From an uncultured Acidobacteriota bacterium (GTDB taxonomy: Bacteria > Acidobacteriota > Terriglobia > Terriglobales > Acidobacteriaceae): a DNA stretch of 64,000 bases. The number at the start of each line of letters is the position of its first letter. Positions within the stretch are counted from its first letter, which is position 1. Shown here piece by piece: positions 1-64,000 of the stretch. The notes below the pieces were generated by a model that was not told where the DNA came from, made no database searches, and saw only the letters and a program-made list of their open reading frames with translations. A program made the translations under genes and the position numbers. The stretch spans positions 66,750 through 130,749 of the forward strand of contig CAWGLF010000017.1 in assembly GCA_963823295.1 (NCBI GenBank). Reading direction: 5' to 3'.

Positions 1-623
1 GGATTGCGATCGAACCATGCGAGCGCTTCGACTACTTCCCGGCCAGCCGCTTCGCCCTGAACCGCGACCGGATACAACAGCACCCGCACCTTGGCATGGC
101 GGCGCGCAAGGATGTTGAGAATGTCGTGGATCACCGCGCCTTTGGGCGAAGTAATGACACCAATGACTCGCGGGTAGGCCGGAAGCGGACGTTTTCTTTC
201 GGCGTCGAACAGGCCCTCCTCTCGCAGTTTCGCGTAGAGCTGCTCGAATGCGACCTGAAGCGAGCCTTTGCCGCGCGGCTCCATACTTTCTGCGACCAGC
301 TGCAATTGACCGCGGTCTTCGTAGACGGAAACGCCGCCGCGCACCTGAACTTCCAGTCCATCTTTCGGGCTGAACTTCAGCAGGCGTGCTTTGCTGCGAA
401 ACAGGACCACCGGAATCTGGCTCTGATCGTCCTTCAAAGTGAAATAAATGTGTCCAGAGGATGCGCGGCGCAGATTCGAAATCTCTCCCTCGACGCGCAC
501 ATCGCGGTATTCCTTTTCAACGTGATTGCGGATTTCCGTAACCAGCTCCCACACCTTCCACGGAGGACGGACGAAGCTCGGGGATTGCGTCGCGCCGGTG
601 ACAGCGGGGAAGAGGAGATCCAT
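1..623 (-). CDS. xseA: Exodeoxyribonuclease VII large subunit, N-terminal part (rest of gene lies beyond window start)
   Basis: Reverse-strand frame from ATG at 623..621 reads MDLLFPAVTGATQSPSFVRPPWKVWELVTEIRNHVEKEYRDVRVEGEISNLRRASSGHIYFTLKDDQSQIPVVLF...YPRVIGVITSPKGAVIHDILNILARRHAKVRVLLYPVAVQGE. This is the OB-fold start plus the VITSPxGAxxxD and VQG motifs typical of XseA. It is not in the ORF track because it has no stop inside the window. Confidence 0.85.
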   Translation of the reverse strand, partial: MDLLFPAVTGATQSPSFVRPPWKVWELVTEIRNHVEKEYRDVRVEGEISNLRRASSGHIYFTLKDDQSQIPVVLFRSKARLLKFSPKDGLEVQVRGGVSVYEDRGQLQLVAESMEPRGKGSLQVAFEQLYAKLREEGLFDAERKRPLPAYPRVIGVITSPKGAVIHDILNILARRHAKVRVLLYPVAVQGEAAGREVVEALAWFDRN

Positions 624-864
624 TTGCGGGGCAGATGGCCGGCCGGCTGAAGGGTCGTCCATATTTCGCGGTGATTTGAAGGACGGGTTCACGGATGGAT
701 ACTCAACCTTCTTCCCGCGGAATCTCCATGGCGGCGGCTGAAGCTTGTTTGAAAAATGCTCAGATCATCATCGGTCATCCTGAGCGAAGCCCTAGGGCTG
801 GGAATGACAGATCGACTTTGAAACACGCCTTAACAAACGATGAGTCTAGCATTTGCCCCAGGAA

Positions 865-1089
865 TCAGCGACGTATGCGGCTGAGGATATAGAAGATCAA
901 AGACAGCACGACGCTCAGTACAATGCAGGTTACCAGAGGGAAGTAGAACGAAGAATTTTTGCCGCGCCAGACAATATCCCCCGGTAAACGTCCGAGCGGC
1001 AGGTTCAGCCTTCCAGCGAGCATCACGCAGACGCCGGCGATTACGATCACCATGCCGAAAACGATCAGAGCTCGCCCTAGTCCGTACAT
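865..1089 (-). CDS. DUF2905-family small membrane protein
   Basis: 74-aa ORF with two hydrophobic helices flanking LPLGRLPGDIVW, the signature region of DUF2905 proteins. Confidence 0.65.
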   Translation of the reverse strand: MYGLGRALIVFGMVIVIAGVCVMLAGRLNLPLGRLPGDIVWRGKNSSFYFPLVTCIVLSVVLSLIFYILSRIRR

Positions 1090-1152
1090 ACCCTAAGTGT
1101 AGAACCAAGGCGCGCACGATCCGCGCAGCGATGCCCTGCAGCTCTCGCTCGA

Positions 1153-1524
1153 TCAGCTATCGAGCAGCGCGTCCGCCTCTTCCAGCAACAATGCCGGCGG
1201 TACGGGTTTTGTCATAATACGGCTGGGGATGGTGCGGTCACGGGCCCATTTCCGTGCCGATCCAAGATTTGCAAAATTGCCGGTCAACATAAGAACGCGG
1301 CACTGCGGCCATCTCTGGGTGACGTTCGAGGCCAATTCCAATCCGTCCATCCCAGGCATCGCCATATCGCACAACAGCAGCTCCGGGCAGAAATCCGGGG
1401 GACAAGCAAGGGCTTCCGCGCCCGTATACGACACCCGGCATTCAAACCCACGCTTGCGAAAGATTATTCCAAGAGTATCGGCTATCATCTGCTCGTCGTC
1501 GACGACCAGGACTCTTCGTTTCAT
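1153..1524 (-). CDS. Single-domain response regulator (CheY-like receiver)
   Basis: The ORF 1153..1836(-) is open further upstream. The receiver domain begins at the internal ATG (1524..1522): MKRRVLVVDDEQMIADTLGIIF...LLLCDMAMPGMDGLEL...MTKP. Acidic pocket DD, phospho-acceptor D and conserved K are present. There is no output domain. Confidence 0.8.
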   Translation of the reverse strand: MKRRVLVVDDEQMIADTLGIIFRKRGFECRVSYTGAEALACPPDFCPELLLCDMAMPGMDGLELASNVTQRWPQCRVLMLTGNFANLGSARKWARDRTIPSRIMTKPVPPALLLEEADALLDS

Positions 1525-1826
1525 GGTTCTCCCCGCGCTCTCCGCATCAGCCGCTCGACACCGGGGAAGTGTTTCGAGAGGCAACATAAGACTAGCGAAT
1601 GAACGTTGCAATTCGTTGAAGGTGATCGAATTGGAACATATCCGGATTGCACTTGCAAGTGTGCATCGCGATACTTCTGTTTTGACGTTCATTTGGAGCG
1701 CCAGATTGTCACCTGTGGTGCTCCGCTCTGTTATCGGGTGTGCGCTCAACTCGCCGGATGCGGGAATTTCCTGGATCTTGTGCTGGACAGGCGGCGTTCG
1801 TGATTCAATTTGCTTGAGGCCGATCG

Positions 1827-2999
1827 ATGAATGCAATCGCCCTGATTGCCGGTATAGTGTGCCTGGCGGAGGTGCTGGTGGACGCCTTCCAGACGATCAT
1901 CCTGCCCCGCCGCGCCAGCGGGCGGTTGCGTATTTCGCGGCTTTTTTTAACAGCCACCTGGGTTCCGTGGCGAGCCCTTGCCGGCCGGATGAAGCAGACG
2001 CGCAGCCGGGAAAGCTTCCTGAGCTACTTCGGCCCGCTGTCGCTGCTGCTGCTGGTCGTGGTCTGGGCTGCGGGCCTGATTTTAGGCTTCGGGCTGCTGT
2101 TCCACGCCCTCGGTTCGCCATTCGCCGACTCGCATTCTATTTCGCGGTGGGAATCGGATTTTTATGTGAGCGGCACAACCCTCTTCACCCTGGGCCTGGG
2201 AGATGTTGTTCCGCTCTCCGTGGGAGCGCGGCTGCTGGTGGCGCTCGAGGCAGGGACGGGTCTGGCCTTTGTGGCCGGCGTCATCGGATATTTGCCGGTG
2301 CTGTACGGAGCCTTTTCCCGGCGTGAGGTGAGCATCATTCTGCTGGACGCCCGGGCAGGTTCTCCACCGACGGCGCTCGAGTTATTGCGCCGCCATGCAG
2401 GCCCGTTTGGCGAAGCGGCATTGCTCGAGCTTCTGGTCGAATGGGAGCGCTGGAGCGCCGAACTGCTGGAGAGCCACATCTCCTATCCGCAACTGTGTTT
2501 CTTCCGCTCCCAGCACGATAACCAGAGCTGGCTGGGTGCGCTGGTCGCTATGCTGGATACGTGTTCTATCTTGATCGCGACCATCGAAGGAGAAGGAGCA
2601 CGGCAGGCGCAGCAGACCTTCGTCATTGCCCGCCACGCGGTTCTCGATCTGGCGCATATCTTTTCGCTCGATGGCCAGTCCTCGACAGAAGACCGCTTGC
2701 CGCCGGGAAGCATCGAGAACGTCTGCGATCAGCTGGCGAATTCCGGTTTCAAACTGTGCACCGGACCGGCTTCACAAGAGCGGTTGCGGAAATTGCGCAG
2801 CATGTATGAGCCGCAGGCCCTGGCGCTTGGCCGCGTGCTGATGCAGCCGCTGCCGCCGTTTTATCCCGAAACGGACAAGCGCAGCAACTGGACGATCGTG
2901 TCTGCTTTACGTTCCCAGACCGAGGCCTCTCTGCTGTCCAGGGAAGATGGCAGGGGCACAGCTGCCGCGCCGGTTACGGAGGAAGACCACCGCTTCTAA
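1827..2999 (+). CDS. Potassium-channel family protein (two-TM pore domain plus cytoplasmic C-terminal domain)
   Basis: 390-aa ORF with N-terminal TM helices and the pore signature TLFTLGLGDV (TxGxGD selectivity-filter type). Confidence 0.7.
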   Translation: MNAIALIAGIVCLAEVLVDAFQTIILPRRASGRLRISRLFLTATWVPWRALAGRMKQTRSRESFLSYFGPLSLLLLVVVWAAGLILGFGLLFHALGSPFADSHSISRWESDFYVSGTTLFTLGLGDVVPLSVGARLLVALEAGTGLAFVAGVIGYLPVLYGAFSRREVSIILLDARAGSPPTALELLRRHAGPFGEAALLELLVEWERWSAELLESHISYPQLCFFRSQHDNQSWLGALVAMLDTCSILIATIEGEGARQAQQTFVIARHAVLDLAHIFSLDGQSSTEDRLPPGSIENVCDQLANSGFKLCTGPASQERLRKLRSMYEPQALALGRVLMQPLPPFYPETDKRSNWTIVSALRSQTEASLLSREDGRGTAAAPVTEEDHRF

Positions 3000-3626
3000 A
3001 TGGTCGAGGGGACGGAGAAAACCAGCCATGCCAGCACCGCCACTTCCACCAGGAGCAGAATCAGCAGCCACCAAAGCAACACCGGACCGGCAAAGAGAAG
3101 GCGGGGCGTCCGCAGGTTTGCTGGTTCGGTAAGGCTGGCGGAATAATTGCTCAAAGCGCTTTGCACGCGGTTCAATGCGACCAGCAAAGGAATTCGGGGC
3201 TCGTCCGGCAGGAGGCGTTGCCTCGCCCGATGTCTGGTCCAGCGCAATCCGGAAATTCGCCAGGCTGGTGCGGATTTCCAGCAGCAATCCCTGCCGGAAT
3301 GTATCACCGGCGGCCCATCGATCGAGGCCCTCCGCATCGGCCTGCATCTGCATACGCTGTAAACGATAATCCGCGCTATAGCCGGGCGTGGCCGAATCGG
3401 TCTCCGCTGCTGGTGCGCCCGTCATTCCGAGCACATCCACCGCGGCGCGCGCCGTGGCAACTTTCAGACGCTGGCAGTGCTGATAACCGGGATTGAAGAC
3501 AATGTCGTGATGGGTTGACGCAGGCACCGTCTGCAATGCCTGATGCATCATCAGCCACGCGGTGACAGCGATCGATAGGAACAGGAATACGGTGAGAATA
3601 CGGCGCGCAGTGGATTTACGGTTCAT
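2996..3626 (-). CDS. Hypothetical membrane-anchored protein; reading frame apparently broken once
   Basis: ORF 2907..3626(-) starts MNRKSTARRILTVFLFLSIAVTAWLM (TM anchor). Its last ~60 codons are low-complexity and overlap the K+ channel gene. Frame 2996..3337(-) ends in a clean TM helix, LLFAGPVLLWWLLILLLVEVAVLAWLVF. Removing one G from GGGG 3093..3096 joins ...SKPADA to RLLFAGPV.... No family recognised. Confidence 0.35.
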
Positions 3627-3642
3627 TCCTCTTAGGCTTCGG

Positions 3643-4704
3643 CTACGCGGTCACCGGCTCCAGCAGGCGCGACCAGCGGCGCTCTTTGCGCTCCGCGTGG
3701 GCGCGCTGGTGGTAAGCATAGCCGGCGATCAGCGGCAGAGCCAGAGTCGCTTCGCTATAAACCATCTGCTCATAGGCGGTGTCGACTTTCCCCCAGGAAC
3801 TCGCCTCTTTCAGAGTGCTCGACGACAGCGCGCCATCCCGTACATCCGCGACGGTGATCTGGATGGCATATTTATGCATCGGCGCATCCGTACCCAGCAC
3901 GTCCGCCGCGACGACGATGTCCTGGGCGAAATTTTTGGGCACACCGCCGCCGATCATCAGCAGCCCGGTGGTTGGATTCGCGATTTTCAGCTGCGTCAGC
4001 TCGTAGAAATCTTTTACCGAGTCAATGGAGACCTTTGGCTTGTCCTGGCGGGCATGCTGGTGCGCCACCAGGCCGAAACCTGCCGAGCAGTCGCTGAAGG
4101 CGGGACAGAATATCGGCACATCTTTCTCATAGGCAGCCAGAACGATGGAATCCGGGCCGCCTTTGGCAGGCGTTTTTCTCTGCTGGTCGAGATACGATCC
4201 CATGGCACGGATGAATTCGCGGGAACTATGCGGACGAGGCGGCAGCATGTCGGCGATTTTCCGCGTGGTCTCGTCGCAGATGCGCAGCTCTTCTTCATCG
4301 ATGAAGGTGTCGTAGATGCGGTCGATCATCAACTCGCGCAGCACGCCATCCTGCATGCCGGATTTATACTCGTCGCCGGCGATGTAGTGGCGGAATCCGA
4401 GCGCCTCGAAAAAATCCTGATCGACAATGTTTGCTCCGGTCGAAACGATGGCATCGACCATGTTGTTGCGGACCAGATCGACAAAAACCTGCTTCAACCC
4501 GGCGCTAATCAGCGAACCGGCCAGGCACAAAATGACGCCGCACTCCTGGTCCCGCAGCATACGCTCATAAATCCCGGCGGCGCGCGCCAGATCGCGGGAG
4601 GAATAGGCCATGGCCTGCATGGCATCAACGAGAGCGCGGACATCGTGCCGCTTGATATCGATATGTTCGATCGGATGACTGAGTAGATCTTTCTTAGTCG
4701 GCAT
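3643..4704 (-). CDS. Deoxyhypusine synthase family protein (bacterial homologue)
   Basis: Start taken at the ATG 4704..4702 (MPTKKDLLSHPIEH...). Motifs seen: STGANIVDQDFFEALG, MIGGGVPKNFAQD and STLKEASSWGKV (position of the catalytic Lys in eukaryotic DHS). The ORF track extends 39 codons further upstream (to 4821). Confidence 0.85.
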   Translation of the reverse strand: MPTKKDLLSHPIEHIDIKRHDVRALVDAMQAMAYSSRDLARAAGIYERMLRDQECGVILCLAGSLISAGLKQVFVDLVRNNMVDAIVSTGANIVDQDFFEALGFRHYIAGDEYKSGMQDGVLRELMIDRIYDTFIDEEELRICDETTRKIADMLPPRPHSSREFIRAMGSYLDQQRKTPAKGGPDSIVLAAYEKDVPIFCPAFSDCSAGFGLVAHQHARQDKPKVSIDSVKDFYELTQLKIANPTTGLLMIGGGVPKNFAQDIVVAADVLGTDAPMHKYAIQITVADVRDGALSSSTLKEASSWGKVDTAYEQMVYSEATLALPLIAGYAYHQRAHAERKERRWSRLLEPVTA

Positions 4705-4819
4705 AAATCTCAGGATAGCAAAAGCCGCGATCCCACTCGGATTCAGATCCTGTGAATTCTCCATCATCCGCGAAGTTTCTGCGATTGCTTTTCGTTCTCC
4801 CCGTATACTTTCGGAGCGC

Positions 4820-5790
4820 ATGAAAAATTCGTCGATTCTTCGACGCTATTTCGTTCTGACATTCTTTCTCTGTTGCCTCGCGGTCCGGTTTTCTTTCGGA
4901 TGGGGCAGCCGAGCCCATGAAATTATCAACCGGGTCGCATTCGAGATGCTGCCCGGCGAGATTCCTGCTTTTCTGCATACGCGCCAAGCTCTCGATGAGG
5001 TGGAATATCTTGGGCCGGAGCCCGATCGATGGCGTTCGCCCGCGGAACCGGAGCTGAGCGCAAGCCAGGCGCCCGAGCATTTTCTCGATCTGGAGCCGGC
5101 CGACCTGGCTGCCCCTGACGGTTTACCGGCAGAACGGTTCGACTTTATCCGCGATCTCGACCGCGCGCGACGAAAATATCCCAGTCTGGCAGCGGAACTC
5201 ACTCCGCAGAAAGTGGGGCTGCTGCCGTGGGAGGCCGATGAAATGTTTGAACGCCTGAGGCTGGATATGCGCGACTACCGAACCTGTCTGGCCGGCCATC
5301 AGCCCACGCGCAGCGTGCAGCAGGCGATCCTCTATGATGCCGGGCTGCTCGGCCACTATGTCGCCGACGGCTCCCAACCTCTGCATACGACTACTGACTA
5401 CAACGGGTGGGTGGAAGCCAAAAATCCTGAGGGTTTCACGCGGCAGGCACTCACATCCACGCCCAGTTCGAGACGGAATTTGTGGAGGGCAATATCCGGG
5501 CCGAAGATATCCGGCCGCTGGTTCCTGTCAGCGTTCGCGTGCTTAACTTTCCGTTTCAGGATTTCCTCAATTATCTTCGCGCATCCCACCGGCAGGTCCC
5601 GGAGCTATACCGGCTCGAAAAGAATGGCGGCTTTAATGGCCGCGGAACCGCGCAATCCCGCAGATTTGTCGCGGAAAGAATGGCAGCCGGAGCAACCATG
5701 CTGCGCGATATGGTCTACACGGCCTGGGTGCAAAGCGCGGAGCCTCTCCCGGAGCGGCGCTACCGTTCTCCCAAGGAACAAAGCTATTAG
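4820..5790 (+). pseudogene. Secreted S1/P1-nuclease / zinc phospholipase C-like protein, frameshifted
   Basis: A signal peptide is followed by WGSRAHEIINRVAFEML (WGxxxH N-terminal metal-ligand motif) and HYVADGSQPLHTTTDYNGW in the frame of 4820. After ~5447 that frame becomes Arg/Ser-rich nonsense. The frame of ORF 5482..5790 (open from 5398) continues sensibly: GTHIHAQFETEFVEGNIRAEDIRPLVPV...MLRDMVYTAW. One indel lies within 5398..5450. Confidence 0.6.
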
Positions 5791-6060
5791 CCGATAGATT
5801 TTCTGATGGCAGATGTGAACCGAGCCATCGCGTTCCGGGCGGCACGCATCTATTCAAGAAGGACAACGTCATGCACTTCGTGCCTGGCGTTCTTTACAGC
5901 CGGGCATTGGACCTCGTTCAATGTCCGGTCAATCTGCCGGCAGGGGCGCAGGTTTTCGCGATTTCCTCTGCTTGCCGTCGGCGTAGGAGAATCGCATCCA
6001 GCCGATGGACTCTGCCGGCAAATTGCTTCGACCGACCCTACCCACCTCAACGAGGCTCCC

Positions 6061-7287
6061 ATGAAAGCGATTGTGTTCCACGGAATTGGCGATATCCGGC
6101 TGGATACCGTATCCGATCCGAAGATTCAGCATCCTCTCGACGCGATTATCCGGATCACCGCCAGCGCCATCTGCGGTACCGATCTGCACTTCATCCGCGG
6201 AACTGTGCCGGGGATGAAAAAGGGTCGCGTGCTCGGACATGAGGCGCTCGGAATTGTCGAGGAGTTGGGCAAAGGGGTGCGAAACCTTAAAGTGGGCGAT
6301 CGCGTTGTCGTACCGTCTACGGTCGGCTGCGGGAGCTGCACCTACTGTCGTTCCGGCTATTTCGCTCAATGTGACCGCGCCAATCCGGGTGGGCCGCTGG
6401 CCGGAACAGTATTTTTCGGCGGACCGGAATCGGCCGGCGGTCTTGATGGCCTGCAGGCCGAGTACGCACGCATACCGTTTGCCAATGCCGGGCTGGTAAA
6501 GCTGCCGGAAGATGTGAGCGACGACCGCGCCATCCTGCTGTCCGATATTCTGCCCACCTCCTACATGGCCGCGGAAATGGCGGAGATCAAGCCTTCCAAC
6601 ACTGTAGCGGTTTTTGGCTGCGGCCCAGTCGGGCAGCTGGCCATCGCCTGTGCACAGCATCTGGGCGCCGGTAGAATTTTTGCAATCGACGTTGTCCCAT
6701 CGCGTCTGGAAATGGCACGCGCGCAAGGCGCGGAAGCAATCGCGTACGACAAAGACGACGTTGTGAAAACACTGCGGGAGCTGACCGACGGATCGGGTCC
6801 TGATCGCGTCATCGATGCAGTAGGGATTGACGCCGGAACGAGTCATCCCGATGCGAAAGAGAAAAAGGAGTTCAAACAGGAGATGAAGACGGTTGCTCCC
6901 GATGCGAGTTCGAACGGGGAGACCTGGAGCGCGGGCGGCGCGCCTACGCAGGCTCTCGATTGGGCGATTCAATCCGTCGCCAAAGCGGGAACGGTTTCCA
7001 TTATCGGCGTGTACCCGCAGACGCTGAAGAACTTCCCCATTGGCGATGTGATGAATAAAAATCTGACCGTGAAGTCCGGGAATTGCAATCACCGGCGGTA
7101 TATGCCGATGTTGATTGAGCTGGTCCGCACCGGCGCAATTCGCACTGAGAATTTTCTGACTCAGGACCAGCCGTTGACGTCTGCAATCGAAGCGTATAAG
7201 TCCTTCGAACGGCATGCCACCGGATGGATTAAGGTGAAGCTGGAGCCCACCGTGGAGGCAACGACGGGAAAACACGCCGCTGCGTGA
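6061..7287 (+). CDS. Zinc-dependent alcohol dehydrogenase (MDR superfamily; formaldehyde/threonine-dehydrogenase-like)
   Basis: From ATG 6061: MKAIVFHGIGDIRLDTVSDP...ICGTDLHFIRG...GHEALGIVEELG...CGSCTYCRSGYFAQC...AVFGCGPVGQLA. Both zinc sites and the Rossmann GxGxxG are present. The upstream extension of ORF 5806..7287 looks non-coding. Confidence 0.85.
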   Translation: MKAIVFHGIGDIRLDTVSDPKIQHPLDAIIRITASAICGTDLHFIRGTVPGMKKGRVLGHEALGIVEELGKGVRNLKVGDRVVVPSTVGCGSCTYCRSGYFAQCDRANPGGPLAGTVFFGGPESAGGLDGLQAEYARIPFANAGLVKLPEDVSDDRAILLSDILPTSYMAAEMAEIKPSNTVAVFGCGPVGQLAIACAQHLGAGRIFAIDVVPSRLEMARAQGAEAIAYDKDDVVKTLRELTDGSGPDRVIDAVGIDAGTSHPDAKEKKEFKQEMKTVAPDASSNGETWSAGGAPTQALDWAIQSVAKAGTVSIIGVYPQTLKNFPIGDVMNKNLTVKSGNCNHRRYMPMLIELVRTGAIRTENFLTQDQPLTSAIEAYKSFERHATGWIKVKLEPTVEATTGKHAAA

Positions 7288-7366
7288 CACGGAAGCTTAA
7301 GACGAGCGGGACAGGTCTGATAGGTCATGTAGCGAACTAAGATGTACCTGTTGATAATCGAGGATC

Positions 7367-8500
7367 TTACTCCCGGACCAGGCGCCACTGCTCAGAGATA
7401 AAGTTGTCCGTCATTCCCGCAATATAGTCGGCGATGACGCGCGGAGCGCCCTCACTTTCGATTTGACTTTGGTGATTCGCCGGCAGCTCCTCCGGATGAA
7501 GCATCCAGTAGTGGAAGAGCCCGGCGATGGTTTCTTCTGCGAGCGCGTGGCTCAGGTCAAGGTCTTCCGCATGGTAGAGCTGCTGCAGAAGATACTGCTT
7601 GGCTTCGTGTCTCCGCTGCTCCATTTCCGTGGACATCTCCGCCAGCCGCTCGCTCGAACGGCGAATTTCTTCCAGACTTATTATCCCGGTGCTCTTCACT
7701 CGCCGATGCGTTGTCACGATCAAATCGTTCACCAGCGCGTTGAGCATGCGCTTGAGTGACTCGTGAAACAGAAGCCTGGGCGCGATCGCTGGATACAGTT
7801 TTTCAAGCTGCTGGTAGAAGCCCGCGAACAGTGGAACATTTCGGCATAGATCATCGAGCGAAAGGATTTCGGCCTCGACGCCGTCATCGATATCGGCGGT
7901 TAAGTAGGCGATCTCGTCGGCCAAGTCAATAATCTGCGCTTCGAGCGGGGGTTGCCGGTCCAGAAAATATTGCTGCAGCTCAGGATATTCCGCAGCCGAA
8001 TAGTCGTGCGAGTGTTTGATGATGCCTTCCCGCACGGCGAGAGTAAGATTCAGTCCGCGAAATTTCACATAGCGCTGTTCAAAGTGCTCCACGATGCGCA
8101 GCGCGTGCAGATTGTGATCAAAGCGAAGCCCGTGCGCGCGCAACTGGCGATCGAGCGCCTGCTCTCCGGCATGGCCGAACGGCGGATGCCCGATGTCATG
8201 CACCAGGGCCAGTGTTTCCGCCAGATCTTCGTTCAGGTCAAGAGCGGCGGCAACCGTGCGTGCAATCTGTGTAACTTCGATAGTGTGAGTCAGGCGGCTG
8301 CGGAAATGATCCGAAAAACGATGAGTAAAGACCTGCGTCTTGCCTGCCAGCCGTCGAAACGCCCGCGCATGTATGACGCGATCCCGGTCCCGCTGAAATG
8401 CCGACCGGTAAGCGTGAACGGCCTCGGGGTGCTCCCGGGCAGTCAAAGGGTCCGCAGCATCGCCGACAACTGCACAGGAGCGAAGCGAGGTAGACTGCAT
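7367..8500 (-). CDS. dgt: dGTP triphosphohydrolase-like HD-domain protein
   Basis: 377 aa: FQRDRDRVIHARAFRRLAGKTQVF, RSRLTHTIEVTQIARTVA, LVHDIGHPPFGHAGE, DLADEIAYLTADIDD. These are the canonical dNTPase motifs. Confidence 0.85.
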   Translation of the reverse strand: MQSTSLRSCAVVGDAADPLTAREHPEAVHAYRSAFQRDRDRVIHARAFRRLAGKTQVFTHRFSDHFRSRLTHTIEVTQIARTVAAALDLNEDLAETLALVHDIGHPPFGHAGEQALDRQLRAHGLRFDHNLHALRIVEHFEQRYVKFRGLNLTLAVREGIIKHSHDYSAAEYPELQQYFLDRQPPLEAQIIDLADEIAYLTADIDDGVEAEILSLDDLCRNVPLFAGFYQQLEKLYPAIAPRLLFHESLKRMLNALVNDLIVTTHRRVKSTGIISLEEIRRSSERLAEMSTEMEQRRHEAKQYLLQQLYHAEDLDLSHALAEETIAGLFHYWMLHPEELPANHQSQIESEGAPRVIADYIAGMTDNFISEQWRLVRE

Positions 8501-8505
8501 GGGCG

Positions 8506-10717
8506 CTATAGCGGGTGGGGTGCTGTGGAATGTGCCTCTTCCTTCGCCAGCTTTGTTTTGGCCTTATCCAGCCGCTTGCGCACCTTATTCACATCCGCAG
8601 GCTCGGCGTCCGCCGGAGCAGATGCCGCGTAATTCTTGAGTGAATCTTCCCATTGCGAGACCGCCTGCTGCAACTGACCAGTCGAAGCGTATACCTCTCC
8701 CAGATGGTCATGCACGGTTGGATCGGTGGGAATGAGCGAAATGGCGCGTTCGAGCGTCTGTTCCGCAAGCGCATACTGGCCCAGCTTGTAATGGACCCAT
8801 CCCAGGGAATCCAGATAAGCTCCATTCTCGGGATCAAGCCTTACTGCATGTTCGACAAGTTGCAGCGCTTCATTGAGCTTCAGCCCATGATCGGCCAGCA
8901 TGTATCCGAGATAGTTCAAAGTCAGGGCATTGTTAGGGTCGACGATCAGCGATTGCCGGAACTGCTGCTCCGCTGCGTCAATATGTTTTTGCCGCTCCTG
9001 AAGCGCGCCACGCAGAAAGTAGATCAGGCCCATGTCCTGTGGGGCGGCGTTTAGTTTCTGCGCCTCATCGATGGCGGAGGAAGCGTCTTTCCACCGGTGC
9101 AGCCTGGTAAATATCTGTGCCAGATGTAAGCCACACGACACGGTCCTGTTTGGAACCGTTTAGTTGCGCTTTGGCGAGGGCGACCCCCTCTTTCACTTTG
9201 CCGGTATCGACCAGCTGTCCGGCAAGCGTCAGTTGCAGGCCGACATTCTTTGGCATGGCCTTAACCGCTTTTTCGGCAGCCGCGGTGGCCTGCGGAAACA
9301 TCTTCGCCTCGCGATATGTGTCGACTTCACCCTGATACCCGCGTTCGGCATCGCTTCCGCCGAGGGCAACGATCTCCTGATAAGTATTGATGGCCTCGGA
9401 AGTTTTATTCTGGTCGCGGTAAACAGCAGCCAGGCGGTCGAGAAAGATAGCCCGGTTATTCTTTTCATCCGGCGTGTATTGCTCGTTTGCGTGTTTGGTG
9501 CTGTCGGCCAGTTGCTGCAGCAGAGTAGCCGCCTGATTCAGGTGGCCTTGGGCCTGATCGAGCATAGCCTCGTTGTAGTGCACTTCCACCGAGTCCGGAT
9601 CGAGCGCCTTGGCATGCTCGAGCGCGGCTTGCGATTTATCCAGGTGGCCCTGCATGCGCTCCACCTCGGCCAGTCGCAGAAAAGAGTGTGCGTCTTCCGG
9701 GTCCTGGGTGGTGATGCCCTCAAAAATTTTCAGTGCCGCGCCCACCTGATCGGTGCCGAGTAAATCCTCCGCCAAGCCCCGTTGCGCATCGAGATTGTCC
9801 GGCTGTAGGTCCAGTGCCTGCTGATACGCGGGGATCGCCAGCTTGGGGTTTTTCGTCTGGTCATAGGCTGCGCCCAGGGCGAGATCAATCTTGGGCGTGC
9901 GCTCATCCGCCGGAACATTCTTCAGCACGCTGACGGCTTCGGTCAGATTGTCCTGCTCACTGTACAAACGGGCGAGATTCAGCACCACATCTTCTGAACC
10001 CGGATCGATGCGTCGCGCTTCCTCAAACTGCGCCTTGGCGGCCGTCGTGTCGTGCTTCAACGTATAAAGCTGTCCGAGCAGTAGGTGGTTGTCGATTTTG
10101 TTCGGTTCCAACGCGACGATTTTCTGGAATTCCTGAATTGCAAGCGCCAGCATGGGACCGGGCTGCTGGCCGGATTGTGTATCGCCCAGCGATCTGAGAT
10201 AGACGCGGCCCAGTAACTTATGAGCGTCCAGATTATCTGGATGATTTTTGAGGATTCGTTGTGCTGTCTCGATGGCTTCGCGAACTCGCCCCAGCTTGAA
10301 GTACGTCTCGGCCAGGCTGTTCTGCAGAAAGATTGAGTCAGGATCGTGGGTGATCGCCAGCTTATACTGCTCGACGGCCTGCGTGGCCAGATCCGGCCGC
10401 CCGTACTGTTCCGCGGACTGCTCATAAAGATGGCCCAGCGCAAAATGATAATAGGCCTGGGCGCGCTTTCCAGTCACACCAACTGCTTGAGAAGCGGTTT
10501 CGGCGTCAGGCGCCGGAACATTTCCCTTGGCCTGCGATGAATTACTAGAAGTGGCGTTTGTCTTCGATGCGGGCGCGGTCCCCGCAGGCAGACTGTCCTG
10601 CTGCGCGACAGCGGTGGCTGCGAACGCAAGTGCAGCACCAAGCACGACCGCCTTCCGCCATCTCCACAGAAAAAGGTGCTTCCCTTCGGCGACACAAAAC
10701 TTCGTCATTTGAAACAC
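8506..10717 (-). pseudogene. Large exported TPR-repeat protein, split by one frameshift
   Basis: ORF 9065..10717(-) has a signal peptide and many TPR units. It ends ...SKQDRVVW then nonsense. ORF 8506..9141(-) continues the TPR units (LHLAQIFTRLHRWKDASSAIDEAQKL...). Dropping one base in 9121..9130 gives ...DRVVWLHLAQIFTRL.... Confidence 0.7.
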
Positions 10718-10968
10718 TACCTCGCACCCTGTGCAACGGCGTACACCGAGTCAAACTGGGCGATATGCCCTTCCTCCGATTGTACGCCGGAGCCTGCGAC
10801 GTGGCTCAATACAAAGCGGGATGGCGGGTAAGAAGCAGAGAGGAATTTTAGACCGATTGCTGCTGCTCTCCCGCTCGCGTCGTTTTCACGATCAGTACCT
10901 TGTATTTTTACATTTGGAAATGGCTTTCTCAGTGATTCGCGGAGGCTGCAGAGCGGTGGCTGATCTGG

Positions 10969-13462
10969 CTAGGCCATCATATTTACTCTGTATGCGTTTT
11001 GCGGCGCCTCCGGCGGGTCGACCAGAGACTGTCCTGCACTATCAGCGGAAGCGTAGTACTCTACTGCGCCGTCCTGCATAGAAAATGGGCCGAGCTGTGC
11101 GGTGTAAACGTTCCGGCCAGCATGCCTGGCGGACTGGGCCTGCCAATCGCGGCGACCCTCTCGCCTGGTGTGGAACTTGACCTCAGCGCCGTTCACGCCC
11201 GGAACTACGATGAAAAGGCGCAGCGACTCGCCCGGCTTCAGAAGCGATGGACGTGTCGGCACAAAGAGTCGTGGCGGGTTGGCCTCTTCCGAACGGGTCG
11301 CCGCCCCGTACACCTGGTTCATCTCGGGCGGCAGCTCATCGGCAAATTCCTGGATGGAGAGGCGCAGACGTTCGAGCGCGATCCGGACAAATTTGTTCTG
11401 CATGGAAGCGAGCTGTCCCTGATCGTTGCGGGTTGCAATCACCGCCTGATACTCGAGCATTCCCTGGCGCACGAGCGGAGCTATTTCGAGCCACAGCGGT
11501 ACTCCATTCCGAAGGACAACGGTGCGTGCCTGAATCTCATGGCCGGCCGCGCGAAGTTTGACTGCCTCATCGAGCACCGTGTTCAGTTTGTGCGCCGTTT
11601 CATATGCATCACAGTATGGAACCATGAAGCTTACGAATCCCGCGAAATAGCCGATTCGATTTTTCTCAATTGCAGATTGCGCGGCACTCTTCAGATCCTG
11701 GAATTCCTTCGCGGTTGCGCGTTGTCGCGGCAGCACCGTAAGGTCAGGCTCGTTTGTGCCATACAAGAATGCCTGGTCGTAATCGCCGGTAAGCTCTATC
11801 CGATTTGCATACCCCGCCTTGCTATACGTCCCTAAGAAGGTGGACGAAATGGCATGTTTGCTGTCGCAGTCGTTGAAAAGTTCGGCGAGCCGCTCCGCGC
11901 GATCTCCCGAGGCCATAGCGGCGCAAAAGCGGCGATAGTGTTCACGCGCGGTCAGCTGCTTGTCCCAGGCTGCCCGCGCAAGATAAGTAGCCGTCGGGTC
12001 TACGATGCGGTGCCGCCAATGAATGCCGAGCACGCCCTGGCAGCCGAAGTCCTGCGCGCGCTTCATATCCATCTCAAACCGGCTGGCGCGGAACTGCGGA
12101 AACCACATTGAAGGATCATCCTCAAGCCACGGGATGGGCCAGCGCTCCCGATCGCCCAGCTTCGAGAAAGCTTCGTTGATCGGATCCCAGCCGAGCGAAT
12201 CGCTCAAGGCCGAAAATACGATATCGCCGGGAAGCCGCTGGTGCAGAGACTCGAAATGGCGCGTTACACCACCCCATCCGGCGAGCACGAGTTTCTTTTT
12301 CGGCGCATGGCGGCGCAGGAAATCGTGCGCCTGTGCGAAGGGAGTCACCGAGAGCGGGACATTTTTCTCGCGGCTTTCCCAGTTGGCCGCTTCATCCTGC
12401 CATAGCCAGACGTAATCCACCATTGGGTACCGCTCCAGTAAATCTGCCAAGCGGCGCTCCAGAAGTGCCCGCGCGGTACGAGACTCGATAAATCCGCCCG
12501 GATGCGAGCGCGCCTCAGGTGGCAAAGCGGATACGATCTCGACTGGATTCTGGTACGGTTCGAAGCCGATGCCCGTCCGAATCCCCAATTCGGAGGCGAA
12601 GCTAAAAGCTCCGCGCATCATTTCTGTCGTACGGCCGGCAATATCCCAGATGTCCGCTCCATCCCGTGTTGCATCCGCGCCGAAGGTATCCCGGTCGAAG
12701 AACTGTGCAGCGCCCATCTTGTAGCTCGATGTGCGCTGCGGCAGATAGCCCCAGCTCCGCATGGTGGTATCTTCCAGCGCGGCACGATGTCCCGCGCCGG
12801 CAAAGTCAAATGACAAATAGGACTCGGCGAGAGGCCCCGGGGTGTTCTGCGTATAGACATGCATTCCAAACATATTGAAGCGCATGCGCAGCATGGAAGC
12901 GAAGTAGGCCCGGTAGTCCTCTGGGTTGTACACGCTGATGCAGTTCAGAAAATCGGGCCATGGCAACAGCCCTCTCACGGCAAAACGCGGCGACGCCGTC
13001 CATGGTTCGCCAGCTCGATGGCAGCAGGAATGCGGCGCGATCGATCGGGACAGTTGTTCCATCGATTCCGAAGACAAGCCCCTGCCGCTCCAGGAAATCG
13101 AAGACCGCATAGAGCAAGGCCTGTTCGCTCGCCGCTCTGAGTGTCGCCCCACCTCTCGATGCCGATATCTCATATTCCTGGTCGCATCGGAATGCCGGGC
13201 GGTCGATGCTCAAGAGCAGGACGATGCCGGTCTCCGAGTTTTCGCCATCCGATTCCACGATTTCAGATGCGCTGTCCAGGGATCGCAACCCTGCCATCAG
13301 TTCGCGCACGGCAAGGCGTACTTTCGGAGTTGACGGTGCTTGTGTCCGAACGGCAATACGCTCCGGCCTGGACATCTGCGCCATTCCTTGCGGCGTCTTT
13401 ACCAGCCCGCCGGCCGCAACAAGAGCCCCCGATTTGATGAAATCTCTGCGATCCATGGTCAA
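10969..13462 (-). pseudogene. Tat-exported glycoside-hydrolase-like protein (family not assignable by eye), one frameshift
   Basis: N-terminus MTMDRRDFIKSGALVAAGG (twin-arginine leader) plus an alpha/beta N-domain (ASEQALLYAVFDFLERQGLVF) lie in ORF 12806..13462(-). The remainder (RGLLPWPDFLN...YNPEDYRAYFASMLRMRFNMFGMHVY...WLEDDPSMW...) lies in ORF 10969..13173(-). The junction is around 13005..13018. Confidence 0.55.
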
Positions 13463-13595
13463 TGTTCTCCCTGATCATTATTCAGGTCCGAACCTGGATT
13501 CAAAATGATAATTTCCCGAACCGATAATGCATTCCACGCGCGGACCCTCGCGGCGAATTGTATGGATTCCATTTCCCGTGGTGAGCGACATTCCA

Positions 13596-16313
13596 TCAGC
13601 AAGGATGGATTTGCGAATAATTTTCTGGAAATAGAACTGTTGCGGTTGTGCCCGGAGGGATGATAACTGCCATGTGCAGGATGTTCCCGGTGCGGGACCA
13701 GTTACTCGAGACCTTGCCAAGAATGGATTCGTAAGATGCCGATGCGGTTTTTACATCGCCGACGGGTGTGGGTTCGATAAGGATACGTTGATCGGCCGGG
13801 CGATTCAGGTCGAAATTGATACCGGCCAGACCGCGATAGAACCATTCCTCCGCATGGCCCAGCATAAAGTGATCCTGAGAGTAGTCCGGATTTGCATCCC
13901 AGGCTTCCGTAAGCGATGTTGCGCCGCGGGCCAGTTGGTATCCATAGCTCGGTGAGTCCGTGCGGCTCAGCATATCGTAAAGAACGTCGGATCGGCCGCC
14001 GTCCGTGAGCGCCCGCACAACATAATGAAAGCCGATGTCGCCCGCGCTTACATGGTTCGTGCGCTTGCGGATGTCGGCGATCAAATTGTTCAGAACAGCC
14101 TGGCGATGACCCTCCGGCACAAGCCCCAGGACCAACGGCATTGCATTCGCCGTTTGGCTGCCGTGGTCATATTCGTTGGTATCAGGATGGAACAGGTGCG
14201 CATTGAAAGATGTCTTTATATCGCTTGCCTCGGCGGAATAAGCTGCGGCATCCTCCGGTTTTCCCAGCAGGGAAGCGATTTCAGAAAGATCCGTAAGATC
14301 CTGGAAATAAGTTGCAGTTGCGGTCAGGCCCTGGCTGGTTAGCTTCGATCTCCCTGGATCTCCTGGGCCTATGTCGTACCAGTCACCTAATCCAAAATTC
14401 AGCATATGGTCCTTAGCTCGGGATTTTAGATAGGCTGCATACCGTTGCATCGATAAGTAATGTAAGCGCAGGTTCTCGATGTCTCCATAGAACTGATATG
14501 CGGCCCATGGGCTGAGAATGACCGCGCTGCCCCACTCGGGAGAGTTACGAAAGTCGTTGGTGTTTCCGTTCTTATCGAGAAAAGCCACATATTCCGGGGC
14601 TATTGAAGGAACCATTCCATCCGCTAGCTGTGAATCCATCATGTCGTCGGATATTTTGTTGTAAAGTCGCGCCACGTCGTAGTTGTACATGATCGAAGAT
14701 GCAGCTAAATGCGTCTGCTCCAGCCAGCCAAGCTTTTCTCGATGGGGGCAGTCCGTCAGCACGCTGACCATATTATTGAGAATGGCAACGTCGATCAGAC
14801 GATGAATCCTGTCGAAAAGCTCGTCGGAAGTGGAGAATGAGCCATCCACCGCAACGCCATCGTGCAGGGATTGTCCGATAAGAGCTGTGCATGATCGGCG
14901 GTTTCGGCGAATGCGACCGCTCTACCTGCACATAGCGAAACCCATAATAAGTGAAACGCGGGTGCCAGGATTCGATGCCGTTGCCGTTCAGAATATAGGT
15001 GAAGGAAGTCTGGAAGTCCGGAGTGCCATTTGCGCTGTTTTGGGTAACAAGTCCATGTTGATCGAGTAACTCGCCGGGCACAAGTTTGACCCAGGATCCT
15101 TTCGCGCCGCTGACTTCGATCTTAGGCCAGCCGGCAAAATTCTGTCCCAGGTCGTACACCAGGATTCCGGGCGCCGGCTGTGTCACCTTCACGGGCTTGT
15201 AACTATGCGAGAACTGGACAAGGGGAATTTGTTCGGAAACCAATTTCCCGTCCGGTCCGGAAACTTCCAGCGCAGGTATCCATGTTCCGATCATCAAAAC
15301 CCGGCTCTATCCCATCCGGATTGTTCGCGGCGTGCATCGTAATCTTCTCCACCATAGGTGGAGGAGAAAATAATCGGGCCAGGAGCAGTTTTCCAGCTTG
15401 CGTCACTTACAAGAGTTGAGTGGCTGCCGTCGGTAAACCGCAAATACATTTGCAGAATCAGCTTCGGCTGGCCGAAGGAGCCGGTGAATTTGTCATAGCG
15501 GCCTTTCGTTTTTTCAACGTTGTACATGCCGTTGCCTAGCATGACTCCGATGGCATTATCTCCGGGACGCAGCAACCCGGTTACATCATAGGTGTCATAG
15601 AATATCCGCTTTTTATAGTCAGTCCAGCCGGGTGTCATCACCGCGTTCGTGACGTTGTGCCCGTCGATGTGCGCTTCATATTGTCCCAGCCCGGAGACGA
15701 AGAGCAACGCTTGTGCGACTTGTTTCCGCACGGTAAATTCTTTCCTGAATATAGGTAGCGGCTTTTTTGATGTCTCGGAATTCTGTCCATGCCCGGAACT
15801 GTGGTCTGGTGTAGCCGCGATCCAGTGAGCTGTCCAGTCCTGTGGGTCCAGAAGTGCGGTTGTGAATCGTGCTGGCGCGCTCCACTGGGATGAGAAACCA
15901 CGATTGTCCCATATGCGCACTTTCCAGTAATAGGAACTATGAGAGCTCAGTGGTACACCTTTATATTCGATTCCAAACATCCGTGGCGACAAGGTCTTCC
16001 CGCTGTCCCAAATATCACCGACGCCGGAGGCCAGCAGGCGCGGTGAAGAAGCAACCAGAATGCGATAGCCGGTTTGTTTCACGTCGCGTGCGCCCACCCG
16101 GGTTAGACCCAAAGTCCATCCGAAGCGCGGCATTTGAGCAGCAACGCCGACCGGATCGCGCATCCATTCACAACTCAGGTTTTTCGGATCGGCGGCCGCG
16201 GTTTTCTCGAGGCCATTCTTCACGAGTGCTTGAGGAGCAACATGGAAAGAATGACTAACAGCAGCATTTCCCGACATCAAAAAGATCGTGGCGGTAAAAA
16301 CTAACAGGGTCAT
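13596..16313 (-). pseudogene. Alpha-L-rhamnosidase (GH78), three frame disruptions
   Basis: - N-terminal domain, ORF 15294..16472: YRILVASSPRLL...YYWKVRIWDNRGFSSQWSAPARF, AHIDGHNVTNAVMTPGWTDYKKRIFYDTYDVT.
- Middle domain, ORF 14773..15297: YDLGQNFAGWPKIEVSG...YGFRYVQVE.
- Catalytic (alpha/alpha)6 domain, ORF 13596..14849: LTDCPHREKLGWLEQT....
- The family motif GFDDxxW is restored as GFDDRTWIPA by removing one base at 15296..15299 (AAAA) and one at 15285..15286.
- A third shift lies near 14865..14880.
- Start taken at the ATG 16313..16311 (MTLLVFTATIFLMSG signal); alternatives exist upstream. Confidence 0.8.
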
Positions 16314-16568
16314 TAGTTGCGGGAGATGGATCAGAAAAAAATTGTATCCGCCTTCTGCGGACTTGGAACTAGGATCCAGGCGCATGGCCCATCCTAAGAT
16401 TTGTTTCGTCGTGTGTCGAGACTGATTCTCTGGAACCGATCGCCGCGTTGCCGCACTCTCCGTGATCGTCAATTGGGAACGAGATGCCTTTCAGGGAGTA
16501 TCGCTGCCCACGAAGTATACTGGGCGCGCGGTACTGACCCGAGAAATGCGAAATGGTTCGAGGGATGC

Positions 16569-16745
16569 ATGAGAAAAAACACCCACGATCAGACTCGTCG
16601 CGTATTTCTGCGCAACACGGCTGTGGCCGCTGGCGCAGCAGCATTGTGTCCGGACCTCGTCCAGCAGGCATTCGCCACGGAACCGGGCAACGAACCAGGC
16701 AGAAGGCCGAATTTGGTTTTTTCCTTGGTGAAGGCATGCGTATAA
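16569..16745 (+). pseudogene. Orphan Tat-leader fragment resembling a sulfatase N-terminus (gene remnant)
   Basis: MRKNTHDQTRRVFLRNTAVAAGAAALCPDLVQQAFATEPGNEPGRRPNLVF then SLVKACV-stop. RRxFL plus the RPNLVF start is the usual beginning of exported sulfatases. No sulfatase body follows in any frame. Confidence 0.25.
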
Positions 16746-16863
16746 ATACAAGCCGACTATCCTTTTGGGGAAACGGATTGCTCAACCTAGTCGAAGAGGG
16801 TTTATGTAATTTGAAACTCGGGTTCGGCTAGCGTGAATAGGTAGCTTATACAGGAGGACTGCA

Positions 16864-17793
16864 GTGAGAAAGATTATTATGGTTGCGCTAATTACCTGTA
16901 CTGCTTTAGGAGCATCCCCAGGTTTCAGTCAGGTGAAAATGACGAGAGAACAGGTCCTGTTCTATACGTCGGGCTGGAAAGGTGCGCGCTTTCCCGACGG
17001 CCGGCCTAAGTTAGCCGACGACCTGCTGAAACGCGCCATGAATATGACCGTCGAGGATGTCTGGGATTTCCTTCGTGCGCATGGTTATGACAATCAATTT
17101 GAGGGCGGGTGGCAGGCGCTTCATCCGGAAAAATCCTTTGCCGGCAGGGCGCTCACAGCACAGTACATGCCGTTAAGGCCCGATATGGCCGAAGCAATCG
17201 CCGCCGAGGGCAAGGCGGAGGGGCGGGTCGGCGATACCAATTCATGGCCTATCAATGAGCTGCAGCCCGGTGACGTGTATGTCGCGGATGGCTTTGGAAA
17301 AATTATTTCCGGTACCCTGATAGGCTCTAACCTCGGCAATGGAATTGCCGCGCACACTCATGCCGGGTTTGTGTTTAACGCGGGCATACGGGACCAGGAG
17401 GAAAACCGTGAAATACCGGATTTCAACGGGATCTACCGTGGTTACGATCCTTCCGACTGGGCGCAGATGGAGCTGACATCCATCAATGCTCCCATCCGTA
17501 TCGGGCGAGCCGTAGTTTTACCGGGAGATCTGGTTCTGGTTAAGCCGGAGGGGGTTATTTTTATCCCGGCAGTCCTGGCTGAAGCTGCGATCAGTTCGGC
17601 TGAATTTACAGCCCTCAAGGATGCATACAATTTTGAGTTAAATCGCGAGGGCAAGAACGGCGCACAGTTTGAGGGAGGATGGACCCCACAGAAATACGAC
17701 GCATTTGCAAAGTGGGTTGCTGCTCATCCGGGAATGCTGAAGATGCCGCGGAGTGAATTTGAAAGCATGTTGGCGAAAGAAAAGCACCAATGA
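16864..17793 (+). CDS. RraA-family (class II aldolase / decarboxylase-like) protein with Sec signal peptide
   Basis: MRKIIMVALITCTALGASPGFSQ leader. Core QPGDVYVADGFGKIISGTLIGSNLGNGIAAHTHAGFVFNAGIRD...LPGDLVLVKPEGVIFIP matches the RraA/HMG-aldolase fold pattern GDVxVxD...G...G...G.V.dG..RD. Confidence 0.65.
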   Translation: MRKIIMVALITCTALGASPGFSQVKMTREQVLFYTSGWKGARFPDGRPKLADDLLKRAMNMTVEDVWDFLRAHGYDNQFEGGWQALHPEKSFAGRALTAQYMPLRPDMAEAIAAEGKAEGRVGDTNSWPINELQPGDVYVADGFGKIISGTLIGSNLGNGIAAHTHAGFVFNAGIRDQEENREIPDFNGIYRGYDPSDWAQMELTSINAPIRIGRAVVLPGDLVLVKPEGVIFIPAVLAEAAISSAEFTALKDAYNFELNREGKNGAQFEGGWTPQKYDAFAKWVAAHPGMLKMPRSEFESMLAKEKHQ

Positions 17794-17930
17794 TCGACAA
17801 GCTATAAACGCAAGTTGCTCATGCGGCGGATTCATGAGGCTGAATCTGCGCGGATATTTGAGCCATTGTTTGATGGGACGACTTACGATGTATCATTGTC
17901 GCCGGTGAATCTGTCGAGCGGGGAGGCGCT

Positions 17931-18695
17931 GTGCGTTTGCGAGTGCTTGCAGATAGAAATTTGTTGGCGACAGCTGCGGCAGCGCAAGCCGCGGTGGCGA
18001 TCCAGCATGCGATCAGAAAGCATGGCAAGGCCCGCATTATCGGCGCAAGCGCGGCCTCGCAGATCGAGTTCCTGGAGAGATTAACCGATACTCCTGGGAT
18101 CGATTGGAAGCGGGTCGAGCTGTTCCATCTGGACGAATACATCGGCCTGCCGATGAGCCACCCCGCGAGCTTCTGCAAGTTTCTTCAGGATCGTCTGATC
18201 GCAAAAACAGGAATCGTCAATTTTCATCTGCTCGACGGCGAAAAAGATCCCGCGGAAGTAATTCGCCGCACAAATGAGGCCATTCGCGAGGCACCCATTG
18301 ATGTGGCGTTTGTCGGGATTGGAGAAAACGGTCACCTGGCTTTCAATGATCCGCCAGCAGATTTCGAAACTGAGGAGCCGTATATCGAGGTGAACCTGGA
18401 CCAGGCTTGCCGGCGGCAGCAGGTCGGGGAAGGCTGGTTCCCAGATCTGGAAGCAGTTCCCAAGCGGGCCATCTCCATGTCGGTGAGGCAAGTTCTTAAG
18501 GCGAAGGAAATCCTAGCGGTAGTGCCCGGCCCCAAAAAGGCGCAAGCGGTTCTGGCCTGCGTCGAAGGATCCGTCAGCCCGCTGACGCCCGCGTCTATCC
18601 TGCAGACACATCCAAACGCCACGATTTATCTGGATTTGGAATCTGCTGCGCTGCTAAGTCCCGAAACCATCTCCAGGTTGGCGACATCGGCGTGA
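17931..18695 (+). CDS. nagB: Glucosamine-6-phosphate deaminase / 6-phosphogluconolactonase family protein
   Basis: GTG start preceded by GGGAGG. Motifs: [43 protein letters not shown] (GxGxxGHxAFNxP motif of NagB-type deaminases). Confidence 0.75.
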
Positions 18696-19032
18696 GGGCT
18701 TCCGTGGTTAGAGATTCTATCCAGAATTTACGCCGGATTCGGAACTCCTACAGAGCCTCTGGTCCCCGTGCCGCGATGAAAGACAGCGCTCCAGCTTCGC
18801 GATCGTCTTAATAATGCAATCTGATCGCGCTTTCTCTACAGGATTTGCTAATCCGGAATATCACAGGAACGCGTACCCACTCCAGCCAGCTTCCGCCACA
18901 CCCTATTGTTTCAACGCGACGCGATATTCAATCGTTTGACAACTGGCAATATGTCGTCTACCGTGTTGCATAACTTTGGAAGCTCGAATAAAAAGTTCAT
19001 TTTCTACAAATTTGGCGGGGAGGCGGCGATCC

Positions 19033-22000
19033 ATGAAGCTTTTCATAAAGTCTTTCTTAATTCTCGGTGTGTGTGCCATCCTTGCGTTCACGTCAAGTAG
19101 AGCCAGGGCAGACATCACGGGCTCGATATCCGGGGTTGTTACCGATCCAAGCGGCGCCGTGATTCCCGGTGTCACTGTAGTAGCGACGGCTGTGTCGACG
19201 AACGTAAAGCACACCACCGATTACGGACGGGAAAGGCTTTTACGCTTTCCCTGCTCTAAACGTTGACCACTACAATGTCACCGTCAGTCAACCTGGATTC
19301 AGGGATTTTCTGGAGAGTGGAGTCGTGATCAACGCCAACTCTGCAGTTCGAATCGACGTAAAGCTGCAAATCGGCGCGGTCAAGAACACCGTGTCGGTGA
19401 AAAGCGATCAGTTGCAGGTGGAAACCCAGAGCACGCAAATGGGCGAAGTGATCGAAGGAAGCAAGATAACCTCTGTCCCGCTCAATGGCCGCTCCTACAT
19501 TGATCTGCTGGCGCTTCAACCCGGTGTTTCTCCGTATAGCGACGTTGCTACTACGAGCGGCTCCGGTGTTTCGGGCGTAGACGGCGGTTCGCAGAGCATG
19601 GGCCTGCAATCCGTGAACGGCGGTCAACCGGAAGGCAACGGCTACATGGTAAACGGAGCCGATGCGGAAGAAGGCGTTCACAATGGGGCGGCGTTTATTC
19701 CAAATCTCGATTCCATCGCACAGTTCCGTATCATCACCAACAACTTCAACGCGGAATACGGAAACTTCAGCGGCGGCCAGATCAATGTCGTGACCAAAGC
19801 GGGAACAAATCAGTTCCACGGCGATCTATTCGACTTTTTGCGGAACACCGATCTGGATGCCAAAAATTACTTTGCGCCGACTCGCGGCGTTTTCATTCAA
19901 AATCAGTTTGGTGGCACGATCGGCGGTCCAATTAAGAGAGATAAGGTTTTCTTTTTCGGGGACTATCAGGGAACAAAGCAAATTATCGGTTCCACACAGT
20001 CCTTTCCTGTACCTTCCATAGCCGACCGCTCGGGAAATCTGTCGGATCAGGCAGCGGCACTCGAAAGCAGCGATCCTGCGAATAACGGCCTCGGGGTTCA
20101 AGGAGCATACTGGGCATCCGTGCTGTCCCGAGAGCTGGGTTATACCGTGACCAACGGAGAGCCATACTATTCGCCAGGGGTGCACGAGCAACGCTACCTG
20201 CGTTTTTCCGAATGCCATCGTTCCCGCCAGCGCAATCTCTCCGGTCGCGCGGAACATGCTGAAATATATTCCTACGCCCAATGCCGTGCAAAGCGGGCAA
20301 CCATTTTTTCAGACGTCGGCCTTCAATCAGACACTGACGGATAACAAGGGCGGAATCCGCGTGGATACAAACACACGCTTTGGAGCTCTGTTCGGCTACT
20401 ATTTTGCGGATAAGTACTCGGAAGTCAATCCCTACTTTGCGGTGAATATCCCCGGTTTCGACGCCGACCTTAGCGGGCTTACCCAAATGGGAAACTTTGG
20501 TCTGACGACAACCATCAACAATTCCACGGTGAATGATGTTCGCTTTGTCTATCTCCGAGACGTAAACCTGCAAGGGGTTCCAAAGGGTGGATTGGGCGTC
20601 ACACTTTCTTCTTTAGGCTTCAATACTCCCTGGGGACCAACCGGTGGAATTGGCGCGGTCGATCCCGCGTTGGAGGGGGTGCCGAATGTGGACTTCAATA
20701 ATTTCAGCTTTGGCGTTCCGCCAGACACACTGCGTCAATTTAACAACACCGTGCAGGTGATCGACAACGTCACGAAGATTTTCGGGACGCATACCATACA
20801 ATTCGGCGGAGATTTCCACTACGACCAGATCAACGAGCGCAATACCTACGGCCAAAATGGGCAATTCGGATTCGGCGGCCAGGAGACCGGTTACGATTTT
20901 GCGGATTACCTGATTGGAGCGCCAAATTACTTTATTCAGGCCAGCTTCCAGGTCCTCGATTCCCGCAGCAAATATTACGGCTTTTACGCGCAGGATAGCT
21001 GGCGCGCCACGTCAACTGTAACGATAAATTACGGCCTGCGATGGGAAGTCAGCACGCCATGGTATGACACGCAGAATAAGCTGGAAACACTGATTCAAGG
21101 CGAACAATCCAAGGTCTTCCCCGGGGCACCTACCGGACTTGTCCTGCCAGGTGACGCCGGTGTGCCGCGAACCTTGTCGCCGACCAGGTACACAAACTTT
21201 GCTCCACGATTCGGAATTGCATATTCTCCGGATATTGCCGACGGTTGGCTGGGTAAACTTCTGGGCGGCGCTGGAAAGACCAGTATTCGCGCCGGATATG
21301 GAATCTTCTACACATCCATCGTCGATGCCACGGGCTTTGTAGAGGTTGGGGACGCGCCATATGGCCTGTTCTATTCCAGCCCCGGACCTCCTCTGCTCGC
21401 ATCGCCCTATGTAACTCGGCAGACAGGAGTGGTCCAGCCGAATGCTTTCCCATTTGTATTTCCGCCAACCAATGTATCTCCCACGAACCCGGACACGACC
21501 TTCAACTGGTCTCAGGTCGAACCGATATCCGGTTCTGATTACTTTTCTCCAACCAATGTGTTGCCCTATACGCAGCAGTTTGAGTTATCGCTCCAGCGGC
21601 AGCTTGGAACAGCAACTGTAGCTAGTGTGAGCTATGTAGGCGCAGTGGGCCGGCACAATCTCACATTTTTAGAAGCCAATCCAGGAGATCCATCGCTCTG
21701 CTTGTACTTAAGCAATCCAGCAAACCTCGCTCCTGTGAGCCAGGGGAATCCTTGTGGTCCGGGCGGGGAACAAAATCAATACGTAGAGGCCAACGGCACA
21801 GTTGTGAATAGCACGCGTACCAGATTCGGAGCGAATTTCGGCGGAGATTCCTTTATGTCCTCATCTGCCAGCTCCAGCTACAACTCGCTTCAGGTAAGCC
21901 TGCAACATACCGAGAAATATGCGAATTTTCTGATCGGCTACACATGGTCGAAGTCTTTGGACAATGGCTCGGGAGTTTTCGATCCGACCGACGTCTTCAA

Positions 22001-22588
22001 TCCTAGTGCGAGCCGCGCGTTATCCACCTTCGACGTTCCGCAGAATCTTGTCATCAGCTATACAGTGCAATTGCCCTTCAACAACTTCATAGGAAAGGGC
22101 GATGTGGCAAAGCGGCTGACGGCTGGATGGGCCCTTTCCGGCATCACGAGCTTTGTGTCGGGCGAGCCGGTTCAAATTTCAGAAAACGACGATTTTTCTT
22201 TGATCGGCGCCAACTCGAGCTTCGATCAAGCCCAACTACGCGAACAATGGAAGCCGATTATTTGTGAACCGCAATCCACGTTCACAGCAACCGTATTTCA
22301 ACCCAAACTATTTTACCTCGGAGAACCTGGGCCAGGTTGGCGATATTATGCGCCGATTTTTTGTGGGTCCCGGCATCAATAACTATGACATGGCATTGTT
22401 GAAAAATACGGAACTATTCGGCGATAAGCAACTTCAATTCCGTGCAGAAGCATTCAACGTGTTCAACCATGCGCAATTCAACAACCCGTCCGGGAAATTT
22501 CAACAACGGCGGTGCCGGTGGTTTTGGATATGTGACATCCGCACGAGACCCACGCATCATGCAAATTGCGTTGAAGTTGTTGTTCTAG
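19033..22588 (+). pseudogene. TonB-dependent receptor with CarboxypepD_reg N-domain, four frame disruptions
   Basis: - Start: MKLFIKSFLILGVCAILAFTSSRARA-DITGSISGVVTDPSGAVIPGVTVVA.
- The protein is spread over ORFs 18976..19266, 19325..20344, 20256..22382 and 22264..22725, plus an unlisted terminal frame ending at TAG 22586..22588.
- That terminal frame gives the canonical C-terminus NFNNGGAGGFGYVTSARDPRIMQIALKLLF.
- Junctions: ~19210..19222, GGGG 20177..20180, ~22225..22232, and AAATTT 22495..22500. Confidence 0.85.
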
Positions 22589-22691
22589 GAGAATTGAATT
22601 CGAACGGTACACCGAGATGCCGGCTCCTGCAAATCGAATGGAAAGGCATTTCGGTGGTAGCGGGAAGGGATCAGGGGAGAGTTTGCTGCGA

Positions 22692-23559
22692 ATGCTGTGC
22701 CGGTGGCGAATCATCGTCAGCTTAGTTGGGACCTTAGGGGTGCTTTCCGCTGCCTCGTTGCATGCGCTACAAGCCGTTGACGCAGGCCATCCCACAAATG
22801 TTTCCAGGAGCATCCCAGGCCTCTGCTCTCTTTCGCACAAATTGTGGTGTCTGCCATGGAGTCGATGGCCGCGGTGGTGAACGCGCGCCGGATATTGCCA
22901 CGGCTTCTGAAGTGCAGCGACTTTCGGATAGCGACCTGATCGGAATTGTCGAGAATGGAATCTCCGGCGCCGGCATGCCGGCCTTCGGGTCGTTAGGCCA
23001 AACGAAGGTAAAGACAATTGTCGATTACCTGCGGGTTCTGCAAGGAAGAGGAACAGAGACGGCCGTAAAGGTTCCTGGAGATTCACGGGCCGGAGAATCG
23101 CTTTTCTTTGGAAAAGCGAAATGTTCAACCTGCCATATGGTGAACGGCCGCGGCGGCTTTATTGCGAGTGACCTGTCGTTGTATGGATCGCACGAGACGG
23201 CAGCCAGAATTCGCGGTGTGATTACCAATCCCGAAAAAAAACTGCCGCCGCGATCAAAAAGCACCACGGTTATTACTCGTCAAGGCGAGACATTTACCGG
23301 AATGGTGAAAAACATTGATAATTTCTCCATTGCACTACAAACGCCGGATGGAGCATTCCACTTCTTTAAAAAGGCTGATCTCAAACAAATTGATTTGTAT
23401 TCTCATTCACTGATGCCGGCCGATTACGGTGTGATCTTAGATAGCCGTGAACTCGACGATCTGGTGAATTACCTGCTCGACGTAGGGATTGAAGATGCAA
23501 GCCGCGCGCCGAAAGAGCCTCCCAGGCGTTATCGCAATCATGAAGATGGCTGGAATTAG
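22692..23559 (+). pseudogene. Dihaem c-type cytochrome; signal peptide separated from mature part by a frameshift
   Basis: Two CxxCH sites (NCGVCHG, KCSTCHM) lie in ORF 22762..23559. The only plausible export signal (MLCRWRIIVSLVGTLGVLSAASLHA) lies in frame 22617..22880, immediately upstream. c-type cytochromes must be exported, so one indel between 22767 and 22820 is inferred. Confidence 0.65.
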
Positions 23560-23596
23560 CGACACTTTCCCTGATACATAACGGGACATATAGCAG

Positions 23597-24895
23597 ATGA
23601 TGAGTGAAAGCAGAGCAATGGAAAACTTCAAAATGAAACGTAGAACTTTTATCAGATGGGCCGCTGCTTTTCCGCTGATTGCACAAGTTGGCATTCAGCA
23701 GGCGCTTGGAACAGGCTGGGCGGAGGTCGCAAAAGATTCCACCGACAATATATATACGCGGATTGGCGTAAAGCCGGTGATTAATGGACGTGGAACATGG
23801 ACATACTTAAGCGCCACGCTGGAGTTGCCTGAAGTAAAGGCGGCGCAAGAGGCGGCGGCTCGGCATTACGTGAATATATTTGATCTCCAGCATGCGGTTG
23901 GAAAACGATTGGCCGCATTGACCGGCGCGGAATCCGGCATGATTACCTCAGGAGCCGCAGGTGCAATGGCATCCGCAACAGCAGGCTGCATCGCTGGAAC
24001 AGACCCGGACAAGATTTGGCAACTACCGGATACTACCGGCTTAAAGCATGAAGTCGTCATGGTAGGTGGTCGAAGCCCATTTGATAGCGCCATTCGCCTG
24101 GCTGGCGGGAAACTTGTGATTGCGGAGTCGTCCGAGCAGCTTCCAAATGCGATCAACAGCAACACGGCGATGATCTATACGGGTTCAGAGGTTGACGAAT
24201 TAGCAAAGGAGATTGCTATCGCTAAAAGCCATCAGGTGCCGATTTTTATGGATGCAGCCGACGGGATTCCCCCCATAGAAAAGCTTAAGCTATTTGCCAA
24301 AATGGGGTGCGATTTGTACACCGTGAGCGGAGGCAAGGGATTGTGCGGTCCCCAGTCAAGTGGGGTTTTGCTTGGACGCAAAGATCTTATAGAAGCCGCT
24401 CTGGCGAACACGAATCCATGGGAAGGCGCGGTATGCCGTCCGATGAAAGTTGGTAAAGAAGAAATCATGGGATGTCTGGCGGCTGTAGAAGCGTGGTTCC
24501 ATATGGACCTGAATGCGTTGAATAAAGACTGGAACGAACGCGTCGAACGCATCGCAAAAATAGTAGGCACGGTTCCGGGAGTTCAAACCAAGATCTATAT
24601 ACCCAATGAGAATCATTATCCGACGCTGAGTGTCTCTTGGGACCAGAATGCCTGGGGCTACAGTACGGCAGATTGCGCGAACCAGCTCCTTGACGGCACA
24701 CCGAGTATCGCGGTTTTGACCGACGACAATCCGAGCGATGTTTTGGGCCGCAGGCCTCATAAGAAAGCTAAATCTCACGACCCTTCGCACAATACCCTGC
24801 AGATAGTTTCAATGACGTTGAAACCGAAGGAGGAGATCATCGTCGGTAGAAGATTGCGTCAGCTTTTGATGGCTGCCAGACCAAAGAATGCATAG
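23597..24895 (+). CDS. SelA-like (DgaE-like) PLP-dependent enzyme 1 with twin-arginine leader
   Basis: MKRRTFIRWAAAFPLIAQ leader. Core: INGRGTWTYLSATLELPEV, TGAESGMITSGAAGAMASATAGCIAG, VSGGKGLCGPQSSGVLLGRKDLI (PLP-lysine motif of the SelA fold family), RPMKVGKEEIMG. Confidence 0.7.
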   Translation: MMSESRAMENFKMKRRTFIRWAAAFPLIAQVGIQQALGTGWAEVAKDSTDNIYTRIGVKPVINGRGTWTYLSATLELPEVKAAQEAAARHYVNIFDLQHAVGKRLAALTGAESGMITSGAAGAMASATAGCIAGTDPDKIWQLPDTTGLKHEVVMVGGRSPFDSAIRLAGGKLVIAESSEQLPNAINSNTAMIYTGSEVDELAKEIAIAKSHQVPIFMDAADGIPPIEKLKLFAKMGCDLYTVSGGKGLCGPQSSGVLLGRKDLIEAALANTNPWEGAVCRPMKVGKEEIMGCLAAVEAWFHMDLNALNKDWNERVERIAKIVGTVPGVQTKIYIPNENHYPTLSVSWDQNAWGYSTADCANQLLDGTPSIAVLTDDNPSDVLGRRPHKKAKSHDPSHNTLQIVSMTLKPKEEIIVGRRLRQLLMAARPKNA

Positions 24896-24951
24896 GTAGG
24901 GGCATCGCATTCAGTAGCGGGATTGATCTGCGCAAATAAGAGGCATCAAGA

Positions 24952-26329
24952 ATGAACTTACGGTCCTTCACGCTTGTCCTGGCGCTCGGAATTGCGGCGC
25001 GTGCGATGGGCGCCCGATCCTCGATGCCCGCAGCTCCTTCCCCATGTCATATTCAAGCGACAACTTTCGACGGATGGCAAGCTGAAGAAGTTACGAATGA
25101 CTGGCTGCGCTTGACATTTGTCCCTCAACTGGGTGGCAGGTTAATGCAAGTGACATTTAACGGTCACCCATACCTATTCGTTAACCCAGAGTACAGAGGC
25201 AAGTATATTTCTCCTGATGCGGCGGCGGGGCGCTGGATTAACTATGGCGGCGATAAAATCTGGCCCTTGCCCGAGGGAAACGAGGATGAGCAGCATTGGA
25301 CAGGAGCCTCAACTCCGCTGGATGACGGCCTTTACAAATTTAAGATCCTCTCGCAGAACAAACGATGTGCTGTGAGTCTGGAAGGTCCTCCTGATCCCGC
25401 CGACAGGGCTTCAATATAACCGCGTGATTAGTATCGGAAATGATTCGCCGGAAATTTCCTTTCATGCCATCATGAAAAACTTCACCGGCCATACGATCGT
25501 CTGGTCCGTGCAGTCTGTGTCACAATACGACCTGTCAAATCCAAAGGATGCAGGCCAGTACAACCATGATTTCTGGGCGTTTTCGCCTCTAAATCCCCAC
25601 TCCTCTTATCTGGATGGATATCACATCCGCGATGGTCTGGCGAACGATCCTTCATTCAGCATAAAAGGAGGGCTATTCCGCCTGAATTGGCGATACCTGG
25701 AGAGCGAAGTCTGGCTAGATTCCACCGCAGGCTGGATCGCATTGATTGACGGCATGAGTGATTATGCAATGGTCGAAAAGACTAAATACATCGAGAACGC
25801 ACCATATCCAGGAAAAGCGTCAGTCATTTTTTATAAGAATGGGCCTACAGTACGGCTCGACCCAAATGGAATTCCATATCTTACGTCAACCCACCCGGAA
25901 CAAACGCCGTACTACATGGAAGCGGAGCTCAATAGTCCGATGGAGGTGTTGGCGCCGGGTGAGACATACGCCATGGACACGTCGTGGTTTCCGTCTCGTA
26001 TGGGACGAGATCTTTCTACAGTAACGGATGCAGGTATGGTCGGTAAGCCTTTGAGTGTCTCCAGGAACGATGGAAAGCTAGTTATAGACGGCAGCTTTGG
26101 AGTTTTTTTCTCTGGCAAATTAAAGGCACATTTATATGACAACGGTGGCGCGGAGCGAAGCCAGATTACTCTGCAAGCGGTCAGCCCGCAAGATCCAGTT
26201 GAGCTTCATCAGGCCATCGCGGCGCCCACGGGAATAGCCCGAGTATCTCTTCATCTGATCGACGATAACAGTGTGGATCGTGGTTCTCTCGGAGAAGTAT
26301 TCGTTACCGGAGCCGAGGGAGGACAATAG
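24952..26329 (+). pseudogene. DUF4380-like (mutarotase-like beta-sandwich) exported protein, one frameshift
   Basis: Signal peptide plus LRLTFVPQLGGRLMQVTFNGHPYLFVNPE...WINYGGDKIWPLPEG lie in ORF 24952..25419. This continues as TGLQYNRVISIGNDSPEISFHAIMKN... in ORF 25424..26329 (open from ~25382). The junction is at the CCC/GCCG run 25396..25403. Confidence 0.5.
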
Positions 26330-26333
26330 TCGC

Positions 26334-27986
26334 ATGATCGCGAAGCTGCGAGGAATCTGGATGGCGGTTTGCGCCTATGTAGTCGTTATCTGCGCAGCGT
26401 TCGTTGTCTGTGCAGGCGGCCAGAGTAGCGGCAAATCGGCTCTAGGAATCGTAGATGTGCAGCCGGCTCAGCTACTTTCTCGTGGGATTTATGAAAACTG
26501 GCCTTCCTATAATGGCGACTACACGGGGAGGCGTTACAGCAGCTTAATGCAAATAACTCCACAAAATGTCCATCAGCTTCGTGCGCAGTGGATATTTCAT
26601 AGCAAGAACGCCGGCACGTTTGAGGCAACCCCGCTCGTAGTGAATGGCATAATGTATATCACTGCGTCAAACGATGCATACGCTCTCAATGCTGTCGACG
26701 GACGCACGCTCTGGCACTACTCGCGACCTATATCCAGCGGTCTCATCGATGACGCCTCACAACATACGAGCCGGGGCGTTGCTCTATTGGGAACAAGGCT
26801 GTACATGGAAACGGATAATGCCCATTTACTTTGCCTGGATGCGCGATCTGGAAACCTGCTCTGGGACGTTCCTTATGCTGCCTGGAACAAGAATTATGGG
26901 GCGACAAGCGTTCCTCTGATTGTTAAGGACAAGGTGCTCGTTGGAACTTCTGGAGGTGATGACGGGGTACGTGGCTTTTTAGCAGCTTATGATTCTATGA
27001 CGGGAAAATTGGCATGGCGCTGCTGGACAATTCCGGGGCCAGGAGAGTTTGGCTCCTCAAGCTGGCCGGGAGATGCTTATCTGCACGGAGGAGGGACAGC
27101 ATGGATGCCAGGGACCTATGACCCGCAACTTAACATGCTGTACTGGGGGACTGGCAATGCCGCGCCGGATTATGATGGGAGCGTTCGCCCTGGCGATGAT
27201 CTTTATACGGCGAGTCTACTGGCCATCAACCCGGATACGGGAAAGATAAGGTGGTACTTCCAATTCACGCCGCATGATGTATATGACTACGATGGCGTTG
27301 AAACTCCTGTTCTGATCGATGGCATCTATGATGGGAAACCTAGAAAGCTTCTTATAGAGGCAAATCGGAATGGCTTCATTTATGTACTCGATCGTACGAA
27401 TGGGAAATTTTTATCGGCTACACGGTTTGCGGAAAGAGTAAATTGGGCTAAGGGTATCGACTCTCACGGAAGGCCAATATATACGAACGTTCAGCCAAGT
27501 TCAGATGGAGCGCTCATTTGCCCAGGTAACGTTGGAGCTAGCAACTGGTATTCGCCGTCATATAGCGAGTTCACGCATCTTTTTTATTTTCTATATCTCG
27601 ATGACTGTACGGTGAACTATAAGAAACAAGAGATATTCGTCGCCGGGAAGGAATACTACGCGACGGGCGCTCGACATGATCCGAACGGGAAGGGGAAGAA
27701 GACTCTTCTTGCATTCGATCCGAGGACGAATCGTTTTGCATGGCGCTATCCACAGAATGGAACTGCTGATTCCTGGGGTGGGGTAATGACAACAGCCACA
27801 GGATTGCTCTTTTTTGCCGACGATGCAGAATCCTTTGAGGCCGTAGATGCTAAGAGCGGAGAACCTCTATGGCATTTTAATACTGGGCAGACTTTGCATG
27901 CATCTCCGATGAGTTATTCAGTGGACGGCAAACAATACGTAGCAATTGCTTCAGGTAACGATTTGCTCAGTTTTGCACTGCCCTGA
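26334..27986 (+). CDS. PQQ-dependent dehydrogenase, methanol/ethanol family (signal-anchored)
   Basis: ATG 26334 (MIAKLRGIWMAVCAYVVVICAAFVV). Motifs: YNGDYTGRRYSSL, ATPLVVNGIMYI, GTSGGDDGVRGFLAAYD, GGGTAWMPGTYDPQLNMLYWGTGNAAPDYDGSVRPGDDLYTASLLAINPDTGKIRWYFQFTPHDVYDYDG, ASNWYSPSY. Eight-blade propeller pattern. Confidence 0.85.
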   Translation: MIAKLRGIWMAVCAYVVVICAAFVVCAGGQSSGKSALGIVDVQPAQLLSRGIYENWPSYNGDYTGRRYSSLMQITPQNVHQLRAQWIFHSKNAGTFEATPLVVNGIMYITASNDAYALNAVDGRTLWHYSRPISSGLIDDASQHTSRGVALLGTRLYMETDNAHLLCLDARSGNLLWDVPYAAWNKNYGATSVPLIVKDKVLVGTSGGDDGVRGFLAAYDSMTGKLAWRCWTIPGPGEFGSSSWPGDAYLHGGGTAWMPGTYDPQLNMLYWGTGNAAPDYDGSVRPGDDLYTASLLAINPDTGKIRWYFQFTPHDVYDYDGVETPVLIDGIYDGKPRKLLIEANRNGFIYVLDRTNGKFLSATRFAERVNWAKGIDSHGRPIYTNVQPSSDGALICPGNVGASNWYSPSYSEFTHLFYFLYLDDCTVNYKKQEIFVAGKEYYATGARHDPNGKGKKTLLAFDPRTNRFAWRYPQNGTADSWGGVMTTATGLLFFADDAESFEAVDAKSGEPLWHFNTGQTLHASPMSYSVDGKQYVAIASGNDLLSFALP

Positions 27987-28105
27987 TGATTATATTTTCG
28001 GAGAGCTTTATGGGATGCAGGAGCAGTTTGGGGCGTCAAGGTTGCAGGGTATTGCGGGCTTTATCGACCGATTGTTCCTTCCATGTTCAAAAAGGGAGTT
28101 TGACC

Positions 28106-29404
28106 GTGGCTGGCTGTGAAGCTGACAAAAATGTAAATGACCGGCGATCTTTTATTAAGTTGCTGGCCGCCGCGCCTTTGTTCGCCACCATTGGTTCTCG
28201 TGGTGTTGCGAGCACGGTGGTTGCCGCGGCTGGAAAATCTTCTTCCGCTGATGTTTATACCCGTCTTGGAGTGCGGCCATTTATCAATGCACGCGGAACG
28301 TGGACTTACCTGAGCGGCTCGCTGGAACTACCCGAGGTAAAGCGCGCGGTAGAGAATGCGTCTCAACATTTCGTCGATATGTTTGAACTGCAACGCGGAG
28401 TTGGGAGGCGGCTTGCTGAGCTTTCCGGGGCCGAATCTGGGATGGTGACCTCTGGCTCGGCTGGCGCGATGGCAGTCGCGACCGCTGCCTGCATAGCCGG
28501 CTCGGATCCCAAAAATATCTGGCAGTTACCGGATACCACCGGGTTGAAAAACGAAGTTGTTATGCTGGGTGGCCGGATTGCGTTCGACAGCGCGATACGG
28601 CTGGCCGGAGGTAAATTGGTGCTCGCCCACGGAGTGGAGGATTTACATCCCGCCATTACTTCGCAAACTGCGATGGTCTATACAACATGGCGGGATGATC
28701 GTCTCCCAAAGGCGCTGGCGATCACGCACGCGGCAGGAGTTCCGCTGCTATTGGATGATGCAGCCGGGATTCCGCCATTTGACAATCTTACGCGCTATGC
28801 CAAAATGGGCGTCGACCTTTATTGCTTCAGCGGTGGGAAGGGTCTGCGCGGTCCGCAATGTTCCGGAATCCTGTTAGGCCGAAAAGATTTGATCGATGCA
28901 GCCCTTGCGAACAATAATCCATGGGAAGGCTCCGTGTGCCGGCCCATGAAAGTGGGCAAAGAAGAGATCATAGGAATGCTGGCAGCGGTCGAGTATTGGT
29001 CGCGCGCGGATCTCGACGCTCTGAATAGGGAGTGGAGGAGCCGGGTCGAGCGCATTGCCAAGCTAGTTCAAACGGTGCCAGGAGTTACAACCTCCATAAC
29101 GATACCGAAAGAAGGAAATAGCTATCCGACCTTGACGGTGAGTTGGGATGAAAAACGCTTTGGTTTGACAGTATCTCAATGCGACCAGCAGCTGCGGGCG
29201 GGCGAACCCCGCATTGAGGTACTAACCAGCACGAACCCGAGCCTGGTACCGGCTGTCCACGAAGGCGATGATCCAAAGAAAAAACATGAAGCCCGCCCGA
29301 ATCAGTTGCAAATTGTTTCGATGACTTTGCGATCAGGTGAAGACCTCACGGTTGGAAACCGTTTACGCCAGATCTTGGCCGCTGCGCGTAGGCAAACCGC
29401 GTGA
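28106..29404 (+). CDS. SelA-like PLP-dependent enzyme 2 with twin-arginine leader
   Basis: The ORF is open from 27986 (ATG overlapping the PQQ stop as TGATG). GTG 28106 is preceded by AAGGGAG (28092..28098) and yields a short leader (M)AGCEADKNVNDRRSFIKLLAAAPLFA. Core: INARGTWTYLSGSLELPEV, SGAESGMVTSGSAGAMAVATAACIAG, FSGGKGLRGPQCSGILLGRKDLI, RPMKVGKEEIIG. Start choice is uncertain. Confidence 0.7.
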   Translation: MAGCEADKNVNDRRSFIKLLAAAPLFATIGSRGVASTVVAAAGKSSSADVYTRLGVRPFINARGTWTYLSGSLELPEVKRAVENASQHFVDMFELQRGVGRRLAELSGAESGMVTSGSAGAMAVATAACIAGSDPKNIWQLPDTTGLKNEVVMLGGRIAFDSAIRLAGGKLVLAHGVEDLHPAITSQTAMVYTTWRDDRLPKALAITHAAGVPLLLDDAAGIPPFDNLTRYAKMGVDLYCFSGGKGLRGPQCSGILLGRKDLIDAALANNNPWEGSVCRPMKVGKEEIIGMLAAVEYWSRADLDALNREWRSRVERIAKLVQTVPGVTTSITIPKEGNSYPTLTVSWDEKRFGLTVSQCDQQLRAGEPRIEVLTSTNPSLVPAVHEGDDPKKKHEARPNQLQIVSMTLRSGEDLTVGNRLRQILAAARRQTA

Positions 29405-29440
29405 GCAGGTGCGCACAAATATGGAAAGGTATCCATAAGC

Positions 29441-30664
29441 ATGAGAAACATCCTTATCGGATTGATACTAGCCTGCCAGCCGGTGTTCCTGGGTGCTCAA
29501 ATCCAGCCGGTGATTTCGAAGAATGGACCTCGGCTGCCCGGCGCCAATACGCCCGGAATTTTTGCCGGCGGTTATCTTTACGTCGCGGGTGAAGGAGATC
29601 AAGCTCCGGACGGAACTGTACCCACAACCTTTGATGCTCAGGCCGACCAAGCTTTCAAGAATGTCAAAGCTGTGGTCGAAAGCGCCGGTCTGACGATGGA
29701 TCATGTCGTATATACGCAGATTTACCTCGATAACATAAAGAACTTCGACGCGATGAATCGAGCGTACGCCAGATACTTTCCCAAAGCGCCTCCTGCCCGG
29801 GCCTGTTTAGGGGTCGCGGCACTCCCTGGCACTTCCATTATGGTCGAGGCAGTCGCGGTTCGTGACCTGAGTCAAAAGAAGGTAGTCGTGGTGCCGGGTT
29901 ACAAATTGAACGATCCGATCTCTGCGGGAATCCTGACACGGGACCGTCTATTTGTCTCCGCCATGCGAGGCCGCGATCCGGTAACTGGCGAGGTTCCGTC
30001 GGATCCTGCGGCTCAAGTCAATCTAGCGCTGGACGGAATGAAGGCCGTTCTCCAGGCTGCAGGCCTTGATATGCGCTATATGGTTTTCGTGAATCCCTAT
30101 CTTACAAAGGCAATTCCGAACAGAACGATGAATAAGTTGTATGCGACGCGTTTCGAATTTGGCAATACACCCGCGCGGGCAACCATCGAAGTGACCAGCC
30201 TTCCCGGCGGAGCACAGATCGAATACACGGGGGTAGCGGTCCGGAATTTGTCCGATCGGCATGCGATCCGCCCACTAAATATGGCTCCTAGTCCGACGGC
30301 AAGCCCCTGTGTATTTGCGGGAGATACACTTTATTGCTCCGCGAAGGATGGCTTTATTCCCGGACCGAACGAAGGCATATATGTTGCTGGTGTGGACCAG
30401 CAGCTCCGCCAGACTATGCGCAATCTACTGGATGATTTGCAAGAAGCTGGACTGGACTTCAGTTCCGTTGTCAGCACTACGGTCTATCTGGATAATATTT
30501 CGGACGCTCCCACGGTAAATAAACTTTATGCAACATACTTTAAAGGAAATCCGCCGGCACGCACGACCGTCCAGCAGATAGCTCCGGTAGAGAGAAAGCC
30601 AAACAAAGATGGTCAGTATCCGGGTCTTGAACAAATTTCTTTAATAGCAATGCGCCAGAGGTAA
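29441..30664 (+). CDS. Exported protein with three tandem RidA/YjgF/L-PSP domains
   Basis: 407 aa. Signal peptide MRNILIGLILACQPVFLGA. Three ~126-aa repeats each carry the RidA pattern: G..L(Y/F)(V/C)(A/S)...(F/V).(A/Q)....(A/L)L.N(V/L/M)K..(V/L)..AG(L)....(V/M)V....(Y)L, ending PPARACLGVAALPG (R120), TPARATIEVTSLPG (R246) and PPARTTVQQIAP (R374). Confidence 0.8.
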   Translation: MRNILIGLILACQPVFLGAQIQPVISKNGPRLPGANTPGIFAGGYLYVAGEGDQAPDGTVPTTFDAQADQAFKNVKAVVESAGLTMDHVVYTQIYLDNIKNFDAMNRAYARYFPKAPPARACLGVAALPGTSIMVEAVAVRDLSQKKVVVVPGYKLNDPISAGILTRDRLFVSAMRGRDPVTGEVPSDPAAQVNLALDGMKAVLQAAGLDMRYMVFVNPYLTKAIPNRTMNKLYATRFEFGNTPARATIEVTSLPGGAQIEYTGVAVRNLSDRHAIRPLNMAPSPTASPCVFAGDTLYCSAKDGFIPGPNEGIYVAGVDQQLRQTMRNLLDDLQEAGLDFSSVVSTTVYLDNISDAPTVNKLYATYFKGNPPARTTVQQIAPVERKPNKDGQYPGLEQISLIAMRQR

Positions 30665-30671
30665 CAACTTC

Positions 30672-31569
30672 ATGGATCATACTAAGCTGCGCGTCTTCCT
30701 GTTTATAGCTCTGCTCGCCAGGTATCTTCTGCTCGCCTCTATTGCATGCTGAGCAACGCAAGATCGATCCGACCTTTCTGTATCGAAATACCTCAGTAGC
30801 CAGGGCGAAAAAGTCCGATATCACAACGGCGACCTGCCATTACAAACCGCTGTTCGGCCAGGGAGATCCAGATACAGCTGTAGTTGTCGGTGTTGCTCGT
30901 TACGGTGAAGCAGTGGTCGATTCCAACGGAGCCTGCGCTACAGTTCAATATCCTGATGAAGATCAGGTATACGTGGTGCTCGACGGCAGCGGATCCGTGA
31001 AGTATGGAAATGAGATGGTATCTCTTAAGAAGGAAGACTATCTCTATTTCCCCGCAACAATACCCCATACTTTAAGCAATAAATCCGGCAGATCGCTGAC
31101 GGTGGTCGTTATGGGCTTTCACACGCAAGGATTTGAAAAAGCCAGATTGCCAGAGCATCCTCTGAAGGCGAACATCGAAGATGTACCGACGCGTACTGTA
31201 GAGGGGCATCCATCTTCCGCTCGCTTTCGCTTGCTGATGGGAGATGCCGATAGTAAACGTGACCGCATTGCGGCTGGCCGCGTTCTGACCAGCCTTTTTC
31301 TGATGGAAATAGCGCCGAACGGCACTAATTTTCCCCATCATCACGAACGCGAAGAGGAGATTTACCTGGTGTTAAACGGCCACGGCGTAATGGTGGCGGG
31401 TGGAGGAATGAACGGAATCGCGGGACGTCACCCTGCCAAAGCCGGGGACGCGTACTTCTTCCGGCTCAACTGCACCGTTGGGTATTACAGTGCTCCCGGC
31501 GTTAAATCACGCATTCTCGCCGTCCGCTCGTGGTATCCAGGCATGCAGCAAAAAGGGGCAAAACACTGA
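30672..31569 (+). pseudogene. Bicupin protein; lipoprotein/signal leader separated by a frameshift
   Basis: ORF 30742..31569 has two cupin barrels. The second has the metal motif FPHHHEREEEIYLVLNGHG. Immediately upstream in another frame, ATG 30672 encodes MDHTKLRVFLFIALLARYLLLASIAC-stop (30750..30752). Deleting one base near 30748..30752 fuses ...SIAC to EQRKIDPTFLYRN. Confidence 0.6.
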
Positions 31570-31711
31570 TCGGGATGAGAACGTCAGAAGTATACGAGTA
31601 GTAGCACTTCGGGTAAAGGAAATCTAATCGTTTATACGCGTTATTTCGATAGAACTGGTGACCTTAGACATTGTTCGTTAACTCAATATAGATAGCTGAT
31701 ACGAGGCGCAA

Positions 31712-32968
31712 ATGAATCGTCGCGGGTTTGTAGGTGGATTGGCTGCACTGTCAGGAGCGATTTTTGGATCTGGGACATCGTTGGCGTCGATGAGGCCGAG
31801 TGAGCGAGGTTCATGGAACGGACAGATACGCGGATTAGGGGAAACAGGAGATGTATATAAGGAGTTAGGGCTAAATACAGTTATCAATGGCCAGGGAACC
31901 ATGACTTACCTGGGCGGATCGCTGATGCGGCCGGAGGCAGAGGAAGTAATGAAGCTTGCGAGTCTCAGCTTCGTAAACATTATGGATCTGGAAGCGGCTG
32001 TCGGAAAAAGAATCTCGAAAATGCTGAACCTGCCTCAAGGGTACGGGGTGATTGTCACGTCAGGTGCAGCATCAGCGATCCAAAACGGTTATTCGGGAAT
32101 ACTGACGGGAAGCAACGAGAAATACATCAAACAGATTCCGGACCTTACTGGGCTGAAGTCTGAGGTCATCATTCAAAAAGCACATCGCAGTCCGTGGGAC
32201 CATCAAATCCGTGCAACTGGAGTAAAGATGGTTGAGGTAGAGACAGTTTCTGACGTGCATAACGCAATAAGCGACCGAACTGCTGCCATGCATTTTCTGA
32301 ACCTCGCCGATCCCGATGGACAGATTAAGCGCGAGGATTGGCTGAAGCTAGCGCATGCGGAAAATCTGCCGGCATTTATCGATGCTGCCGCCGATACTCC
32401 GCCCAAGTCTCATCTTTGGGATTATGCCAACATGGGTTACGATCTGATCTCATTCAGCGGAGGAAAGGCAATGCGGGGCCCGCAATGTACTGGATTGCTG
32501 ATAGGGCGTCAGGAGATGGTGAACAATGCGTTATTAAATATGAGTCCGAATGAAGATACTTTGGGCCGCATTGCTAAAGTTGGTAAGGAAGAGATTATAG
32601 GCTTGGCTAAGACCATTGAGTTATATATGGCTGAAGACGAAGACGCTCTCGAAGCCAGCCAATGGAAAATGCTAGACACAATCGCAAATCGTGTCAAACA
32701 AATTCCGGGAATCACAATCACCAGAAATGTGCCGGAAATTGCAAATAACTTTCCGGCTATTCAGATTCATCTGGACCCCACCGTAGTACCCGTTAAATCT
32801 CACGAGGTTCTTCAAAAATTGGCGGCCATGAAGCCGGCGATCATTCTAGGTGGCGGGGAGGGCAATGAGAGTAATGTGATCGGGATAACCGCGATCGTAT
32901 TGCAACCCGGACAGGATAAGATCATCGCCGACGCATTATCGAAGGTCCTGCGCGGACGGGCTGCGTGA
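31712..32968 (+). CDS. SelA-like PLP-dependent enzyme 3 with twin-arginine leader
   Basis: MNRRGFVGGLAALSGAIFGSG leader. Core: INGQGTMTYLGGSLMRPEA, VIVTSGAASAIQNGYSGILTG, FSGGKAMRGPQCTGLLIGRQEMV, RIAKVGKEEIIG. More diverged than paralogues 1 and 2. Confidence 0.7.
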   Translation: MNRRGFVGGLAALSGAIFGSGTSLASMRPSERGSWNGQIRGLGETGDVYKELGLNTVINGQGTMTYLGGSLMRPEAEEVMKLASLSFVNIMDLEAAVGKRISKMLNLPQGYGVIVTSGAASAIQNGYSGILTGSNEKYIKQIPDLTGLKSEVIIQKAHRSPWDHQIRATGVKMVEVETVSDVHNAISDRTAAMHFLNLADPDGQIKREDWLKLAHAENLPAFIDAAADTPPKSHLWDYANMGYDLISFSGGKAMRGPQCTGLLIGRQEMVNNALLNMSPNEDTLGRIAKVGKEEIIGLAKTIELYMAEDEDALEASQWKMLDTIANRVKQIPGITITRNVPEIANNFPAIQIHLDPTVVPVKSHEVLQKLAAMKPAIILGGGEGNESNVIGITAIVLQPGQDKIIADALSKVLRGRAA

Positions 32969-33033
32969 AAGGCGTATTCCGTCGAAAGCGTATAAAGATG
33001 CGAACCATCGAGACAAAAGATTTCTGATCTAAG

Positions 33034-34023
33034 ATGAAAACCATGAAGAAGCTTTCGTTGCTCGTACTTATTATTTGTTCTTTGATTAGTATGTGCATTT
33101 GTGCGCCATTGCGGGGACAGACCGGCAAACGCCGGTTCGAGCTGGACGCGCTTTCTCCAGGGTTCTGGAAACTATTCGATAGGCAATCCAAACTCACCGT
33201 TGTGGCTTCCGGTTTCGGCTTTACCGAAGGGCCCGTTTGGGACAAGGCTGGATTCTTGTGGGTAAGTGACGAAACAGCGAACAAAATCTTCCAGGTAAAT
33301 CTGCGTACCGGACGGAAGCAGGTGATGATTGCCCTGGGAGATCCGGATGGCAATGCGTATGACCAGCAGCGGCGCCTTTTGGACTGTGCCAGCGTGCTGC
33401 GTGCCGTCATTCGGCTGTCTCCGGACGGAAAAAGCTATAAGACTGTGGCAGACAAATATCAGGGAAAGCGTTTCAACAGCCCAAATGACGTGGTGCTAGG
33501 GCCCGATGGCGCCATCTACTTCACTGATCCAACCCTCGATCTGGTTGCCGGCCAAAAACAGGAGATACCGTTTCAAGGAGTTTATCGGATATCAAAGAAC
33601 GGCCAAGTGCGACTGCTGAGCAAAGATCTGGCACAACCCAACGGACTCGCATTTTCCCCGGACGGGAAAAGATTTTATGTGGACGACTCACAAAAGTTGA
33701 ACATCCGTGTCTATGATTTCAACCCGGACGGAACGCTGGCGAACGGACGCATCTTTGGCACGGAGGCGGTGGGCGGACCGAAGGATGGTGTCCCGGACGG
33801 GATGAAGGTCGACAAAAAAGGAAATCTTTATGTCGTAGGCCCCAGAGGGATATGGGTCTGGAGTGCGCAAGGCCACCATCTTGGGACGATTGTCGTTCCA
33901 GAGCAACCTGCGAATCTGGCGTGGGGAGATGATGGTTACTCGACGCTTTATATAACTGCCGGGACATCGGTCTATAAAATTCATACAAAATCTCACGGGT
34001 TTGCACCTTATCCTATAAGATAG
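33034..34023 (+). CDS. SMP-30 / gluconolactonase / LRE-family lactonase with signal peptide
   Basis: MKTMKKLSLLVLIICSLISMCICA leader. Motifs: GFTEGPVWD, FNSPNDVVLGPDGAIYFTDP, QPNGLAFSPDGKRFYVDD, PDGMKVDKKGNLYV, PANLAWGD. Six-blade propeller lactonase motifs. Confidence 0.8.
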   Translation: MKTMKKLSLLVLIICSLISMCICAPLRGQTGKRRFELDALSPGFWKLFDRQSKLTVVASGFGFTEGPVWDKAGFLWVSDETANKIFQVNLRTGRKQVMIALGDPDGNAYDQQRRLLDCASVLRAVIRLSPDGKSYKTVADKYQGKRFNSPNDVVLGPDGAIYFTDPTLDLVAGQKQEIPFQGVYRISKNGQVRLLSKDLAQPNGLAFSPDGKRFYVDDSQKLNIRVYDFNPDGTLANGRIFGTEAVGGPKDGVPDGMKVDKKGNLYVVGPRGIWVWSAQGHHLGTIVVPEQPANLAWGDDGYSTLYITAGTSVYKIHTKSHGFAPYPIR

Positions 34024-34055
34024 CCGCAAATTTCAGAGTATAAGGAGACAAGAGC

Positions 34056-34505
34056 ATGGCAACACGGCGAAATGTATTGAAGGGCGCTGCTTCCATTGTG
34101 GCAGCAGCCGGTCTTACCTCTTCCATGGGTGCAGAGACATCGAAGAAGAAAAAAGTCTATTATCCGGGTGGTAAAAAGCCGGAGAAGACCCCACTATTTT
34201 CAAGCATGATTTCCTACGGAAACTTGCTATTCATCTCTGGTGTGGGTGCGCATTTTCAGGGAGATATCACCTCTCATACGAAACATGTTTTGGACGAAAT
34301 CGAAAAGGAGCTGAAGAGCGCTGGTTCTTCGATGGATAAAGTTCTTAAATCCAATGTATATTTGAGCGATTTGAAGGATTACGCGGGCATGAATGCGGTT
34401 TTTCAGGGTCGTTTTGGAGATAGTCCCCCTGTTCGTACCACGATTGCGGCGGCCGGCCTTCCAGGTAACTCTCTCGTTGAGATTGATGTAATCGCATATA
34501 TTTAG
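34056..34505 (+). CDS. RidA-family protein with twin-arginine leader
   Basis: MATRRNVLKGAASIVAAAGLTS leader, then GNLLFISGVGAHF...HTKHVLDEIEKELKSAGSSMDKVLKSNVYLSDLKDYAGMNAVF...PPVRTTIAAAGLPGNSLVEIDVIA. Single RidA domain with conserved Arg. Confidence 0.8.
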   Translation: MATRRNVLKGAASIVAAAGLTSSMGAETSKKKKVYYPGGKKPEKTPLFSSMISYGNLLFISGVGAHFQGDITSHTKHVLDEIEKELKSAGSSMDKVLKSNVYLSDLKDYAGMNAVFQGRFGDSPPVRTTIAAAGLPGNSLVEIDVIAYI

Positions 34506-34605
34506 TTGTTGTCCGGGATACGACGCGCTGGCGGCCTTAAGGGCTTTTTGCGTTGCTGTTCTGTCGAGGTAAATCTTCTCGGTCAGTTCTATTGGAGTGT
34601 GTTAG

Positions 34606-35430
34606 ATGAGGTTACTTTCGCGCGATACACGGCGGAGTTCAAGCTTTTTTTCGAAAGGAACGACAACCACATACTTACGCCTGAGTAAGGCGCTCGTAGC
34701 TGCCGTTGTTGTGCTTGTATTGTCGTTTGCACTGTTTCTGGTTCGGGCACAGTCGATATCTGAGGTAACAACTCCCAAGAACAACTCCGACGCAATTCTG
34801 GATGCTTTTCGCAAGGTAGAGGTCGCGTCCGTGTCGGATGCGATCGAGCAAGTCTCCGGAAGACGCATGTATATGTCTCATCACATGCATCCTTTATTTC
34901 CAGCTCATTTCGCAGGGTTTGCTGTGACTGTGCAACTCAAAAAAGAAGAAAATCACGATCCGAACGCACTGGACGGCATGCTCGCCGCCATCGATACAGG
35001 GAAAAGGGATTCTGTGTATGTCATGAAGGTTCAGGATGGCCAGGACATTGCAGGAATGGGGGGTCTAATGGGCACCGCCATGGCGGCACGGGATTACGCG
35101 GGAGCCGTAATCGACGGTGGCGTTCGCGATGTCGCCTATCTCCGCAAGATCGAGTTTCCTGTCTACGCGACTGGCATTGTTCCGTCGACCTCCGTTGGAC
35201 ATTACCGTTTCGCGGGTGCAAACATCCCGATCGTTTGCGATGGGGTTTCTGTAGACCCCGGCGATATTATCGTCGCAGATAGCGACGGGGTTGTTGTTGT
35301 ACCGCGAGCCCAGGCGGTGCAAGTGTTGACTGTCGCACAGCAGATGGACTTTAAAGAACACTCGATGTACCCATACATCACCAGGCTAAAATCTATAGAA
35401 CAAGCTGTGAAGCAATTTGGCCGCCTTTGA
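34606..35430 (+). CDS. RraA-family (class II aldolase / decarboxylase-like) protein with N-terminal signal-anchor
   Basis: Hydrophobic segment ALVAAVVVLVLSFALFLV. Core: DSVYVMKVQDGQDIAGMGGLMGTAMAARDYAGAVIDGGVRDVAYLRKIEFPVYATG...DPGDIIVADSDGVVVVP. Clear RraA/HMG-aldolase signature. Confidence 0.7.
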   Translation: MRLLSRDTRRSSSFFSKGTTTTYLRLSKALVAAVVVLVLSFALFLVRAQSISEVTTPKNNSDAILDAFRKVEVASVSDAIEQVSGRRMYMSHHMHPLFPAHFAGFAVTVQLKKEENHDPNALDGMLAAIDTGKRDSVYVMKVQDGQDIAGMGGLMGTAMAARDYAGAVIDGGVRDVAYLRKIEFPVYATGIVPSTSVGHYRFAGANIPIVCDGVSVDPGDIIVADSDGVVVVPRAQAVQVLTVAQQMDFKEHSMYPYITRLKSIEQAVKQFGRL

Positions 35431-35489
35431 AGACAGCTCCAAAATCTGCCTTAAGGACGGAAGCAAGCCTTGATAAGAGCTAGCCTATA

Positions 35490-36851
35490 GTGACACCGGG
35501 TAACATTACACCGCGAACTGTCCTCCCCATTCGCTATATTCTGGTCTTTTGGCTTTTTTTATTGAGCGCTGTTGCATTTCTTGATCGCACGAATATTTCG
35601 ATTGCCGGCAATTTCCTGGCCGCGAGCTATCATCTTGATAGCATTCGACTGGGCTGGGTGTTCAGCGCTTTTTTGGTTGGGTATGCGGCGTTTCAAATCA
35701 TCGGTGGATGGCTTGCCGTTCGGATGGGCCCACGTCGCGTGCTGGCGGCGGGAGTTCTGTGGTGGGGGATTTTCACCGCTCTTACCGCACTTGTTCCCAC
35801 CAATCTGCGTATTTCGCTGATTCTGCTGATCGCGGTCCGATTCGCCCTCGGCGCTGGAGAGGCTGTAGTATACCCGGCAACCAACCAATTTGTGGCCCGA
35901 TGGATTCCCGTTCACGAACGTGGCAAAGCAAATGGATGGATTTTTGCTGGCGTTGGCGCAGGTGCCGGTCTTACCCCTCCGCTGATAGTAGCGATCATCA
36001 CCCATTATGGATGGCGATCTTCTTTTTGGTTCAGCGCCGGATTGGGAGTGTTCATGGGCATTGTGTGGTACTTGATTGCTCGCGACACGCCTGCAAAACA
36101 TCCTTTTATTTCTGTGGGTGAACTTCACCACATCCAAAGCCAATTGCCAGATTCGGATTCCGATCCAATCTCTGCAAACATAATGTCCACCCCGCTAATA
36201 GTACCTTTGCTGGCGCCAGCCAGATTCTCATGGGTAAATTTGCTTACAAAAAAAAACGTATGGCTTCTCACGTTCAGCTATTTCACTTATGGATATGTTG
36301 CCTGGATATTTTTTAGCTGGTTTTATATTTACCTGGCGCAGGTGAGAGGCCTCAATTTAAAGACCAGCGCATATTATGCGATGCTGCCTTTCCTTGCAAT
36401 GACCATTTGTTGCCTGATAGGAGGCGTGATCAATGACTGGGTAAGTAAACGTTATAGTTTGCGCCTGGGTAGGTGCGGAATCGGAGTGATCTCGTTACTA
36501 CTCACAGCTGTTTTTCTTGTGGTGGGCGCCACTGCGCATAGTCCTGAGCTGGCGAGCGTTATTTTGGCAGGTGGTGCGGGGTCGCTCTATCTTTCGCAAA
36601 GCTCTTATTGGTCTGTAACTGCGGATATAGGAGGCCATCAGGCCGGGATTCTATCAGGCATTATGAATATGGGAGCGCAGTGTGGGGGTGCAATCACTGC
36701 ATCTTTGACACCGGTCATAGCTTTACATTACGGATGGGTTACATCATTTGCTGTTGCAGCGGGACTTGCACTTCTTGGTGGTTGTGCCTGGATCGGTGTT
36801 GATCCAACAGTGAACATTGCGAGTCCACTGGCCATGACTTCGATTGATTGA
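35490..36851 (+). CDS. MFS transporter, anion:cation symporter (aldonate/hexuronate-type)
   Basis: 453 aa, about 12 TM helices. FLDRTNISIAGNFLA near TM1 and the GWLAVRMGPRRV loop are typical of ACS-family acid-sugar transporters. Confidence 0.8.
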   Translation: MTPGNITPRTVLPIRYILVFWLFLLSAVAFLDRTNISIAGNFLAASYHLDSIRLGWVFSAFLVGYAAFQIIGGWLAVRMGPRRVLAAGVLWWGIFTALTALVPTNLRISLILLIAVRFALGAGEAVVYPATNQFVARWIPVHERGKANGWIFAGVGAGAGLTPPLIVAIITHYGWRSSFWFSAGLGVFMGIVWYLIARDTPAKHPFISVGELHHIQSQLPDSDSDPISANIMSTPLIVPLLAPARFSWVNLLTKKNVWLLTFSYFTYGYVAWIFFSWFYIYLAQVRGLNLKTSAYYAMLPFLAMTICCLIGGVINDWVSKRYSLRLGRCGIGVISLLLTAVFLVVGATAHSPELASVILAGGAGSLYLSQSSYWSVTADIGGHQAGILSGIMNMGAQCGGAITASLTPVIALHYGWVTSFAVAAGLALLGGCAWIGVDPTVNIASPLAMTSID

Positions 36852-36868
36852 TGCGCGTTACTTCTGGA

Positions 36869-37357
36869 TCATTTCTTTTTGGCGATCGCGACGAGTGTGC
36901 GCGATTGTTTGGCGGCTTGGGTCCATGCAGTGAAGGCTCTTCGGCCGTCGGAGCCTGGCAGCGGGGATAGATTGCTTACGAGCAGGACCAGGTTATAGAT
37001 CGCCAGCCAATGATACATACCCGGAACTGTCCAGAGCGCCCCTGCCACGAGCGCGTTCACCAACGGTCCGCTCAGGGAAATCGCAAGATCGTCAAGCGGC
37101 GCACGCGCCTGCTCCCGCCGAATGTATGTACCGTTGAGGCAAAGACCCATTTCGTGGACCCTTACACCGATGATCCGGGCTGCTAACAGGTGACCGCACT
37201 CATGTAACAGTAGGCTTGCCACCGTCAGCATTCCGAGCGCTATTCCCGCGGCAATATGCCCGGCCATAGCACCGAGCCCGATCAGCACAACTGCCACTGA
37301 CATCACGGCCCCACCGCGGTTTATCCGAAATGCGATCACATAGACTCCGGCTGGCAC
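36869..37357 (-). CDS. Small site-2-protease (M50) family metalloprotease
   Basis: LLHECGHLLAARIIG (HExxH in a TM helix) and SNLSPLPGSDGRRAF (NxxPxxPxDG motif). The start may instead be the internal M at 37303. Confidence 0.65.
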   Translation of the reverse strand: MPAGVYVIAFRINRGGAVMSVAVVLIGLGAMAGHIAAGIALGMLTVASLLLHECGHLLAARIIGVRVHEMGLCLNGTYIRREQARAPLDDLAISLSGPLVNALVAGALWTVPGMYHWLAIYNLVLLVSNLSPLPGSDGRRAFTAWTQAAKQSRTLVAIAKKK

Positions 37358-37967
37358 GCCCTTTTAGTGCAGCACCCAAGGGAAAGCAAGCGGCTTGCCA
37401 ATCCGGCAGTACGTTAAAAGCAGGCTGTTTCTCGACCGTGATAGGCCGACTTAAGCACTGTATTCTCAACCCGGAAGCGGTCTTTTCCTGGAGACCTGCA
37501 CCCAAATCTATATGCCTCTGGGGACCCGCGATATGCAAGGTTTTGCGTCTAATTCCGACAATGTTGTATCAGCGGTAGAGAGGAACATCCGCAATTCATG
37601 CCAAATCTGTGCAAAAGGATTTCCCGTCAATCTGTTCCTTGTTCTATATCGCTAAGTTGGGAAGGTCAGCTGGCGTTTGAAAGACCTCCCCATTGCAAGC
37701 TGGTTGACAAATACGCATTTCGGAGTACGATCTCTGCGACCGTTCTGTCCCCCTGCAGATTGGCATGAGTTATCAACCGCGTAAGAACTTCCCCTCATGC
37801 CGCGGCCCTAACTAATAAGTGGTCGGGGATTCTGCGCATATCTCAGCCGCTAGCTTCGATCCATTTCCGTTGTAAAACGCACTGTTCTCGATGGATTTCT
37901 GCCTTTGAGGATAGCGGTAGCAAAAACCTCCGGCTAAGTTCGACTACACCCGGAAAGGAAGGAAAAT

Positions 37968-38984
37968 ATGAGCATCCTGAGTATCAGAGTATTGGTCGCA
38001 GTTAGCGTCTTCGGCGTTGCCTTCGCAGGGGCGCTCGGGCAATTGGCCGGCGATTCTCCGCAAGTCAGTTCCCGCAACGTGCCTCCTCTGGCAGGGCCTA
38101 ATCGCCCCGCGAATGTGCCGGATGGATACGTGATCACACCCTTCGGCTATTTCCATCCATCCTGCGTTCAGAGTCTCGCGAAAGGAGAGCGACTGCTGGC
38201 AGACGGGAGGATTCAACATGCGGACGGAACTGCTGAGGAGAAAGTAGCCGTTTGCAATTTCCCGCGTTACACGCCTGCCGGCATTCCTGTGAACGCGAGC
38301 ACGGCGCAGATCAGCCCACCCCAGGCAAACCGGCCCGGAGGAAATGCATCCGCTGCGGCTAGCGGCTGGATTGAGCAGGAAAGTATCACGACCGGCTCTG
38401 CGACTCAATCCTACGGATCTCTGATTGCAGCCTGGACCGTCCCGCCACAACCTCTTGCCAATGACGGACAGACTTTATTCTTCTTCCCTGGATTCGAGGA
38501 CATAAATAACACTGAAAGCATTCTTCAGCCTGTCTTGCAATGGTTTGACAGGCAGTGGGCAATCGCCAGCTGGAACTGTTGCCTGAATAACATCACAACA
38601 GAGAGTCCGGTCGTCAACGTCAGTCCAGGGGACGAAATCTACGGATCTATTACCAGCACTTGTCCTCCAGGAACACTATCCTGCCCCACTTGGAACGTCC
38701 TTAGCCTGGATTTCTCGACGGGTGAAAGCACCACGTTGTCAGATACTCCCAGCCAAGGGCAGCGATTCAATTGGGCGTTTGCCGGCGTCCTCGAACCATA
38801 TTCCGTCATCACTTGCGACGATTACCCTCCGAACCGGCAGACCACCTTCGAGAACGAAACCTTCGATGAGTACTTGCACCCGATCGCTAATCCGAGATGG
38901 GGCGGATCCGCCAATACAACCCAGACGCCACAATGCAACTATGGGGTGAAAGCGACCGCGCATGCGGCAACGCTTAGCTATTAA
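37968..38984 (+). CDS. Secreted Cys-rich protein with eqolisin (peptidase G1/A4)-like sequence pattern
   Basis: Signal peptide MSILSIRVLVAVSVFGVAFAGA. The C-terminal ~200 aa parallels scytalidoglutamic peptidase block by block: SGWIEQ...YGSLIAAWTVPPQP, LFFFPGFED...SILQPVLQW (Gln position), VNVSPGDEIYGSI, LDFSTGESTTL, NWAFAGVLEPY (Glu position). Coding status is solid. The functional call is tentative. Confidence 0.4.
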   Translation: MSILSIRVLVAVSVFGVAFAGALGQLAGDSPQVSSRNVPPLAGPNRPANVPDGYVITPFGYFHPSCVQSLAKGERLLADGRIQHADGTAEEKVAVCNFPRYTPAGIPVNASTAQISPPQANRPGGNASAAASGWIEQESITTGSATQSYGSLIAAWTVPPQPLANDGQTLFFFPGFEDINNTESILQPVLQWFDRQWAIASWNCCLNNITTESPVVNVSPGDEIYGSITSTCPPGTLSCPTWNVLSLDFSTGESTTLSDTPSQGQRFNWAFAGVLEPYSVITCDDYPPNRQTTFENETFDEYLHPIANPRWGGSANTTQTPQCNYGVKATAHAATLSY

Positions 38985-39061
38985 ACTTGGTCAGCCTAAA
39001 TGTAACGCGTCGAAAAATTGCCGGCATTCTGAGCTCCTCAACTCCGCTCAGCGGTAATTCC

Positions 39062-39097
39062 GCGAAGAATCCAGACGAGCTCGCCTGGATTCTTCGC
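39062..39097. terminator. Strong hairpin between convergent genes (bidirectional terminator candidate, no U-tract)
   Basis: Perfect 13-bp stem GCGAAGAATCCAG (39062..39074) / CTGGATTCTTCGC (39085..39097) with a 10-nt loop ACGAGCTCGC. It lies 78 nt after the stop of 37968..38984(+) and 97 nt after the stop of 39194..39334(-). Confidence 0.45.
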
Positions 39098-39193
39098 TGC
39101 ACTCTGAATGACACTCTTGCCTGAAAGAGAACTGGTTAGCCACGCACAGGTCAACGGTGATCGCGCTTATCACGAAGAGTGTCATTTTTTGAC

Positions 39194-39334
39194 TCAGTGG
39201 TATTGATCGTGATGATCCAACGACGGCGGTGGTGGATGGTGATCGCGACGATGATGATGGCGCGGACAGCCGGTGAGTCCCAGAGCTACCACGCTTGCCA
39301 AAAGTAGAGCGGCGAGCTGCGTTTTTTGAGTCAT
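39194..39334 (-). CDS. 46-aa His-rich lipoprotein (below ORF-track length cut-off)
   Basis: GAGGAG lies 6 nt upstream of the ATG (39334..39332). Sequence: MTQKTQLAALLLASVVALGLTGC-PRHHHRRDHHPPPPSLDHHDQYH-stop. Lipobox L-T-G-C. The mature 24-mer has 8 His. It lies 54 nt downstream of, and co-oriented with, the cupin-DUF2249 gene. Confidence 0.5.
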   Translation of the reverse strand: MTQKTQLAALLLASVVALGLTGCPRHHHRRDHHPPPPSLDHHDQYH

Positions 39335-39388
39335 TCGGTTGATCTCCTCACGATTAAGATGCGGAATCTCATCGGCGGCTGCTCGGAG

Positions 39389-39979
39389 CTATGCACCCGC
39401 CAGGGTCTTGGCCGCCTCCGGAGGTGCGATTCGTTTGATTCGAATGCGAAACAAGCCCGGTTCGCGTTGGCTGTACTCCCAGCTCACTTCACCCGGCCTT
39501 CGATCCTGGATCTGTCTATGTAGAGGTATCGGATCGTGATCGTTGATGAGAATGAAGGATTCGCCGACCTTTAGCGCATCCAGTTTTTCAAACACGAGAG
39601 GATGGCGCTCCGGCCGCGGTACTTGACGCAGATCAAGCTCCTTGGGCTCTTTCGCGGAGACCTCTGCTTTCCCGGTGGCAAGAACGAAAACAGCGGAGTC
39701 CTCATGAGCTTCGAGCCGATGTGGAGAACCGCTTTCTATCGAAATGACTTCTCCAGCATGCAGTTCGCAAGCTTCAGTTCCTTCATAAAAGGTGATATGG
39801 CCAAGGATGACCTGGACCGTCACTCGCCCTGGATTTGCGTGCTCTGGTATGGATTGCCCGGCGCGCATGCTTAAGAGCACCATCCTGTGTCCCGGTTCAT
39901 TGATCAGGACTTTCGGGCGAAATCTATTGTCATCGTATTCAATCAGATCGGTGAGCTTGTATTTCTGCATCGTCTGCAT
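39389..39979 (-). CDS. Cupin domain - DUF2249 domain fusion protein
   Basis: N-terminal cupin (GQSIPEHANPGRVTVQVILGHITF...GSPHRLEA). C-terminal DLRQVPRPERHPLVFEKLDALKVGESFILINDHDPIPLHRQI is the DUF2249 signature. Confidence 0.75.
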   Translation of the reverse strand: MQTMQKYKLTDLIEYDDNRFRPKVLINEPGHRMVLLSMRAGQSIPEHANPGRVTVQVILGHITFYEGTEACELHAGEVISIESGSPHRLEAHEDSAVFVLATGKAEVSAKEPKELDLRQVPRPERHPLVFEKLDALKVGESFILINDHDPIPLHRQIQDRRPGEVSWEYSQREPGLFRIRIKRIAPPEAAKTLAGA

Positions 39980-40057
39980 CTTTCCCTATCGAAAATTCGA
40001 GAGACCACGTTCAGACCGCAGACTACGCCGCCGCTGAACCGCGCGCTGTGATAAAAG

Positions 40058-40331
40058 TCACCGTATTGCGGCCAGGTTTTCTCCACCGAGCAGAGGACGT
40101 CGGCTGGCGATGCGTTGATCAATCAGTCTCAGCTCGTCTATCAGAAAGGGATAGGCGTTTTCGAAGGCGCCTATTGGGCCACCCAGCACAACCAGAAGAT
40201 CGGCTTCTTCTATTTTCAAATGGTCAAGTTCCTGAACTCCAACATCGCAGTAATAGGTCTGATAGCCGCGTCGATGAAGCGGCGGTTCCAGCGTGCAAGT
40301 CGAAGGGCTCAGAATAACTCTGAACTATCAT
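40058..40331 (-). pseudogene. Remnant of a class-I glutamine amidotransferase gene (N-terminal ~90 codons only)
   Basis: The reverse frame reads ...RVILSPSTCTLEPPLHRRGYQTYYCDVGVQELDHLKIEEADLLVVLGGPIGAFENAYPFLIDELRLIDQRIASRRPLLG then GENLAAIR-stop (40060..40058). This matches the GATase1 pattern D.LVVLGGP....D..PWL..E..LI......PVLG. It stops just before the nucleophile-Cys motif (GICxGxQ). The ATG at 40331..40329 is in a different frame. Confidence 0.4.
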
Positions 40332-40373
40332 CTAGAAGAAAACTGCGCCAACGTTCTTTGTGAAGCTGATATA

Positions 40374-40754
40374 TCACGCGACTCGCCTGCGAGCCATCCT
40401 TTTCTTCGGCAGATGGTGCATTAGGAATTCTTGCAGTGCAACTGCGTTGTTATGCTCCTTATCATGTGAGCTGTAAATCAGCGTCACCATTCCATCTTGC
40501 GCCGCTTCGATGATCGGCCTCCACGCTTGCGGGTTTGCCTTCAGTTCCGCGAAATAGCGCTGCCGGAATTCGTTCCACTTGGCGGGATCATGATTGAACC
40601 ACTTTCGCAGTTCGGTACTGGGAGCTACATCTTTCAACCAATCCTTGATATGCAAGGAAGACTTCTTTACTCCTCGCGGCCACAATCGCTCCACCAGGAA
40701 TCGCGTCCCATCCTTGCTGCCGGGCGCATCGTATGCTCGTTCCAGTTGGATCAT
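40374..40754 (-). CDS. DUF488 (YeaO-like) family protein
   Basis: MIQLERAYDAPGSKDGTRFLVERLWPRGVKKSSLHIKDWLKDVAPSTELRKWFNHDPAKWNEFRQRYFAEL. Canonical DUF488 sequence. Confidence 0.8.
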   Translation of the reverse strand: MIQLERAYDAPGSKDGTRFLVERLWPRGVKKSSLHIKDWLKDVAPSTELRKWFNHDPAKWNEFRQRYFAELKANPQAWRPIIEAAQDGMVTLIYSSHDKEHNNAVALQEFLMHHLPKKRMARRRVA

Positions 40755-40836
40755 CGAAAACTCCTCAGGTGGCCTCAGCGACCATGATAGTCGCGGATGC
40801 TGTGGCCCAAAAGCAACCGGGCCAAGTCACTGCACT

Positions 40837-41514
40837 CTAGAGCTTCGCAGTGCGGAGACCGGAATGGCTTTCCGCCTGAGCCCGGAGCGCCTTCACGTTG
40901 AGCACGACTATACGATGACCATGGATCTCAATAATTCCCAGATGCACCAGTTTCTGTAGTCCTCGCGTAACGACTTCTCTCACGGAGCCCACGCGCGATG
41001 CAAGCTGGGTATGAGACAACGGCAGCGAAAACGAAATACCATCCGGCAGCTCTGGAGTATTAATTTGCGCTTCCTCCAGCAGCAGCGTGGCCAGCCGCTG
41101 GTTCACATCCTTCAATGCAAGCTGCTCCGCCAGGGCAGCAACTGCCCGCAGCTTTCTTGCCATGTAAGACAAAATAGAAAGCGCCGCTTCTGGATACCGC
41201 AGCAGAAAGCGGTGCACGTATTCCTTATCGAAAAACAGCACTTCAGAAGTTTCTTCCGCCACAGAGGTGGAAGGGTAAGGACCTCCGTCAAATACCGCCA
41301 CCTCCGCCAGCACGCCACCTGAGTGTTCGACATGGATGGTCTGCTCACGTCCATCGATATTTACACGGAAGGCGCGAATCGAGCCGGAAAGCACGACGTA
41401 AAATCCATCTGCCGGAGCATTGGCTGTAAACAGGATTTGCCCGGGCGCGAGTTTACGCCCGGAAGCATGGGACGCTAAATCTGATAGAGCATCTGCCGGC
41501 AAATTATGGAACAT
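40837..41514 (-). CDS. Crp/Fnr-family transcriptional regulator
   Basis: From ATG 41514..41512: cNMP-binding-type beta-barrel (GQILFTANAPADGFYVVLSGSIRAFRVNIDGREQTIHV) and C-terminal HTH (SHTQLASRVGSVREVVTRGLQKL). No N-terminal Cys cluster. Confidence 0.85.
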   Translation of the reverse strand: MFHNLPADALSDLASHASGRKLAPGQILFTANAPADGFYVVLSGSIRAFRVNIDGREQTIHVEHSGGVLAEVAVFDGGPYPSTSVAEETSEVLFFDKEYVHRFLLRYPEAALSILSYMARKLRAVAALAEQLALKDVNQRLATLLLEEAQINTPELPDGISFSLPLSHTQLASRVGSVREVVTRGLQKLVHLGIIEIHGHRIVVLNVKALRAQAESHSGLRTAKL

Positions 41515-41601
41515 AGCAGAATCGCGCCAGAATTTCCATGCGCCGTTCAGTCGACATAGCGTCATCTTCCGGCAACCCGTCGTAAATCGCAACTGAACGT
41601 C

Positions 41602-42756
41602 CTAGCTGTGCAGAGCGGCTCGGATGGCGATACTCAAGATCACCATCAGCACGGCGGATGCGGGAATTACCATCAGCGCTTTTCGCAGCCGCAGCGCATC
41701 GCCCCCCGCGATGGCGCCAATCACCCGCGAGCTGACCGCCAGCCCAGCCCATCCGCATGTGATGGCGAAGCCGATGGCAGTGCCGGTCATGCGCGGCGAT
41801 ACGTTGCCGACGATTGCCAGTGCTGTCGGGAAAACCGGAGCCATCGACAAGCCCGCCAGCCCAACCAGCACCAGGGCCACCACGGGCTTTCTTGTCTTCA
41901 GCATCAAAAACGTCGTTATCGCCATGGCGACTGAAGCACCCAGCGTGACCGCAACCGCCGACGCATGGGAGAGCACCGTCGATGCGAAAAACCGGCCGAC
42001 GATCAGACCCAGCGCAAAGCCGAACGACAGAATATTCAAAGCCCGCGACTCGGGGACGCCCTGCGCGATCAGGTGGCGGGGAAGCCAGTTCCACACCCCT
42101 ACTTCACAGGAAACGTACAGGAAAAGAAGCACTCCAACGAGCAGCACGACCGGTTTGCCCAGCACTGGCCCGATATCGGAGAACAGGAAACTGTGGGCGC
42201 CTGTCGGGCCGGGCATCCTGGTGGCAATCTCAAACGCGAGTGTGGCGACTGTGAAGCCGGCAATGGCATAACAGAGCCGAACCCAGCTTTTGGAGAATAT
42301 ATTCGCGGCGATGAATGGCGTGACAAAGCCGCCCAGTCCGAAGAAGAGATTAACCAGGTTTAACACGCTGGCCCGGTGAACGCCGCCAACATCGCTCGCA
42401 AGCGCATTCGCGCCGGTAACGACAATGCCGCCGCCCACGCCCAGCGCCAGAAAAAGCAAAAGAATGCTCCTGTAACCGGAAGACCGCGGCAGCGCAGCCA
42501 GAGCAATCGCGATAAGAGCCAGTCCAAGGACCAGTCCGGCCTTTTTGCCCTCTGCATCCAGCAATGGGCCAACCGCAAGCGATGCGATCACCAGACCGAT
42601 CGCCTGCGCGAAAGCGATGTTGCCGTTTTGTGCTGGCGTGAGATGGAATCGCTCGGAAAGATTCGGGAGAATGGTCCCCAGGGTGGCGGCGATCAATCCA
42701 TAGACAAAGATGGCCAGGATAACGGCAAGAATCAGCATCGAGTGGGCAGCCCTCAC
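41602..42756 (-). CDS. MFS transporter
   Basis: 384 aa, about 12 hydrophobic helices, Gly/Ala-rich MFS pattern. Confidence 0.75.
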   Translation of the reverse strand: MRAAHSMLILAVILAIFVYGLIAATLGTILPNLSERFHLTPAQNGNIAFAQAIGLVIASLAVGPLLDAEGKKAGLVLGLALIAIALAALPRSSGYRSILLLFLALGVGGGIVVTGANALASDVGGVHRASVLNLVNLFFGLGGFVTPFIAANIFSKSWVRLCYAIAGFTVATLAFEIATRMPGPTGAHSFLFSDIGPVLGKPVVLLVGVLLFLYVSCEVGVWNWLPRHLIAQGVPESRALNILSFGFALGLIVGRFFASTVLSHASAVAVTLGASVAMAITTFLMLKTRKPVVALVLVGLAGLSMAPVFPTALAIVGNVSPRMTGTAIGFAITCGWAGLAVSSRVIGAIAGGDALRLRKALMVIPASAVLMVILSIAIRAALHS

Positions 42757-42806
42757 GTTTTTGTATCAGGTATTCGCTGTCACGGTTGCCGTATTTTGCA
42801 GTCGGC

Positions 42807-44122
42807 CTACTTCTGAATACTCACCGGCATCGGCCGGAATTGAATCGTGACCGCGGCCTGTCCCGGCTTTGGCGTCTTTTCGTCGGCTTTCAGCCAGCCA
42901 TCGGGTTCACATTCTGGTGGAGCCGGTGATTGCGGCGCCGGGGTGCAGTCCGGCAATTCCCACCAGTCCGTGCCCACGCCCTGGCCGCCCGGCGGAATAA
43001 CAGGGCCGCCTTGCGATCCGTACTTGCCATTCACGTAGCCGATCATCATGTTTGCCCAGGCGGTGTCGTCGGCACTGTTCATGGAAGCGCCCATTTCTCC
43101 AATCCAGACCGGGGCGATGTCCTTGTTCACCAGATATCCCCAGGCGTGGTTCATATCTTTCACCACCTGCGGGCCGGAATCGACCTTCACTCCGCTGACT
43201 TCCTTGGGATAGATATGCACCGAGTAGACAACCTGGTTCGGCATTTTCAGAATCACCGGCTTGGTTGCCACCATGGTCAGATCGCCTTCCGGCGCCGTGC
43301 CCCCGCCGGCAAAGGTGCCGACATAGTTCTGCGGAGCTTCGCAGATGATCAGAACGCCGGGATCGGTCTTTTCGATTGCGTTGCCGGTGTTGGTGCACAT
43401 CGCCCGGATATCCGTCGGACCGCCGTCGCCCCAGTTGATTACCGTCCTAGCATATTTCTTGCTGCCGCTCATCGTCGGCTCGTTATCCAGATCGAAGCCG
43501 ACTACCGTATCATTGCCGGCGAAATGCCGGGCCAGCGTGACCCAGTCCTGCTGGAACTTCGCAGCTGTCACTGTGCCCTTGTTCCCGCCGCCATCGGTCC
43601 CGTCCGTTCCCGGCCCCTTATCGAACCACAGGCCATTCTTCTGTTGCGCGCCCCAGTTGTCTTCACGTTATGGCCGCCCTCGTCATTATGGTGATCGATG
43701 ATGACCTTCAGCCCCAATTTTCCGGCATACTGCACGATGGCATCGAGATCGGCCAGGGGCGCCGGACCGGCTGCGTTTTCCTCAAAACTCGCATCGTTCG
43801 TCAGCAGACGCAGACAGTTGAATCCTTTGGCGGCGGCCCGCGTCATCTGCCGGTACTCCTGAAAATGCTCGGGTATACCGTTGGCCACATGACCGCCGCC
43901 CCAGCCCACGCAATCCAGACGCACCGGATTGCCGTGCGAGTCGACAATCTGGCTGCGGCGCGTATGCAGATAACCGTGCGGAATCATTGCGACCGGCGTG
44001 CTTCGCGACGAGATCGCGGGCGCGGGCACCGGCTGACCTGTGCCGCGCGATGCCGAATTTTGGGTGAGAACAGGTCCTGCAAAAAGTAAAATTACCGCTG
44101 CAACAGTCAGGCGCAGATTCAT
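42807..44122 (-). pseudogene. GH5 (cellulase-family) glycoside hydrolase, one frameshift
   Basis: N-terminal part in ORF 43568..44122(-): signal peptide, VRLDCVGWGG, GFNCLRLL, LKVIIDHHNDEGGHN. C-terminal part in ORF 42807..43571(-) (frame open upstream): EDNWGAQQKNGLWFDKG...VVGFDLDNEP (acid/base Glu)...PVWIGEMG (nucleophile Glu). The junction is around 43661..43671 and looks like a missing base. Confidence 0.75.
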
Positions 44123-44299
44123 TGTCGAGTTGTCCCCTGATCGAGGGTGCTGAAAACGGAAGCACTCCGCTCATGCTAAATCGTTATAATCCACTTTCAT
44201 AATGCAGGACTCAAGACACTTCTGCGCGCACTGAGAAAACTTGTTCTTCCCGGCAAGTTAGCCAGGATACTGCAGCGAGAGTAATAAGAAAGGCTGGCC

Positions 44300-45855
44300 G
44301 TGACTCGTCTCATTTCGCTCATCCGCTATCAAAGGGTTTACCTTGCTCTCCTCGTGCTGGTCATCGGTGCGGCCGCGTTTGCCCGCGCGGAGGTGCGCCT
44401 GCCATCCATCTTTGCCGATCATATGGTGGTGCAGAGAAATCTGCCGGTCCATGTCTGGGGAATGGCCGCGCCGAATGAAGCCTGTCTCGGCCAGTTTCCG
44501 CGGCCAGACCCAAAGCGCTACCGCGGATGATCTGGGACGATGGAGCCTTTATCTGAACCCCGGTGCCGAAGGCGGCCCGTTCGAGCTGGTCGTTCAGGGA
44601 ACGAACAGGATTGCCATTCGAAGACGTGCTGGTGGGCGATGTATGGATTGCCTCCGGGCAATCCAACATGGAATTCCCAATGGCGGAAGGATTGAATCGT
44701 GGAGTGAACAACGAGAAAGCGGAAATTGCGGCTGCCAATTATCCGCGCATTCGCCTCCTCCATCTGGCAAACCGATCCTCGGAGTATCCGATGGGGGATG
44801 CCGTCATCCTGCAGCGGTGGAGCGAATGCACCCCGGCGACCGTAGCCCAGTTTTCCGCAGTCGCCTACTTCTTCGCCAGAGATCTGCAAAAGCATCAGCG
44901 GGTTCCGATCGGCATCATCGATACGAGCTGGGGCGGAACGCCGGCCGAAGCATGGACGAGCCTGAGCGCATTATCGGCGAATGCTTCCCTGATGCCTGTA
45001 TTCGCACGTCGCGCGAGTATCATGGATGCCTTACCGGCCACCATATTGGAGGAGAAACGAGAAGAGCGGGAAACAGCGGCGGCGAAGGCGTCCGGCAGGC
45101 CCCTTCCGACTTTTCCATGGCGTCCGGATCCCGTTTCCTGGAGGCCAGGCGGCCTATACAACGCGATGATCGCGCCGCTCACTCCCTTCGCTATCAAAGG
45201 CGTGATCTGGTATCAGGGTGCGTCGAATGGCGATACCGACGCCGTGCCCATCTATGGCGATCTTTTCCGCGCGTTGATCCGAGACTGGCGCAGCCAATGG
45301 GCGCAGGGAGATTTCCCTTTCATATTCGTGCAGCTCCCCAACTGGAATCCGGGTTCGACCTGGCCTGAGCTTCGCGACCATCAGCGTCAAGCTCTTGCGT
45401 TGAAAAACACCGCCATGGCGGTGACGATCGATGTCGGTGATCCGGATAACATTCATCCAAAGGACAAACAGGACGTGGCTTCCCGTCTTGCATTGGCGGC
45501 CCGCGCCATCGCCTACGGAGAACCCATCGAATATTCCGGACCATTGTCTCGTCAGGTGACAGAAGAAAATCACGCGTTACGGATCTGGTTCGATCACGTT
45601 CAGGGTGGGTTAACGAGCAGGAACGGCGACTTACGTGGATTTGCTGTGGCCGGAGCTGATGGAAATTATTTTCCGGCGCAGGCGAGGATTGATGAGAATA
45701 CCGTCATTGTCTCCAGCCCTTCAGTTAAGAATCCGCTTTCCGTGCGATATGGCTGGGCAGCGAATCCCGATTGCAATCTATATAACGGTGCTGGCCTTCC
45801 GGCATCGCCATTTCAGATGAAAGCATTCAACCACCCGGTAAAGTCGGACGAGTAA
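44300..45855 (+). pseudogene. Sialate O-acetylesterase-like (SASA/SGNH) carbohydrate esterase, two frameshifts
   Basis: - Frame a (44300..): signal peptide plus LPSIFADHMVVQRNLPVHVWGMAAPNE.
- Frame b (ORF 44343..): VSASFRGQTQSATADDLGRWSLYLNPGAEGGPFELVVQGTNRIA.
- Frame c (ORF 44563..45855): FEDVLVGDVWIASGQSNMEFPM...GVIWYQGASN...
- Junctions at ~44478..44482 and ~44612..44618. Confidence 0.75.
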
Positions 45856-45874
45856 CTCAGTTCGTCTGATCGCA

Positions 45875-47216
45875 TCATTTCGCCGGCTGAAATTTGTAGA
45901 GAGCCAGGGCGTTTCCGCGCAGCACCATGCCGGCAAGATCGTTGGCGCGCTGCCGGCTGATCTCACCGTCTTTGAGCATTCCCGTCAGCGCGATGCCCAG
46001 TGCCTGGCGCGCGTTCCGGTTGGCAATCCAGGTCGCCTCGGGCCAGCCTAGTTCGTCCGAATACGGATATCCATCTGTTCCGAACAGAACTTTTTCCGGT
46101 TCAAACTCCAGCCATTCCCGCAGCCATTTTGCCTCGGTATGCGGAGGAATGATGAGGTCCTGCGACGAAATATCGAGATAGACATTCGGCTTCTGCAGCA
46201 GCGCTCCGATCTCGCGGACATAGGGCCAGCCGCCATGCAGCAGCACAAATTTTGTTTTCCGCAGGCGTGGATCGTTGAAGATCGGTTCCAGTAGAAGAGG
46301 GTTTACGCCGCTGATCGAAAAGTAGCTGCCTGCCCCGGCCATCGCATGCAGATGCACGGGCATGCCCAGCCGTCCGCATTCCATCGCGATATAGCGAAAC
46401 AAAAAATCCTGCAGCAGCTTGTACTCGGTTGGATCAGGCGTGCCGCGTCCGATCCAGTCGGCGTAGATTTTCTCGACCTTCGCGCGGGGCGGATCGCTGA
46501 AGTTGAAGGAGCGGAGATAAGCGACTTCAAACTTCTCCGCCACCGCGCCTCCGGCCTTTTGCCGTTCGAGGGTGGGTGTAACCACTTGCTTGAGATATTC
46601 TTCGAGATTCGCCGGAGGAGATCTCATGCCGACTTGCTTCAGATAGCGGGCGCGCACGTTATCTTCCAGCGCGAAGAATTCTTTCCGGTCCGGGGATACG
46701 GCTGCTATACCGGCGTTGTTGAGCGGGAACAGCAACGCATCCGCATATGGAACCCAACGGAATCGCGGCGGTTCGACGCCGCGGCCCATGGTGACGCGAT
46801 TCGCCAGCATCGTGCCGATCTTGGCTTGATCGAGCACCCACGCCGGGAAATTCTCGCCCTGCTTGGCTTTCACTCGCGCCCGCGCTTCCTTTGAGGCGAT
46901 TGAGTCCGTTGGCATCGAGCGGTGGCGGAGTATCAAAGCCGTAGAGGGCCTTCCACGCTTCGCCGAGCGAGGGGAAATCCGGTCGTAGAGCCACCGGATC
47001 CGATTGAGGTTCGAGCGAAACAACCGGCAACGCATCAAAATCCCGATCCGTTTTATCGAGCGGCGGCGCGAGCACCGGGTGGGCGTGGTTATCGACCGCC
47101 CAGATGCTATCGATCTGCCGGGAAATGGCAGGGTCGACTTGCTGGCCGAAGGAGGAAGTGGCGGCCAGCAGCACTACGGCGATTGCGAACAAAATGCATC
47201 TTCTTGCACTATTCAT
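45875..47216 (-). pseudogene. Exported amidohydrolase-superfamily (TIM-barrel metal hydrolase) protein, one frameshift
   Basis: N-terminus in ORF 46659..47216(-): signal peptide, IWAVDNHAHPV (HxH metal motif). The remainder is in ORF 45875..47038(-): MPVHLHAMAG...FVLLHGGWPY...LFGTDGYPY. The junction is around 46895..46905. Confidence 0.7.
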
Positions 47217-47284
47217 CGTGCGCTCTTCAGCAGATCACTTGCAATTTGCAAGCTAAATGGAGGAGATCGCCTGCATTTTGCAAG

Positions 47285-47665
47285 CTACTTTCGCAAATAT
47301 GCGTCCGTTCCGCTGATCCAGTCGGCGCGGGGCGGGGTGAAAATATCCAGGTCCAAGGTATCTTCGAGCGCTTCCGCGCTGTGCGGCACGTGCGGAGGAA
47401 TGACCAGGATCTCTCCGGCGCGGACAACAATTTCTTTGTCCTGGATCCGGAATTTCAAGGCGCCCTCCAGAATGTATGTAATCTGCTCGTTCTCATGGCT
47501 ATGCATGGGCACCAGGCAGCCGGTGCGCAGGATCAGCCGCGCCAGCATGCCTTTTTCGCCCGCAACAAACTGACGGTCGATCAAGGGGTTCAGATGTTCG
47601 ACAGGCATATCCTTCAGGCGGATATGTTGCAACGGAGGCGTCTGCTGCTCTGTGGATGGACTCAT
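47285..47665 (-). CDS. Cupin-domain protein
   Basis: 126 aa: PMHSHENEQITYILEGALKFRIQDKEIVVRAGEILVIPPHVPHSAEA. Single cupin barrel with His/Glu ligands. Confidence 0.7.
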   Translation of the reverse strand: MSPSTEQQTPPLQHIRLKDMPVEHLNPLIDRQFVAGEKGMLARLILRTGCLVPMHSHENEQITYILEGALKFRIQDKEIVVRAGEILVIPPHVPHSAEALEDTLDLDIFTPPRADWISGTDAYLRK

Positions 47666-47786
47666 ATCGTTTTCAACTCCTTTTCAACCCCTTTTAGGTG
47701 CGAACAAGTATTGTAATGTCTGCCCGCCAAAATGACGGCATGGGCTTACGCGGGGCGATTTCCGGGTTCCTGTTTATACTCACACT

Positions 47787-48575
47787 ATGGAAACCGGACT
47801 TAGGAATCGCGTCGCAATTGTCGCCGCATCGAGCAAGGGAATTGGCCGCGCAACCGCACTTGCGTTTGCAGCCGAAGGTGCGAATCTTGCACTTTGCGCG
47901 CGCAACCCGGATGCGCTGAATCGGGTGGCCGAAGAAGCGCGGCGCACACACGGGGTCGAGGTTTACACGGAGACCTTCGACGTTTCTGAAGACACCCGCG
48001 TGCGCCAGTTCGCGGATGCGGTGCATCGCCGGTTTGGCCGGATCGATGTCTGTGTGACCAATGCCGGCGGACCGCCAGCGAAACCATTCGCCAGAACGAC
48101 CATGGACGAATGGGATCGCGCCTATCAGTTAAACCTTCGCAGCATCGTGTCCTTTGCTCACGCGGTGCTTCCGGTAATGCAAGAGCAGCGTTGGGGAAGA
48201 TTCATCCCGATTACCTCCATGGCCGTTAAGCAGCCGGTGCTGGAACTGGTCCTGTCGAATGCGGTACGCACCGGCGTACTCGGGCTGGTGCGTTCGCTGG
48301 CGACCCAGTATGGTCCGGATAACATCACCATCAACAATGTAGGGCCGGGATATACCGCTACCGAACGGGTCAAAAATCTGGCGCAAACGAACGCGCAGAC
48401 AACCGGCCGTACTGCCGCCGAATACGAAGCAGATCTTGCGAAAGCGATTCCGCTGCGCCGATTGGCGAAGCCGGAGGAGGTTGCGGATGCGATCGTCTGG
48501 TTGGCCTCCGAACGCGCTGGCTACATCACGGGCCAAACGATTCTGGTGGATGGCGGAGTTTATCGCGGGCTGTAG
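47787..48575 (+). CDS. Short-chain dehydrogenase/reductase (SDR)
   Basis: RVAIVAASSKGIGRATALAFAAEGA (TGxxxGIG-type dinucleotide site), NAGGPP, ITINNVGPGYTAT, ITGQTILVDGG. Confidence 0.85.
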   Translation: METGLRNRVAIVAASSKGIGRATALAFAAEGANLALCARNPDALNRVAEEARRTHGVEVYTETFDVSEDTRVRQFADAVHRRFGRIDVCVTNAGGPPAKPFARTTMDEWDRAYQLNLRSIVSFAHAVLPVMQEQRWGRFIPITSMAVKQPVLELVLSNAVRTGVLGLVRSLATQYGPDNITINNVGPGYTATERVKNLAQTNAQTTGRTAAEYEADLAKAIPLRRLAKPEEVADAIVWLASERAGYITGQTILVDGGVYRGL

Positions 48576-48624
48576 TTCCGGCCGCATCTCAATTCCGACC
48601 GCATCTCGCCGGAACTCCGTATCA

Positions 48625-50743
48625 TCACGGCAGGGCAAACGCGACGTAGATACCTTCTGCGGGAACTGTATTCTCTTTGCTGCCGCCGTCCGCTATCACT
48701 ACATATTGTTTTCCGTTGACCATATAGGTTGCGGGTGTTGCTGCGGCGGCGGAGGGCAATCCGGTCTCCCACAAAAGCTTGCCGGTGTGGCTGTCGAACG
48801 CGCGAAATTTGTTGTCGTAAACGGTCGCGCCGATGAAGAGAATGCCGCCCGCCGTAACCACCGGACCGCCATAGCTCTCCGAACCGGTATTCCTCACGCC
48901 TTTGGCTGCCAGCGTCGGATACTCTCCGAGCGGAACCTTCCATAGATAGGCGCCGGTATTCAGGTCAATTGCATTTAGCGTGCCCCAGGGGGTCGAAATG
49001 GCTGGATAGCCATCCTGATCCAGAAACCTGCGATATCCGGTAAAGCGGTATTGCACGGCTTCCGCCTTGTCGCTCATCGTTCTCGGTTCCGTGTGGCCGC
49101 CATTCTTCAAGTATTCGATAAGAGCGGTTATCTGATCCTGGTTCAGGTTGGGAAAGGCAGGCATCCTGCCTCCGCCCTGATGGATTTTTTCCGTGATCTG
49201 CTGAGACGTGAGCCGATCAGTGATCCCAACCAGTGAAGGAAAGGTCGGCGGGGAGCCGGTTCGGTTCGAGCCGTGGCATAGGCCACACTGGCTCTGATAA
49301 ATATTTTTTCCCAGATCTCCGGATGGCTGTTCGGCGGTAAGGCCGCCTGTCCATGCCATCTCATTGGAGTTGATGTAGATCACATTCGTCGTCGGATCAA
49401 CCGCAGGGCCGCCCCATTCCGCGCCGCCGTCGAAACCGGGAAAAACGATTGTCTGTTGATTCAAGCTGAGAGGAACGAATTGCCCATCGCTGCGAAATGT
49501 CTTGAATTGCTTCAATGCGTAGGAATGCGCCGCGGGGGTTCGCGTCGTCAGCAGGTCCGCGGTGAGAAATTGACGAGCGAAAGGTTTGGGAGCCAGAGGC
49601 ATCGGCTGTGTCGGAGAAGCAACTTCGCCGGGGACAGTGCTGGCCGGATATTTGCGCTCCACAATCGGGAACAGCGGATTGCCCGTCGCGCGATCGAACA
49701 GATAGATATATCCCTGCTTGGTGGTCTGCGCGACAGCGTCGATGCGTTTGCCGTCGCGTTCCACCGTGAGCAGCGCGGGAGGCGAAGGAAAGTCCCGGTC
49801 CCAGATATCGTGGTGAACTCCCTGGAAATACCAGATGCGTTTGCCGGTTTCGGCATCGAGCGCCAGCAGCGTGTCGGCAAACAAGTCATTGCCCACTCGG
49901 TCGGCGCCGTAGAAGTCGAACACCGCCGATCCTGTGGGCACATAGACGATGCCGCGCTGAGCATCGAGCGCCATTCCGGACCAGTTGTTTGCGGCGCCCG
50001 CAGCTTTTCCATGCGTCTTTGGGCCAGGTGTTGTAGCCGAATTCGCCGGGGTGGGGAATGGTATGAAACGTCCAGCGCAGCGCTCCGGTGCGAACATCGA
50101 ACGCCCGAATATCGCCGGGAGGCGCAGGATGCGTTTCCGGTTCGCGGCCACCGACGATGATCAGATCTTTGTAGACCATGCCGGGGCTGGTGAGGGCGAT
50201 ATCCTGCAAGCGGTAATCGCGGCCCAGACCTTTTCGCAGGTCGACTCTGCCGGCTTCTCCAAACTCACGAACAGGTTTGCCGGTGGCAGCGTCGAGCGCA
50301 TACAGATAATTCATCACACCGGCAAAAACACGGCTCTCCTTGCCGTCGGTCCAGTAGGCAAGGCCACGTGCCGGGGCGGTACCGAAAATTCCGGAATCGA
50401 ATTTCCAAAGCAGCTTGCCGGAGGCGGCGTCGAGGGCGATCACTTTCTCGGTCGGTGTAAAGGCATAAAGAACACGCCCGACGATGATCGGGCTGGTCTG
50501 TAGAATCCCCTTTTCGCCGGTATCGAATTTCCATGCTGTTTCGAGCTTGCCGACATCCGCGCGGTTAATTTGGGTAAGCGGGGAGTAATGGTCGAATGAG
50601 GCCTGACCGCCATATACCGGCCAGTCCACCGATTTCTGCCCGCCTGATTCAGAGCCCTGGGCTAAGCCATGCACCGGCCACGTCAGTGCATAGACGATTG
50701 CCAAAGCTGCGATGGCAACTCGCATTACATTTTTACTTTTCAT
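48625..50743 (-). pseudogene. PQQ-dependent dehydrogenase (glucose/quinate family) with embedded cytochrome c domain, one frameshift
   Basis: N-terminal part in ORF 49886..50902(-), start taken at MKSKNVMRVAIAAL, 50743: DWPVYGGQASFDHYSPL, TSPIIVGRVLY. C-terminal part in ORF 48625..50151(-): GVHHDIWDRDFPSPPALL, then an inserted haem site YQSQCGLCHGSNRTGSPPTFPSL...GGGRMPAF, then further propeller blades. Removing one T from TTTT 50005..50008 gives ...[22 protein letters not shown].... Confidence 0.75.
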
Positions 50744-51250
50744 TGGAAGGTCATCGTACCATCGCCGCAGATTCAACATTGTCCTTTCTGAACAGCTTAC
50801 AAGAATGAAGGATCGTGCCATGTAGCGCGCCCTGTAGCCTTTGAATGGCCTGCACCGACACCCAGGCGCGTGGATGATCGGCGTGATTTTCCGGCGAGAC
50901 ATCCGTCAGAGAGGTGAAAGTCACAAGAAACATCATCTGCCAGCACAGCACAGGCCGATCCTTGACAGGACCATTTCCAAACGATACAAGACTGAAGAAA
51001 AATTCAAACGGTTCAATATAAATGACGATCGGCTTTTTGGCCGGGAGTCGCCGCATTCCGCAGTAGCGCCGATCATCGTTACCATTGGATCGGCTGCACC
51101 GTCTTATAAAGCGGGTCAGTGCAAAGCTGCGAGTTTTTGCAGCAGGCCCGTCCAGGCCTCTGTTGATATAGAAGAGACAACATGCGCAAGCCTGGCGAGA
51201 GTCAGCAGGCATTGGACCCACTCTTCATATTTCTAGAGATAGGAGTAATC

Positions 51251-52585
51251 ATGGATCGACGTTCTTTCGTCAGTATGGCGGTGGGCGGCACTGTTGCGAT
51301 GGCGACCGGAATCGGCCGGGACGAGCTTGCGAATGCAGCAATTCCTCAGGACAGGTATCCGGCGGATGAAAAAGACCTGAAGGGCCGATGGGAAAAGCTG
51401 GACACTGCGATCCGCGGCTGGTGGGATGGCGATCTGCACCGTGCGATGGAAGAGCAAATCCGAAGAGATCCGAACAAGACGCTGATCTTCCTCCCCTTCC
51501 CCTACATCACCGGGGGCGGGTCGGAGGCTGCTTTCCCAGAGATCTATGGGTGGGACACGCAGTTCGTCAACGTGGCGCTGCTGGACCATGATCGCCCGGA
51601 TATCGTGCGGAACAACATGCTCGATCAACTTGCGATGATTGAGCGTTTCGGGAAGGTCCTGAACGGGAACCGCACGTTCTACGAAACGCGAGGTCAGCCT
51701 CCGCTGCTGGCCTGGAGTGTGCAGAACTATCTGGCCGTAAAAAAGGACGACGATGAACTGGCGATGCTTGCCTACCCGCTGCTCGAGCGCTCCTATATCG
51801 GCTACTGGAATGCTCCGGGCCACAGCACACCTACAGGATTGTCCACATGCCGCGATTCCGGTCGTGCCGATAGCGACTTGTCAAACGAGGAGGCTTCGGA
51901 ATGCGAGGCGGGACTGGATTTTACGCCTATTTTTGGTGGCCAAATCACCCAATGCGTGCCGATCCATGTCAACTGTTCGCTGGTGAAGCAGGTCCAGACG
52001 CTGGCGATGCTGGCGGATCGGTTCGGCTGGAGTAACAAGGCCGCGCATTGGCGCAAGGAAGCCGACGACCGCGGCCGCCGCATCAACCAGTACTGCTGGG
52101 ATGAGGGCAAAGGATGCTACTTCGAATACAACTACGTTAAAAAGGAGCGCCTGCCCTATTACTCGCTCAACGCGTATTGGCCGCTCTGGGCGGGGATTGC
52201 TTCGAAGGCTCAGGCGAAGCGCATAGTCGGTCGTCTGGGAATGTTCGACCGTCCTTATGGGCTGACTTTTACTGACAAGAACTATCCCAATCCGCACCCG
52301 CGGTTCCATGCTCTGGAATGGGCTTATCCGGAAGCGTGGCCGCCGCAGCAGATCATTGTTGCCCAGGCCTTACAGCGGTACGGTTACGGTGACCAGGCGC
52401 GCAGCGTGAGCCGCCGTTATATTGCCAACGTGGTGACGACGTGGGAAAAGACCGGTCTGCTCTGGGAGCGCTATAACGGTGTCGATGGCGGCCATCTAGT
52501 CCCGCTGGAGCGAAAAGAGCCGCAACCGCTGCACGGTTTTTCTTCCGCCGCGGCCGTCGTGTGTGGACGGGTGGCGTTCGGTTAG
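51251..52585 (+). CDS. GH37 trehalase-like glycoside hydrolase with twin-arginine leader
   Basis: AGGAG lies 6 nt before ATG 51251. MDRRSFVSMAVGGTVAMATG leader. Motifs: FPEIYGWDTQF, RGQPPLLAWSV, ECEAGLDF, LEWAYPEAWPPQQ resemble the trehalase signature blocks. Confidence 0.65.
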   Translation: MDRRSFVSMAVGGTVAMATGIGRDELANAAIPQDRYPADEKDLKGRWEKLDTAIRGWWDGDLHRAMEEQIRRDPNKTLIFLPFPYITGGGSEAAFPEIYGWDTQFVNVALLDHDRPDIVRNNMLDQLAMIERFGKVLNGNRTFYETRGQPPLLAWSVQNYLAVKKDDDELAMLAYPLLERSYIGYWNAPGHSTPTGLSTCRDSGRADSDLSNEEASECEAGLDFTPIFGGQITQCVPIHVNCSLVKQVQTLAMLADRFGWSNKAAHWRKEADDRGRRINQYCWDEGKGCYFEYNYVKKERLPYYSLNAYWPLWAGIASKAQAKRIVGRLGMFDRPYGLTFTDKNYPNPHPRFHALEWAYPEAWPPQQIIVAQALQRYGYGDQARSVSRRYIANVVTTWEKTGLLWERYNGVDGGHLVPLERKEPQPLHGFSSAAAVVCGRVAFG

Positions 52586-52777
52586 AAAGCCCATTCCGCT
52601 ATCGCCCGCTCTTCTCAGCGATAGAATCGCCGAAGCCTAGCCGCTCATCCCGATCCACAGACAAAGAATCGGCCCACTGTTTTGAAGCCGCCCGGAATTA
52701 CTGTGAATCGCGATTCTGATGGTGTCCGCCTCGGTCATCCCGGTCTCCGTAGTAGAGCAGCGGATCGACGATTGCGG

Positions 52778-54004
52778 TTAGCGCCGGTACCAGGATCCAT
52801 CGGAGTTGAGGATGCCGAGATTGTCTTGATTTCCCGGATACGAAACTTCCCAATCCATCCAGGCGATGCCCATGCCCTGTTGGTCGCGGGAGAAAATCGG
52901 GCCGCCTTGAGAACCGAGCTTCCCGTTCAGATAGCCGTCCAGCATATTTGCCCAATCCTGATCATCCGGATTTTGCTGTAAACCAGTCCCGCTCTCGCCG
53001 TCCCAAACCGGAGCGATATTCTCGGATTCGAGATACCCAAAGGAACTATTCATCGCTTGAATCGCGGCTGGGCTGCTGCTGGAACCGAACAGGGAGGAAA
53101 TTCCGGAAACGGAATTCGGATAAAGGTGGACATCGTAAACCACTTTATCCCTAATGGTGCGTCCGTTCACGGTGAACACCACTGGGGTATTCTTGACGCC
53201 GGTGCAATCTCCCCAGGGAGCATTTCCATAGGTGCCGTCAAACAGCGTTCCTGAATAGTTCTGCGGGCATTCCGCAAAAATCAGCTTGCTTGGATCCCTA
53301 GAAAGAATGGCCGACCCTACAGTTTGATACATGAGATGGATATCGCGATCGGTTCCATCTCCCCACGTCGATAAGCCGTAACTTAGCGGCTCATTCCAGA
53401 GGTCGTATCCGATTACGGTGTCGTTGTGGGCATAGCGGGATGCGATGGCAACCCAGTCGCTTTGATAGGACGCTTGCGTGGTGTGCCCGGGGTCCTCGCA
53501 GCCGTCCGTTCCATCCGATGCGCCGCCAAGATCGTACCAGATTCCGTTTGCCTGCTGGGCAGCGCAATCGTTCGTGTAACCATTATTGCTTCCATAGTTT
53601 CCTTCATTGTCATGATCGACAATGATGACTCGGACCCGGGCACGCCCGGCTGCGGCCACCACTTGATCCAGTGACGAGAGGAACGCCGATACATTGCCCT
53701 GATGAAGCGAGATATTGTTGAAATCTACGCGAATGCAATTGAACCCGCCCGCGGCCATGGCGTTCACATTCGCTTGATATCCGTCGTACGGCCCGTTCAG
53801 GTTCGATAGCGGATGGTCCAGCGCGTTCATTCCTGACCAGTAAACACAAGAAAGTCGAACGGGATTCTGGGTCCGGTCAACGACCTGATTTCCTTTAGTG
53901 CTAAACATTCCGCTCGGGAGTGGTAAAGGTTTTTCTGCCTGAACGCTTATAGTCGCGGCTGCGGCGGCAAGTATGCCTATTGTTAAAAGAGTGGGGAGCT
54001 TCAT
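52778..54004 (-). CDS. GH5 (cellulase-family) glycoside hydrolase, paralogue of 42807..44122
   Basis: From ATG 54004..54002: signal peptide MKLPTLLTIGILAAAAATISVQA, VRLSCVYWSG, GFNCIRVDF, VRVIIVDHDNEGNYG, VIGYDLWNEP, PVWDGESG. Confidence 0.75.
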   Translation of the reverse strand: MKLPTLLTIGILAAAAATISVQAEKPLPLPSGMFSTKGNQVVDRTQNPVRLSCVYWSGMNALDHPLSNLNGPYDGYQANVNAMAAGGFNCIRVDFNNISLHQGNVSAFLSSLDQVVAAAGRARVRVIIVDHDNEGNYGSNNGYTNDCAAQQANGIWYDLGGASDGTDGCEDPGHTTQASYQSDWVAIASRYAHNDTVIGYDLWNEPLSYGLSTWGDGTDRDIHLMYQTVGSAILSRDPSKLIFAECPQNYSGTLFDGTYGNAPWGDCTGVKNTPVVFTVNGRTIRDKVVYDVHLYPNSVSGISSLFGSSSSPAAIQAMNSSFGYLESENIAPVWDGESGTGLQQNPDDQDWANMLDGYLNGKLGSQGGPIFSRDQQGMGIAWMDWEVSYPGNQDNLGILNSDGSWYRR

Positions 54005-54257
54005 CACGCACCTGCTTTCCAATTTCACAGCGTATTGAATGGATTGAGTACTATTTAACCGTGCTACGCTACGCTTTCGTCGGTTGTCAAGCTTCGCTTT
54101 CTCAATGTTGCTCACCGGCTATGTTGCTCTTGACTTCGGAAGGCGTGTGATTTTCAATCGCTTGAATGTCCCATGAGCATGCAGGCTGGCCGTTGAGCGA
54201 AAGTTGAGCCGGTCGCGATCGGATATCTCACCGAGGATTAAAGTGGCAGATTCGAAA

Positions 54258-55013
54258 ATGACACGACGTGAAATGTTGATGAACGCCGGCAAGGCGGCTC
54301 CAGGGCTTGCAGTCGCTGCAGCGGCGATAACGGGCGCAGGCGAAGATCGGATTGCTTCGCAGGAAACTGAGAGAAGCAAATTGAAGGTGGTTGTCACCGG
54401 CGGTCATCCCGGCGATCCCGAATATGGCTGCGGCGGGACCATTGCACGCTACACCGATGCCGGCGACGAAGTGGTTCTGCTCTACATGAACAACGGCGCA
54501 TGGCCGCCGACACCGGCACCGGTGCGAGTCGCCGAGGCGGCGAAGGCGTGCAAAATATTGGGCGCTCGGCCTGCGTACGTGGGACAGATAAACGGCCATG
54601 CTGTGGTGGACAATGCCCACTACGAGGAGTTTCGCCGGATTCTGGAAGCGGAGAAGCCCGACGTAGTGTTCGATCAATGGCCGATCGACCATCATCCCGA
54701 TCACCGCGCACTTACATTGCTGGTGCTCGATGCATGGCTGGCATCCGGCAAAAAGTTTGCGCTGTATTACTACGAAGTTGCTCAAGATACGATGATGTTC
54801 ACGCCGGCGGAATTCGTGGATATTACCGCTGTAGAATCCCGCAAGCGCGCTGCTTGTTATGCGCACGCGTCGCAAACACCGGACTACTGGTGGGGGCTGC
54901 AGGAGCAACTCCAAAATTTTCGCGGGACCGAGAGCGGCTATAAGCAGGCGGAGGGCTTTCTCCGTCATTGGGAAAGCAAGAGCATTGTGCTTCCTGGACA
55001 AGAGTCGCTGTGA
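54258..55013 (+). CDS. PIG-L/LmbE-family deacetylase 1 with twin-arginine leader
   Basis: MTRREMLMNAGKAAPGLAVAAAAITGAG leader. Motifs: VVVTGGHPGDPEYGCGGTIARY (xHPDDxE-type zinc motif variant), WPIDHHPDHRA. Confidence 0.8.
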   Translation: MTRREMLMNAGKAAPGLAVAAAAITGAGEDRIASQETERSKLKVVVTGGHPGDPEYGCGGTIARYTDAGDEVVLLYMNNGAWPPTPAPVRVAEAAKACKILGARPAYVGQINGHAVVDNAHYEEFRRILEAEKPDVVFDQWPIDHHPDHRALTLLVLDAWLASGKKFALYYYEVAQDTMMFTPAEFVDITAVESRKRAACYAHASQTPDYWWGLQEQLQNFRGTESGYKQAEGFLRHWESKSIVLPGQESL

Positions 55014-55087
55014 CGCCGCTGTTCTGAAGCTGCTTCGGTTATCGGATGCATGATTGATCTGCTTGAATTGACGAAAAAGGTGATCCA

Positions 55088-55861
55088 GTGGGAGTAACCC
55101 GAAGAGACGTATTGCTGGGCGCGGGTAAATTGGCAGCGGGACTGGCCGCGGGTGTTCCGGCAATCGAAGCTACCGCGGACACGAAGCAGGATCAAAAGAA
55201 ACTCGCATCGCGCACGCTGAAGGTTATTGTGACTGGCGGCCATCCCGGCGATCCGGAGTGCGGCTGCGGCGGCACCATTGCCCGTTATACCGATATGGGG
55301 CATGATGTCATTCTTCTGTACATGAATCGTGGAGAAGGATATTGCAACGAGCCCGGTCAACCCAGAGGGGAAGCTTGTGGCACCATTCGCACTGCCGAAG
55401 CGCAGAAAGCCTGCGAGATTCTGAAAGCGCACCCCGCCTTCGTGGGCCAGTATGACGATCGCGGGGTTGTCGATAACGATCACTACGATGAGTTTCGCAA
55501 GTTATACGACAGCGAGAAGCCGGATGTCGTGCTTGCGCAGTGGCCGATCGACGGCCATCCCGATCATCGCGCGCTTTCGACGCTCGTCCTCGATGCGTGG
55601 CTGAAATCCGGTCAGAAAGCCGCGCTTTATTACTACGAGGTTGCCGAAGATACGATGATGTTTGCGCCGGCGCAGTTTGTGGACATATCCGCTGTGGAGG
55701 CCCGCAAGCGTGCGGCATGTTACGCCCATGCTTCACAAAATCCAGACAAGTGGTATCCGCTGGAAGAACAGATTACCCGGTTTCGCGGCACGCAAAGCGG
55801 ATATAAGCAGGCCGAGGGCTTTATCAGGCATTGGTTCAGCCGAGGCAATCTGCTTCCCTGA
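55088..55861 (+). CDS. PIG-L/LmbE-family deacetylase 2 with twin-arginine leader (tandem paralogue)
   Basis: GVTRRDVLLGAGKLAAGLAAGVPA leader. Motifs: VIVTGGHPGDPECGCGGTIARY, WPIDGHPDHRA. Colinear with the preceding gene over its whole length. Confidence 0.8.
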   Translation: MGVTRRDVLLGAGKLAAGLAAGVPAIEATADTKQDQKKLASRTLKVIVTGGHPGDPECGCGGTIARYTDMGHDVILLYMNRGEGYCNEPGQPRGEACGTIRTAEAQKACEILKAHPAFVGQYDDRGVVDNDHYDEFRKLYDSEKPDVVLAQWPIDGHPDHRALSTLVLDAWLKSGQKAALYYYEVAEDTMMFAPAQFVDISAVEARKRAACYAHASQNPDKWYPLEEQITRFRGTQSGYKQAEGFIRHWFSRGNLLP

Positions 55862-55981
55862 GACCTGGTCTCATCTGGAGCACTGTCATTCCGAGCCCTT
55901 CGGCTTCGGTCAGGATGGATTGCCCAAGCAAGTCGCGCGGAAGCTGCGGTTTGCAGTGAGCGGAACGACTCTCCGCATTCC

Positions 55982-57077
55982 TCAGTCTTTCCGGCCAGAC
56001 TTTTTCTTTCGCGCCGTGGATCCGCGTGGCACTAGCAGCGGAGCCATCAGGTGCCCGTCTCCGAGTCTGCTGAGGCTGTCCTCCTTCCGATCGTTCCAAG
56101 TGTTTCAAAATGTATGCGGCTGCGTATTCTCCCATTTCGCTCATCGGCTGCTGGATCGTACTTAATGCCGGGGTGCTCAGCGCCGCTGCGGGAATATCAT
56201 CGAAGCCGATCACGGAGCAGTCTTCCGGCACGCGCCGGCCCGCCTCCGAAAGGGCTCGGATCGCGCCATAAGCGGTCAGATCATCGAAGGCCAGGATCGC
56301 GGTAAACCGCTCGCCTGACTGGATCAGGTTGTTCGTCAGCCGCAGGCCGCCTTCGAAACCCGAGTTGGAGCCCGTTGTGCCCGGCAACTCATGAACCAGC
56401 GAGGGGTTCAACCGCAGCCCGCTCTCCCTGGCAAAACGGCGGATGCCCTGCCATCGAATTCGGCTGTCGGCCACCCGTCGCGGTCCGCGCACGATCGCGA
56501 TTTCCCGATGGCCGAGATCGTAAAGATGCTTAATTGCCGCGTATCCGCCGGCTTCATTGTCGACCAGCACGGAATTGATGGTGGGAGATCCGAGATCGCG
56601 TCCGACGACGATGGCCGGGATCTGCTGCTCGTCGATCTCCTCCAGCAGGGAGATGTCGAAAAGCAGCCAATTGGCGACGGTAATCAATCCTTCCACGCGG
56701 CGCTCGACCATCATTTCGAGATAACGCTCCATCTGCTGGGGCTGATTGTGCGCATCCATCACGATTGGCAAATAGGCCGTCGGCAGCAGCTTGCGCTCGA
56801 TCCCCTGCAGAATCAGAGTGCAGAAAGGGTCCGCAAGATCAATGACGAGGACGCCGATCGTGTGGCTACGCTGGCTGCGCAGCGAACGGGCGAATACGTT
56901 GGGCCGGTAACCGAGCCGGGTTGCGGCGTCGGTGATTTTTTTCTTCGTTTTTGCGGGGATATAGCGCGATAAAGGGGCTTCATTCAGCACCAGCGAGACG
57001 GTGGATGGTGAGAACCCGGTCGCCCGCGCTACGTCCGCCAGCGTCACGCGTTTATTTTTGGAGCTTACCCTGCTCAT
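55982..57077 (-). pseudogene. LacI-family transcriptional regulator, C-terminus frameshifted
   Basis: HTH VTLADVARATGFSPSTVSLVLN plus a periplasmic-binding-fold core. ORF 55836..57077(-) runs on into an atypical 70-aa tail that overlaps the PIG-L gene. The adjacent frame reads GDGHLMAPLLVPRGSTARKKKSGRKD-stop (TGA at 55984..55982), which is the canonical LacI C-terminal L.P.L(I/V).R.ST motif. A candidate indel is at CCC 56054..56056. Confidence 0.75.
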
Positions 57078-57334
57078 TCTTCTCGTTCCAAATTACTTCC
57101 TGATCCAGACACATCGGTCGAACTTTCTGTAATACCCAACCCGCCCGACGCATCTGTTGCGGCTACAGAATAACCTTCTTTCCTGTGAACCGGGGCCGGT
57201 TGTCAGAGAAATTTAATAATTCGTTTGAATTGGATTGCTCGGGCTGCTTTTGCGGACCTCGCACCTGAGTGCGGCGTCATGTCCTCTGCCGGATCTACAG
57301 TTGCCACCAGACTTATTTCCGAAGCTGGCCGCTC

Positions 57335-57363
57335 TTGACATGCTCTTCACCGAGTCGCATAAT
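57335..57363 (+). promoter_or_regulatory. Sigma70-like promoter candidate upstream of the TonB receptor gene
   Basis: TTGACA (57335..57340), a 17-nt spacer, then CATAAT (57358..57363), ~180 nt upstream of ATG 57541, in the LacI/receptor divergent intergenic region. Sequence match only. Confidence 0.3.
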
Positions 57364-57540
57364 TGGCGTCCAAGGTGAACATGCGTAATCATTCATAACG
57401 AATCGATGACGCCAGATTGGAAACGAAATGATCTCCAACATCCAAAGGGCTTTTCCAAGCTCTTTCGAATAATTCGGCGTGTTCTCCCCTGACCAGATCG
57501 AGAACGAAGCCATTCCTAACGAAGTTCGTGGAGGCAGAGA

Positions 57541-60500
57541 ATGAGACGAATTCCTGAAGAGGCAAGCGACGCAGGACATGCCACAAGTTCTTGCCGGCTG
57601 CTGTACCGACTATGGCCCGTAATTTTGTTCAGTGCCCTGTTGGGTGTCGGCCTGGTTGCGACGCAGAGTGTCGCCCAGACAGTCAATGCGACCCTTCGAG
57701 GCACAGCGAGAGATAGCTCCGGGGCTAGCCTTGTTGGAGCAAAGGTGACCTTGTCGGAGCCGGCGACAGGGCGGGTCGTACGACAGGCCGTATCCTCCGC
57801 GACAGGCGACTACGAATTTGACGAGTTGCAGCCAGGCACCTATGAACTCCGCTGCGATGCGCCTGGCTTCAAATCCTTTGTGGCTCAAAGCATTCTGCTG
57901 GACCCCGGACAGATTCGACGAGTGGATCCAGTTTTGGCCATCGGCGCGACGGCGACTCAGGTGGTTGTCTCGGCGGGCGCTGCTGTCATCAATACGGAGT
58001 CCGCTACTATATCTGCGACATTCAGTGCGGCGCAGAATGAAAGAACCCCGCTGGTCAACATTTATCCAAGCACGTATTCGTTGTTGACAACGGCTTCGGG
58101 GGTACAGGGAGGCTACGGCGGTTTTCCCGTAATGGATGGTCAGCAGCAAACTAACGAGTCCCAGGTATTTGACGGAATCCCGAATGATCTGCAGGGCGAG
58201 CAGAATAACAATTCTAATTTCTTTGCAGAGACCTCGGTTACGACCTCAAACGCCCCGGCCGAAAGTGCGGTACCAGCCGAGATTACTCTAATCACTCACC
58301 GCGGCAGCAATACCATCCATGGTGTTGCGAGCTACAAGATCTATGATTCCGTGCTCAACGCGTCGGAGTATTTCCCGCCACCCAAGACGCCGTATATCCA
58401 GCATGAATGGAATCTTGCAGCGGGTGGCCCGATCTACAAAAATCGTGCATTTTTCTACGGAGAATGGTTTGCGCAACGAATTCCGCTCGGCACGCCCTAT
58501 CTCATAAGCGTTCCTACGCCCGCATGGCGCCAGGGGCAGTTTTCGCAAACAATCATTGATCCCGGCACTGGCGCGCCCTTTCCAGGCAACAAAATTCCTG
58601 CCAATCGTATAAGTCCTGTGTCTCTGGCCATCCAGAACACGTACTATCCCGCGCCTACGGGACCATATGCCAGCTTACCGCCAACCAACAACTATCCCTT
58701 CGAATTCCCATTCAATAGCGATTTATTCAAGGGAGACTGGCCCATGGGGCGGGTTGATTACAACCTGACAAAAAATAATTCATTATTTGTCCGATGGTTG
58801 TTGCGAGAGACACCATATGTTCTCAACGATGGCGTTCCGAAGGCGGTCTGGACACGCGTGCGACGCCAACAGCAGTGGGCGATCGGCGATACTCACATTT
58901 TTTCTCCACACGTCGACAACAACTTCAGATTAGGCCTGGAATTCGACTACATGGATGACGGCCAGACAGAACGGGGCCAGAAGCCGCCGAATGGTGCTGC
59001 TGCTCTGGCTGCTGTGGGCTTACAGGGTTCTAACCCAAGCGGCTCGACAGGTCAGGGACTTCCTACAATCAATATTAGCGGCCTGCAAGGAATTGCGGAC
59101 GTTCCGGGCGGACTAAAAATAGATGATCGGCTCGTTACCGTGTCAGACTCCGCAGATTGGCAGGTTGGCCGCCACGTCTGGAAATTTGGTTTCATTGTTC
59201 AGCGTTATAAGAACGGCTATGGCTTTGTGAACGATTACGGCACGGTTACCTTCGATGGGTCGGTTACCGGAAATCCGTATGCCGATTTCCTGCTGGGCAT
59301 CCCGCAATCGAGTGCGCGTACCAATCCACTTCCGAGCCGTAGTCAATACGTCGGCGATTTCGGCATCTACGCTCAGGACAATTATCAGATAAGCAATAGA
59401 CTCACTCTCAACTACGGTCTCCGATATGACTACTATGGAACTCCATCGGCTCCTGACCACCTGATGTACAACTTTGATCCGTCTACCGGTGATGTGGTTG
59501 TCGATCCAGCGGCGATCTCCAAAGTCAGCCCGCTGTATCCTTCGACAATAAAGGTGGTACCCGGGGCTGTTCAGGCCATCTCAGACAAGACAAACTTCGC
59601 TCCGCGTGTAGGTGCTGCCTACCGGCTCAGCCAGCATTCTGTGATTCGCGGTGGTTATGGCGTTTATACCGCGCGCCTGGATGGGGATATCGGTCCCAAT
59701 GGCGCAGGCAGCTATAACAATTTCGAACTGATCAATCCGCAGTTAGGATCGACGGGACCATTTTCCATCACGCAAACCTATCTAAATGTCTTGGGACCCC
59801 CGGGCCAACCGCCGCTCCTGCAGTTTCCCAATCCTTATCCGGCAAGCACGTCGCTTGCCGCCGTTCCTAGTCAAACCGTGTACGGGTATCCCAGACAGTC
59901 GAGTCTTGGAAGGATTCAGCAGTTTAGCGGCACTTATGAGAGAGAGATCGGCAACATTGGCCTGCGTGCCTCCTATGTCGGCTCCCGAAGTTCAGGGCTG
60001 AACTACTTGGTCAACATAGACCTGCCGCAGCCGAGCACAATTCCATTTACTTCGAGCAGGCGGCCTTACCCGCAATTCTTTCAAACTTTCTACACCTACT
60101 ATAACGGAAGCGCCAAATACGATGGGCTTCAGTTAGAAGCCCTGCGGCGCGCCGGCAGCTTCACCTTCGATGCTAACTATAGTTACCAGCGGAGCATCGC
60201 CAACTATCTCGATACGGAGAATCCTTATAATGTGCTCAGTCATTGGTCGAATGATGGACCCACGATGCGCCACTATGCTTCCATAACAGCATCCTGGACT
60301 CTGCCCTTCGGCAAAGGGCACCGATATTTATCTCATGCCTCGCCGATGGTTGAGAGGGCGGCGGGAGGCTGGGTTTTGACCTCGCTCACCTATCTGGGTT
60401 CGGGCATTTGGTATTCACCCTCATATTCCGGCTCGGATTCCTCGAACACGGGAACCTTCGGAGGCTTGCCAGATCGGGTCGGTAATCCGTATTCCTTCCC

Positions 60501-60834
60501 GGGCGGTAAGGGAAGGCTGGACGCGTTCAATGATGCCGCGTTTGCAGTTCCCAAGAATGGAACGTTCGGTGATGCGAAGCCATTCAGTCTGGAGAATCAG
60601 CATTTATATATCACGCACTTGGGAATTCTGAAAGTAATCCCCATCACCCATCGCCTCACGTTTCACTTTATGACCCAGATATCGAATCTGCTCAATCACC
60701 CTGAGTTCCTCCCGCCGAGCGGAGACATCTCGGTGCCGGGCGGCAACCAATACACATCCCAACTTGGCGTCTTCAGCTCGCTTGAGCGTGGAACGCCACG
60801 ACAGATCACATTTCAAGGAGCTTTCAGGTTCTAG
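57541..60834 (+). CDS. TonB-dependent receptor with CarboxypepD_reg N-domain (intact)
   Basis: 1097 aa. Hydrophobic leader, NATLRGTARDSSGASLVGAKVTLSEPATGRVVRQAVSSATGDYEFDELQPGTYELRCDAPGF (CarboxypepD_reg), long beta-barrel, C-terminal ...GTPRQITFQGAFRF (terminal aromatic). Confidence 0.85.
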   Translation: MRRIPEEASDAGHATSSCRLLYRLWPVILFSALLGVGLVATQSVAQTVNATLRGTARDSSGASLVGAKVTLSEPATGRVVRQAVSSATGDYEFDELQPGTYELRCDAPGFKSFVAQSILLDPGQIRRVDPVLAIGATATQVVVSAGAAVINTESATISATFSAAQNERTPLVNIYPSTYSLLTTASGVQGGYGGFPVMDGQQQTNESQVFDGIPNDLQGEQNNNSNFFAETSVTTSNAPAESAVPAEITLITHRGSNTIHGVASYKIYDSVLNASEYFPPPKTPYIQHEWNLAAGGPIYKNRAFFYGEWFAQRIPLGTPYLISVPTPAWRQGQFSQTIIDPGTGAPFPGNKIPANRISPVSLAIQNTYYPAPTGPYASLPPTNNYPFEFPFNSDLFKGDWPMGRVDYNLTKNNSLFVRWLLRETPYVLNDGVPKAVWTRVRRQQQWAIGDTHIFSPHVDNNFRLGLEFDYMDDGQTERGQKPPNGAAALAAVGLQGSNPSGSTGQGLPTINISGLQGIADVPGGLKIDDRLVTVSDSADWQVGRHVWKFGFIVQRYKNGYGFVNDYGTVTFDGSVTGNPYADFLLGIPQSSARTNPLPSRSQYVGDFGIYAQDNYQISNRLTLNYGLRYDYYGTPSAPDHLMYNFDPSTGDVVVDPAAISKVSPLYPSTIKVVPGAVQAISDKTNFAPRVGAAYRLSQHSVIRGGYGVYTARLDGDIGPNGAGSYNNFELINPQLGSTGPFSITQTYLNVLGPPGQPPLLQFPNPYPASTSLAAVPSQTVYGYPRQSSLGRIQQFSGTYEREIGNIGLRASYVGSRSSGLNYLVNIDLPQPSTIPFTSSRRPYPQFFQTFYTYYNGSAKYDGLQLEALRRAGSFTFDANYSYQRSIANYLDTENPYNVLSHWSNDGPTMRHYASITASWTLPFGKGHRYLSHASPMVERAAGGWVLTSLTYLGSGIWYSPSYSGSDSSNTGTFGGLPDRVGNPYSFPGGKGRLDAFNDAAFAVPKNGTFGDAKPFSLENQHLYITHLGILKVIPITHRLTFHFMTQISNLLNHPEFLPPSGDISVPGGNQYTSQLGVFSSLERGTPRQITFQGAFRF

Positions 60835-61053
60835 AACGTTCTTTGAGGTGCTCGCGGTCCCGCATCGATTAGCGACGGAATTCAGGGGAGTGTTCACTTG
60901 TAAATTGTCGTTGTGAGCATGGCTGGTTCTCCGCTTATAGGCAAACCACCACGATGTGCTGCTTCCCGGAATATATGATGAATGACAGCAATGGCTGGCC
61001 AATAACATCGCAGCTACGCTGTTACCAACGGCAAGTCGGTTCGGGGGATTGTT

Positions 61054-63117
61054 GTGACGAATATTAATATAAGGCGCACTGTATGTTTTCTTTTTTCAGT
61101 CTGGTGCGCCTTCAGCTTTTCCCGACAGATGCAAGCACAAGCTCCACTGCCGATGATGCCGCTTCCCGCGCACGTTGTTCAGGGCCAAGGCCAATTTCTT
61201 GTTGACGGGAGTTTCGGGATCACGTTACAGGGCTATACGGAGCCTCGCCTGTTGCGCGCGCGCCAGCGGTTTTTGGATACGCTTTCGCGGGAAACAGGCA
61301 TTCCTCTTTGGTGGCAGGCGCAATTCAACCAACCTAAATTCATCATTAAAACCGGAGGATCAGGCGAGGCGGTGCAGCAACTCGGAGAGGATGAGTCCTA
61401 TCATTTGACCGTTTCTCCCACCCAGGTGCAGCTAACTGCCGCGAACCCGTTAGGCACGCTCCACGGTTTACAGACGTTTTTGCAATTGGTAAGGATCACG
61501 CCTCAGGGCTTCACCGTTCCCGCAGTCACGATCGATGACAGTCCGCGGTTCCCCTGGCGGGGGCTGATGATTGACGTCAGTCGCCACTTCATCCCCATAC
61601 CGGTTATTGAGCGCGATTTGGATGGTATGGAGGCGGTGAAGCTGAATGTCTTCCATTGGCATCTCTCGGACGACCAGGGATTCCGCGTCGAGAGCAAGAA
61701 GTTCCCCCTGCTTCAGGAAAAAGGATCGAACGGTCTCTACTACACGCAGGACCAAATTCGCGAAGTGATCGAATATGCGCGGGACCGGGGAATACGTGTG
61801 GTTCCTGAGTTCGACATGCCATGTCATACCACTTCATGGTTCGTCGGCTATCCTCAGCTGGCGAGCGGGAAAGGTCCTTACCATATAGCTATCCATATGG
61901 GTGTCCATAGCGCCGCGATGGATCCCACTAAGGATTCCACATACAAATTTCTCGATTCATTTATCAAGGAGATGACGGGGCTATTCCCGGACAGATACTT
62001 CCATATCGGGGGCGATGAATGCAATGGTAAGGAATGGAATGCCAACCCGCAGATTCAGAGTTTCATGCACGCTCACAATATTGCCAGCAATGCGGCGCTG
62101 CAGGCGTATTTCACCGCCAGGGTACAGAAGCTGATCGCCAAGCACCACAAGATTATGGAGGGTTGGGATGAGGTGTTGCAGCCTGAAACTCCGAAGGATG
62201 TCATGATTCAATCCTGGCGCGGCCTGGCTTCTCTGGCGCAAGCGGCGCAACAAGGGAATCGCGGAATTCTCTCTACCCCTTACTACCTGAATTTAGATTC
62301 TCCGACTTCGCAGTATTATCTGGCGGACCCATTGGGCGACGGCGCGGCTACGCTGAATCCGGAGCAGAAGGCGCGCATTTTGGGTGGCGAAGCAGCCATG
62401 TGGGCCGAGTTTGTCACGCCGGATACTATCAACAGCCAAATCTGGCCGTATCTGGCGGCAATCGCGGAGCGGTTCTGGTCGCCGCAGCAGATGCGGGATG
62501 TCAATTCCATGTACCAGAGGCTCGCGATTACATCGCTGAAGCTGGAGTATTACGGACTGACTTCTCGTGCCGATGTGAATCGAATGTTGCAGCGCATGAG
62601 CGGAGTTCCCGATCCCGCGCCGCTGAAGGTTCTTGCCTCCGTGGTCCAGGCTCCGACCGGATACGATCGATATTCTCTCGAAGATCGTGGAGGTGGAAAC
62701 TATACCACCTCTACACCGCTGAACAGGCTTGTGGATGTGGTGCCGCCGGAAAGTGAGACCGCACGTAAGTTTAACGATCTAGTCAAACGGATCATCGGTG
62801 GGCAGGCAACTCCTGAAGAATGGCAGCAAGCTCGACAATCGCTGACTTTATGGCGGGATAACGACGCCCAACTCCAGCCCATGCTGATCCAGTCCAATCT
62901 CACGAAAGAACTGGTTCCGATCTCGCATGGTTTGAACCAGGTTGCGGCGATCGGTTTGCAGGCTTTGGACAATCTGAAGAACAATCAGACCGTCACCACA
63001 GCGCAGCGTCAGCAGGATATCGAAGCAGTTAAATCCGCTGAGCAGCCCCATGCTGTTTTGCGGGATATGATCGCACCTTCAGTAGAATTGCTCGTGCAAG
63101 CAACAAGAATGGAGTAG
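61054..63117 (+). CDS. Beta-N-acetylhexosaminidase (GH20)
   Basis: GTG start, signal peptide. Motifs: DSPRFPWRGLMIDVSRHF, LNVFHWHLSDDQGFR, FHIGGDE (catalytic D-E pair), GGEAAMWAE. Confidence 0.85.
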   Translation: MTNINIRRTVCFLFSVWCAFSFSRQMQAQAPLPMMPLPAHVVQGQGQFLVDGSFGITLQGYTEPRLLRARQRFLDTLSRETGIPLWWQAQFNQPKFIIKTGGSGEAVQQLGEDESYHLTVSPTQVQLTAANPLGTLHGLQTFLQLVRITPQGFTVPAVTIDDSPRFPWRGLMIDVSRHFIPIPVIERDLDGMEAVKLNVFHWHLSDDQGFRVESKKFPLLQEKGSNGLYYTQDQIREVIEYARDRGIRVVPEFDMPCHTTSWFVGYPQLASGKGPYHIAIHMGVHSAAMDPTKDSTYKFLDSFIKEMTGLFPDRYFHIGGDECNGKEWNANPQIQSFMHAHNIASNAALQAYFTARVQKLIAKHHKIMEGWDEVLQPETPKDVMIQSWRGLASLAQAAQQGNRGILSTPYYLNLDSPTSQYYLADPLGDGAATLNPEQKARILGGEAAMWAEFVTPDTINSQIWPYLAAIAERFWSPQQMRDVNSMYQRLAITSLKLEYYGLTSRADVNRMLQRMSGVPDPAPLKVLASVVQAPTGYDRYSLEDRGGGNYTTSTPLNRLVDVVPPESETARKFNDLVKRIIGGQATPEEWQQARQSLTLWRDNDAQLQPMLIQSNLTKELVPISHGLNQVAAIGLQALDNLKNNQTVTTAQRQQDIEAVKSAEQPHAVLRDMIAPSVELLVQATRME

Positions 63118-63240
63118 AGGATGAACGATTTGACTCAGAGCCAAACTTGTAAAATTGCTAACGCTCCCAGCGTGTCGATGATAGCTGTTGATGCTGAGAT
63201 TACTTCTGTTGCTGGAAATCCTAACTATTGTGGAGTATTA

Positions 63241-64000
63241 ATGCCTATCCGAACTTTATGTGTGCGTCGCCTCTCACCCATTATGCTGGCGATCTTAGTA
63301 GCGGTCGTCTGCTGTGTGGCTTTTCCCGGTCTCGCTGCACCGGCGAATAGTGCACGGCAGTTAGCTGCTACTCCGCCGATGGGCTGGAATGACTGGGCCC
63401 ATTACGAATGCAACTTTACGTCTCAGACAATTCTGGACAATGCCAAGGAACTGGTGAAGACCGGCCTGGCGGCACACGGCTACAACACGGTGACGATTGA
63501 CGATTGCTGGATGCAGAAAGATCGCGATGCTCACGGTAACCTGCAGGTGGATCCGAAGCGTTTTCCAAAAGGAATGAAACCGGTGGCGGACGAAGTTCAC
63601 CGCCTGGGTCTTAAATTCGGCATTTACGAAGATTCCGGCTATCAGACTTGCGGTAAATTCGCCGGCAGCGGCCAGCCGAATGGCGGAGGGAAAGACCACT
63701 TCGTGCAGGATACCCGGCTATTTGCATCGTGGGGTGTCGATTACCTGAAACTAGACGGCTGCAACGTGTATGTACCCCAGGGTGTCACACAGGCCGAAGC
63801 CTATCGCAGGGCCTACGCGGCGCAGAGTGCAGCTCTGAAAGCGGTGGGAAGGCCGATCGTTTTCTCGGAATCGGCTCCGGCGTATTTTCAGGGCACGCCC
63901 GATTGGTACGATGTGCTGCGCTGGGTTCGGGATTACGGACAACTCTGGCGCGAAGGAACAGACGTGGAAGTCTTCAGAACCAGCAAACCGGATGCTGGGC
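63241..64000 (+). CDS. GH27 alpha-galactosidase / alpha-N-acetylgalactosaminidase family, 5' part (continues beyond window end)
   Basis: MPIRTLCVRRLSPIMLAILVAVVCCVAFPGLAAP signal. Motifs: TPPMGWNDWAHYEC, VTIDDCWM, GLKFGIYED, VDYLKLDGCN. Not in the ORF track because there is no stop in the window. Confidence 0.8.
   Translation, partial: MPIRTLCVRRLSPIMLAILVAVVCCVAFPGLAAPANSARQLAATPPMGWNDWAHYECNFTSQTILDNAKELVKTGLAAHGYNTVTIDDCWMQKDRDAHGNLQVDPKRFPKGMKPVADEVHRLGLKFGIYEDSGYQTCGKFAGSGQPNGGGKDHFVQDTRLFASWGVDYLKLDGCNVYVPQGVTQAEAYRRAYAAQSAALKAVGRPIVFSESAPAYFQGTPDWYDVLRWVRDYGQLWREGTDVEVFRTSKPDAG

Follow-up and report, generated by a model that had tools for sequence, protein, structure and literature searches.

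A Terriglobia gene cluster that may couple extracytoplasmic sugar oxidation to PLP-dependent deamination

The window, that is, the whole 64,000-nucleotide stretch of Acidobacteriaceae DNA that was analysed, carries 15 co-oriented genes on the plus strand between positions 16864 and 36851 (Table 1). The initial sequence-only reading had counted 16, although its own list holds 15 names; the families and gene order that it proposed are borne out by Pfam and NCBIfam profile matches. The tight spacing it described from 22.6 kb onward (about 5-145 nt) also stands, with intergenic gaps, after start correction, of 4-142 nt between the cytochrome c gene and the cluster end. Larger gaps separate the genes for RraA-like 1 and the NagB-like protein (137 nt) and for the NagB-like protein and the receptor (about 337 nt). 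Promoter and terminator scans of the cluster gave no signals above chance level. The cluster is flanked by a rhamnosidase and further glycosidases.

Table 1. Genes of the cluster, with positions in the window.
Feature	Coordinates	Strand	Remarks
RraA-like 1	16864..17793	+	309 aa, Sec-type leader; PF03737 57.6 bits
NagB-like	17931..18695	+	PF01182 66.8 bits; no leader, cytoplasmic
TonB-dependent receptor	19033..22585	+	about 1187 aa if intact; four 1-nt insertions
Dihaem cytochrome c	22692..23559	+	Sec leader; 1-nt insertion near 22800
DgaE-family PLP enzyme 1	23597..24895	+	432 aa; twin-arginine leader KRRTFIRW
DUF4380-like exported protein	24952..26329	+	about 458 aa if intact; 1-nt insertion at about 25399
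Soluble PQQ-dependent dehydrogenase	26334..27986	+	550 aa, Sec leader; PF01011 284.9 bits
DgaE-family PLP enzyme 2	28106..29404	+	432 aa; twin-arginine leader DRRSFIKL
Triple-RidA fusion	29441..30664	+	407 aa, Sec leader; PF01042 185.9 bits, three stretches
Exported bicupin	30672..31569	+	298 aa if intact; Cupin_2 x2; 1-nt insertion at about 30720
DgaE-family PLP enzyme 3	31712..32968	+	418 aa; twin-arginine leader NRRGFVGG
SGL/SMP-30-type lactonase	33034..34023	+	329 aa, Sec leader; PF08450 156.9 bits
Single-domain RidA	34056..34505	+	149 aa; twin-arginine leader TRRNVLKG; PF01042 79.3 bits
RraA-like 2	34606..35430	+	274 aa; PF03737 125.3 bits
MFS transporter, anion:cation symporter type	35490..36851	+	PF07690 196 bits

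Seven single-base insertions, relative to a related locus (L001) with 82-91% DNA identity to the window, disrupt the receptor, cytochrome c, DUF4380-like and bicupin genes, all four of which are unbroken in L001. The receptor is spread over four reading frames (insertions at about 19217, 20173, 22228 and 22490), and the other three genes are each split once. Because genes flanking the cluster are likewise split, the breaks look like assembly errors. The leaders of the cytochrome c and the bicupin are seen only once the frames are corrected: the cytochrome c N-terminus MLCRWRIIVSLVGTLGVLSAASLHA is encoded in the upstream frame, and the bicupin insertion falls between leader and body.

Export leaders, called from motif and hydrophobicity alone, are found on 13 of the 15 products, the exceptions being the NagB-like protein and the MFS transporter, a membrane protein. 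The earlier view that nearly every product is exported thus holds for Sec and twin-arginine leaders but not for lipoprotein leaders, as a pattern search of the cluster products gave no lipobox. A twin-arginine motif occurs in 87 of 94 SelA-like relatives. Among relatives of the other enzymes, hydrophobic, Sec-like N-termini predominate, except for the NagB-like protein (1 of 10). Such leaders are a family-wide trait of the exported enzymes.

By sequence, the three SelA-like proteins are members of the DgaE family, yet they are not DgaE, which is their nearest characterised relative, in keeping with the initial reading. PLP enzyme 1 matches TIGR01437 at 153.9 bits (cut-off 385), the DgaE model NF047797 at 139 bits (cut-off 600), and PDB entries 8t7j (2.7e-31) and 7lc0, DgaE itself (2.2e-29); K247 (SGGK) and R261 are conserved in it. 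PLP enzyme 2, which matches PF00266 and PF03841 and is 61% identical to enzyme 1, starts at a GTG at 28106 preceded by AGGGAG. PLP enzyme 3 (TIGR01437, 155.4 bits; 7lc0, 3.9e-25) shares 32-35% identity with the other two. These PLP enzyme scores, like those of the aldolase and NagB families, all lie under the curated family cut-offs. Elsewhere, DgaE-family genes occur in amino-sugar-acid contexts with a deacetylase, KDGP aldolase or kinase.

In common with DgaE, the PLP lysine and the arginine for the alpha-carboxylate are invariant in the SelA-like proteins. Unlike DgaE, they lack the His162-His163 proton-donor loop, which is deleted, and SHH is found in none of the 94 relatives. In DgaE, Arg301, Arg332 and Arg346 dock the 6-phosphate of the substrate (PMC9529869); in the SelA-like proteins these become T/K/M or A/G/I, in a mapping that is approximate given a C-terminal alignment at low identity. 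The apparent absence of phosphate-binding arginines fits non-phosphorylated substrates and a compartment without kinases. Loss of the His-His loop fits enzymes that hand an enamine on to the RidA proteins exported alongside them, and would account for obligatory RidA partners.

The triple RidA scores 197 bits with TIGR00004, over the cut-off of 106, and is a RidA trimer in single-chain form. The PxR arginine aligns with that of PSP/UK114 in domains 2 and 3 and is evident from the sequence itself in domain 1; PVRTT retains the catalytic position in the sequence of the single-domain RidA, which also gives a weak PF10518 TAT_signal match. The RidA role suggested earlier agrees with this retention of the catalytic arginine in every cluster RidA domain.

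The best NCBIfam match of the PQQ dehydrogenase is TIGR04528, acido-empty-quinoprotein group A (544.8 bits; cut-off 650), followed by TIGR03075 (480.6 bits; cut-off 480.05); PDB matches are 1kv9 (2.7e-96) and 6zcv (7e-90). It has a D-Y-D motif and no vicinal Cys-Cys, as do 44 of 48 orthologues, and by the Asp motif is probably lanthanide-type. The cytochrome c matches PF13442 and PF00034, in two stretches each, and the TIGR02603 haem-binding domain. Always directly upstream of the PQQ gene, and adjacent to it in at least 43 loci, is the DUF4380-like gene, whose intact L001 orthologue scores 22.8 bits with PF14315, below the cut-off of 29.4. For a DUF4380 homologue (P0122; model pLDDT 65), the best structural matches are galactose mutarotases (E about 1e-6, target TM-score 0.45-0.64); for the bicupin (model pLDDT 65) they are bicupins of the ureidoglycine-aminohydrolase type, BacB and AerE. 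Both models are of only moderate confidence, and a fold match does not establish activity. A mutarotase-like fold would fit an aldose substrate, and together with the lactonase it points to a cyclic hemiacetal. The receptor is of the CarboxypepD_reg and OMP_b-brl_4 type, with a leader and a CarboxypepD_reg piece at its N-terminus and PF25183 pieces in three ORFs; its L001 orthologue is an unbroken 1187 aa.

RraA-like 1, with N-terminus MRKIIMVALITCTALGAS and motif IRDQEE, best matches PDB 5x15, with the aldolase 3noj at 2.7e-6. RraA-like 2 matches the HMG/CHA aldolase 3noj at 1.2e-17 and begins with a hydrophobic segment that is either a leader or a membrane anchor. The aldolase assignment made earlier is sustained in part, in that RraA-like 2 keeps the Arg123-Asp124 dyad (G[VI]RD in 10 of 10 orthologues) but has Gly in place of Asp102. 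The NagB-like protein (TIGR00502 nagB, 128.5 bits; cut-off 236.9) is placed by sequence in the glucosamine-6-phosphate deaminase/6-phosphogluconolactonase superfamily, and the MFS transporter scores 203.8 bits with the TIGR00893 D-galactonate transporter subfamily (cut-off 395).

The PLP enzyme has relatives in no fewer than 572 genome stretches; nearly all of the 80 best come from Terriglobia. Among 85 related loci with flanks of ±10 kb, the triple RidA is present in 57, PQQ dehydrogenase in 53, cytochrome c in 50, DUF4380 in 47, receptor and bicupin in 40 each, and SGL in 35, where it usually adjoins the cytochrome c gene. NagB, RraA-like and MFS genes appear in just 10-16 loci, partly owing to the short flank (RraA-like 1 in 3; NagB-like inside the cluster in 10), and de novo ORF clustering found no frequent neighbours beyond the window's own families. 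These families adjoin the PLP enzyme across dozens of genomes at species level, rearranged in modules such as a tight bicupin-SelA-RidA3x unit. The gene neighbourhood is real and beyond chance. Many soil Acidobacteria share this 20-kb cluster, and the conservation anticipated from the window extends over many Terriglobia and, beyond these, to a single genome each from Verrucomicrobiia and Candidatus Cybelea. One carrier in culture is Paracidobacterium acidisoli 4G-K13 (locus L012). However, at least 10 Terriglobia loci (L021, L024-L027, L029, L031, L032, L049 and L050) carry the bicupin and SelA-like genes without PQQ, SGL or cytochrome c, and in a Bryobacteraceae variant the PQQ module is replaced by enolase-superfamily, TIM-barrel and amidohydrolase genes. 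Oxidation can therefore be separated from deamination; of the linear pathway first proposed, the module linkage is upheld and strict linearity is not.

The reading preferred here, which has about an even chance of being correct, is that the cluster encodes an extracytoplasmic catabolic pathway coupling sugar oxidation to PLP-dependent deamination. The TonB-dependent receptor would admit an aldose, for which a 2-amino-2-deoxy-aldose, for instance glucosamine or galactosamine derived from chitosan, chitin, or fungal or bacterial walls, is the most parsimonious choice, and the DUF4380 protein would supply the right anomer. The PQQ dehydrogenase would oxidise C1 and pass electrons to the dihaem cytochrome c, and the lactonase would open the lactone to a 2-amino-aldonate, a D-alpha-amino-beta-hydroxy acid. 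The Tat-exported lyases would eliminate the beta-hydroxyl and, because the proton-donor His of DgaE is absent, release an enamine or imine, which the exported RidA proteins would hydrolyse to a 2-keto-3-deoxy-aldonate and ammonium. This keto acid may be processed by the bicupin and the RraA-like class II aldolase-type proteins, or imported by the MFS transporter. Gene families, export signals, synteny and active-site residue patterns are the grounds for this pathway, and we infer the substrate, the step order and the roles of receptor, bicupin and RraA-like proteins. The 2-amino-aldonate is a candidate substrate, as the compound that would join the modules most parsimoniously; the sole direct amino-sugar link is the NagB-like gene in 10 of 85 loci. 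Deacetylase, SIS or ROK genes, which adjoin the cluster now and then, lend an amino-sugar reading little weight.

Two independent periplasmic modules could instead share the locus, one (mutarotase-like protein, PQQ dehydrogenase, cytochrome c and lactonase) oxidising aldoses or alcohols in general and yielding ordinary aldonates, and the other (bicupin, SelA-like and RidA) deaminating free D-serine, D-threonine or similar. The stand-alone bicupin and SelA-like pairs, the Bryobacteraceae variant and the adjacent glycosidases suit this arrangement, as do the deamination of D-Ser and D-Thr by OngC (PMC9537276) and the description of the DgaE substrate as a D-amino acid in titles cited in PMC9529869. 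It is nevertheless unlikely: PQQ, DUF4380 and cytochrome c are linked to SelA-like and RidA3x genes in more than half of the 85 loci (SGL in 35), chance linkage would not survive repeated rearrangement in many species, and a 2-amino aldonate is the simplest compound requiring both modules.

Somewhat more doubtful still is the idea that the receptor imports the dehydrogenase cofactor, PQQ or a lanthanide chelate, and not the carbon substrate, leaving the remaining pathway unchanged. PqqU imports PQQ in E. coli, but it is presumably a smaller receptor than the cluster's type of about 1190 aa. The acido-empty-quinoprotein match, the lanthanide-type D-x-D motif in the window and in 44 of 48 orthologues, and the presence of a receptor in just 40 of 85 loci are in keeping with cofactor import, and PQQ uptake by TonB-dependent transporters is reported to be widespread (PMC12124388). 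Finally, source annotations such as 'L-seryl-tRNA(Ser) seleniumtransferase' and the weak PF03841 and PF00266 matches would make the SelA-like proteins selenocysteine synthases or cysteine-desulfurase-type enzymes. This is effectively refuted by scores of 21-42 bits for TIGR00474 selA (cut-off 267.9) and 22-28 bits for SufS/CsdA (cut-offs 475-661), far below the 154-155 bits for DgaE-family models, and a tRNA substrate is incompatible with twin-arginine export leaders.

The deamination step has a precedent in the ong pathway, where an unphosphorylated glucosaminate deaminase needs RidA in vivo (PMC9537276), as proposed for the cluster. A literature search found no paper on this cluster's pathway. 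Glucosaminate pathways are already known, and the Terriglobia cluster, as read here, would be a variant of these.

The cluster consists of 15 co-oriented plus-strand genes, whose families were assigned with Pfam and NCBIfam. These encode two RraA-like proteins (RraA-like 1 and 2), a NagB-like protein, a TonB-dependent receptor of the Acidobacterial CarboxypepD_reg/OMP_b-brl_4 type, a dihaem cytochrome c, three DgaE/SelA-like PLP enzymes (enzymes 1 to 3), a DUF4380-like protein, a PQQ dehydrogenase, a triple-RidA fusion, a bicupin, an SGL/SMP-30 lactonase, a single RidA, and an MFS transporter of the anion:cation-symporter type. An earlier, sequence-only reading had named these families, which the profile searches bear out, and had counted 16 genes, which is one too many. 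The short gaps it described (about 5-145 nt) are recovered as gaps of 4-142 nt from the cytochrome c gene onward once gene starts are corrected. The cluster and its immediate flanks (14-40 kb of the window) have a G+C content of about 0.50-0.55, versus 0.56-0.61 elsewhere in the window. Promoter and terminator scans across the cluster gave counts equal to the shuffled expectation and were uninformative on operon structure.

Several of the genes are split. The locus of a close relative (L001, GCA_963823595.1) has the same gene order at 82-91% DNA identity, and with this locus as reference seven single-base insertions can be placed in coding regions of the window. In L001 the receptor, cytochrome c, DUF4380-like protein, and bicupin are all intact (1187, 287, 458, and 298 aa, respectively). 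All seven mapped breaks in the cluster are +1, and none lies in a long homopolymer. Splitting also affects three genes outside the cluster, those of a rhamnosidase, a TPR protein, and a Tat-signal protein. Because these flanking genes are split too and every mapped break in the cluster is +1, decay of the receptor into a genuine pseudogene is unlikely, and the simplest reading of the sequence is an indel-prone assembly.

Positions of the features discussed (window positions unless a locus in another genome is named)
Feature	Position	Strand	Remark
Cluster	16864-36851	plus	
RraA-like 1	16864..17793	plus	
Enzyme 1	23597..24895	plus	
Enzyme 2	28106..29404	plus	
Triple RidA	29441..30664	plus	
Enzyme 3	31712..32968	plus	
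Single RidA	34056..34505	plus	
RraA-like 2	34606..35430	plus	
Receptor insertions	about 19217, 20173, 22228, 22490	plus	comparison with L001
Cytochrome c insertion	about 22800	plus	comparison with L001
DUF4380-like insertion	about 25399	plus	comparison with L001
Bicupin insertion	about 30720	plus	comparison with L001
TPR protein	8506-10750	minus	two pieces
Tat-signal protein	10969-13474	minus	two pieces
GH78 alpha-L-rhamnosidase	13596-16827	minus	four pieces, overlapping frames
M50-like peptidase fragment	36869-37357	minus	
Downstream genes	39389-48575		
Second PQQ dehydrogenase gene	48625-50905	minus	ORFs 48625-50160 and 49886-50905
L086 (C. difficile plasmid)	307-6903		PTS EIIC, MupG-family, deacetylase, DgaE, sugar kinase; KDGP aldolase also annotated in record
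L087 (E. faecalis plasmid)	146-6861		PTS EIIC, MupG-family, deacetylase, DgaE, sugar kinase
Bryobacteraceae variant (L028, L037, L057)	around 1700-16000		histidine kinase, response regulator, TonB receptor, enolase-superfamily protein, xylose-isomerase-like TIM barrel, SelA-like, Amidohydro_2, Amidohydro_1, Amidohydro_2, triple RidA, MFS

The closest characterized relative of all three PLP enzymes is Salmonella DgaE (7lc0; E 2e-29 to 4e-25), in agreement with the link to DgaE drawn in the sequence-only reading. Enzyme 1 (139.4 bits on the equivalog model, 153.9 on the subfamily model) and enzyme 3 (125.1 and 155.4 bits) both miss the curated DgaE cut-offs of 600 and 385.3 bits. Selenocysteine synthase (SelA, TIGR00474) was rejected as an assignment, with scores of 21.5 and 42 bits against a cut-off of 267.9 and a match to the PLP core alone. 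The enzymes were aligned with Salmonella DgaE and with two cytoplasmic members of the DgaE family, one encoded on a C. difficile plasmid and one on an E. faecalis plasmid. The columns of the PLP-binding Lys213 (SGAK) and the alpha-carboxylate-binding Arg226 of DgaE do not vary in the alignments, and all 94 relatives have SGGK. Salmonella DgaE and its C. difficile and E. faecalis homologues share the His162-His163 loop, KSHHCVQK; all aligned Tat-type proteins have it deleted, and SHH occurs in none of the 94 relatives. These histidines are strictly conserved in DgaE, where His163 is the C3 proton donor (PMC9529869); the H163A variant is described in the DgaE literature as keeping full activity with build-up of a transient intermediate. 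Arg301, Arg332, and Arg346 of DgaE are a proposed docking cluster for the 6-phosphate (PMC9529869). The C. difficile and E. faecalis homologues have Arg at all three positions, where enzymes 1 and 2 carry T/K/M and enzyme 3 carries A/G/I; this mapping was made through those two homologues rather than full-length Salmonella DgaE and is approximate at this low identity. With the Arg cluster and the His loop both absent, the two differences fit the context of the cluster: the missing phosphate-binding arginines would match an unphosphorylated substrate in a kinase-free compartment, and the missing internal proton donor the RidA partners encoded alongside.

The cluster thus shares a PLP fold family with the Salmonella dga pathway, and the chemistry expected is also alike: a 2-amino-aldonate would undergo beta-elimination and deamination, and an aldolase would act on the resulting 2-keto-3-deoxy acid. 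However, Salmonella DgaE is cytoplasmic, PTS-fed, and acts on a 6-phosphate, whereas the cluster enzymes carry Tat leaders, lack both the Arg cluster and the His loop, and score far under the curated cut-off (139 versus 600 bits), RidA partners would take the place of the internal proton donor, and the aldolase candidate is RraA-like rather than DgaF-like. The DgaE-family genes of the two Firmicutes plasmids (L086 and L087) lie beside PTS, MupG, deacetylase, KDGP aldolase, and kinase genes, which suggests a muramic-acid or amino-sugar-acid route there and supports amino-sugar acids as the general theme of the family. A parallel for export is PvdN of pyoverdine maturation, a folded, PLP-loaded periplasmic enzyme that leaves the cytoplasm via Tat, but PvdN modifies a siderophore side chain, is no member of the DgaE family, and is not known to have a partner of the RidA type.

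Export leaders were called by motif and hydrophobicity. Sec-type leaders are found on RraA-like 1, the receptor, cytochrome c, DUF4380-like protein, PQQ dehydrogenase, triple RidA, bicupin, and lactonase, and twin-arginine leaders on all three PLP enzymes (RRxF) and the single RidA (TRRNVLKG). In RraA-like 2, a hydrophobic segment of 18 residues lies behind a long N-region and may serve as either a leader or an anchor. The claim that nearly every product carries a leader therefore stands for Sec and Tat, in relatives as well, but not for lipoproteins, as a pattern search found no lipobox in the cluster products, nor for the NagB-like protein, which has no leader. RRxF is unvaried in 9 of 9 aligned SelA-like sequences. 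Of the 94 SelA-like relatives in other genomes, 87 have an RR motif; among 118 full-length sequences from the best 150 cluster representatives, 41 have an RR leader. Most orthologues of the exported enzymes have hydrophobic N-termini, as against 1 of 10 NagB-like proteins. With a twin-arginine motif followed by a hydrophobic stretch, the SelA-like enzymes are of the class predicted to be translocated by Tat, and the putative export leaders are a family-wide trait. Six Tat-type SelA-like relatives (P0374, P0380, P0381, P0398, P0407, and P0414) are 526-547 aa long and have about 100-150 extra C-terminal residues.

The triple RidA scores 197.2 bits on TIGR00004 (cut-off 106.25) in three stretches. 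It belongs to a common family (57 of 85 related loci) with three tandem RidA domains on one chain with a Sec leader. The catalytic Arg of the Rid family, Arg105 of bacterial RidA, lies in the motifs PARA, PARA, and PART of its three domains and PVRT of the single RidA; domains 2 and 3 were aligned to the PSP/UK114 Arg, and the P-x-R of domain 1 and the single RidA was read off the sequence. RidA is a trimer with active sites between subunits. The triple fusion would therefore be a single-chain trimer that could be exported unfolded by Sec, the single RidA having a Tat leader instead.

The PQQ dehydrogenase has quinohaemoprotein ADH-IIB, PedH, and XoxF as its best PDB matches. It lies at the threshold of TIGR03075 (480.6 bits, cut-off 480.05), and its best model, the uncharacterized "acido-empty-quinoprotein group A" (TIGR04528), gives 544.8 bits, under the cut-off of 650. 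Like PedH/XoxF dehydrogenases, and like periplasmic PQQ-dependent aldose oxidation by the membrane glucose dehydrogenase and gluconolactonase of pseudomonads and acetic acid bacteria, the system combines an eight-bladed PQQ propeller and a D-x-D Asp with a cytochrome c partner encoded nearby. The lanthanide Asp is kept, as HDVYDYDG aligns with HDGWDFDG of PedH and D-[YFW]-D is found in 44 of 48 PQQ orthologues; the enzyme is a putative lanthanide-dependent dehydrogenase of the XoxF/PedH type. Unlike these systems, it has Asp for the metal-binding Glu, lacks the vicinal Cys-Cys ring (Ala-Ser at the aligned positions; DDA[SA][GA]H.. in orthologues), and its gene is always coupled to a DUF4380 gene. 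The Pfam DUF4380 match of that protein is under threshold. An AlphaFold model of a homologue, used for fold class only at pLDDT 65, matches the galactose mutarotases GalM, YeaD, and HI1317 best (E about 1e-6, target TM-score 0.45-0.64) and has an extra C-terminal beta domain. The predicted SGL lactonase scores 156.9 bits on PF08450 (cut-off 26.3). With a mutarotase-like protein, a lactonase, and a cytochrome c as its neighbours, the PQQ dehydrogenase would, by context, oxidize a cyclic aldose at C1. The window holds another PQQ dehydrogenase gene, which, with a fused cytochrome c domain (quinohaemoprotein type), is apparently split.

RraA-like 2 is under the cut-offs of both HMG/CHA aldolase/oxaloacetate decarboxylase models (114.5 bits against 179 for NF006731; 105.3 against 304.5 for TIGR02798). 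In the alignment to HMG/CHA aldolase it keeps Arg123-Asp124 and has Gly for Asp102; E. coli RraA proper has RQ in place of RD. The bicupin scores 25.2 bits on the (S)-ureidoglycine aminohydrolase model TIGR03214, short of 200. Its AlphaFold model, also at pLDDT 65 and used for fold class only, most resembles bicupins of the ureidoglycine-aminohydrolase type, along with BacB and AerE, a likeness at the level of the fold, and the top Foldseek matches include 1sfn, 1sq4, 4e2q, and 1rc6. Since the substrates of BacB and AerE are 2-oxo acids, action of the bicupin on the imine or keto-acid product is plausible by analogy. PDB sequence searches with the bicupin and RraA-like 1 were uninformative. 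The NagB-like protein, at 128.5 bits on TIGR00502 (cut-off 236.9), is a NagB/Pgl superfamily member of uncertain specificity. The genes downstream relate to carbohydrates and regulation: they encode a cupin+DUF2249 protein, a Crp-family regulator, a second MFS, a GH5 cellulase-family protein, a SASA-type carbohydrate esterase, an Amidohydro_2 protein, and an SDR. A fragment of an M50-like peptidase is also present.

The PLP enzyme has thousands of close homologues, for the most part in Terriglobales. A scan of one genome per species returned at least 572 matching stretches, the best 80 of which are nearly all from Acidobacteriota (Acidobacteriaceae, Bryobacteraceae, Sulfotelmatobacter); Verrucomicrobiia and Candidatus Cybelea contribute a single genome each. 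Neighbours were counted within 10 kb on either side of the PLP gene at 85 loci, a short flank that undercounts distal genes: triple RidA, 57; PQQ dehydrogenase and single RidA, 53 each; cytochrome c, 50; DUF4380-like, 47; receptor and bicupin, 40 each; SGL lactonase, 35; RraA-like 2, 16; MFS, 11; and NagB-like, 10. Conserved synteny, the check that had been proposed, is thus observed: the same families recur around the PLP gene, mainly in Acidobacteriota and in single genomes of Verrucomicrobiia and Candidatus Cybelea. De novo clustering of all ORFs at the 85 loci found no other frequent neighbour families.

Across these loci the genes travel as modules: bicupin, SelA-like, and triple RidA; DUF4380 and PQQ, adjoining in every case; cytochrome c and SGL; and RraA-like 2, RidA, SelA-like 3, and MFS. 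The most parsimonious substrate is a 2-amino-2-deoxy-aldose, oxidized to a 2-amino-aldonate, as the simplest compound that would need both an aldose-oxidizing module and a lyase for alpha-amino-beta-hydroxy acids; we regard this compound, which is inferred, as an evenly balanced proposition. That the modules are separable favours two independent functions, a general aldose oxidation and a D-hydroxy-amino-acid deamination, but they stay co-located through many rearrangements, and we consider this alternative unlikely. A strictly linear pathway is nevertheless limited as a reading, because the bicupin and SelA-like pair stands on its own in many genomes and a Bryobacteraceae variant lacks the PQQ module, which is replaced by enolase-superfamily, TIM-barrel, and amidohydrolase genes; the substrate of this variant may be a related compound that is N-acylated or in lactone form. 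Import of PQQ or a lanthanide by the receptor, instead of the substrate, is rather improbable and would be compatible with an amino-sugar pathway.

In such an amino-sugar pathway, lanthanide/PQQ-dependent oxidation would pass electrons to cytochrome c, the Tat-exported DgaE-like lyases would then give off an enamine, exported RidA proteins would quench it, and ammonium would be freed outside the cytoplasm. The sequence-only reading had arrived at a similar exported route, which is partly supported; its export and enzyme-family logic is strengthened here, and its substrate is still deduced from context. The ong oxidative chitin pathway of Pseudoalteromonas prydzensis is similar in that it uses TonB-dependent receptors, has a PLP enzyme that deaminates unphosphorylated D-glucosaminate to KDG and ammonia, needs RidA for growth, and yields an acid product that is taken up or further processed (PMC9537276). 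In contrast to the cluster, OngC is a PLP enzyme of fold type III instead of the DgaE/SelA fold, deacetylation and deamination both take place in the cytoplasm, an LPMO rather than a PQQ dehydrogenase and lactonase generates the sugar acid, and cytochrome c, bicupin, and RraA-like proteins are all lacking (PMC9537276). A literature search of incomplete coverage returned no description of the cluster, DUF4380, exported RidA, or Acidobacterial PQQ enzymes in this setting, and the PQQ/lanthanide work it returned did not have this context. With the substrate proposed, the cluster, which is conserved in soil bacteria of high abundance, would encode a variant form of the glucosaminate catabolism already known.

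A large pool of the organic nitrogen in soil consists of amino sugars, and the Acidobacteria, which rank with the most abundant bacteria there, are biochemically poorly understood. We tentatively suggest, at somewhat less than even confidence, that the cluster encodes a complete periplasmic pathway of amino-sugar oxidation and deamination, with the first reactive-enamine "damage control" outside the cytoplasm, extracytoplasmic ammonium, and an unrecognized soil nitrogen route. This reading is directly testable, since cultured carriers exist, such as Paracidobacterium acidisoli 4G-K13 (L012). If true, it would give a function to large unnamed or misnamed families, namely the "selenocysteine synthase-like" PLP enzymes, DUF4380, the "acido-empty" quinoproteins, and exported RidA. 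It would also mean that PLP-dependent elimination and RidA-type enamine quenching occur outside the cytoplasm, and that lanthanide/PQQ respiration is tied to nitrogen release. Ultimately, given how common the cluster is in Terriglobia, it would represent a previously unrecognized route of amino-sugar nitrogen mineralization in acidic soils and peat.

Follow-up and report, generated by a model that had tools for sequence, protein, structure and literature searches.

The window, the whole stretch of 64,000 nt that was analysed, carries a gene cluster in which all features described here lie on the + strand. Three intact ORFs, W1 (23597..24895, 432 aa counted from the first ATG), W2 (28106..29404, 432 aa) and W3 (31712..32968, 418 aa), encode DgaE/Cap15-like fold-type I PLP enzymes. 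A previous reading made from the sequence only had placed three paralogues at these starts, and every motif that it quoted was found in W1, W2 and W3, respectively: VINGRGTWTYL, FINARGTWTYL and VINGQGTMTYL near the N-terminus, VSGGKGLCGPQ, FSGGKGLRGPQ and FSGGKAMRGPQ around the PLP lysine, and MKVGKEEIMG, MKVGKEEIIG and AKVGKEEIIG as a third motif. Since W1 orthologues begin with M-[KN]-R-R, the true start of W1 is likely ATG 23633 (MKRRTF...), which still leaves the RR downstream of the start. The W2 ORF extends 5' as far as ATG 27986; the GTG start at 28106 is preceded by an AAGGGAG ribosome-binding site and fits the length (423-433 aa) of most of the 120 closest homologues. W3 reads M-N-R-R from the first start codon of its ORF, with GAGG 5' of the start.

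W1 shares 61% identity with W2 and 34% with W3. This likeness is far beyond chance, as the best-matching family of each paralogue is TIGR01437 (DgaE family, about 1e-45). W3 belongs to a different, old, Tat-bearing subclade, apart from W1 and W2. Therefore, the triplication noted earlier is not a local one. Furthermore, for each paralogue, best-matching copies also occur in genomes that lack the other two, most often adjoining a RidA gene. Of the two explanations offered earlier for three copies, this observation favors distinct substrates over an obligate heteromer.

Nearly all other enzymes of the cluster bear signal peptides. Upstream of W1 lie an RraA-like protein (16864..17793; Sec signal peptide MRKIIMVALITCTALGASPGFSQ), the N-terminus of which resembles that of an exported RraA-like protein of a Pedobacter locus, a TonB-dependent-type outer-membrane beta-barrel receptor broken across at least four reading frames (18976..22725), and a dihaem c-type cytochrome (22762..23559) with a signal peptide apparently encoded in another frame (22617-22880). 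Between W1 and W2 are found an exported mutarotase-like protein (DUF4380/TTE1925-like, 24952..26329), which a frameshift near 25397 splits but which relatives encode in one ORF of about 485 aa, and a quinoprotein dehydrogenase (PQQ-type beta-propeller, 26271..27986; TIGR04528, 544.8 bits; TIGR03075, 480.6 bits) whose N-terminus carries a signal or anchor. We propose that the latter oxidizes a sugar, the dihaem cytochrome c being its likely electron acceptor; its cofactor and substrate are uncertain because the matched family is named 'acido-empty-quinoprotein' by NCBI. A bicupin without an evident signal peptide (30742..31569), which recurs beside W1/W2-type genes in relatives, precedes W3. 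Downstream of W3 are an SMP-30/gluconolactonase-family protein with a Sec signal peptide (33034..34023), a second RraA-like protein, homologous to class II pyruvate aldolases (LigK/PcmE-like, 34606..35430; N-terminal hydrophobic signal), and an MFS transporter (35490..36851) with a best match to the D-galactonate (sugar-acid) family that is below the cut-off (TIGR00893, 203.8 bits).

Family placement and active site

By profile and fold, W1-W3 are members of the DgaE/Cap15 branch of the SelA superfamily and orthologues of neither SelA nor DgaE. A profile of the family matched DgaE (7lc0) at 3e-73 and Cap15 (8t7j) at 6e-70. The AlphaFold model (pLDDT of 87, cited for W2) gave target-normalized TM-scores of 0.86-0.87 with Cap15, the closest solved fold (29% identity), 0.84 with DgaE, and mostly 0.5-0.65 with SelA. 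For the label 'SelA-like' given to these proteins earlier, DgaE/Cap15-like is the better term.

Some automatic annotations go further and would make these proteins genuine selenocysteine synthases. Several homologues are labelled 'seryl-tRNA(Sec) selenium transferase' by JGI, Pfam SelA gives weak matches, and the SG(G/D)K...GPQ lysine motif is shared with SelA. However, the match to SelA is weak (E of 1e-5 to 1e-11), TIGR00474 scored only 21-42 bits where its cut-off is 267.9, structural similarity to SelA is low as given above, and a signal peptide stands where SelA, a cytoplasmic enzyme acting on a tRNA substrate, has its N-terminal tRNA-binding domain. Moreover, three copies and an exported location would make no sense for tRNA chemistry. 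SelA identity is refuted on these grounds, and we regard its probability as negligible.

The lysine of the SGGK motif (K247, nt 24335-24337 in W1; K245, nt 28838-28840 in W2; K252, nt 32465-32467 in W3) aligns with K213 of Salmonella DgaE and with the Schiff-base lysine of the SGDK motif of Aquifex SelA, as had been predicted, and all 113 of the family representatives compared keep it. W1-W3 also share with DgaE the N-terminal INxxGxxT motif, S210 and R226, which binds the alpha-carboxylate. Conversely, identity to DgaE is only 27-29%, and the curated cut-offs are missed by a wide margin (scores of about 155 vs 385, and 125-142 vs 600). In place of the three phosphate-binding arginines of DgaE (R301/R332/R346), the paralogues have T/L/M, T/L/M and A/G/I. 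The proton-donor pair H162/H163 of DgaE is absent from the paralogues in the alignment to DgaE. The same pair is missing from every leaderless representative, so its loss is not specific to the exported clade and alone cannot explain a need for RidA.

Cap15 is an oxygen- and PLP-dependent monooxygenase-decarboxylase of capuramycin biosynthesis. It shows that the DgaE/Cap15 fold can run oxygen-dependent chemistry instead of elimination.

Twin-arginine leaders

The RR motifs followed by a hydrophobic stretch that had been pointed out, KRRTFIRW (W1), DRRSFIKLL (W2) and NRRGFVGGL (W3), are all present, and each leader stands ahead of the first conserved motif. The W1 leader, MKRRTFIRWAAAFPLIAQVGIQQALG (23633..23710; RR at nt 23639-23644), continues into a hydrophobic region and closes with small residues (A-L-G); those of W2 and W3 are ...NDRRSFIKLLAAAPLFATIGSRGVAS (28106..28213; RR at nt 28142-28147) and MNRRGFVGGLAALSGAIFGSGTSLAS (31712..31789). 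When scored with TIGR01409, a curated Tat-signal model with a cut-off of 16.7 bits, the W2 (17.9 bits) and W3 (17.0 bits) leaders passed, and the W1 leader, which reads K-R-R-T-F-I-R and then a hydrophobic stretch, gave no match to this model. The proposed Tat leaders were thus recognized by the model for two of the three paralogues.

Comparison with orthologues gave pS values of 0.39-0.82 over the leader codons and pN/pS ratios of 0.10-0.38 (W1, 0.17-0.38; W2, 0.10-0.22). By this codon comparison, the leaders are translated and under purifying selection. The RR is invariant in 31 of 31 aligned diverse homologues that share only 33-42% identity, which together with the pN/pS ratios indicates that the starts are not downstream of the RR. 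An RR leader was found in 76 of 83 scorable homologous ORFs from at least six phyla (7 lack it; 12 further fragments that could not be scored were left out), and, of 45 cluster representatives that are extended at the N-terminus, about 40 have an RR and a hydrophobic region, forming a group apart from the leaderless forms. The W2 leader is kept in its 120 closest homologues, and leaders related to that of W3 occur in loci L014, L066 and L081. These proteins are part of a large, multi-phylum and uncharacterized PLP family with Tat leaders.

That the proteins might be cytoplasmic, either because translation starts downstream of the RR or because the N-terminal extension has another role, would agree with the few automatic gene calls that begin at a downstream Met (MKLL...) and with the failure of the W1 leader to match the Tat model. 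We consider this highly improbable given the selection on the leader codons, the conservation of RR across phyla and the signal peptides of the neighboring enzymes. In addition, the leader is unstructured in the AlphaFold model of W2 (pLDDT below 50 at residues 1-11 and 26-44, and low to about residue 45). All tests named by the sequence-only reading that can be run in silico favor its view of W1-W3 as putative periplasmic PLP holoenzymes. Such a location was called unusual, and it is, yet it has experimental precedent: PvdN and PtaA of fluorescent pseudomonads acquire PLP in the cytoplasm, cross the membrane in folded form through Tat and are active in the periplasm (PMC6206403). Their biogenesis logic is equal to that proposed for W1-W3. 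However, PvdN and PtaA belong to other PLP families (the family profile search gave 32 PDB chains at E ≤ 1e-5, and neither name is among their molecule names), are confined to pseudomonads and tailor siderophores rather than break down nutrients. Tat export of PLP enzymes is itself already known; the PLP family described here, its pairing with RidA and the pathway proposed below appear to be undescribed.

Exported RidA neighbors and the proposed pathway

Directly 3' of W2 lies a gene whose product joins three RidA (Ribonuc_L-PSP) domains in one chain and bears a Sec-type signal peptide, MRNILIGLILACQPVFLGAQ (29441..30664). Each domain has P-A-R at the site of the RidA catalytic arginine (Arg105 in E. 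coli TdcF), as located by motif rather than by alignment, and such a triple-RidA gene also follows the orthologue in locus L001. A single-domain RidA (34056..34505) keeps the catalytic Arg (PVRT, aa 125-128) and bears a Tat leader, MATRRNVLKGAASIVAAAGL, that scored 23.3 bits with TIGR01409. Of 81 loci, 45 have an exported RidA gene no more than 10 kb from the PLP gene, about 38 of them immediately next to it (within 400 bp), and about half of the 81 loci have none within 10 kb. The linked loci belong to Acidobacteriota, Planctomycetota, Verrucomicrobiota, Bacteroidota and Eisenbacteria, and their RidA proteins bear Sec or Tat leaders. In an unbiased scan of 134 neighbors in distant loci, RidA was the top family (12/134), and in distant phyla it is the sole neighbor conserved beside the PLP gene. 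The proximity of this family to exported RidA "imine clean-up" proteins points to a deamination pathway outside the cytoplasm, probably for amino-sugar acids. We consider it very probable that W1-W3 are exported PLP enzymes working with RidA.

Mutarotase-like protein, quinoprotein dehydrogenase, cytochrome c, SMP30 lactonase, RraA-like aldolase and galactonate-type MFS genes co-occur in 10-21 loci. Good documentation of this sugar-oxidation context comes mainly from Acidobacteriota and from a single Pedobacter locus (L080), which encodes, in order, an sGDH-type dehydrogenase-cytochrome c fusion that is non-orthologous to the quinoprotein of the window, the PLP enzyme, a lactonase, a Tat-RidA, a deacetylase-type amidohydrolase and an RraA-like protein, all with signal peptides. 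Amidohydrolases (4) and PIG-L deacetylases (2) are also among the neighbors in distant loci.

In the reading that we favor, each enzyme would fold in the cytoplasm with PLP bound to its conserved lysine, and Tat would then export the holoenzyme as it does PvdN and PtaA. In the periplasm, the enzyme would carry out the alpha,beta-elimination (deamination) of a non-phosphorylated alpha-amino-beta-hydroxy acid. The likeliest substrates would be 2-amino-2-deoxy-aldonates. Amino sugars taken up by the cell would be turned into these on the spot by the mutarotase-like protein, the lactonase and the quinoprotein dehydrogenase, which would work with its cytochrome c. The co-encoded exported RidA would hydrolyze the resulting enamine/imine to 2-keto-3-deoxy-aldonate and ammonium, and either the exported RraA-like aldolases would split the former or the galactonate-type MFS transporter would carry it into the cell. 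Taken as a whole, the reading of W1-W3 as Tat-exported ammonia-lyases for non-phosphorylated amino-aldonates in the periplasm has about an even chance of being correct. Ammonia-lyase chemistry is moderately probable, and the amino-aldonate substrate is put forward tentatively, at somewhat less than an even chance.

By beta-elimination, DgaE releases water and ammonia from a 2-amino-2-deoxy-aldonate, the chemistry proposed here, but it is cytoplasmic and PTS-linked, whereas W1-W3 have Tat leaders and lie beside exported RidA. The ong pathway for oxidized chitin in Pseudoalteromonas converts N-acetyl-glucosaminate to glucosaminate and then to 2-keto-3-deoxygluconate and ammonia using the deacetylase OngB, the glucosaminate deaminase OngC and the essential RidA-family protein OngD (PMC9537276). 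Its reaction order equals that proposed for our cluster; however, its steps are cytoplasmic and OngC is of fold-type III, whereas here the PLP enzyme of fold-type I, RidA and aldolase have export signals, as does the deacetylase in Pedobacter.

Exported enzymes acting with RidA could instead use free beta-substituted amino acids (D-/L-serine, threonine, cysteine), as periplasmic dehydratases or desulfhydrases yielding 2-aminoacrylate or 2-aminocrotonate. Serine and threonine dehydratases are the source of the best-known RidA substrates (PMC4433059, PMC9529869), the carboxylate-binding Arg is kept, and RidA alone is consistent in distant phyla. We find these substrates unlikely in view of the recurrent sugar dehydrogenase, lactonase, mutarotase-like protein, sugar-acid-type MFS, 2-oxo-acid aldolase and deacetylases nearby. 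Furthermore, the substrate of DgaE is a beta-hydroxy-alpha-amino acid with a sugar backbone (PMC9529869), and so is that of Cap15 (PMC7497351).

Oxygen-dependent chemistry like that of Cap15, namely oxidative decarboxylation or deamination to an amide or imine, was also weighed, as Cap15 is the second-best sequence match besides having the closest fold, the periplasm has oxygen, and an imine product might still require RidA. DgaE nevertheless scores equally or slightly better by sequence, Cap15 is a specialized, cytoplasmic antibiotic-tailoring enzyme of Streptomyces, and the 2-oxo-acid aldolase and sugar-acid importer downstream suit a 2-keto-3-deoxy acid better than an amide, which makes this chemistry quite unlikely. 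Finally, the fold lies within the aminotransferase class-V superfamily and PtaA sets a precedent for a Tat-exported transaminase active in the periplasm (PMC6206403), such that W1-W3 could transaminate keto-sugars or keto-acids from the periplasmic dehydrogenase. This is very unlikely, as it leaves the RidA linkage unexplained and no system for donating or accepting amino groups is apparent; of the nearest characterized relatives, one is a lyase and one an oxygenase, neither being a transaminase.

Gene starts and family placement of W1, W2 and W3

Inspection of the + strand confirmed the three paralogues described in the sequence-only reading, as all three open reading frames are intact and every quoted motif was found. 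W1 (23597-24895) encodes 432 aa, W2 (28106-29404) encodes 432 aa from a GTG and W3 (31712-32968) encodes 418 aa, and W1 shares 61% identity with W2 and 34% with W3. In each of them, the twin-arginine (RR) pair lies inside the protein rather than upstream of its start. Upstream, the W2 reading frame stays open as far as an ATG (27986) overlapping the stop codon of the gene before it. We rejected this start on the basis of the ribosome-binding site (AAGGGAG) preceding the GTG at 28106 and of homologue lengths, as most of the 120 closest W2 homologues measure 423-433 aa, in agreement with the GTG start. The likely start of W1 is the ATG at 23633 because its orthologues begin with M-[KN]-R-R, and the first start codon of W3 gives MNRR, with GAGG upstream.

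The only Pfam matches of W1, W2 and W3 were weak ones to Aminotran_5 and SelA. Their scores against Pfam SelA (PF03841, cut-off 22.8) were 22.1, 23.4 and 40.1 bits, respectively, with matches in W1 and W2 confined to the 45-residue lysine region, and those against TIGR00474 (SelA, cut-off 267.9) were 21.5, 26.5 and 42.0 bits. The best-matching NCBIfam family was TIGR01437, the DgaE family (~1e-45), at 154, 157 and 155 bits versus a curated cut-off of 385, and the DgaE equivalog NF047797 gave 139, 142 and 125 bits versus 600. When compared with solved structures, the family profile matched DgaE (7lc0) at 3e-73, 8t7j, the oxygen- and PLP-dependent enzyme Cap15, at 6e-70, and SelA at only ~1e-22. 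An AlphaFold model of W2 (mean pLDDT 87, pTM 0.83), in which pLDDT is low up to about residue 45 (<50 at residues 1-11 and 26-44) and rises to high values at about residue 46, gave target-normalised TM values of 0.86-0.87 with 8t7j, 0.84 with DgaE and mostly 0.5-0.65 with SelA. Furthermore, W1, W2 and W3 lack the N-terminal tRNA-binding domain of SelA and instead bear an RR leader of 26-45 aa before the first conserved motif, which is disordered in the W2 model. Based on the profile scores and model superpositions, DgaE/Cap15-like is a better label than SelA-like, a description that holds at the superfamily level through the aligned lysine motif. On these scores, together with the fold and the domain arrangement, we rejected SelA identity; genuine SelA function is effectively excluded. 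JGI labels many homologues seryl-tRNA(Sec) selenium transferase, a misannotation in view of these scores and of the absent tRNA-binding domain, and public database names for the exported family are either generic or wrongly SelA.

Probable Tat leaders and spread of the predicted exported family

Leaders were scored with the Tat-signal model TIGR01409 and simple rules. An uncharged stretch of 13 or more residues follows each of the RR motifs, KRRTFIR in W1, DRRSFIK in W2 and NRRGFVG in W3. The mature proteins would begin at about residue 39 (W1), 37 (W2) and 27 (W3). W2 (17.9 bits) and W3 (17.0 bits) scored narrowly over the TIGR01409 cut-off of 16.7, and W1 returned no match despite a motif near the Tat consensus. 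The sequence RRSF[ILM]K[LF]xAAAPLFATI is nearly unchanged across the 120 closest W2 homologues (73-100% identity), apart from a few gene calls that start at a downstream Met, and both arginines are invariant columns in 31/31 homologues sharing only 33-42% identity with W2. Comparison of the leader codons with orthologous loci yielded pS values of 0.39-0.82 and pN/pS ratios of 0.10-0.38; these many synonymous and few replacement changes indicate that the leader is translated and under selection. Judged from their sequences, the leaders of W1, W2 and W3 are real, conserved and probably of the Tat type. A cytoplasmic location of the three proteins appears very improbable.

A homologue search covering 1.84 billion cluster representatives returned 6,301 clusters at E <= 0.001 and 1,374 clusters (50% identity) at E <= 1e-30, and close relatives of the wider DgaE/Cap15-like family number about 8,000. 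Among the 118 full-length top representatives, 45 (~38%) are extended at the N-terminus by 25 residues or more, and about 40 of these contain an RR followed by a hydrophobic stretch; the other 73 begin right at the first conserved motif. In a neighbour-joining tree, leader-bearing sequences cluster apart from leaderless ones, W1 and W2 are sisters, and W3 falls in a different leader-bearing subclade. The triplication had been read as a sign of three related substrates or of a heteromer. This tree and the separate occurrence of each type elsewhere disfavour both an obligate heteromer and a recent local triplication.

A locus scan limited to one genome per species returned 80 loci. Of the homologous ORFs in them, 76 have an RR leader, 7 lack one, and 12 fragments without the N-terminal motif were left unscored. 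Most of the 7 RR-less ORFs look cut by contig ends or frameshifts. The loci belong mostly to Acidobacteriota, and also to Planctomycetota (including Singulisphaera, with the cultured carrier Singulisphaera sp. PoT at locus L053), Verrucomicrobiia, Eisenbacteria, Poribacteria, Latescibacterota, Bacteroidota (Pedobacter, Chitinophagaceae, Cyclobacteriaceae) and one Gemmatimonas MAG. One exported subclade (total length 540-570 aa) carries an extra C-terminal ~130-150 residues without Pfam match; its members include the enzyme of the Pedobacter locus L080 (9995-11665) and the sequences P0138-P0140, P0159 and P0184. At another locus, L001, which encodes an 85%-identical orthologue, ZorA-like and EH_Signature genes of a Zorya-type defence system lie a few kb downstream (14207-21048) and are unrelated to the PLP enzymes.

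Active site and predicted exported RidA partners

The DgaE sequence was rebuilt from a printed alignment and aligned with W1, W2, W3 and 28 diverse homologues. As the sequence-only reading had proposed for the lysine motif, K247 (W1), K245 (W2) and K252 (W3) align with the PLP lysine K213 of DgaE and with SGDK of SelA. This lysine is invariant in 113/113 family representatives, and DgaE S210, within the S-G-x-K lysine motif, is kept in all three proteins. A docking model places DgaE R226 at the substrate alpha-carboxylate, and R301, R332 and R346 at the 6-phosphate (PMC9529869). The R226 position is Arg in W1, W2 and W3, and among 41 exported representatives it is Arg in 30 and Lys in 7. At the three phosphate positions, W1 and W2 have T/L/M and W3 has A/G/I. 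DgaE His162 and His163, of which H163 is the C-3 proton donor, are strictly conserved across DGL sequences (PMC9529869); the corresponding residues are V/D in W1, D/D in W2 and A/D in W3. None of the 41 exported representatives has HH at these positions, and neither do the sampled leaderless relatives, showing that loss of the His pair is not specific to exported forms. DgaE orthology of W1, W2 and W3 was rejected because the phosphate arginines and the His pair are missing and the scores fall below the cut-offs. From these residues, a phosphorylated substrate seems unlikely, and a non-phosphorylated one would agree with a compartment lacking kinases and ATP.

Directly after W2, a gene at 29441-30664 encodes three RidA domains in one chain with a Sec-type signal (PF01042, 2.8e-55), and a second gene at 34056-34505 encodes a single-domain RidA with a Tat leader (TIGR01409, 23.3 bits; PF01042, 3e-22). 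RidA proteins act as trimers. The triple fusion could thus form a pseudo-trimer from its single chain once exported by Sec, and the single-domain protein may need Tat so as to cross already assembled. The catalytic-Arg motifs are PARA, PARA and PART in the triple RidA, where they lie at the expected place in each domain and were assigned by motif only, and PVRT in the Tat-type RidA, whose Arg aligns with that of the solved RidA PH0854. The equivalent of Arg105 is known to be important in RidA (PMC4433059).

A RidA gene was found within 10 kb in 45 of 81 related loci, and within 400 bp in about 38 of them; about half of the loci have none within 10 kb. These RidA proteins are either triple-domain with Sec signals or single-domain with RR leaders, including in Planctomycetota and Bacteroidota. 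An unbiased Pfam scan, applied to 134 immediate neighbours in the 40 most distant loci, ranked RidA first (12 members), ahead of amidohydrolases (4) and of sGDH-type dehydrogenases, PIG-L deacetylases, RraA-like proteins and enolase-superfamily proteins (2 each). PLP-dependent eliminations yield enamine/imine products that RidA hydrolyses (PMC4433059, PMC9529869). Of the clues to what the exported enzymes catalyse, the linkage with RidA is the strongest. Cap15-like oxygen chemistry and transamination both appear improbable. An explanation of the RidA requirement by loss of an enamine-protonating histidine is conjecture; loss of the equivalent of DgaE His163 was discarded as the cause of a RidA need in the exported clade, since leaderless relatives lack HH too. 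The tight pairing with exported RidA suggests that control of reactive enamines and imines matters outside the cytoplasm too, a subject on which we found no paper.

The surrounding cluster and a proposed periplasmic pathway

All genes between ~16.9 and 36.9 kb lie on the + strand and nearly all have predicted export signals, the bicupin alone among the cluster's genes lacking a signal peptide. The cluster encodes an outer-membrane receptor (18976-22725, distributed across at least four reading frames), a dihaem cytochrome c (22617-23559, its signal peptide seemingly in another frame) and a mutarotase-like DUF4380/TTE1925-like protein (24952-26329). A frameshift near 25397 divides the mutarotase-like gene into two ORFs, with halves in frames 1 and 2 by tblastn; in relatives, the gene is a single ORF of ~485 aa. 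The quinoprotein dehydrogenase (26271-27986) best matches TIGR04528, acido-empty-quinoprotein group A (544.8 bits versus a cut-off of 650), which makes its cofactor uncertain, and barely passes the PQQ methanol/ethanol-family model (480.6 versus 480.05). Further + strand genes encode an exported SMP-30-type lactonase, two exported RraA-like aldolase homologues and an MFS transporter that matches the D-galactonate transporter family best.

Genes of this cluster recur beside the PLP enzyme in 10-21 other loci, where they form three separable modules that are merged in the window. Pedobacter L080 rebuilds the theme with a non-orthologous dehydrogenase: an sGDH-type enzyme fused to cytochrome c is followed by the Tat-type PLP enzyme, further cytochromes c, a lactonase, a Tat-type RidA, a deacetylase-family amidohydrolase, an RraA-like protein and a transporter, with a signal peptide on every enzyme. 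Outside Acidobacteriota, the sugar-oxidation context comes mainly from this one locus.

PLP-dependent catabolism is regarded as cytoplasmic. To our knowledge, the only well-studied Tat-exported PLP enzymes are PvdN and PtaA, which act in siderophore tailoring in pseudomonads. Both were shown by experiment to be exported as holoenzymes (PMC6206403), and Tat-exported PLP holoenzymes as such are thus already known. PvdN whose PLP lysine has been replaced by Ala becomes stuck in the membrane. By analogy, W1, W2 and W3 would fold and bind PLP in the cytoplasm, then cross by Tat. Once in the periplasm, they would eliminate water and ammonia from non-phosphorylated alpha-amino-beta-hydroxy acids, and RidA would then finish hydrolysis to the 2-oxo acid. 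With lower confidence, the substrates may be 2-amino-2-deoxy-aldonates formed in place from amino sugars by the dehydrogenase and lactonase, and the 2-keto-3-deoxy products may be cleaved by the RraA-like aldolases or imported.

The amino-aldonate class is suggested by the characterised relatives, the ong pathway and the sugar-acid character of the neighbours. DgaE acts on a sugar-backbone beta-hydroxy-alpha-amino acid (PMC9529869), as does Cap15 (PMC7497351). The ong pathway, which is cytoplasmic, combines a deacetylase, a PLP deaminase and an essential RidA acting on glucosaminate (PMC9537276). Given the same relatives and neighbours, free Ser, Thr or Cys would be unlikely substrates. If amino-aldonates are the substrates, W1, W2 and W3 may each handle different epimers.

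We tentatively propose, as a possibility short of an even chance, a complete ATP-independent periplasmic amino-sugar pathway that would be widespread in soil Acidobacteriota and also occur in Bacteroidota, Planctomycetota and others. Outer-membrane uptake would be followed by C1 oxidation by the quinoprotein, with electrons passing to cytochrome c, by lactone hydrolysis, by deacetylation as needed and by deamination by the Tat-exported DgaE/Cap15-like lyases. Imine hydrolysis by RidA and aldol cleavage by the exported RraA-like aldolases would complete the pathway, releasing ammonium and small acids outside the cytoplasm.

The very large exported DgaE/Cap15 branch appears to be undescribed, as do its association with exported RidA and a deamination pathway located entirely in the periplasm. 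The exported family was not described in the literature that we found on exported SelA-like or DgaE-like enzymes, periplasmic RidA, periplasmic glucosaminate deamination, glucosaminate fitness data or 8T7J, and is not mentioned in the Rid-family genomics paper or the GapMind carbon paper. If our proposal is correct, the neighbouring RidA proteins would be the first periplasmic ones and, with this family, the roles of Tat-exported PLP enzymes would come to include nutrient breakdown in abundant soil phyla. The family would also provide a concrete path by which Acidobacteria turn over the carbon and nitrogen of amino sugars from chitin, peptidoglycan or other amino-sugar polymers, and its members would form a natural group of Tat cargoes that contain a cofactor.

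A NagB-like glucosamine-6-phosphate deaminase homologue that lacks a signal peptide is encoded immediately upstream of the cluster (17931-18695; TIGR00502, 128.5 bits, below cut-off) and gives a second hint of amino-sugar metabolism. On the - strand, a GH78 alpha-L-rhamnosidase gene (13596-16472) is distributed across three ORFs. Frames appear broken in the receptor, GH78 and cytochrome c genes but not in the three PLP genes, and this pattern looks like long-read homopolymer errors rather than decay. Between 14000 and 38000, G+C is 0.50-0.55 in the cluster versus 0.56-0.61 in most of the flanking sequence, and the cluster may be a horizontally acquired island.

Follow-up and report, generated by a model that had tools for sequence, protein, structure and literature searches.

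The locus analysed here raises the question of whether three Rid domains joined in one exported chain can take the place of a RidA homotrimer, and which enzyme such a protein would serve. Rid proteins are among the most widespread "metabolite damage control" families, and their multi-domain forms are uncharacterised in the searchable literature. RidA hydrolyzes the enamine/imine products of PLP-dependent enzymes in an Arg105-dependent manner (PMC4433059). The initial annotation of the window (the whole 64-kb stretch of DNA that was analysed) had described a signal peptide followed by three tandem YjgF/RidA domains, each with the Arg of a P(A)R motif. It had proposed a covalent pseudo-trimer whose three non-identical interface sites would show asymmetric specificity toward the imines made by three neighbouring SelA-like enzymes.

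Domain architecture, distribution and leader

The gene is a complete ORF beginning at the first start codon downstream of the upstream stop in the ORF list, and homologues align with its product across 100% of the length (Table 1). Pfam family PF01042 matched the whole protein in three stretches (E 2.8e-55), while NCBIfam model TIGR00004 gave 197 bits as the sum over three stretches. Scanned singly, every repeat exceeded the PF01042 cut-off of 27.3 bits by itself, so that the triplication is far beyond chance; against TIGR00004 each single repeat fell below the curated cut-off of 106.25 bits. The three repeats share 30-35% identity with one another and 28-35% with E. coli RidA, and repeat 3 carries an 11-residue insertion (about residues 383-393) before its last strand. 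Based on these profile matches the product belongs to the PF01042 Rid (YjgF-YER057c-UK114) superfamily and carries three Rid domains in tandem in one polypeptide, as had been annotated. No Rfam family matched anywhere in the window, and a search for expression data found no public run containing the stretch.

This architecture was named "3x-RidA" by Niehaus et al. 2015 (BMC Genomics 16:382), who presumed such proteins to be covalently linked trimers and gave EF_0115 of Enterococcus faecalis as an example. The single-chain triple RidA is a rediscovery of this published class, and the gene product is a real and largely ordinary member of the known kind. In the literature search Niehaus et al. 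alone described the architecture, in one paragraph. Relatives are present in no fewer than 410 species genomes, of which nearly all are Acidobacteriota; in hundreds of Acidobacteriota genomes the 3x-RidA gene is present, usually adjoining the gene for a predicted exported ammonia-lyase.

Table 1. Features of the 3x-RidA gene and its neighbours (window coordinates; repeats scanned singly)
Feature	Coordinates	Strand	Evidence or remark
Second DgaE-family paralogue, Tat motif RRTFI	23597..24895	+	
PQQ-dehydrogenase-like beta-propeller ("acido-empty-quinoprotein group A"), conserved-cluster member	26334..27986	+	homologue in 42/84 related loci
Upstream partner, DgaE-family PLP-dependent ammonia-lyase, Tat motif RRSFI	28106..29404	+	TIGR01437 E 7e-46; PDB 7lc0/7lce E 4e-31
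3x-RidA gene, complete ORF	29441..30664	+	407 aa plus stop; PF01042 in 3 stretches
Sec-type signal-peptide-like leader MRNILIGLILACQPVFLGA (residues 1-19)	29441..29497	+	hydropathy, family conservation
Repeat 1 (residues 20-143)	29498..29869	+	closest to canonical RidA; PF01042 84.1 bits, TIGR00004 88.8 bits
R120 codon	29798..29800	+	repeat 1
Repeat 2 (residues 144-271)	29870..30253	+	PF01042 55.6 bits, TIGR00004 57.3 bits
R246 codon	30176..30178	+	repeat 2
Repeat 3 (residues 272-407)	30254..30661	+	PF01042 55.6 bits, TIGR00004 60.7 bits
R374 codon	30560..30562	+	repeat 3
Bicupin, directly downstream of 3x-RidA, recurrent	30742..31569	+	in 27/84 loci
Third DgaE-family paralogue, Tat motif RRGFV	31712..32968	+	
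Single-domain Rid protein, Tat motif RRNVL (residues 4-8)	34056..34505	+	PF01042 E 3e-22

A leader resembling a signal peptide was also found. The leader has a positive n-region (R2), a hydrophobic core with a 10-residue Kyte-Doolittle mean peaking at 2.5, and a conserved xA|Q junction; the twin-arginine motif was absent from it, and by motif it would be of Sec type. Judged by eye and hydropathy, cleavage would probably fall between A19 and Q20, with an atypical Leu at position -3. In the structural model the leader forms a low-pLDDT helix (residues 2-18) and the first RidA strand begins at residue 21. Hydrophobic leaders are common to 102 of the 115 family members; among diverse 3x relatives, 50 of 59 have one at the N terminus. 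A lipoprotein reading of Cys12 was rejected, the Cys being too early, its LILAC context being no lipobox and the residue being absent from many homologues. Invariant C290 and C299 lie on facing hairpin strands of the model, an arrangement which fits a periplasmic disulfide. The three DgaE-like proteins and the single-domain Rid protein each have a Tat motif, and the SMP-30 protein and a 458-aa protein of the same cluster carry hydrophobic leaders as well. The literature search returned no paper on an exported or periplasmic RidA.

Predicted pseudo-trimer and its three sites

The AlphaFold2 model of the 3x-RidA protein had a pTM of 0.90 and a mean pLDDT of 91.5, with high pLDDT through both linkers. 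By DSSP the RidA topology recurs three times in the model, each repeat showing the chorismate-mutase-like beta-alpha-beta-alpha-beta(2) fold, and linkers of 5-6 residues run from the last strand of one domain to the first strand of the next. Foldseek matched more than 40 RidA chains to single domains (TMt 0.85-0.95, rmsd about 1 A). Chorismatases were its only multi-domain matches: chains 5ag3, 4bps and 5a3k aligned colinearly over 364-417 columns, across all three domains, with a TMq of about 0.5 (0.30 for the single-domain matches) and a TMt of about 0.6. A PDB sequence search for a solved 3x-RidA returned single-domain chains of 123-156 aa and nothing else.

Covariation was analyzed among 63 diverse 3x proteins with at most 50% identity to one another. 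The Arg of each repeat was co-retained with the Asn88 equivalent of the same repeat (OR 10, 14 and 10). For Glu120, the cyclic pair between a repeat and the following one had the top OR in every Arg row (R1-E2 7.0, R2-E3 3.5, and R3-E1 5.5 with p=0.015). The cyclic pairs for Gly31 were R1-G2 4.7, R2-G3 4.05 and R3-G1 4.3 (p 0.04-0.12), with R3-G2 near at 3.9, and the R3-Y1 pair reached an OR of 11 (p=0.003). Loss of the Arg in one repeat is accompanied by loss of Glu and Gly in the next, repeat 3 to repeat 1 included, and for this third-to-first pair by loss of Tyr too; single tests reach only modest p-values (0.003-0.12), and phylogeny confounds the pattern across the family. In TdcF, Asn88 orients Arg105 and Glu120 extends across the subunit interface (PMC1884159), a geometry with which the Arg-Asn88 pairs within a repeat and the Arg-Glu120 pairs between successive repeats agree. 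Since the Arg of repeat 3 covaries with the Tyr and Glu of repeat 1, the first and last domains would share a pocket. Based on the pTM, the chorismatase matches over all domains and the cyclic covariation, the chain most probably folds into a closed pseudo-trimer of the RidA kind, in which the three interface sites differ from one another. The covalent pseudo-trimer of the initial annotation is indirectly supported to that extent, and it had been anticipated by Niehaus et al.

The P-A-R motif of each repeat supplies an Arg that aligns with E. coli Arg105; these are R120, R246 and R374, at the residues originally given, and they occur in 98%, 100% and 96% of the family, respectively. They place the repeats with the Arg-containing Rid subfamilies (RidA, Rid1-3), which are predicted imine hydrolases. 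The pocket residues invariant in canonical RidA are Tyr17, Gly31, Asn56, Asn88, Arg105, Pro114 and Glu120 (PMC1884159). All three repeats retain the equivalents of Arg105 and Asn88. Repeat 1 keeps five of the seven, with Tyr17 replaced by N36 and Glu120 by M134, and carries N106 and C122. Repeat 2 keeps four (I160 in place of Tyr17, A174 in place of Gly31, and G199 differing) and repeat 3 also four (A287, A301 and Q398 differing). Alignment of the repeats to RidA signatures thus upheld the Arg in all three, but with only five, four and four of the seven residues the repeats depart from the pocket of the archetypal RidA subfamily.

The three sites appear non-identical by alignment. The site formed by R120 and E261 would retain both Arg and Glu. 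R246, N231, T248 and E261 of repeat 2 are invariant in 117 family members, as is Q398, which occupies the Glu120 position of repeat 3; an invariant block of that repeat, PSPTASPCVFAGDTLYCSAK, contains C290, C299 and K302. The putative R246/Q398 site is thus invariant family-wide but non-canonical, and with Gln for Glu120 and Ala for Gly31 and Tyr17 it is perhaps no classical deaminase site. The pocket of R374 with Y36/E134 is the least conserved; in the window protein both its Tyr and its Glu partner are gone and the site appears to be decaying in this lineage. The closest homologue (93%-identical) has R374S. All four R374S sequences of the family are among those without Y36 and/or E134, as are nine of the 14 sequences with a residue other than Asn at position 360. 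Retention of the Arg does not by itself amount to three working sites.

Neighbouring genes, proposed function and alternatives

The three SelA-like genes of the initial annotation exist, but their products are DgaE-family ammonia-lyases rather than SelA, matching D-glucosaminate-6-P ammonia-lyase structures at E 4e-31 and true SelA at 5e-6. Their nearest characterised relatives (TIGR01437/NF047797; 7lc0/7lce) are named PLP-dependent (D-glucosaminate-6-phosphate) ammonia lyases by NCBIfam and the PDB; the neighbours score about 155 bits, well below the family cut-off of 385 bits. Their Tat leaders make a phosphorylated cytoplasmic substrate unlikely. For the gene upstream of 3x-RidA the listed ORF start is 27986 and the probable start is the GTG at 28106, preceded by AAGGGAG; a 36-nt gap free of any terminator-like site separates it from the 3x-RidA start. 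The separate single-domain protein with a Tat leader is also where it had been placed and may be the Tat-exported counterpart of the Sec-type 3x protein. The cluster further encodes an SMP-30 lactonase and an RraA-type aldolase, and its conserved 458-aa member had no match in Pfam, NCBIfam or the PDB. Two other genes of the cluster contain frameshifts; perhaps the locus is not fully functional here, or the assembly is error-prone.

Of 83 related loci, 62 have a DgaE-like gene as the next gene upstream, in the same orientation, and the gap between the two genes has a median of about 80 nt. Counting 6 kb to either side, exactly one such gene is found at 67 of the loci, two at one locus and none at 15, and strict co-occurrence with SelA-like genes was accordingly rejected as an absolute rule. 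Distant homologues have varied neighbourhoods, with TonB-receptor or PQQ genes. This synteny ties 3x-RidA to PLP enzymes predicted to release enamine/imine products.

The 3x-RidA protein is probably a Sec-exported single-chain Rid pseudo-trimer acting as a periplasmic enamine/imine deaminase in partnership with the upstream DgaE-family lyase. The predicted activity, of EC 3.5.99.10 type, draws on the conserved Arg and on genomic context. The partnership is drawn from the position of the DgaE-like gene, from the known role of RidA (PMC4433059) and from a precedent in Pseudoalteromonas, where the RidA protein OngD is genetically essential beside the glucosaminate deaminase OngC (PMC9537276). After export the three domains would close into a ring as free RidA subunits do in the homotrimer, and each of three inter-domain pockets would combine the Arg105/Asn88 side of one repeat with the Glu120/Gly31/Tyr17 side of the next. 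The diverged pockets would be R120 with E261, R246 with Q398/K302/A301, and R374 with N36/M134. The Tat-exported lyase would release a 2-imino (enamine-derived) 3-deoxy acid in the periplasm, which 3x-RidA would hydrolyze to the 2-keto acid and ammonium; removal of the imine would protect the PLP enzymes. A Sec-exported protein is unfolded and cannot pre-assemble a homotrimer, so the fusion is a possible adaptation, plausibly guaranteeing trimer assembly after translocation in the unfolded state. Tat, the exporter of folded proteins, would serve the single-domain Rid protein of the same cluster.

The alternative carrying most weight is that the protein keeps the pseudo-trimer fold and has been neofunctionalised, its function residing in the invariant pocket of R246, T248, Q398, K302, A301, A287 and C290/C299 and being other than generic imine hydrolysis. 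The pocket might bind a ligand, or act on a sugar-acid intermediate by another hydrolase or isomerase chemistry. Invariance of the R246/Q398 pocket in all 117 sequences while the canonical-looking R374 pocket with Y36/E134 decays in this lineage would suit this, as would the exchanges of Glu120 for Gln, Gly31 for Ala and Tyr17 for Ala and the low TIGR00004 scores of repeats 2 and 3. Specialised offshoots of the fold are documented (chorismatases, 2-aminomuconate deaminases), and the model is globally chorismatase-like. Salmonella RidA nevertheless tolerates substitution of Glu120 and Tyr17 with little effect (PMC4433059), the tight genomic pairing with an ammonia-lyase expected to release enamine/imine suits the ordinary RidA role, and neither Pfam nor NCBIfam gave a sequence-family match to chorismatases or other specialised families; neofunctionalisation is rather unlikely. 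Slightly less doubtful, though still tentative, is a joint reading in which Rid triplication is a general adaptation to Sec export (single-domain exported Rid proteins going via Tat), the pockets are sub-functionalised, and Arg246/Gln398/Lys302 form a new dedicated site for the 2-imino-3-deoxy-aldonate from the periplasmic DgaE-like lyase. If true, a dominant soil phylum would possess a module for periplasmic deamination of amino-sugar acids that has not been described before.

The specificity originally proposed, with three sites tuned one-to-one to the imines of three DgaE-like neighbours, is highly improbable and found no support. In its favour, three DgaE-like paralogues do lie within 9 kb in the window and in a 91%-identical relative (locus L085), and the three pockets do differ. 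Against this, the family retains the signature of three repeats, invariant residues included, yet exactly one DgaE-like gene lies within 6 kb to either side in 67 of 83 loci, and one pocket degenerates in the very lineage with three paralogues (N36/M134; R374S in protein P0002 of L085). Equally improbable is that the protein is not exported, its hydrophobic stretch anchoring it in the membrane or being an artefact of annotation, with the protein acting at or inside the cytoplasmic membrane. The Leu at -3 and the existence of leaderless cytoplasmic 3x-RidA relatives (P0154, P0259) would be consistent with this, but the leader recurs in most family members and diverse relatives, every catalytic neighbour has a Tat or Sec leader, and the invariant Cys290/Cys299 pair points to the periplasm. 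The least probable reading, by a little, is that no pseudo-trimer forms within the chain, the domains being beads on a string or swapped between chains, for example with three chains giving three mixed trimers. TM-scores to the chorismatases of only 0.5-0.6 and the occurrence of higher oligomers among Rid proteins (hexameric AmnE) would speak for it; the pTM, the high pLDDT through the linkers and their shortness argue for closure within the chain, as does covariation of the repeat 3 Arg with the repeat 1 Tyr and Glu, a signal which intermolecular swapping could also give.

For the preferred reading, a periplasmic deaminase partnered with the DgaE-like lyase, the conserved pairing with a predicted exported ammonia-lyase points to periplasmic amino-sugar-acid handling in Acidobacteriota, which are abundant and poorly understood soil bacteria. 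With three pockets that differ naturally in one chain, each site could be mutated separately, something a homotrimer does not allow. The gains are incremental and for specialists, and understanding of the Rid family is unchanged.

Comparison with known systems

The 3x-RidA class of Niehaus et al. (EF_0115) shares with the window protein three tandem Rid domains in one polypeptide and the presumed covalent trimer unit. That class was presented without structure, assay, localisation or site analysis. The window protein comes from an orthologue group of Acidobacteriota that bears a leader, has repeats that have become strongly differentiated and keeps a conserved DgaE-like partner. With canonical RidA/TdcF/YjgF (1qu9, 2uyj/2uyk) the repeats share the fold (TMt 0.9 or better, rmsd about 1 A), Arg105 and Asn88 in all repeats, pockets at domain interfaces (predicted here) and association with PLP enzymes. 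Unlike the canonical homotrimer, the window protein is one chain, is predicted to be exported and has non-equivalent sites.

The chorismatase monomer is reportedly a pseudo-threefold arrangement of YjgF-like domains, as Juneja and colleagues in 2014 and Hubrich and colleagues in 2015 are said to have described. Chorismatases of the FkbO/Hyg5/XanB2 type (4bps, 5ag3, 5a3k) were the best multi-domain structural matches, but share only 12-14% identity with the window protein, and no Pfam or NCBIfam chorismatase model matched it. They are cytoplasmic enzymes of secondary metabolism acting on chorismate, in contrast to the sugar-acid/PLP-lyase context of 3x-RidA. Membership of the FkbO/Hyg5 group was rejected, the resemblance being structural only.

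The OngC/OngD pair is comparable in joining an amino-sugar-acid deaminase to a genetically required RidA-family protein, in a pathway for oxidised chitin (GlcNAc1A) (Nat Commun 2022, PMC9537276). OngD differs in being a 127-aa single-domain protein, and OngC in being annotated as a D-amino-acid deaminase, not of the DgaE family; for OngB and OngC the prediction is a cytoplasmic location, and the breakdown of GlcNAc1A is likewise assigned to the cytoplasm (PMC9537276), in contrast to the predicted export of 3x-RidA and its partner. The three neighbours match the models and structures of DgaE (Salmonella; 7lc0/7lce) far better than SelA, and differ from it in their scores below the family cut-off and in their Tat leaders.

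Three Rid domains in one probably exported chain

The 3x-RidA gene (three tandem Rid domains in one chain) is an intact ORF in the ORF list of the window, encodes 407 amino acids and starts at the first start codon past a stop. The leader and three tandem RidA-like repeats described in the initial annotation were confirmed: three stretches of the protein matched Pfam PF01042 (Endoribonuclease L-PSP / Rid; E 2.8e-55) and NCBIfam TIGR00004 (Rid family detoxifying hydrolase; 197 bits). Scanned singly against PF01042, repeats 1 (residues 20-143), 2 (144-271) and 3 (272-407) scored 84.1, 55.6 and 55.6 bits; since each lies above the Pfam cut-off of 27.3 bits, the resemblance is not by chance. The TIGR00004 cut-off was reached by no repeat taken singly. 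The repeats share 30-35% identity with one another and 28-35% with E. coli RidA, whose Arg105 aligns with R120, R246 and R374, each within a P-A-R motif, as had been claimed. The protein fits the definitions of both the Rid superfamily and 3x-RidA; against the RidA subfamily signatures, the arginine is kept in all three repeats but the seven-residue signature of archetypal RidA is complete in none.

The leader, a putative signal peptide judged by eye and hydropathy, comprises residues 1-19 (MRNILIGLILACQPVFLGA), with positive charge followed by a hydrophobic stretch, and precedes the first RidA strand; AlphaFold2 modelled it as a low-confidence helix. Leaders of like kind were found in 102 of 115 family members. 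Repeat 3 carries an 11-residue insertion preceding its last strand, and an invariant pair, Cys290 and Cys299, at facing positions of a modelled beta-hairpin, consistent with a periplasmic disulfide.

A word-indexed protein search gave 6190 matches at E <= 1e-10. The best 120 of these were nearly all about 400-430 aa (one was a 348-aa fragment), with identities of 62-100% and, where labels were present, the names "RidA family protein" or "reactive intermediate/imine deaminase". When one genome was scanned for each species, relatives turned up in at least 410 genomes, the best 80 of which were almost all Acidobacteriota (Acidobacteriaceae, Bryobacterales, Sulfotelmatobacter and other Terriglobia). 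An exhaustive search of a 50%-clustered library returned 165 representatives at E <= 1e-30, many of them 360-440 aa long and at 30-50% identity; three-domain Rid proteins thus extend well beyond the close relatives. N-terminal leaders were present on 50 of 59 diverse three-domain relatives, few lacking one.

Proposed pseudo-trimer and its pockets

The AlphaFold2 model, built from a 117-sequence alignment (mean pLDDT 91.5, pTM 0.90), shows the RidA strand/helix order three times over, with linkers of 5-6 residues. In Foldseek comparison with the PDB, each single RidA chain covered just one domain, with TMt of 0.85-0.95, TMq of 0.30 and an rmsd of about 1 A, and the whole model was aligned by chorismatases only (5ag3, 4bps and 5a3k; 364-417 columns, TMq about 0.5, TMt about 0.6). 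A chorismatase monomer is a pseudo-threefold assembly of YjgF-like domains. The likeness is structural only, and a chorismatase identity was ruled out. No solved 3x-RidA structure was found by sequence search of the PDB; support for ring closure and for the pairing of pockets is indirect, from the model and from covariation.

In TdcF, Arg105 is oriented by Asn88, and Glu120 is hydrogen-bonded over the subunit interface to residue 107, beside Gly31 (PMC1884159). In a closed ring, the Arg of each repeat should therefore be kept or lost together with its own Asn88 and with Glu120, Gly31 and Tyr17 of one specific other repeat, cyclically. Among 63 full-length representatives of at most 50% mutual identity, Arg and Asn88 were co-retained inside repeats 1, 2 and 3 with odds ratios of 10, 14 and 10 (p 0.03, 4e-4 and 1e-3). 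For Glu120 the pair with the next repeat had the top odds ratio in each Arg row (R1-E2 7.0, R2-E3 3.5, R3-E1 5.5, p 0.015), and Gly31 followed the same cyclic pairs (R1-G2 4.7, R2-G3 4.05, R3-G1 4.3, with R3-G2 near at 3.9). Tyr17 of repeat 1 went with Arg of repeat 3 (odds ratio 11, p 0.003), and the Tyr17 signal of the other two repeats was off-cycle (R1-Y2 and R2-Y3 1.6 each, R2-Y2 4.5). Pooled odds ratios, with counts summed by hand, were about 4.5 for the next repeat, 2.3 within a repeat and 0.8 for the repeat after next. The coupling of the last repeat to the first is what ring closure predicts. The pattern recurs among close relatives: the sequences lacking Tyr36 and/or Glu134 include all four with R374S and 9 of the 14 with non-Asn at 360, a signal that is phylogenetically clustered.

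Residues of the three predicted interface pockets
Pocket	Arg side	Partner side	State
1	R120, N106, C122 (repeat 1)	E261, A174, I160 (repeat 2)	Arg and Glu kept
2	R246, N231, T248 (repeat 2)	Q398, A301, A287, K302 (repeat 3)	all 100% invariant in 117 sequences
3	R374, N360, T376 (repeat 3)	M134, G50, N36 (repeat 1)	degenerate in the window's lineage

Pocket 2 departs from the canonical residues at Glu120 (Gln), Gly31 (Ala) and Tyr17 (Ala). Pocket 3 is fully canonical (Y, G, E and R) in most of the family, and its Tyr and Glu were lost in the window's subclade; there, Glu134 may have a partial substitute in a Glu two positions further along that strand, at 136. R374 is Ser in the closest homologue (93% identity; 10001..11224 of the related locus L085) and in three further close relatives, all without the repeat-1 Tyr/Glu partners. 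Three non-identical sites, as proposed initially, are thus borne out, while three active sites are doubtful. The suggested tuning of the sites to three neighbouring enzymes was not supported. Of 83 related loci, 67 hold a single DgaE-like gene and still retain the three-repeat signature; 1 has two such genes and 15 have none. The lineage with three DgaE-like paralogues is the one in which a pocket is decaying.

The surrounding gene cluster

Features in and around the 3x-RidA cluster
Feature	Coordinates	Strand	Remarks
Low-G+C region	~14000..38000		G+C 50-54%; flanks 56-61%
TonB-dependent receptor	19484..22585		1187 aa in L085; pieces in frames 2, 3, 1 and 2
DgaE-like paralogue	23597..24895	+	TIGR01437; twin-arginine motif RRTFI
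458-aa protein	24952..26329		ORFs 24952..25419 and 25424..26329; frameshift near 25298-25398
PQQ-dehydrogenase-like propeller	26334..27986		TIGR04528, 545 bits (cut-off 650); TIGR03075, 480.6 bits (cut-off 480.05)
DgaE-like, directly upstream of 3x-RidA	27986..29404 (probable start GTG 28106)	+	TIGR01437; twin-arginine motif RRSFI
3x-RidA	29441..30664	+	PF01042, three stretches
Bicupin	listed start TTG 30742		L085 alignment from 30721 (region 30673..30742)
DgaE-like paralogue	31712..32968	+	TIGR01437; twin-arginine motif RRGFV
Single-domain Rid	34056..34505	+	PF01042; twin-arginine motif
RraA-like	34606..35430		HMG/CHA aldolase family

The separate single-domain Rid gene noted earlier is real and bears its twin-arginine motif. 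The three neighbours called SelA-like also exist, but are better placed among PLP-dependent ammonia-lyases of the DgaE family (TIGR01437 at E about 1e-45; D-glucosaminate-6-phosphate ammonia-lyase equivalog, E 1e-36 to 1e-41; all scores under curated cut-offs). Their nearest solved structures are 8t7j and D-glucosaminate-6-P ammonia-lyase 7lc0/7lce (E 4e-31), true SelA matching more weakly (E 5e-6). In 62 of 83 related loci the gene directly upstream, in the same orientation, is DgaE-like; in 6 more such a gene lies elsewhere within 6 kb. In the window 36 nt separate the DgaE-like stop from the 3x-RidA start, and no terminator-like site was found in this gap. Recurrent neighbours also include the PQQ-like enzyme, the bicupin and the 458-aa protein, the last in about 50 of 84 loci.

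Other cluster genes encode a c-type cytochrome, an MFS transporter, an RraA-type aldolase, a leader-bearing SMP-30/gluconolactonase-like protein and the 458-aa protein, which also bears a leader and has no match in Pfam, NCBIfam or PDB. The propeller's best NCBIfam model is "acido-empty-quinoprotein group A", and it also passes the threshold of the family model for methanol/ethanol PQQ dehydrogenases. The RraA-like protein has an N-terminal extension of about 50 residues with a hydrophobic segment, unusual for a normally cytoplasmic family, and may be membrane-anchored or exported. The ORF of the upstream DgaE-like gene is over-extended by 40 codons (27986..28105); homologues begin near residue 40, and AAGGGAG precedes GTG 28106, the Tat motif following. 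The bicupin of L085 (298 aa) starts 8 nt past the 3x-RidA stop; because the alignment begins ahead of the listed start, the true start in the window is probably earlier.

Relative to the 91%-identical L085, two cluster genes are frameshifted. The 458-aa gene, a single ORF there, is split between frames, which marks either a pseudogene or an indel from assembly; the receptor pieces imply at least three frameshifts. Assembly errors or decay could be responsible, and a search for public sequencing runs of the stretch found none. The low-G+C region may mark an island of distinct composition, possibly acquired.

Proposed role and comparison with known systems

Twin-arginine motifs occur on all three DgaE-like paralogues and the single-domain Rid, which suggests export in folded form, cofactor-loaded or oligomeric; Sec-like leaders occur on 3x-RidA, the SMP-30 protein and the 458-aa protein. 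A chain exported unfolded by Sec would, when fused, carry its own three "subunits", whereas a homotrimer may instead travel folded via Tat; this contrast within one cluster suggests an advantage of fusion. Taken together, the genes suggest a mainly periplasmic pathway that would oxidise and deaminate an amino sugar or a related compound resembling an amino acid.

The alpha,beta-eliminating PLP chemistry of the upstream partner's ammonia-lyase family should yield an enamine/imine of the kind used by RidA. RidA-type proteins hydrolyse enamine/imine products of PLP-dependent eliminating enzymes, and in Salmonella RidA Arg105 is essential and Tyr17 and Glu120 are dispensable (PMC4433059).

The 3x-RidA architecture was named in 2015 and already presumed to be a covalently linked trimer (Niehaus et al. 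2015, BMC Genomics 16:382), the only mention found in a literature search; the window protein is of a known but uncharacterised kind. Added here are the site-by-site asymmetry, the sequence covariation for ring closure, the conserved DgaE-like partner with predicted export and the Sec/Tat contrast. Based on the known RidA chemistry, the conserved upstream ammonia-lyase gene and a precedent in Pseudoalteromonas, 3x-RidA is proposed to work with the DgaE-like lyase as a periplasmic imine deaminase. In that precedent for a deaminase paired with a RidA-family protein, OngD accompanies the glucosaminate deaminase OngC and is needed for growth on N-acetyl-glucosaminic acid (PMC9537276).
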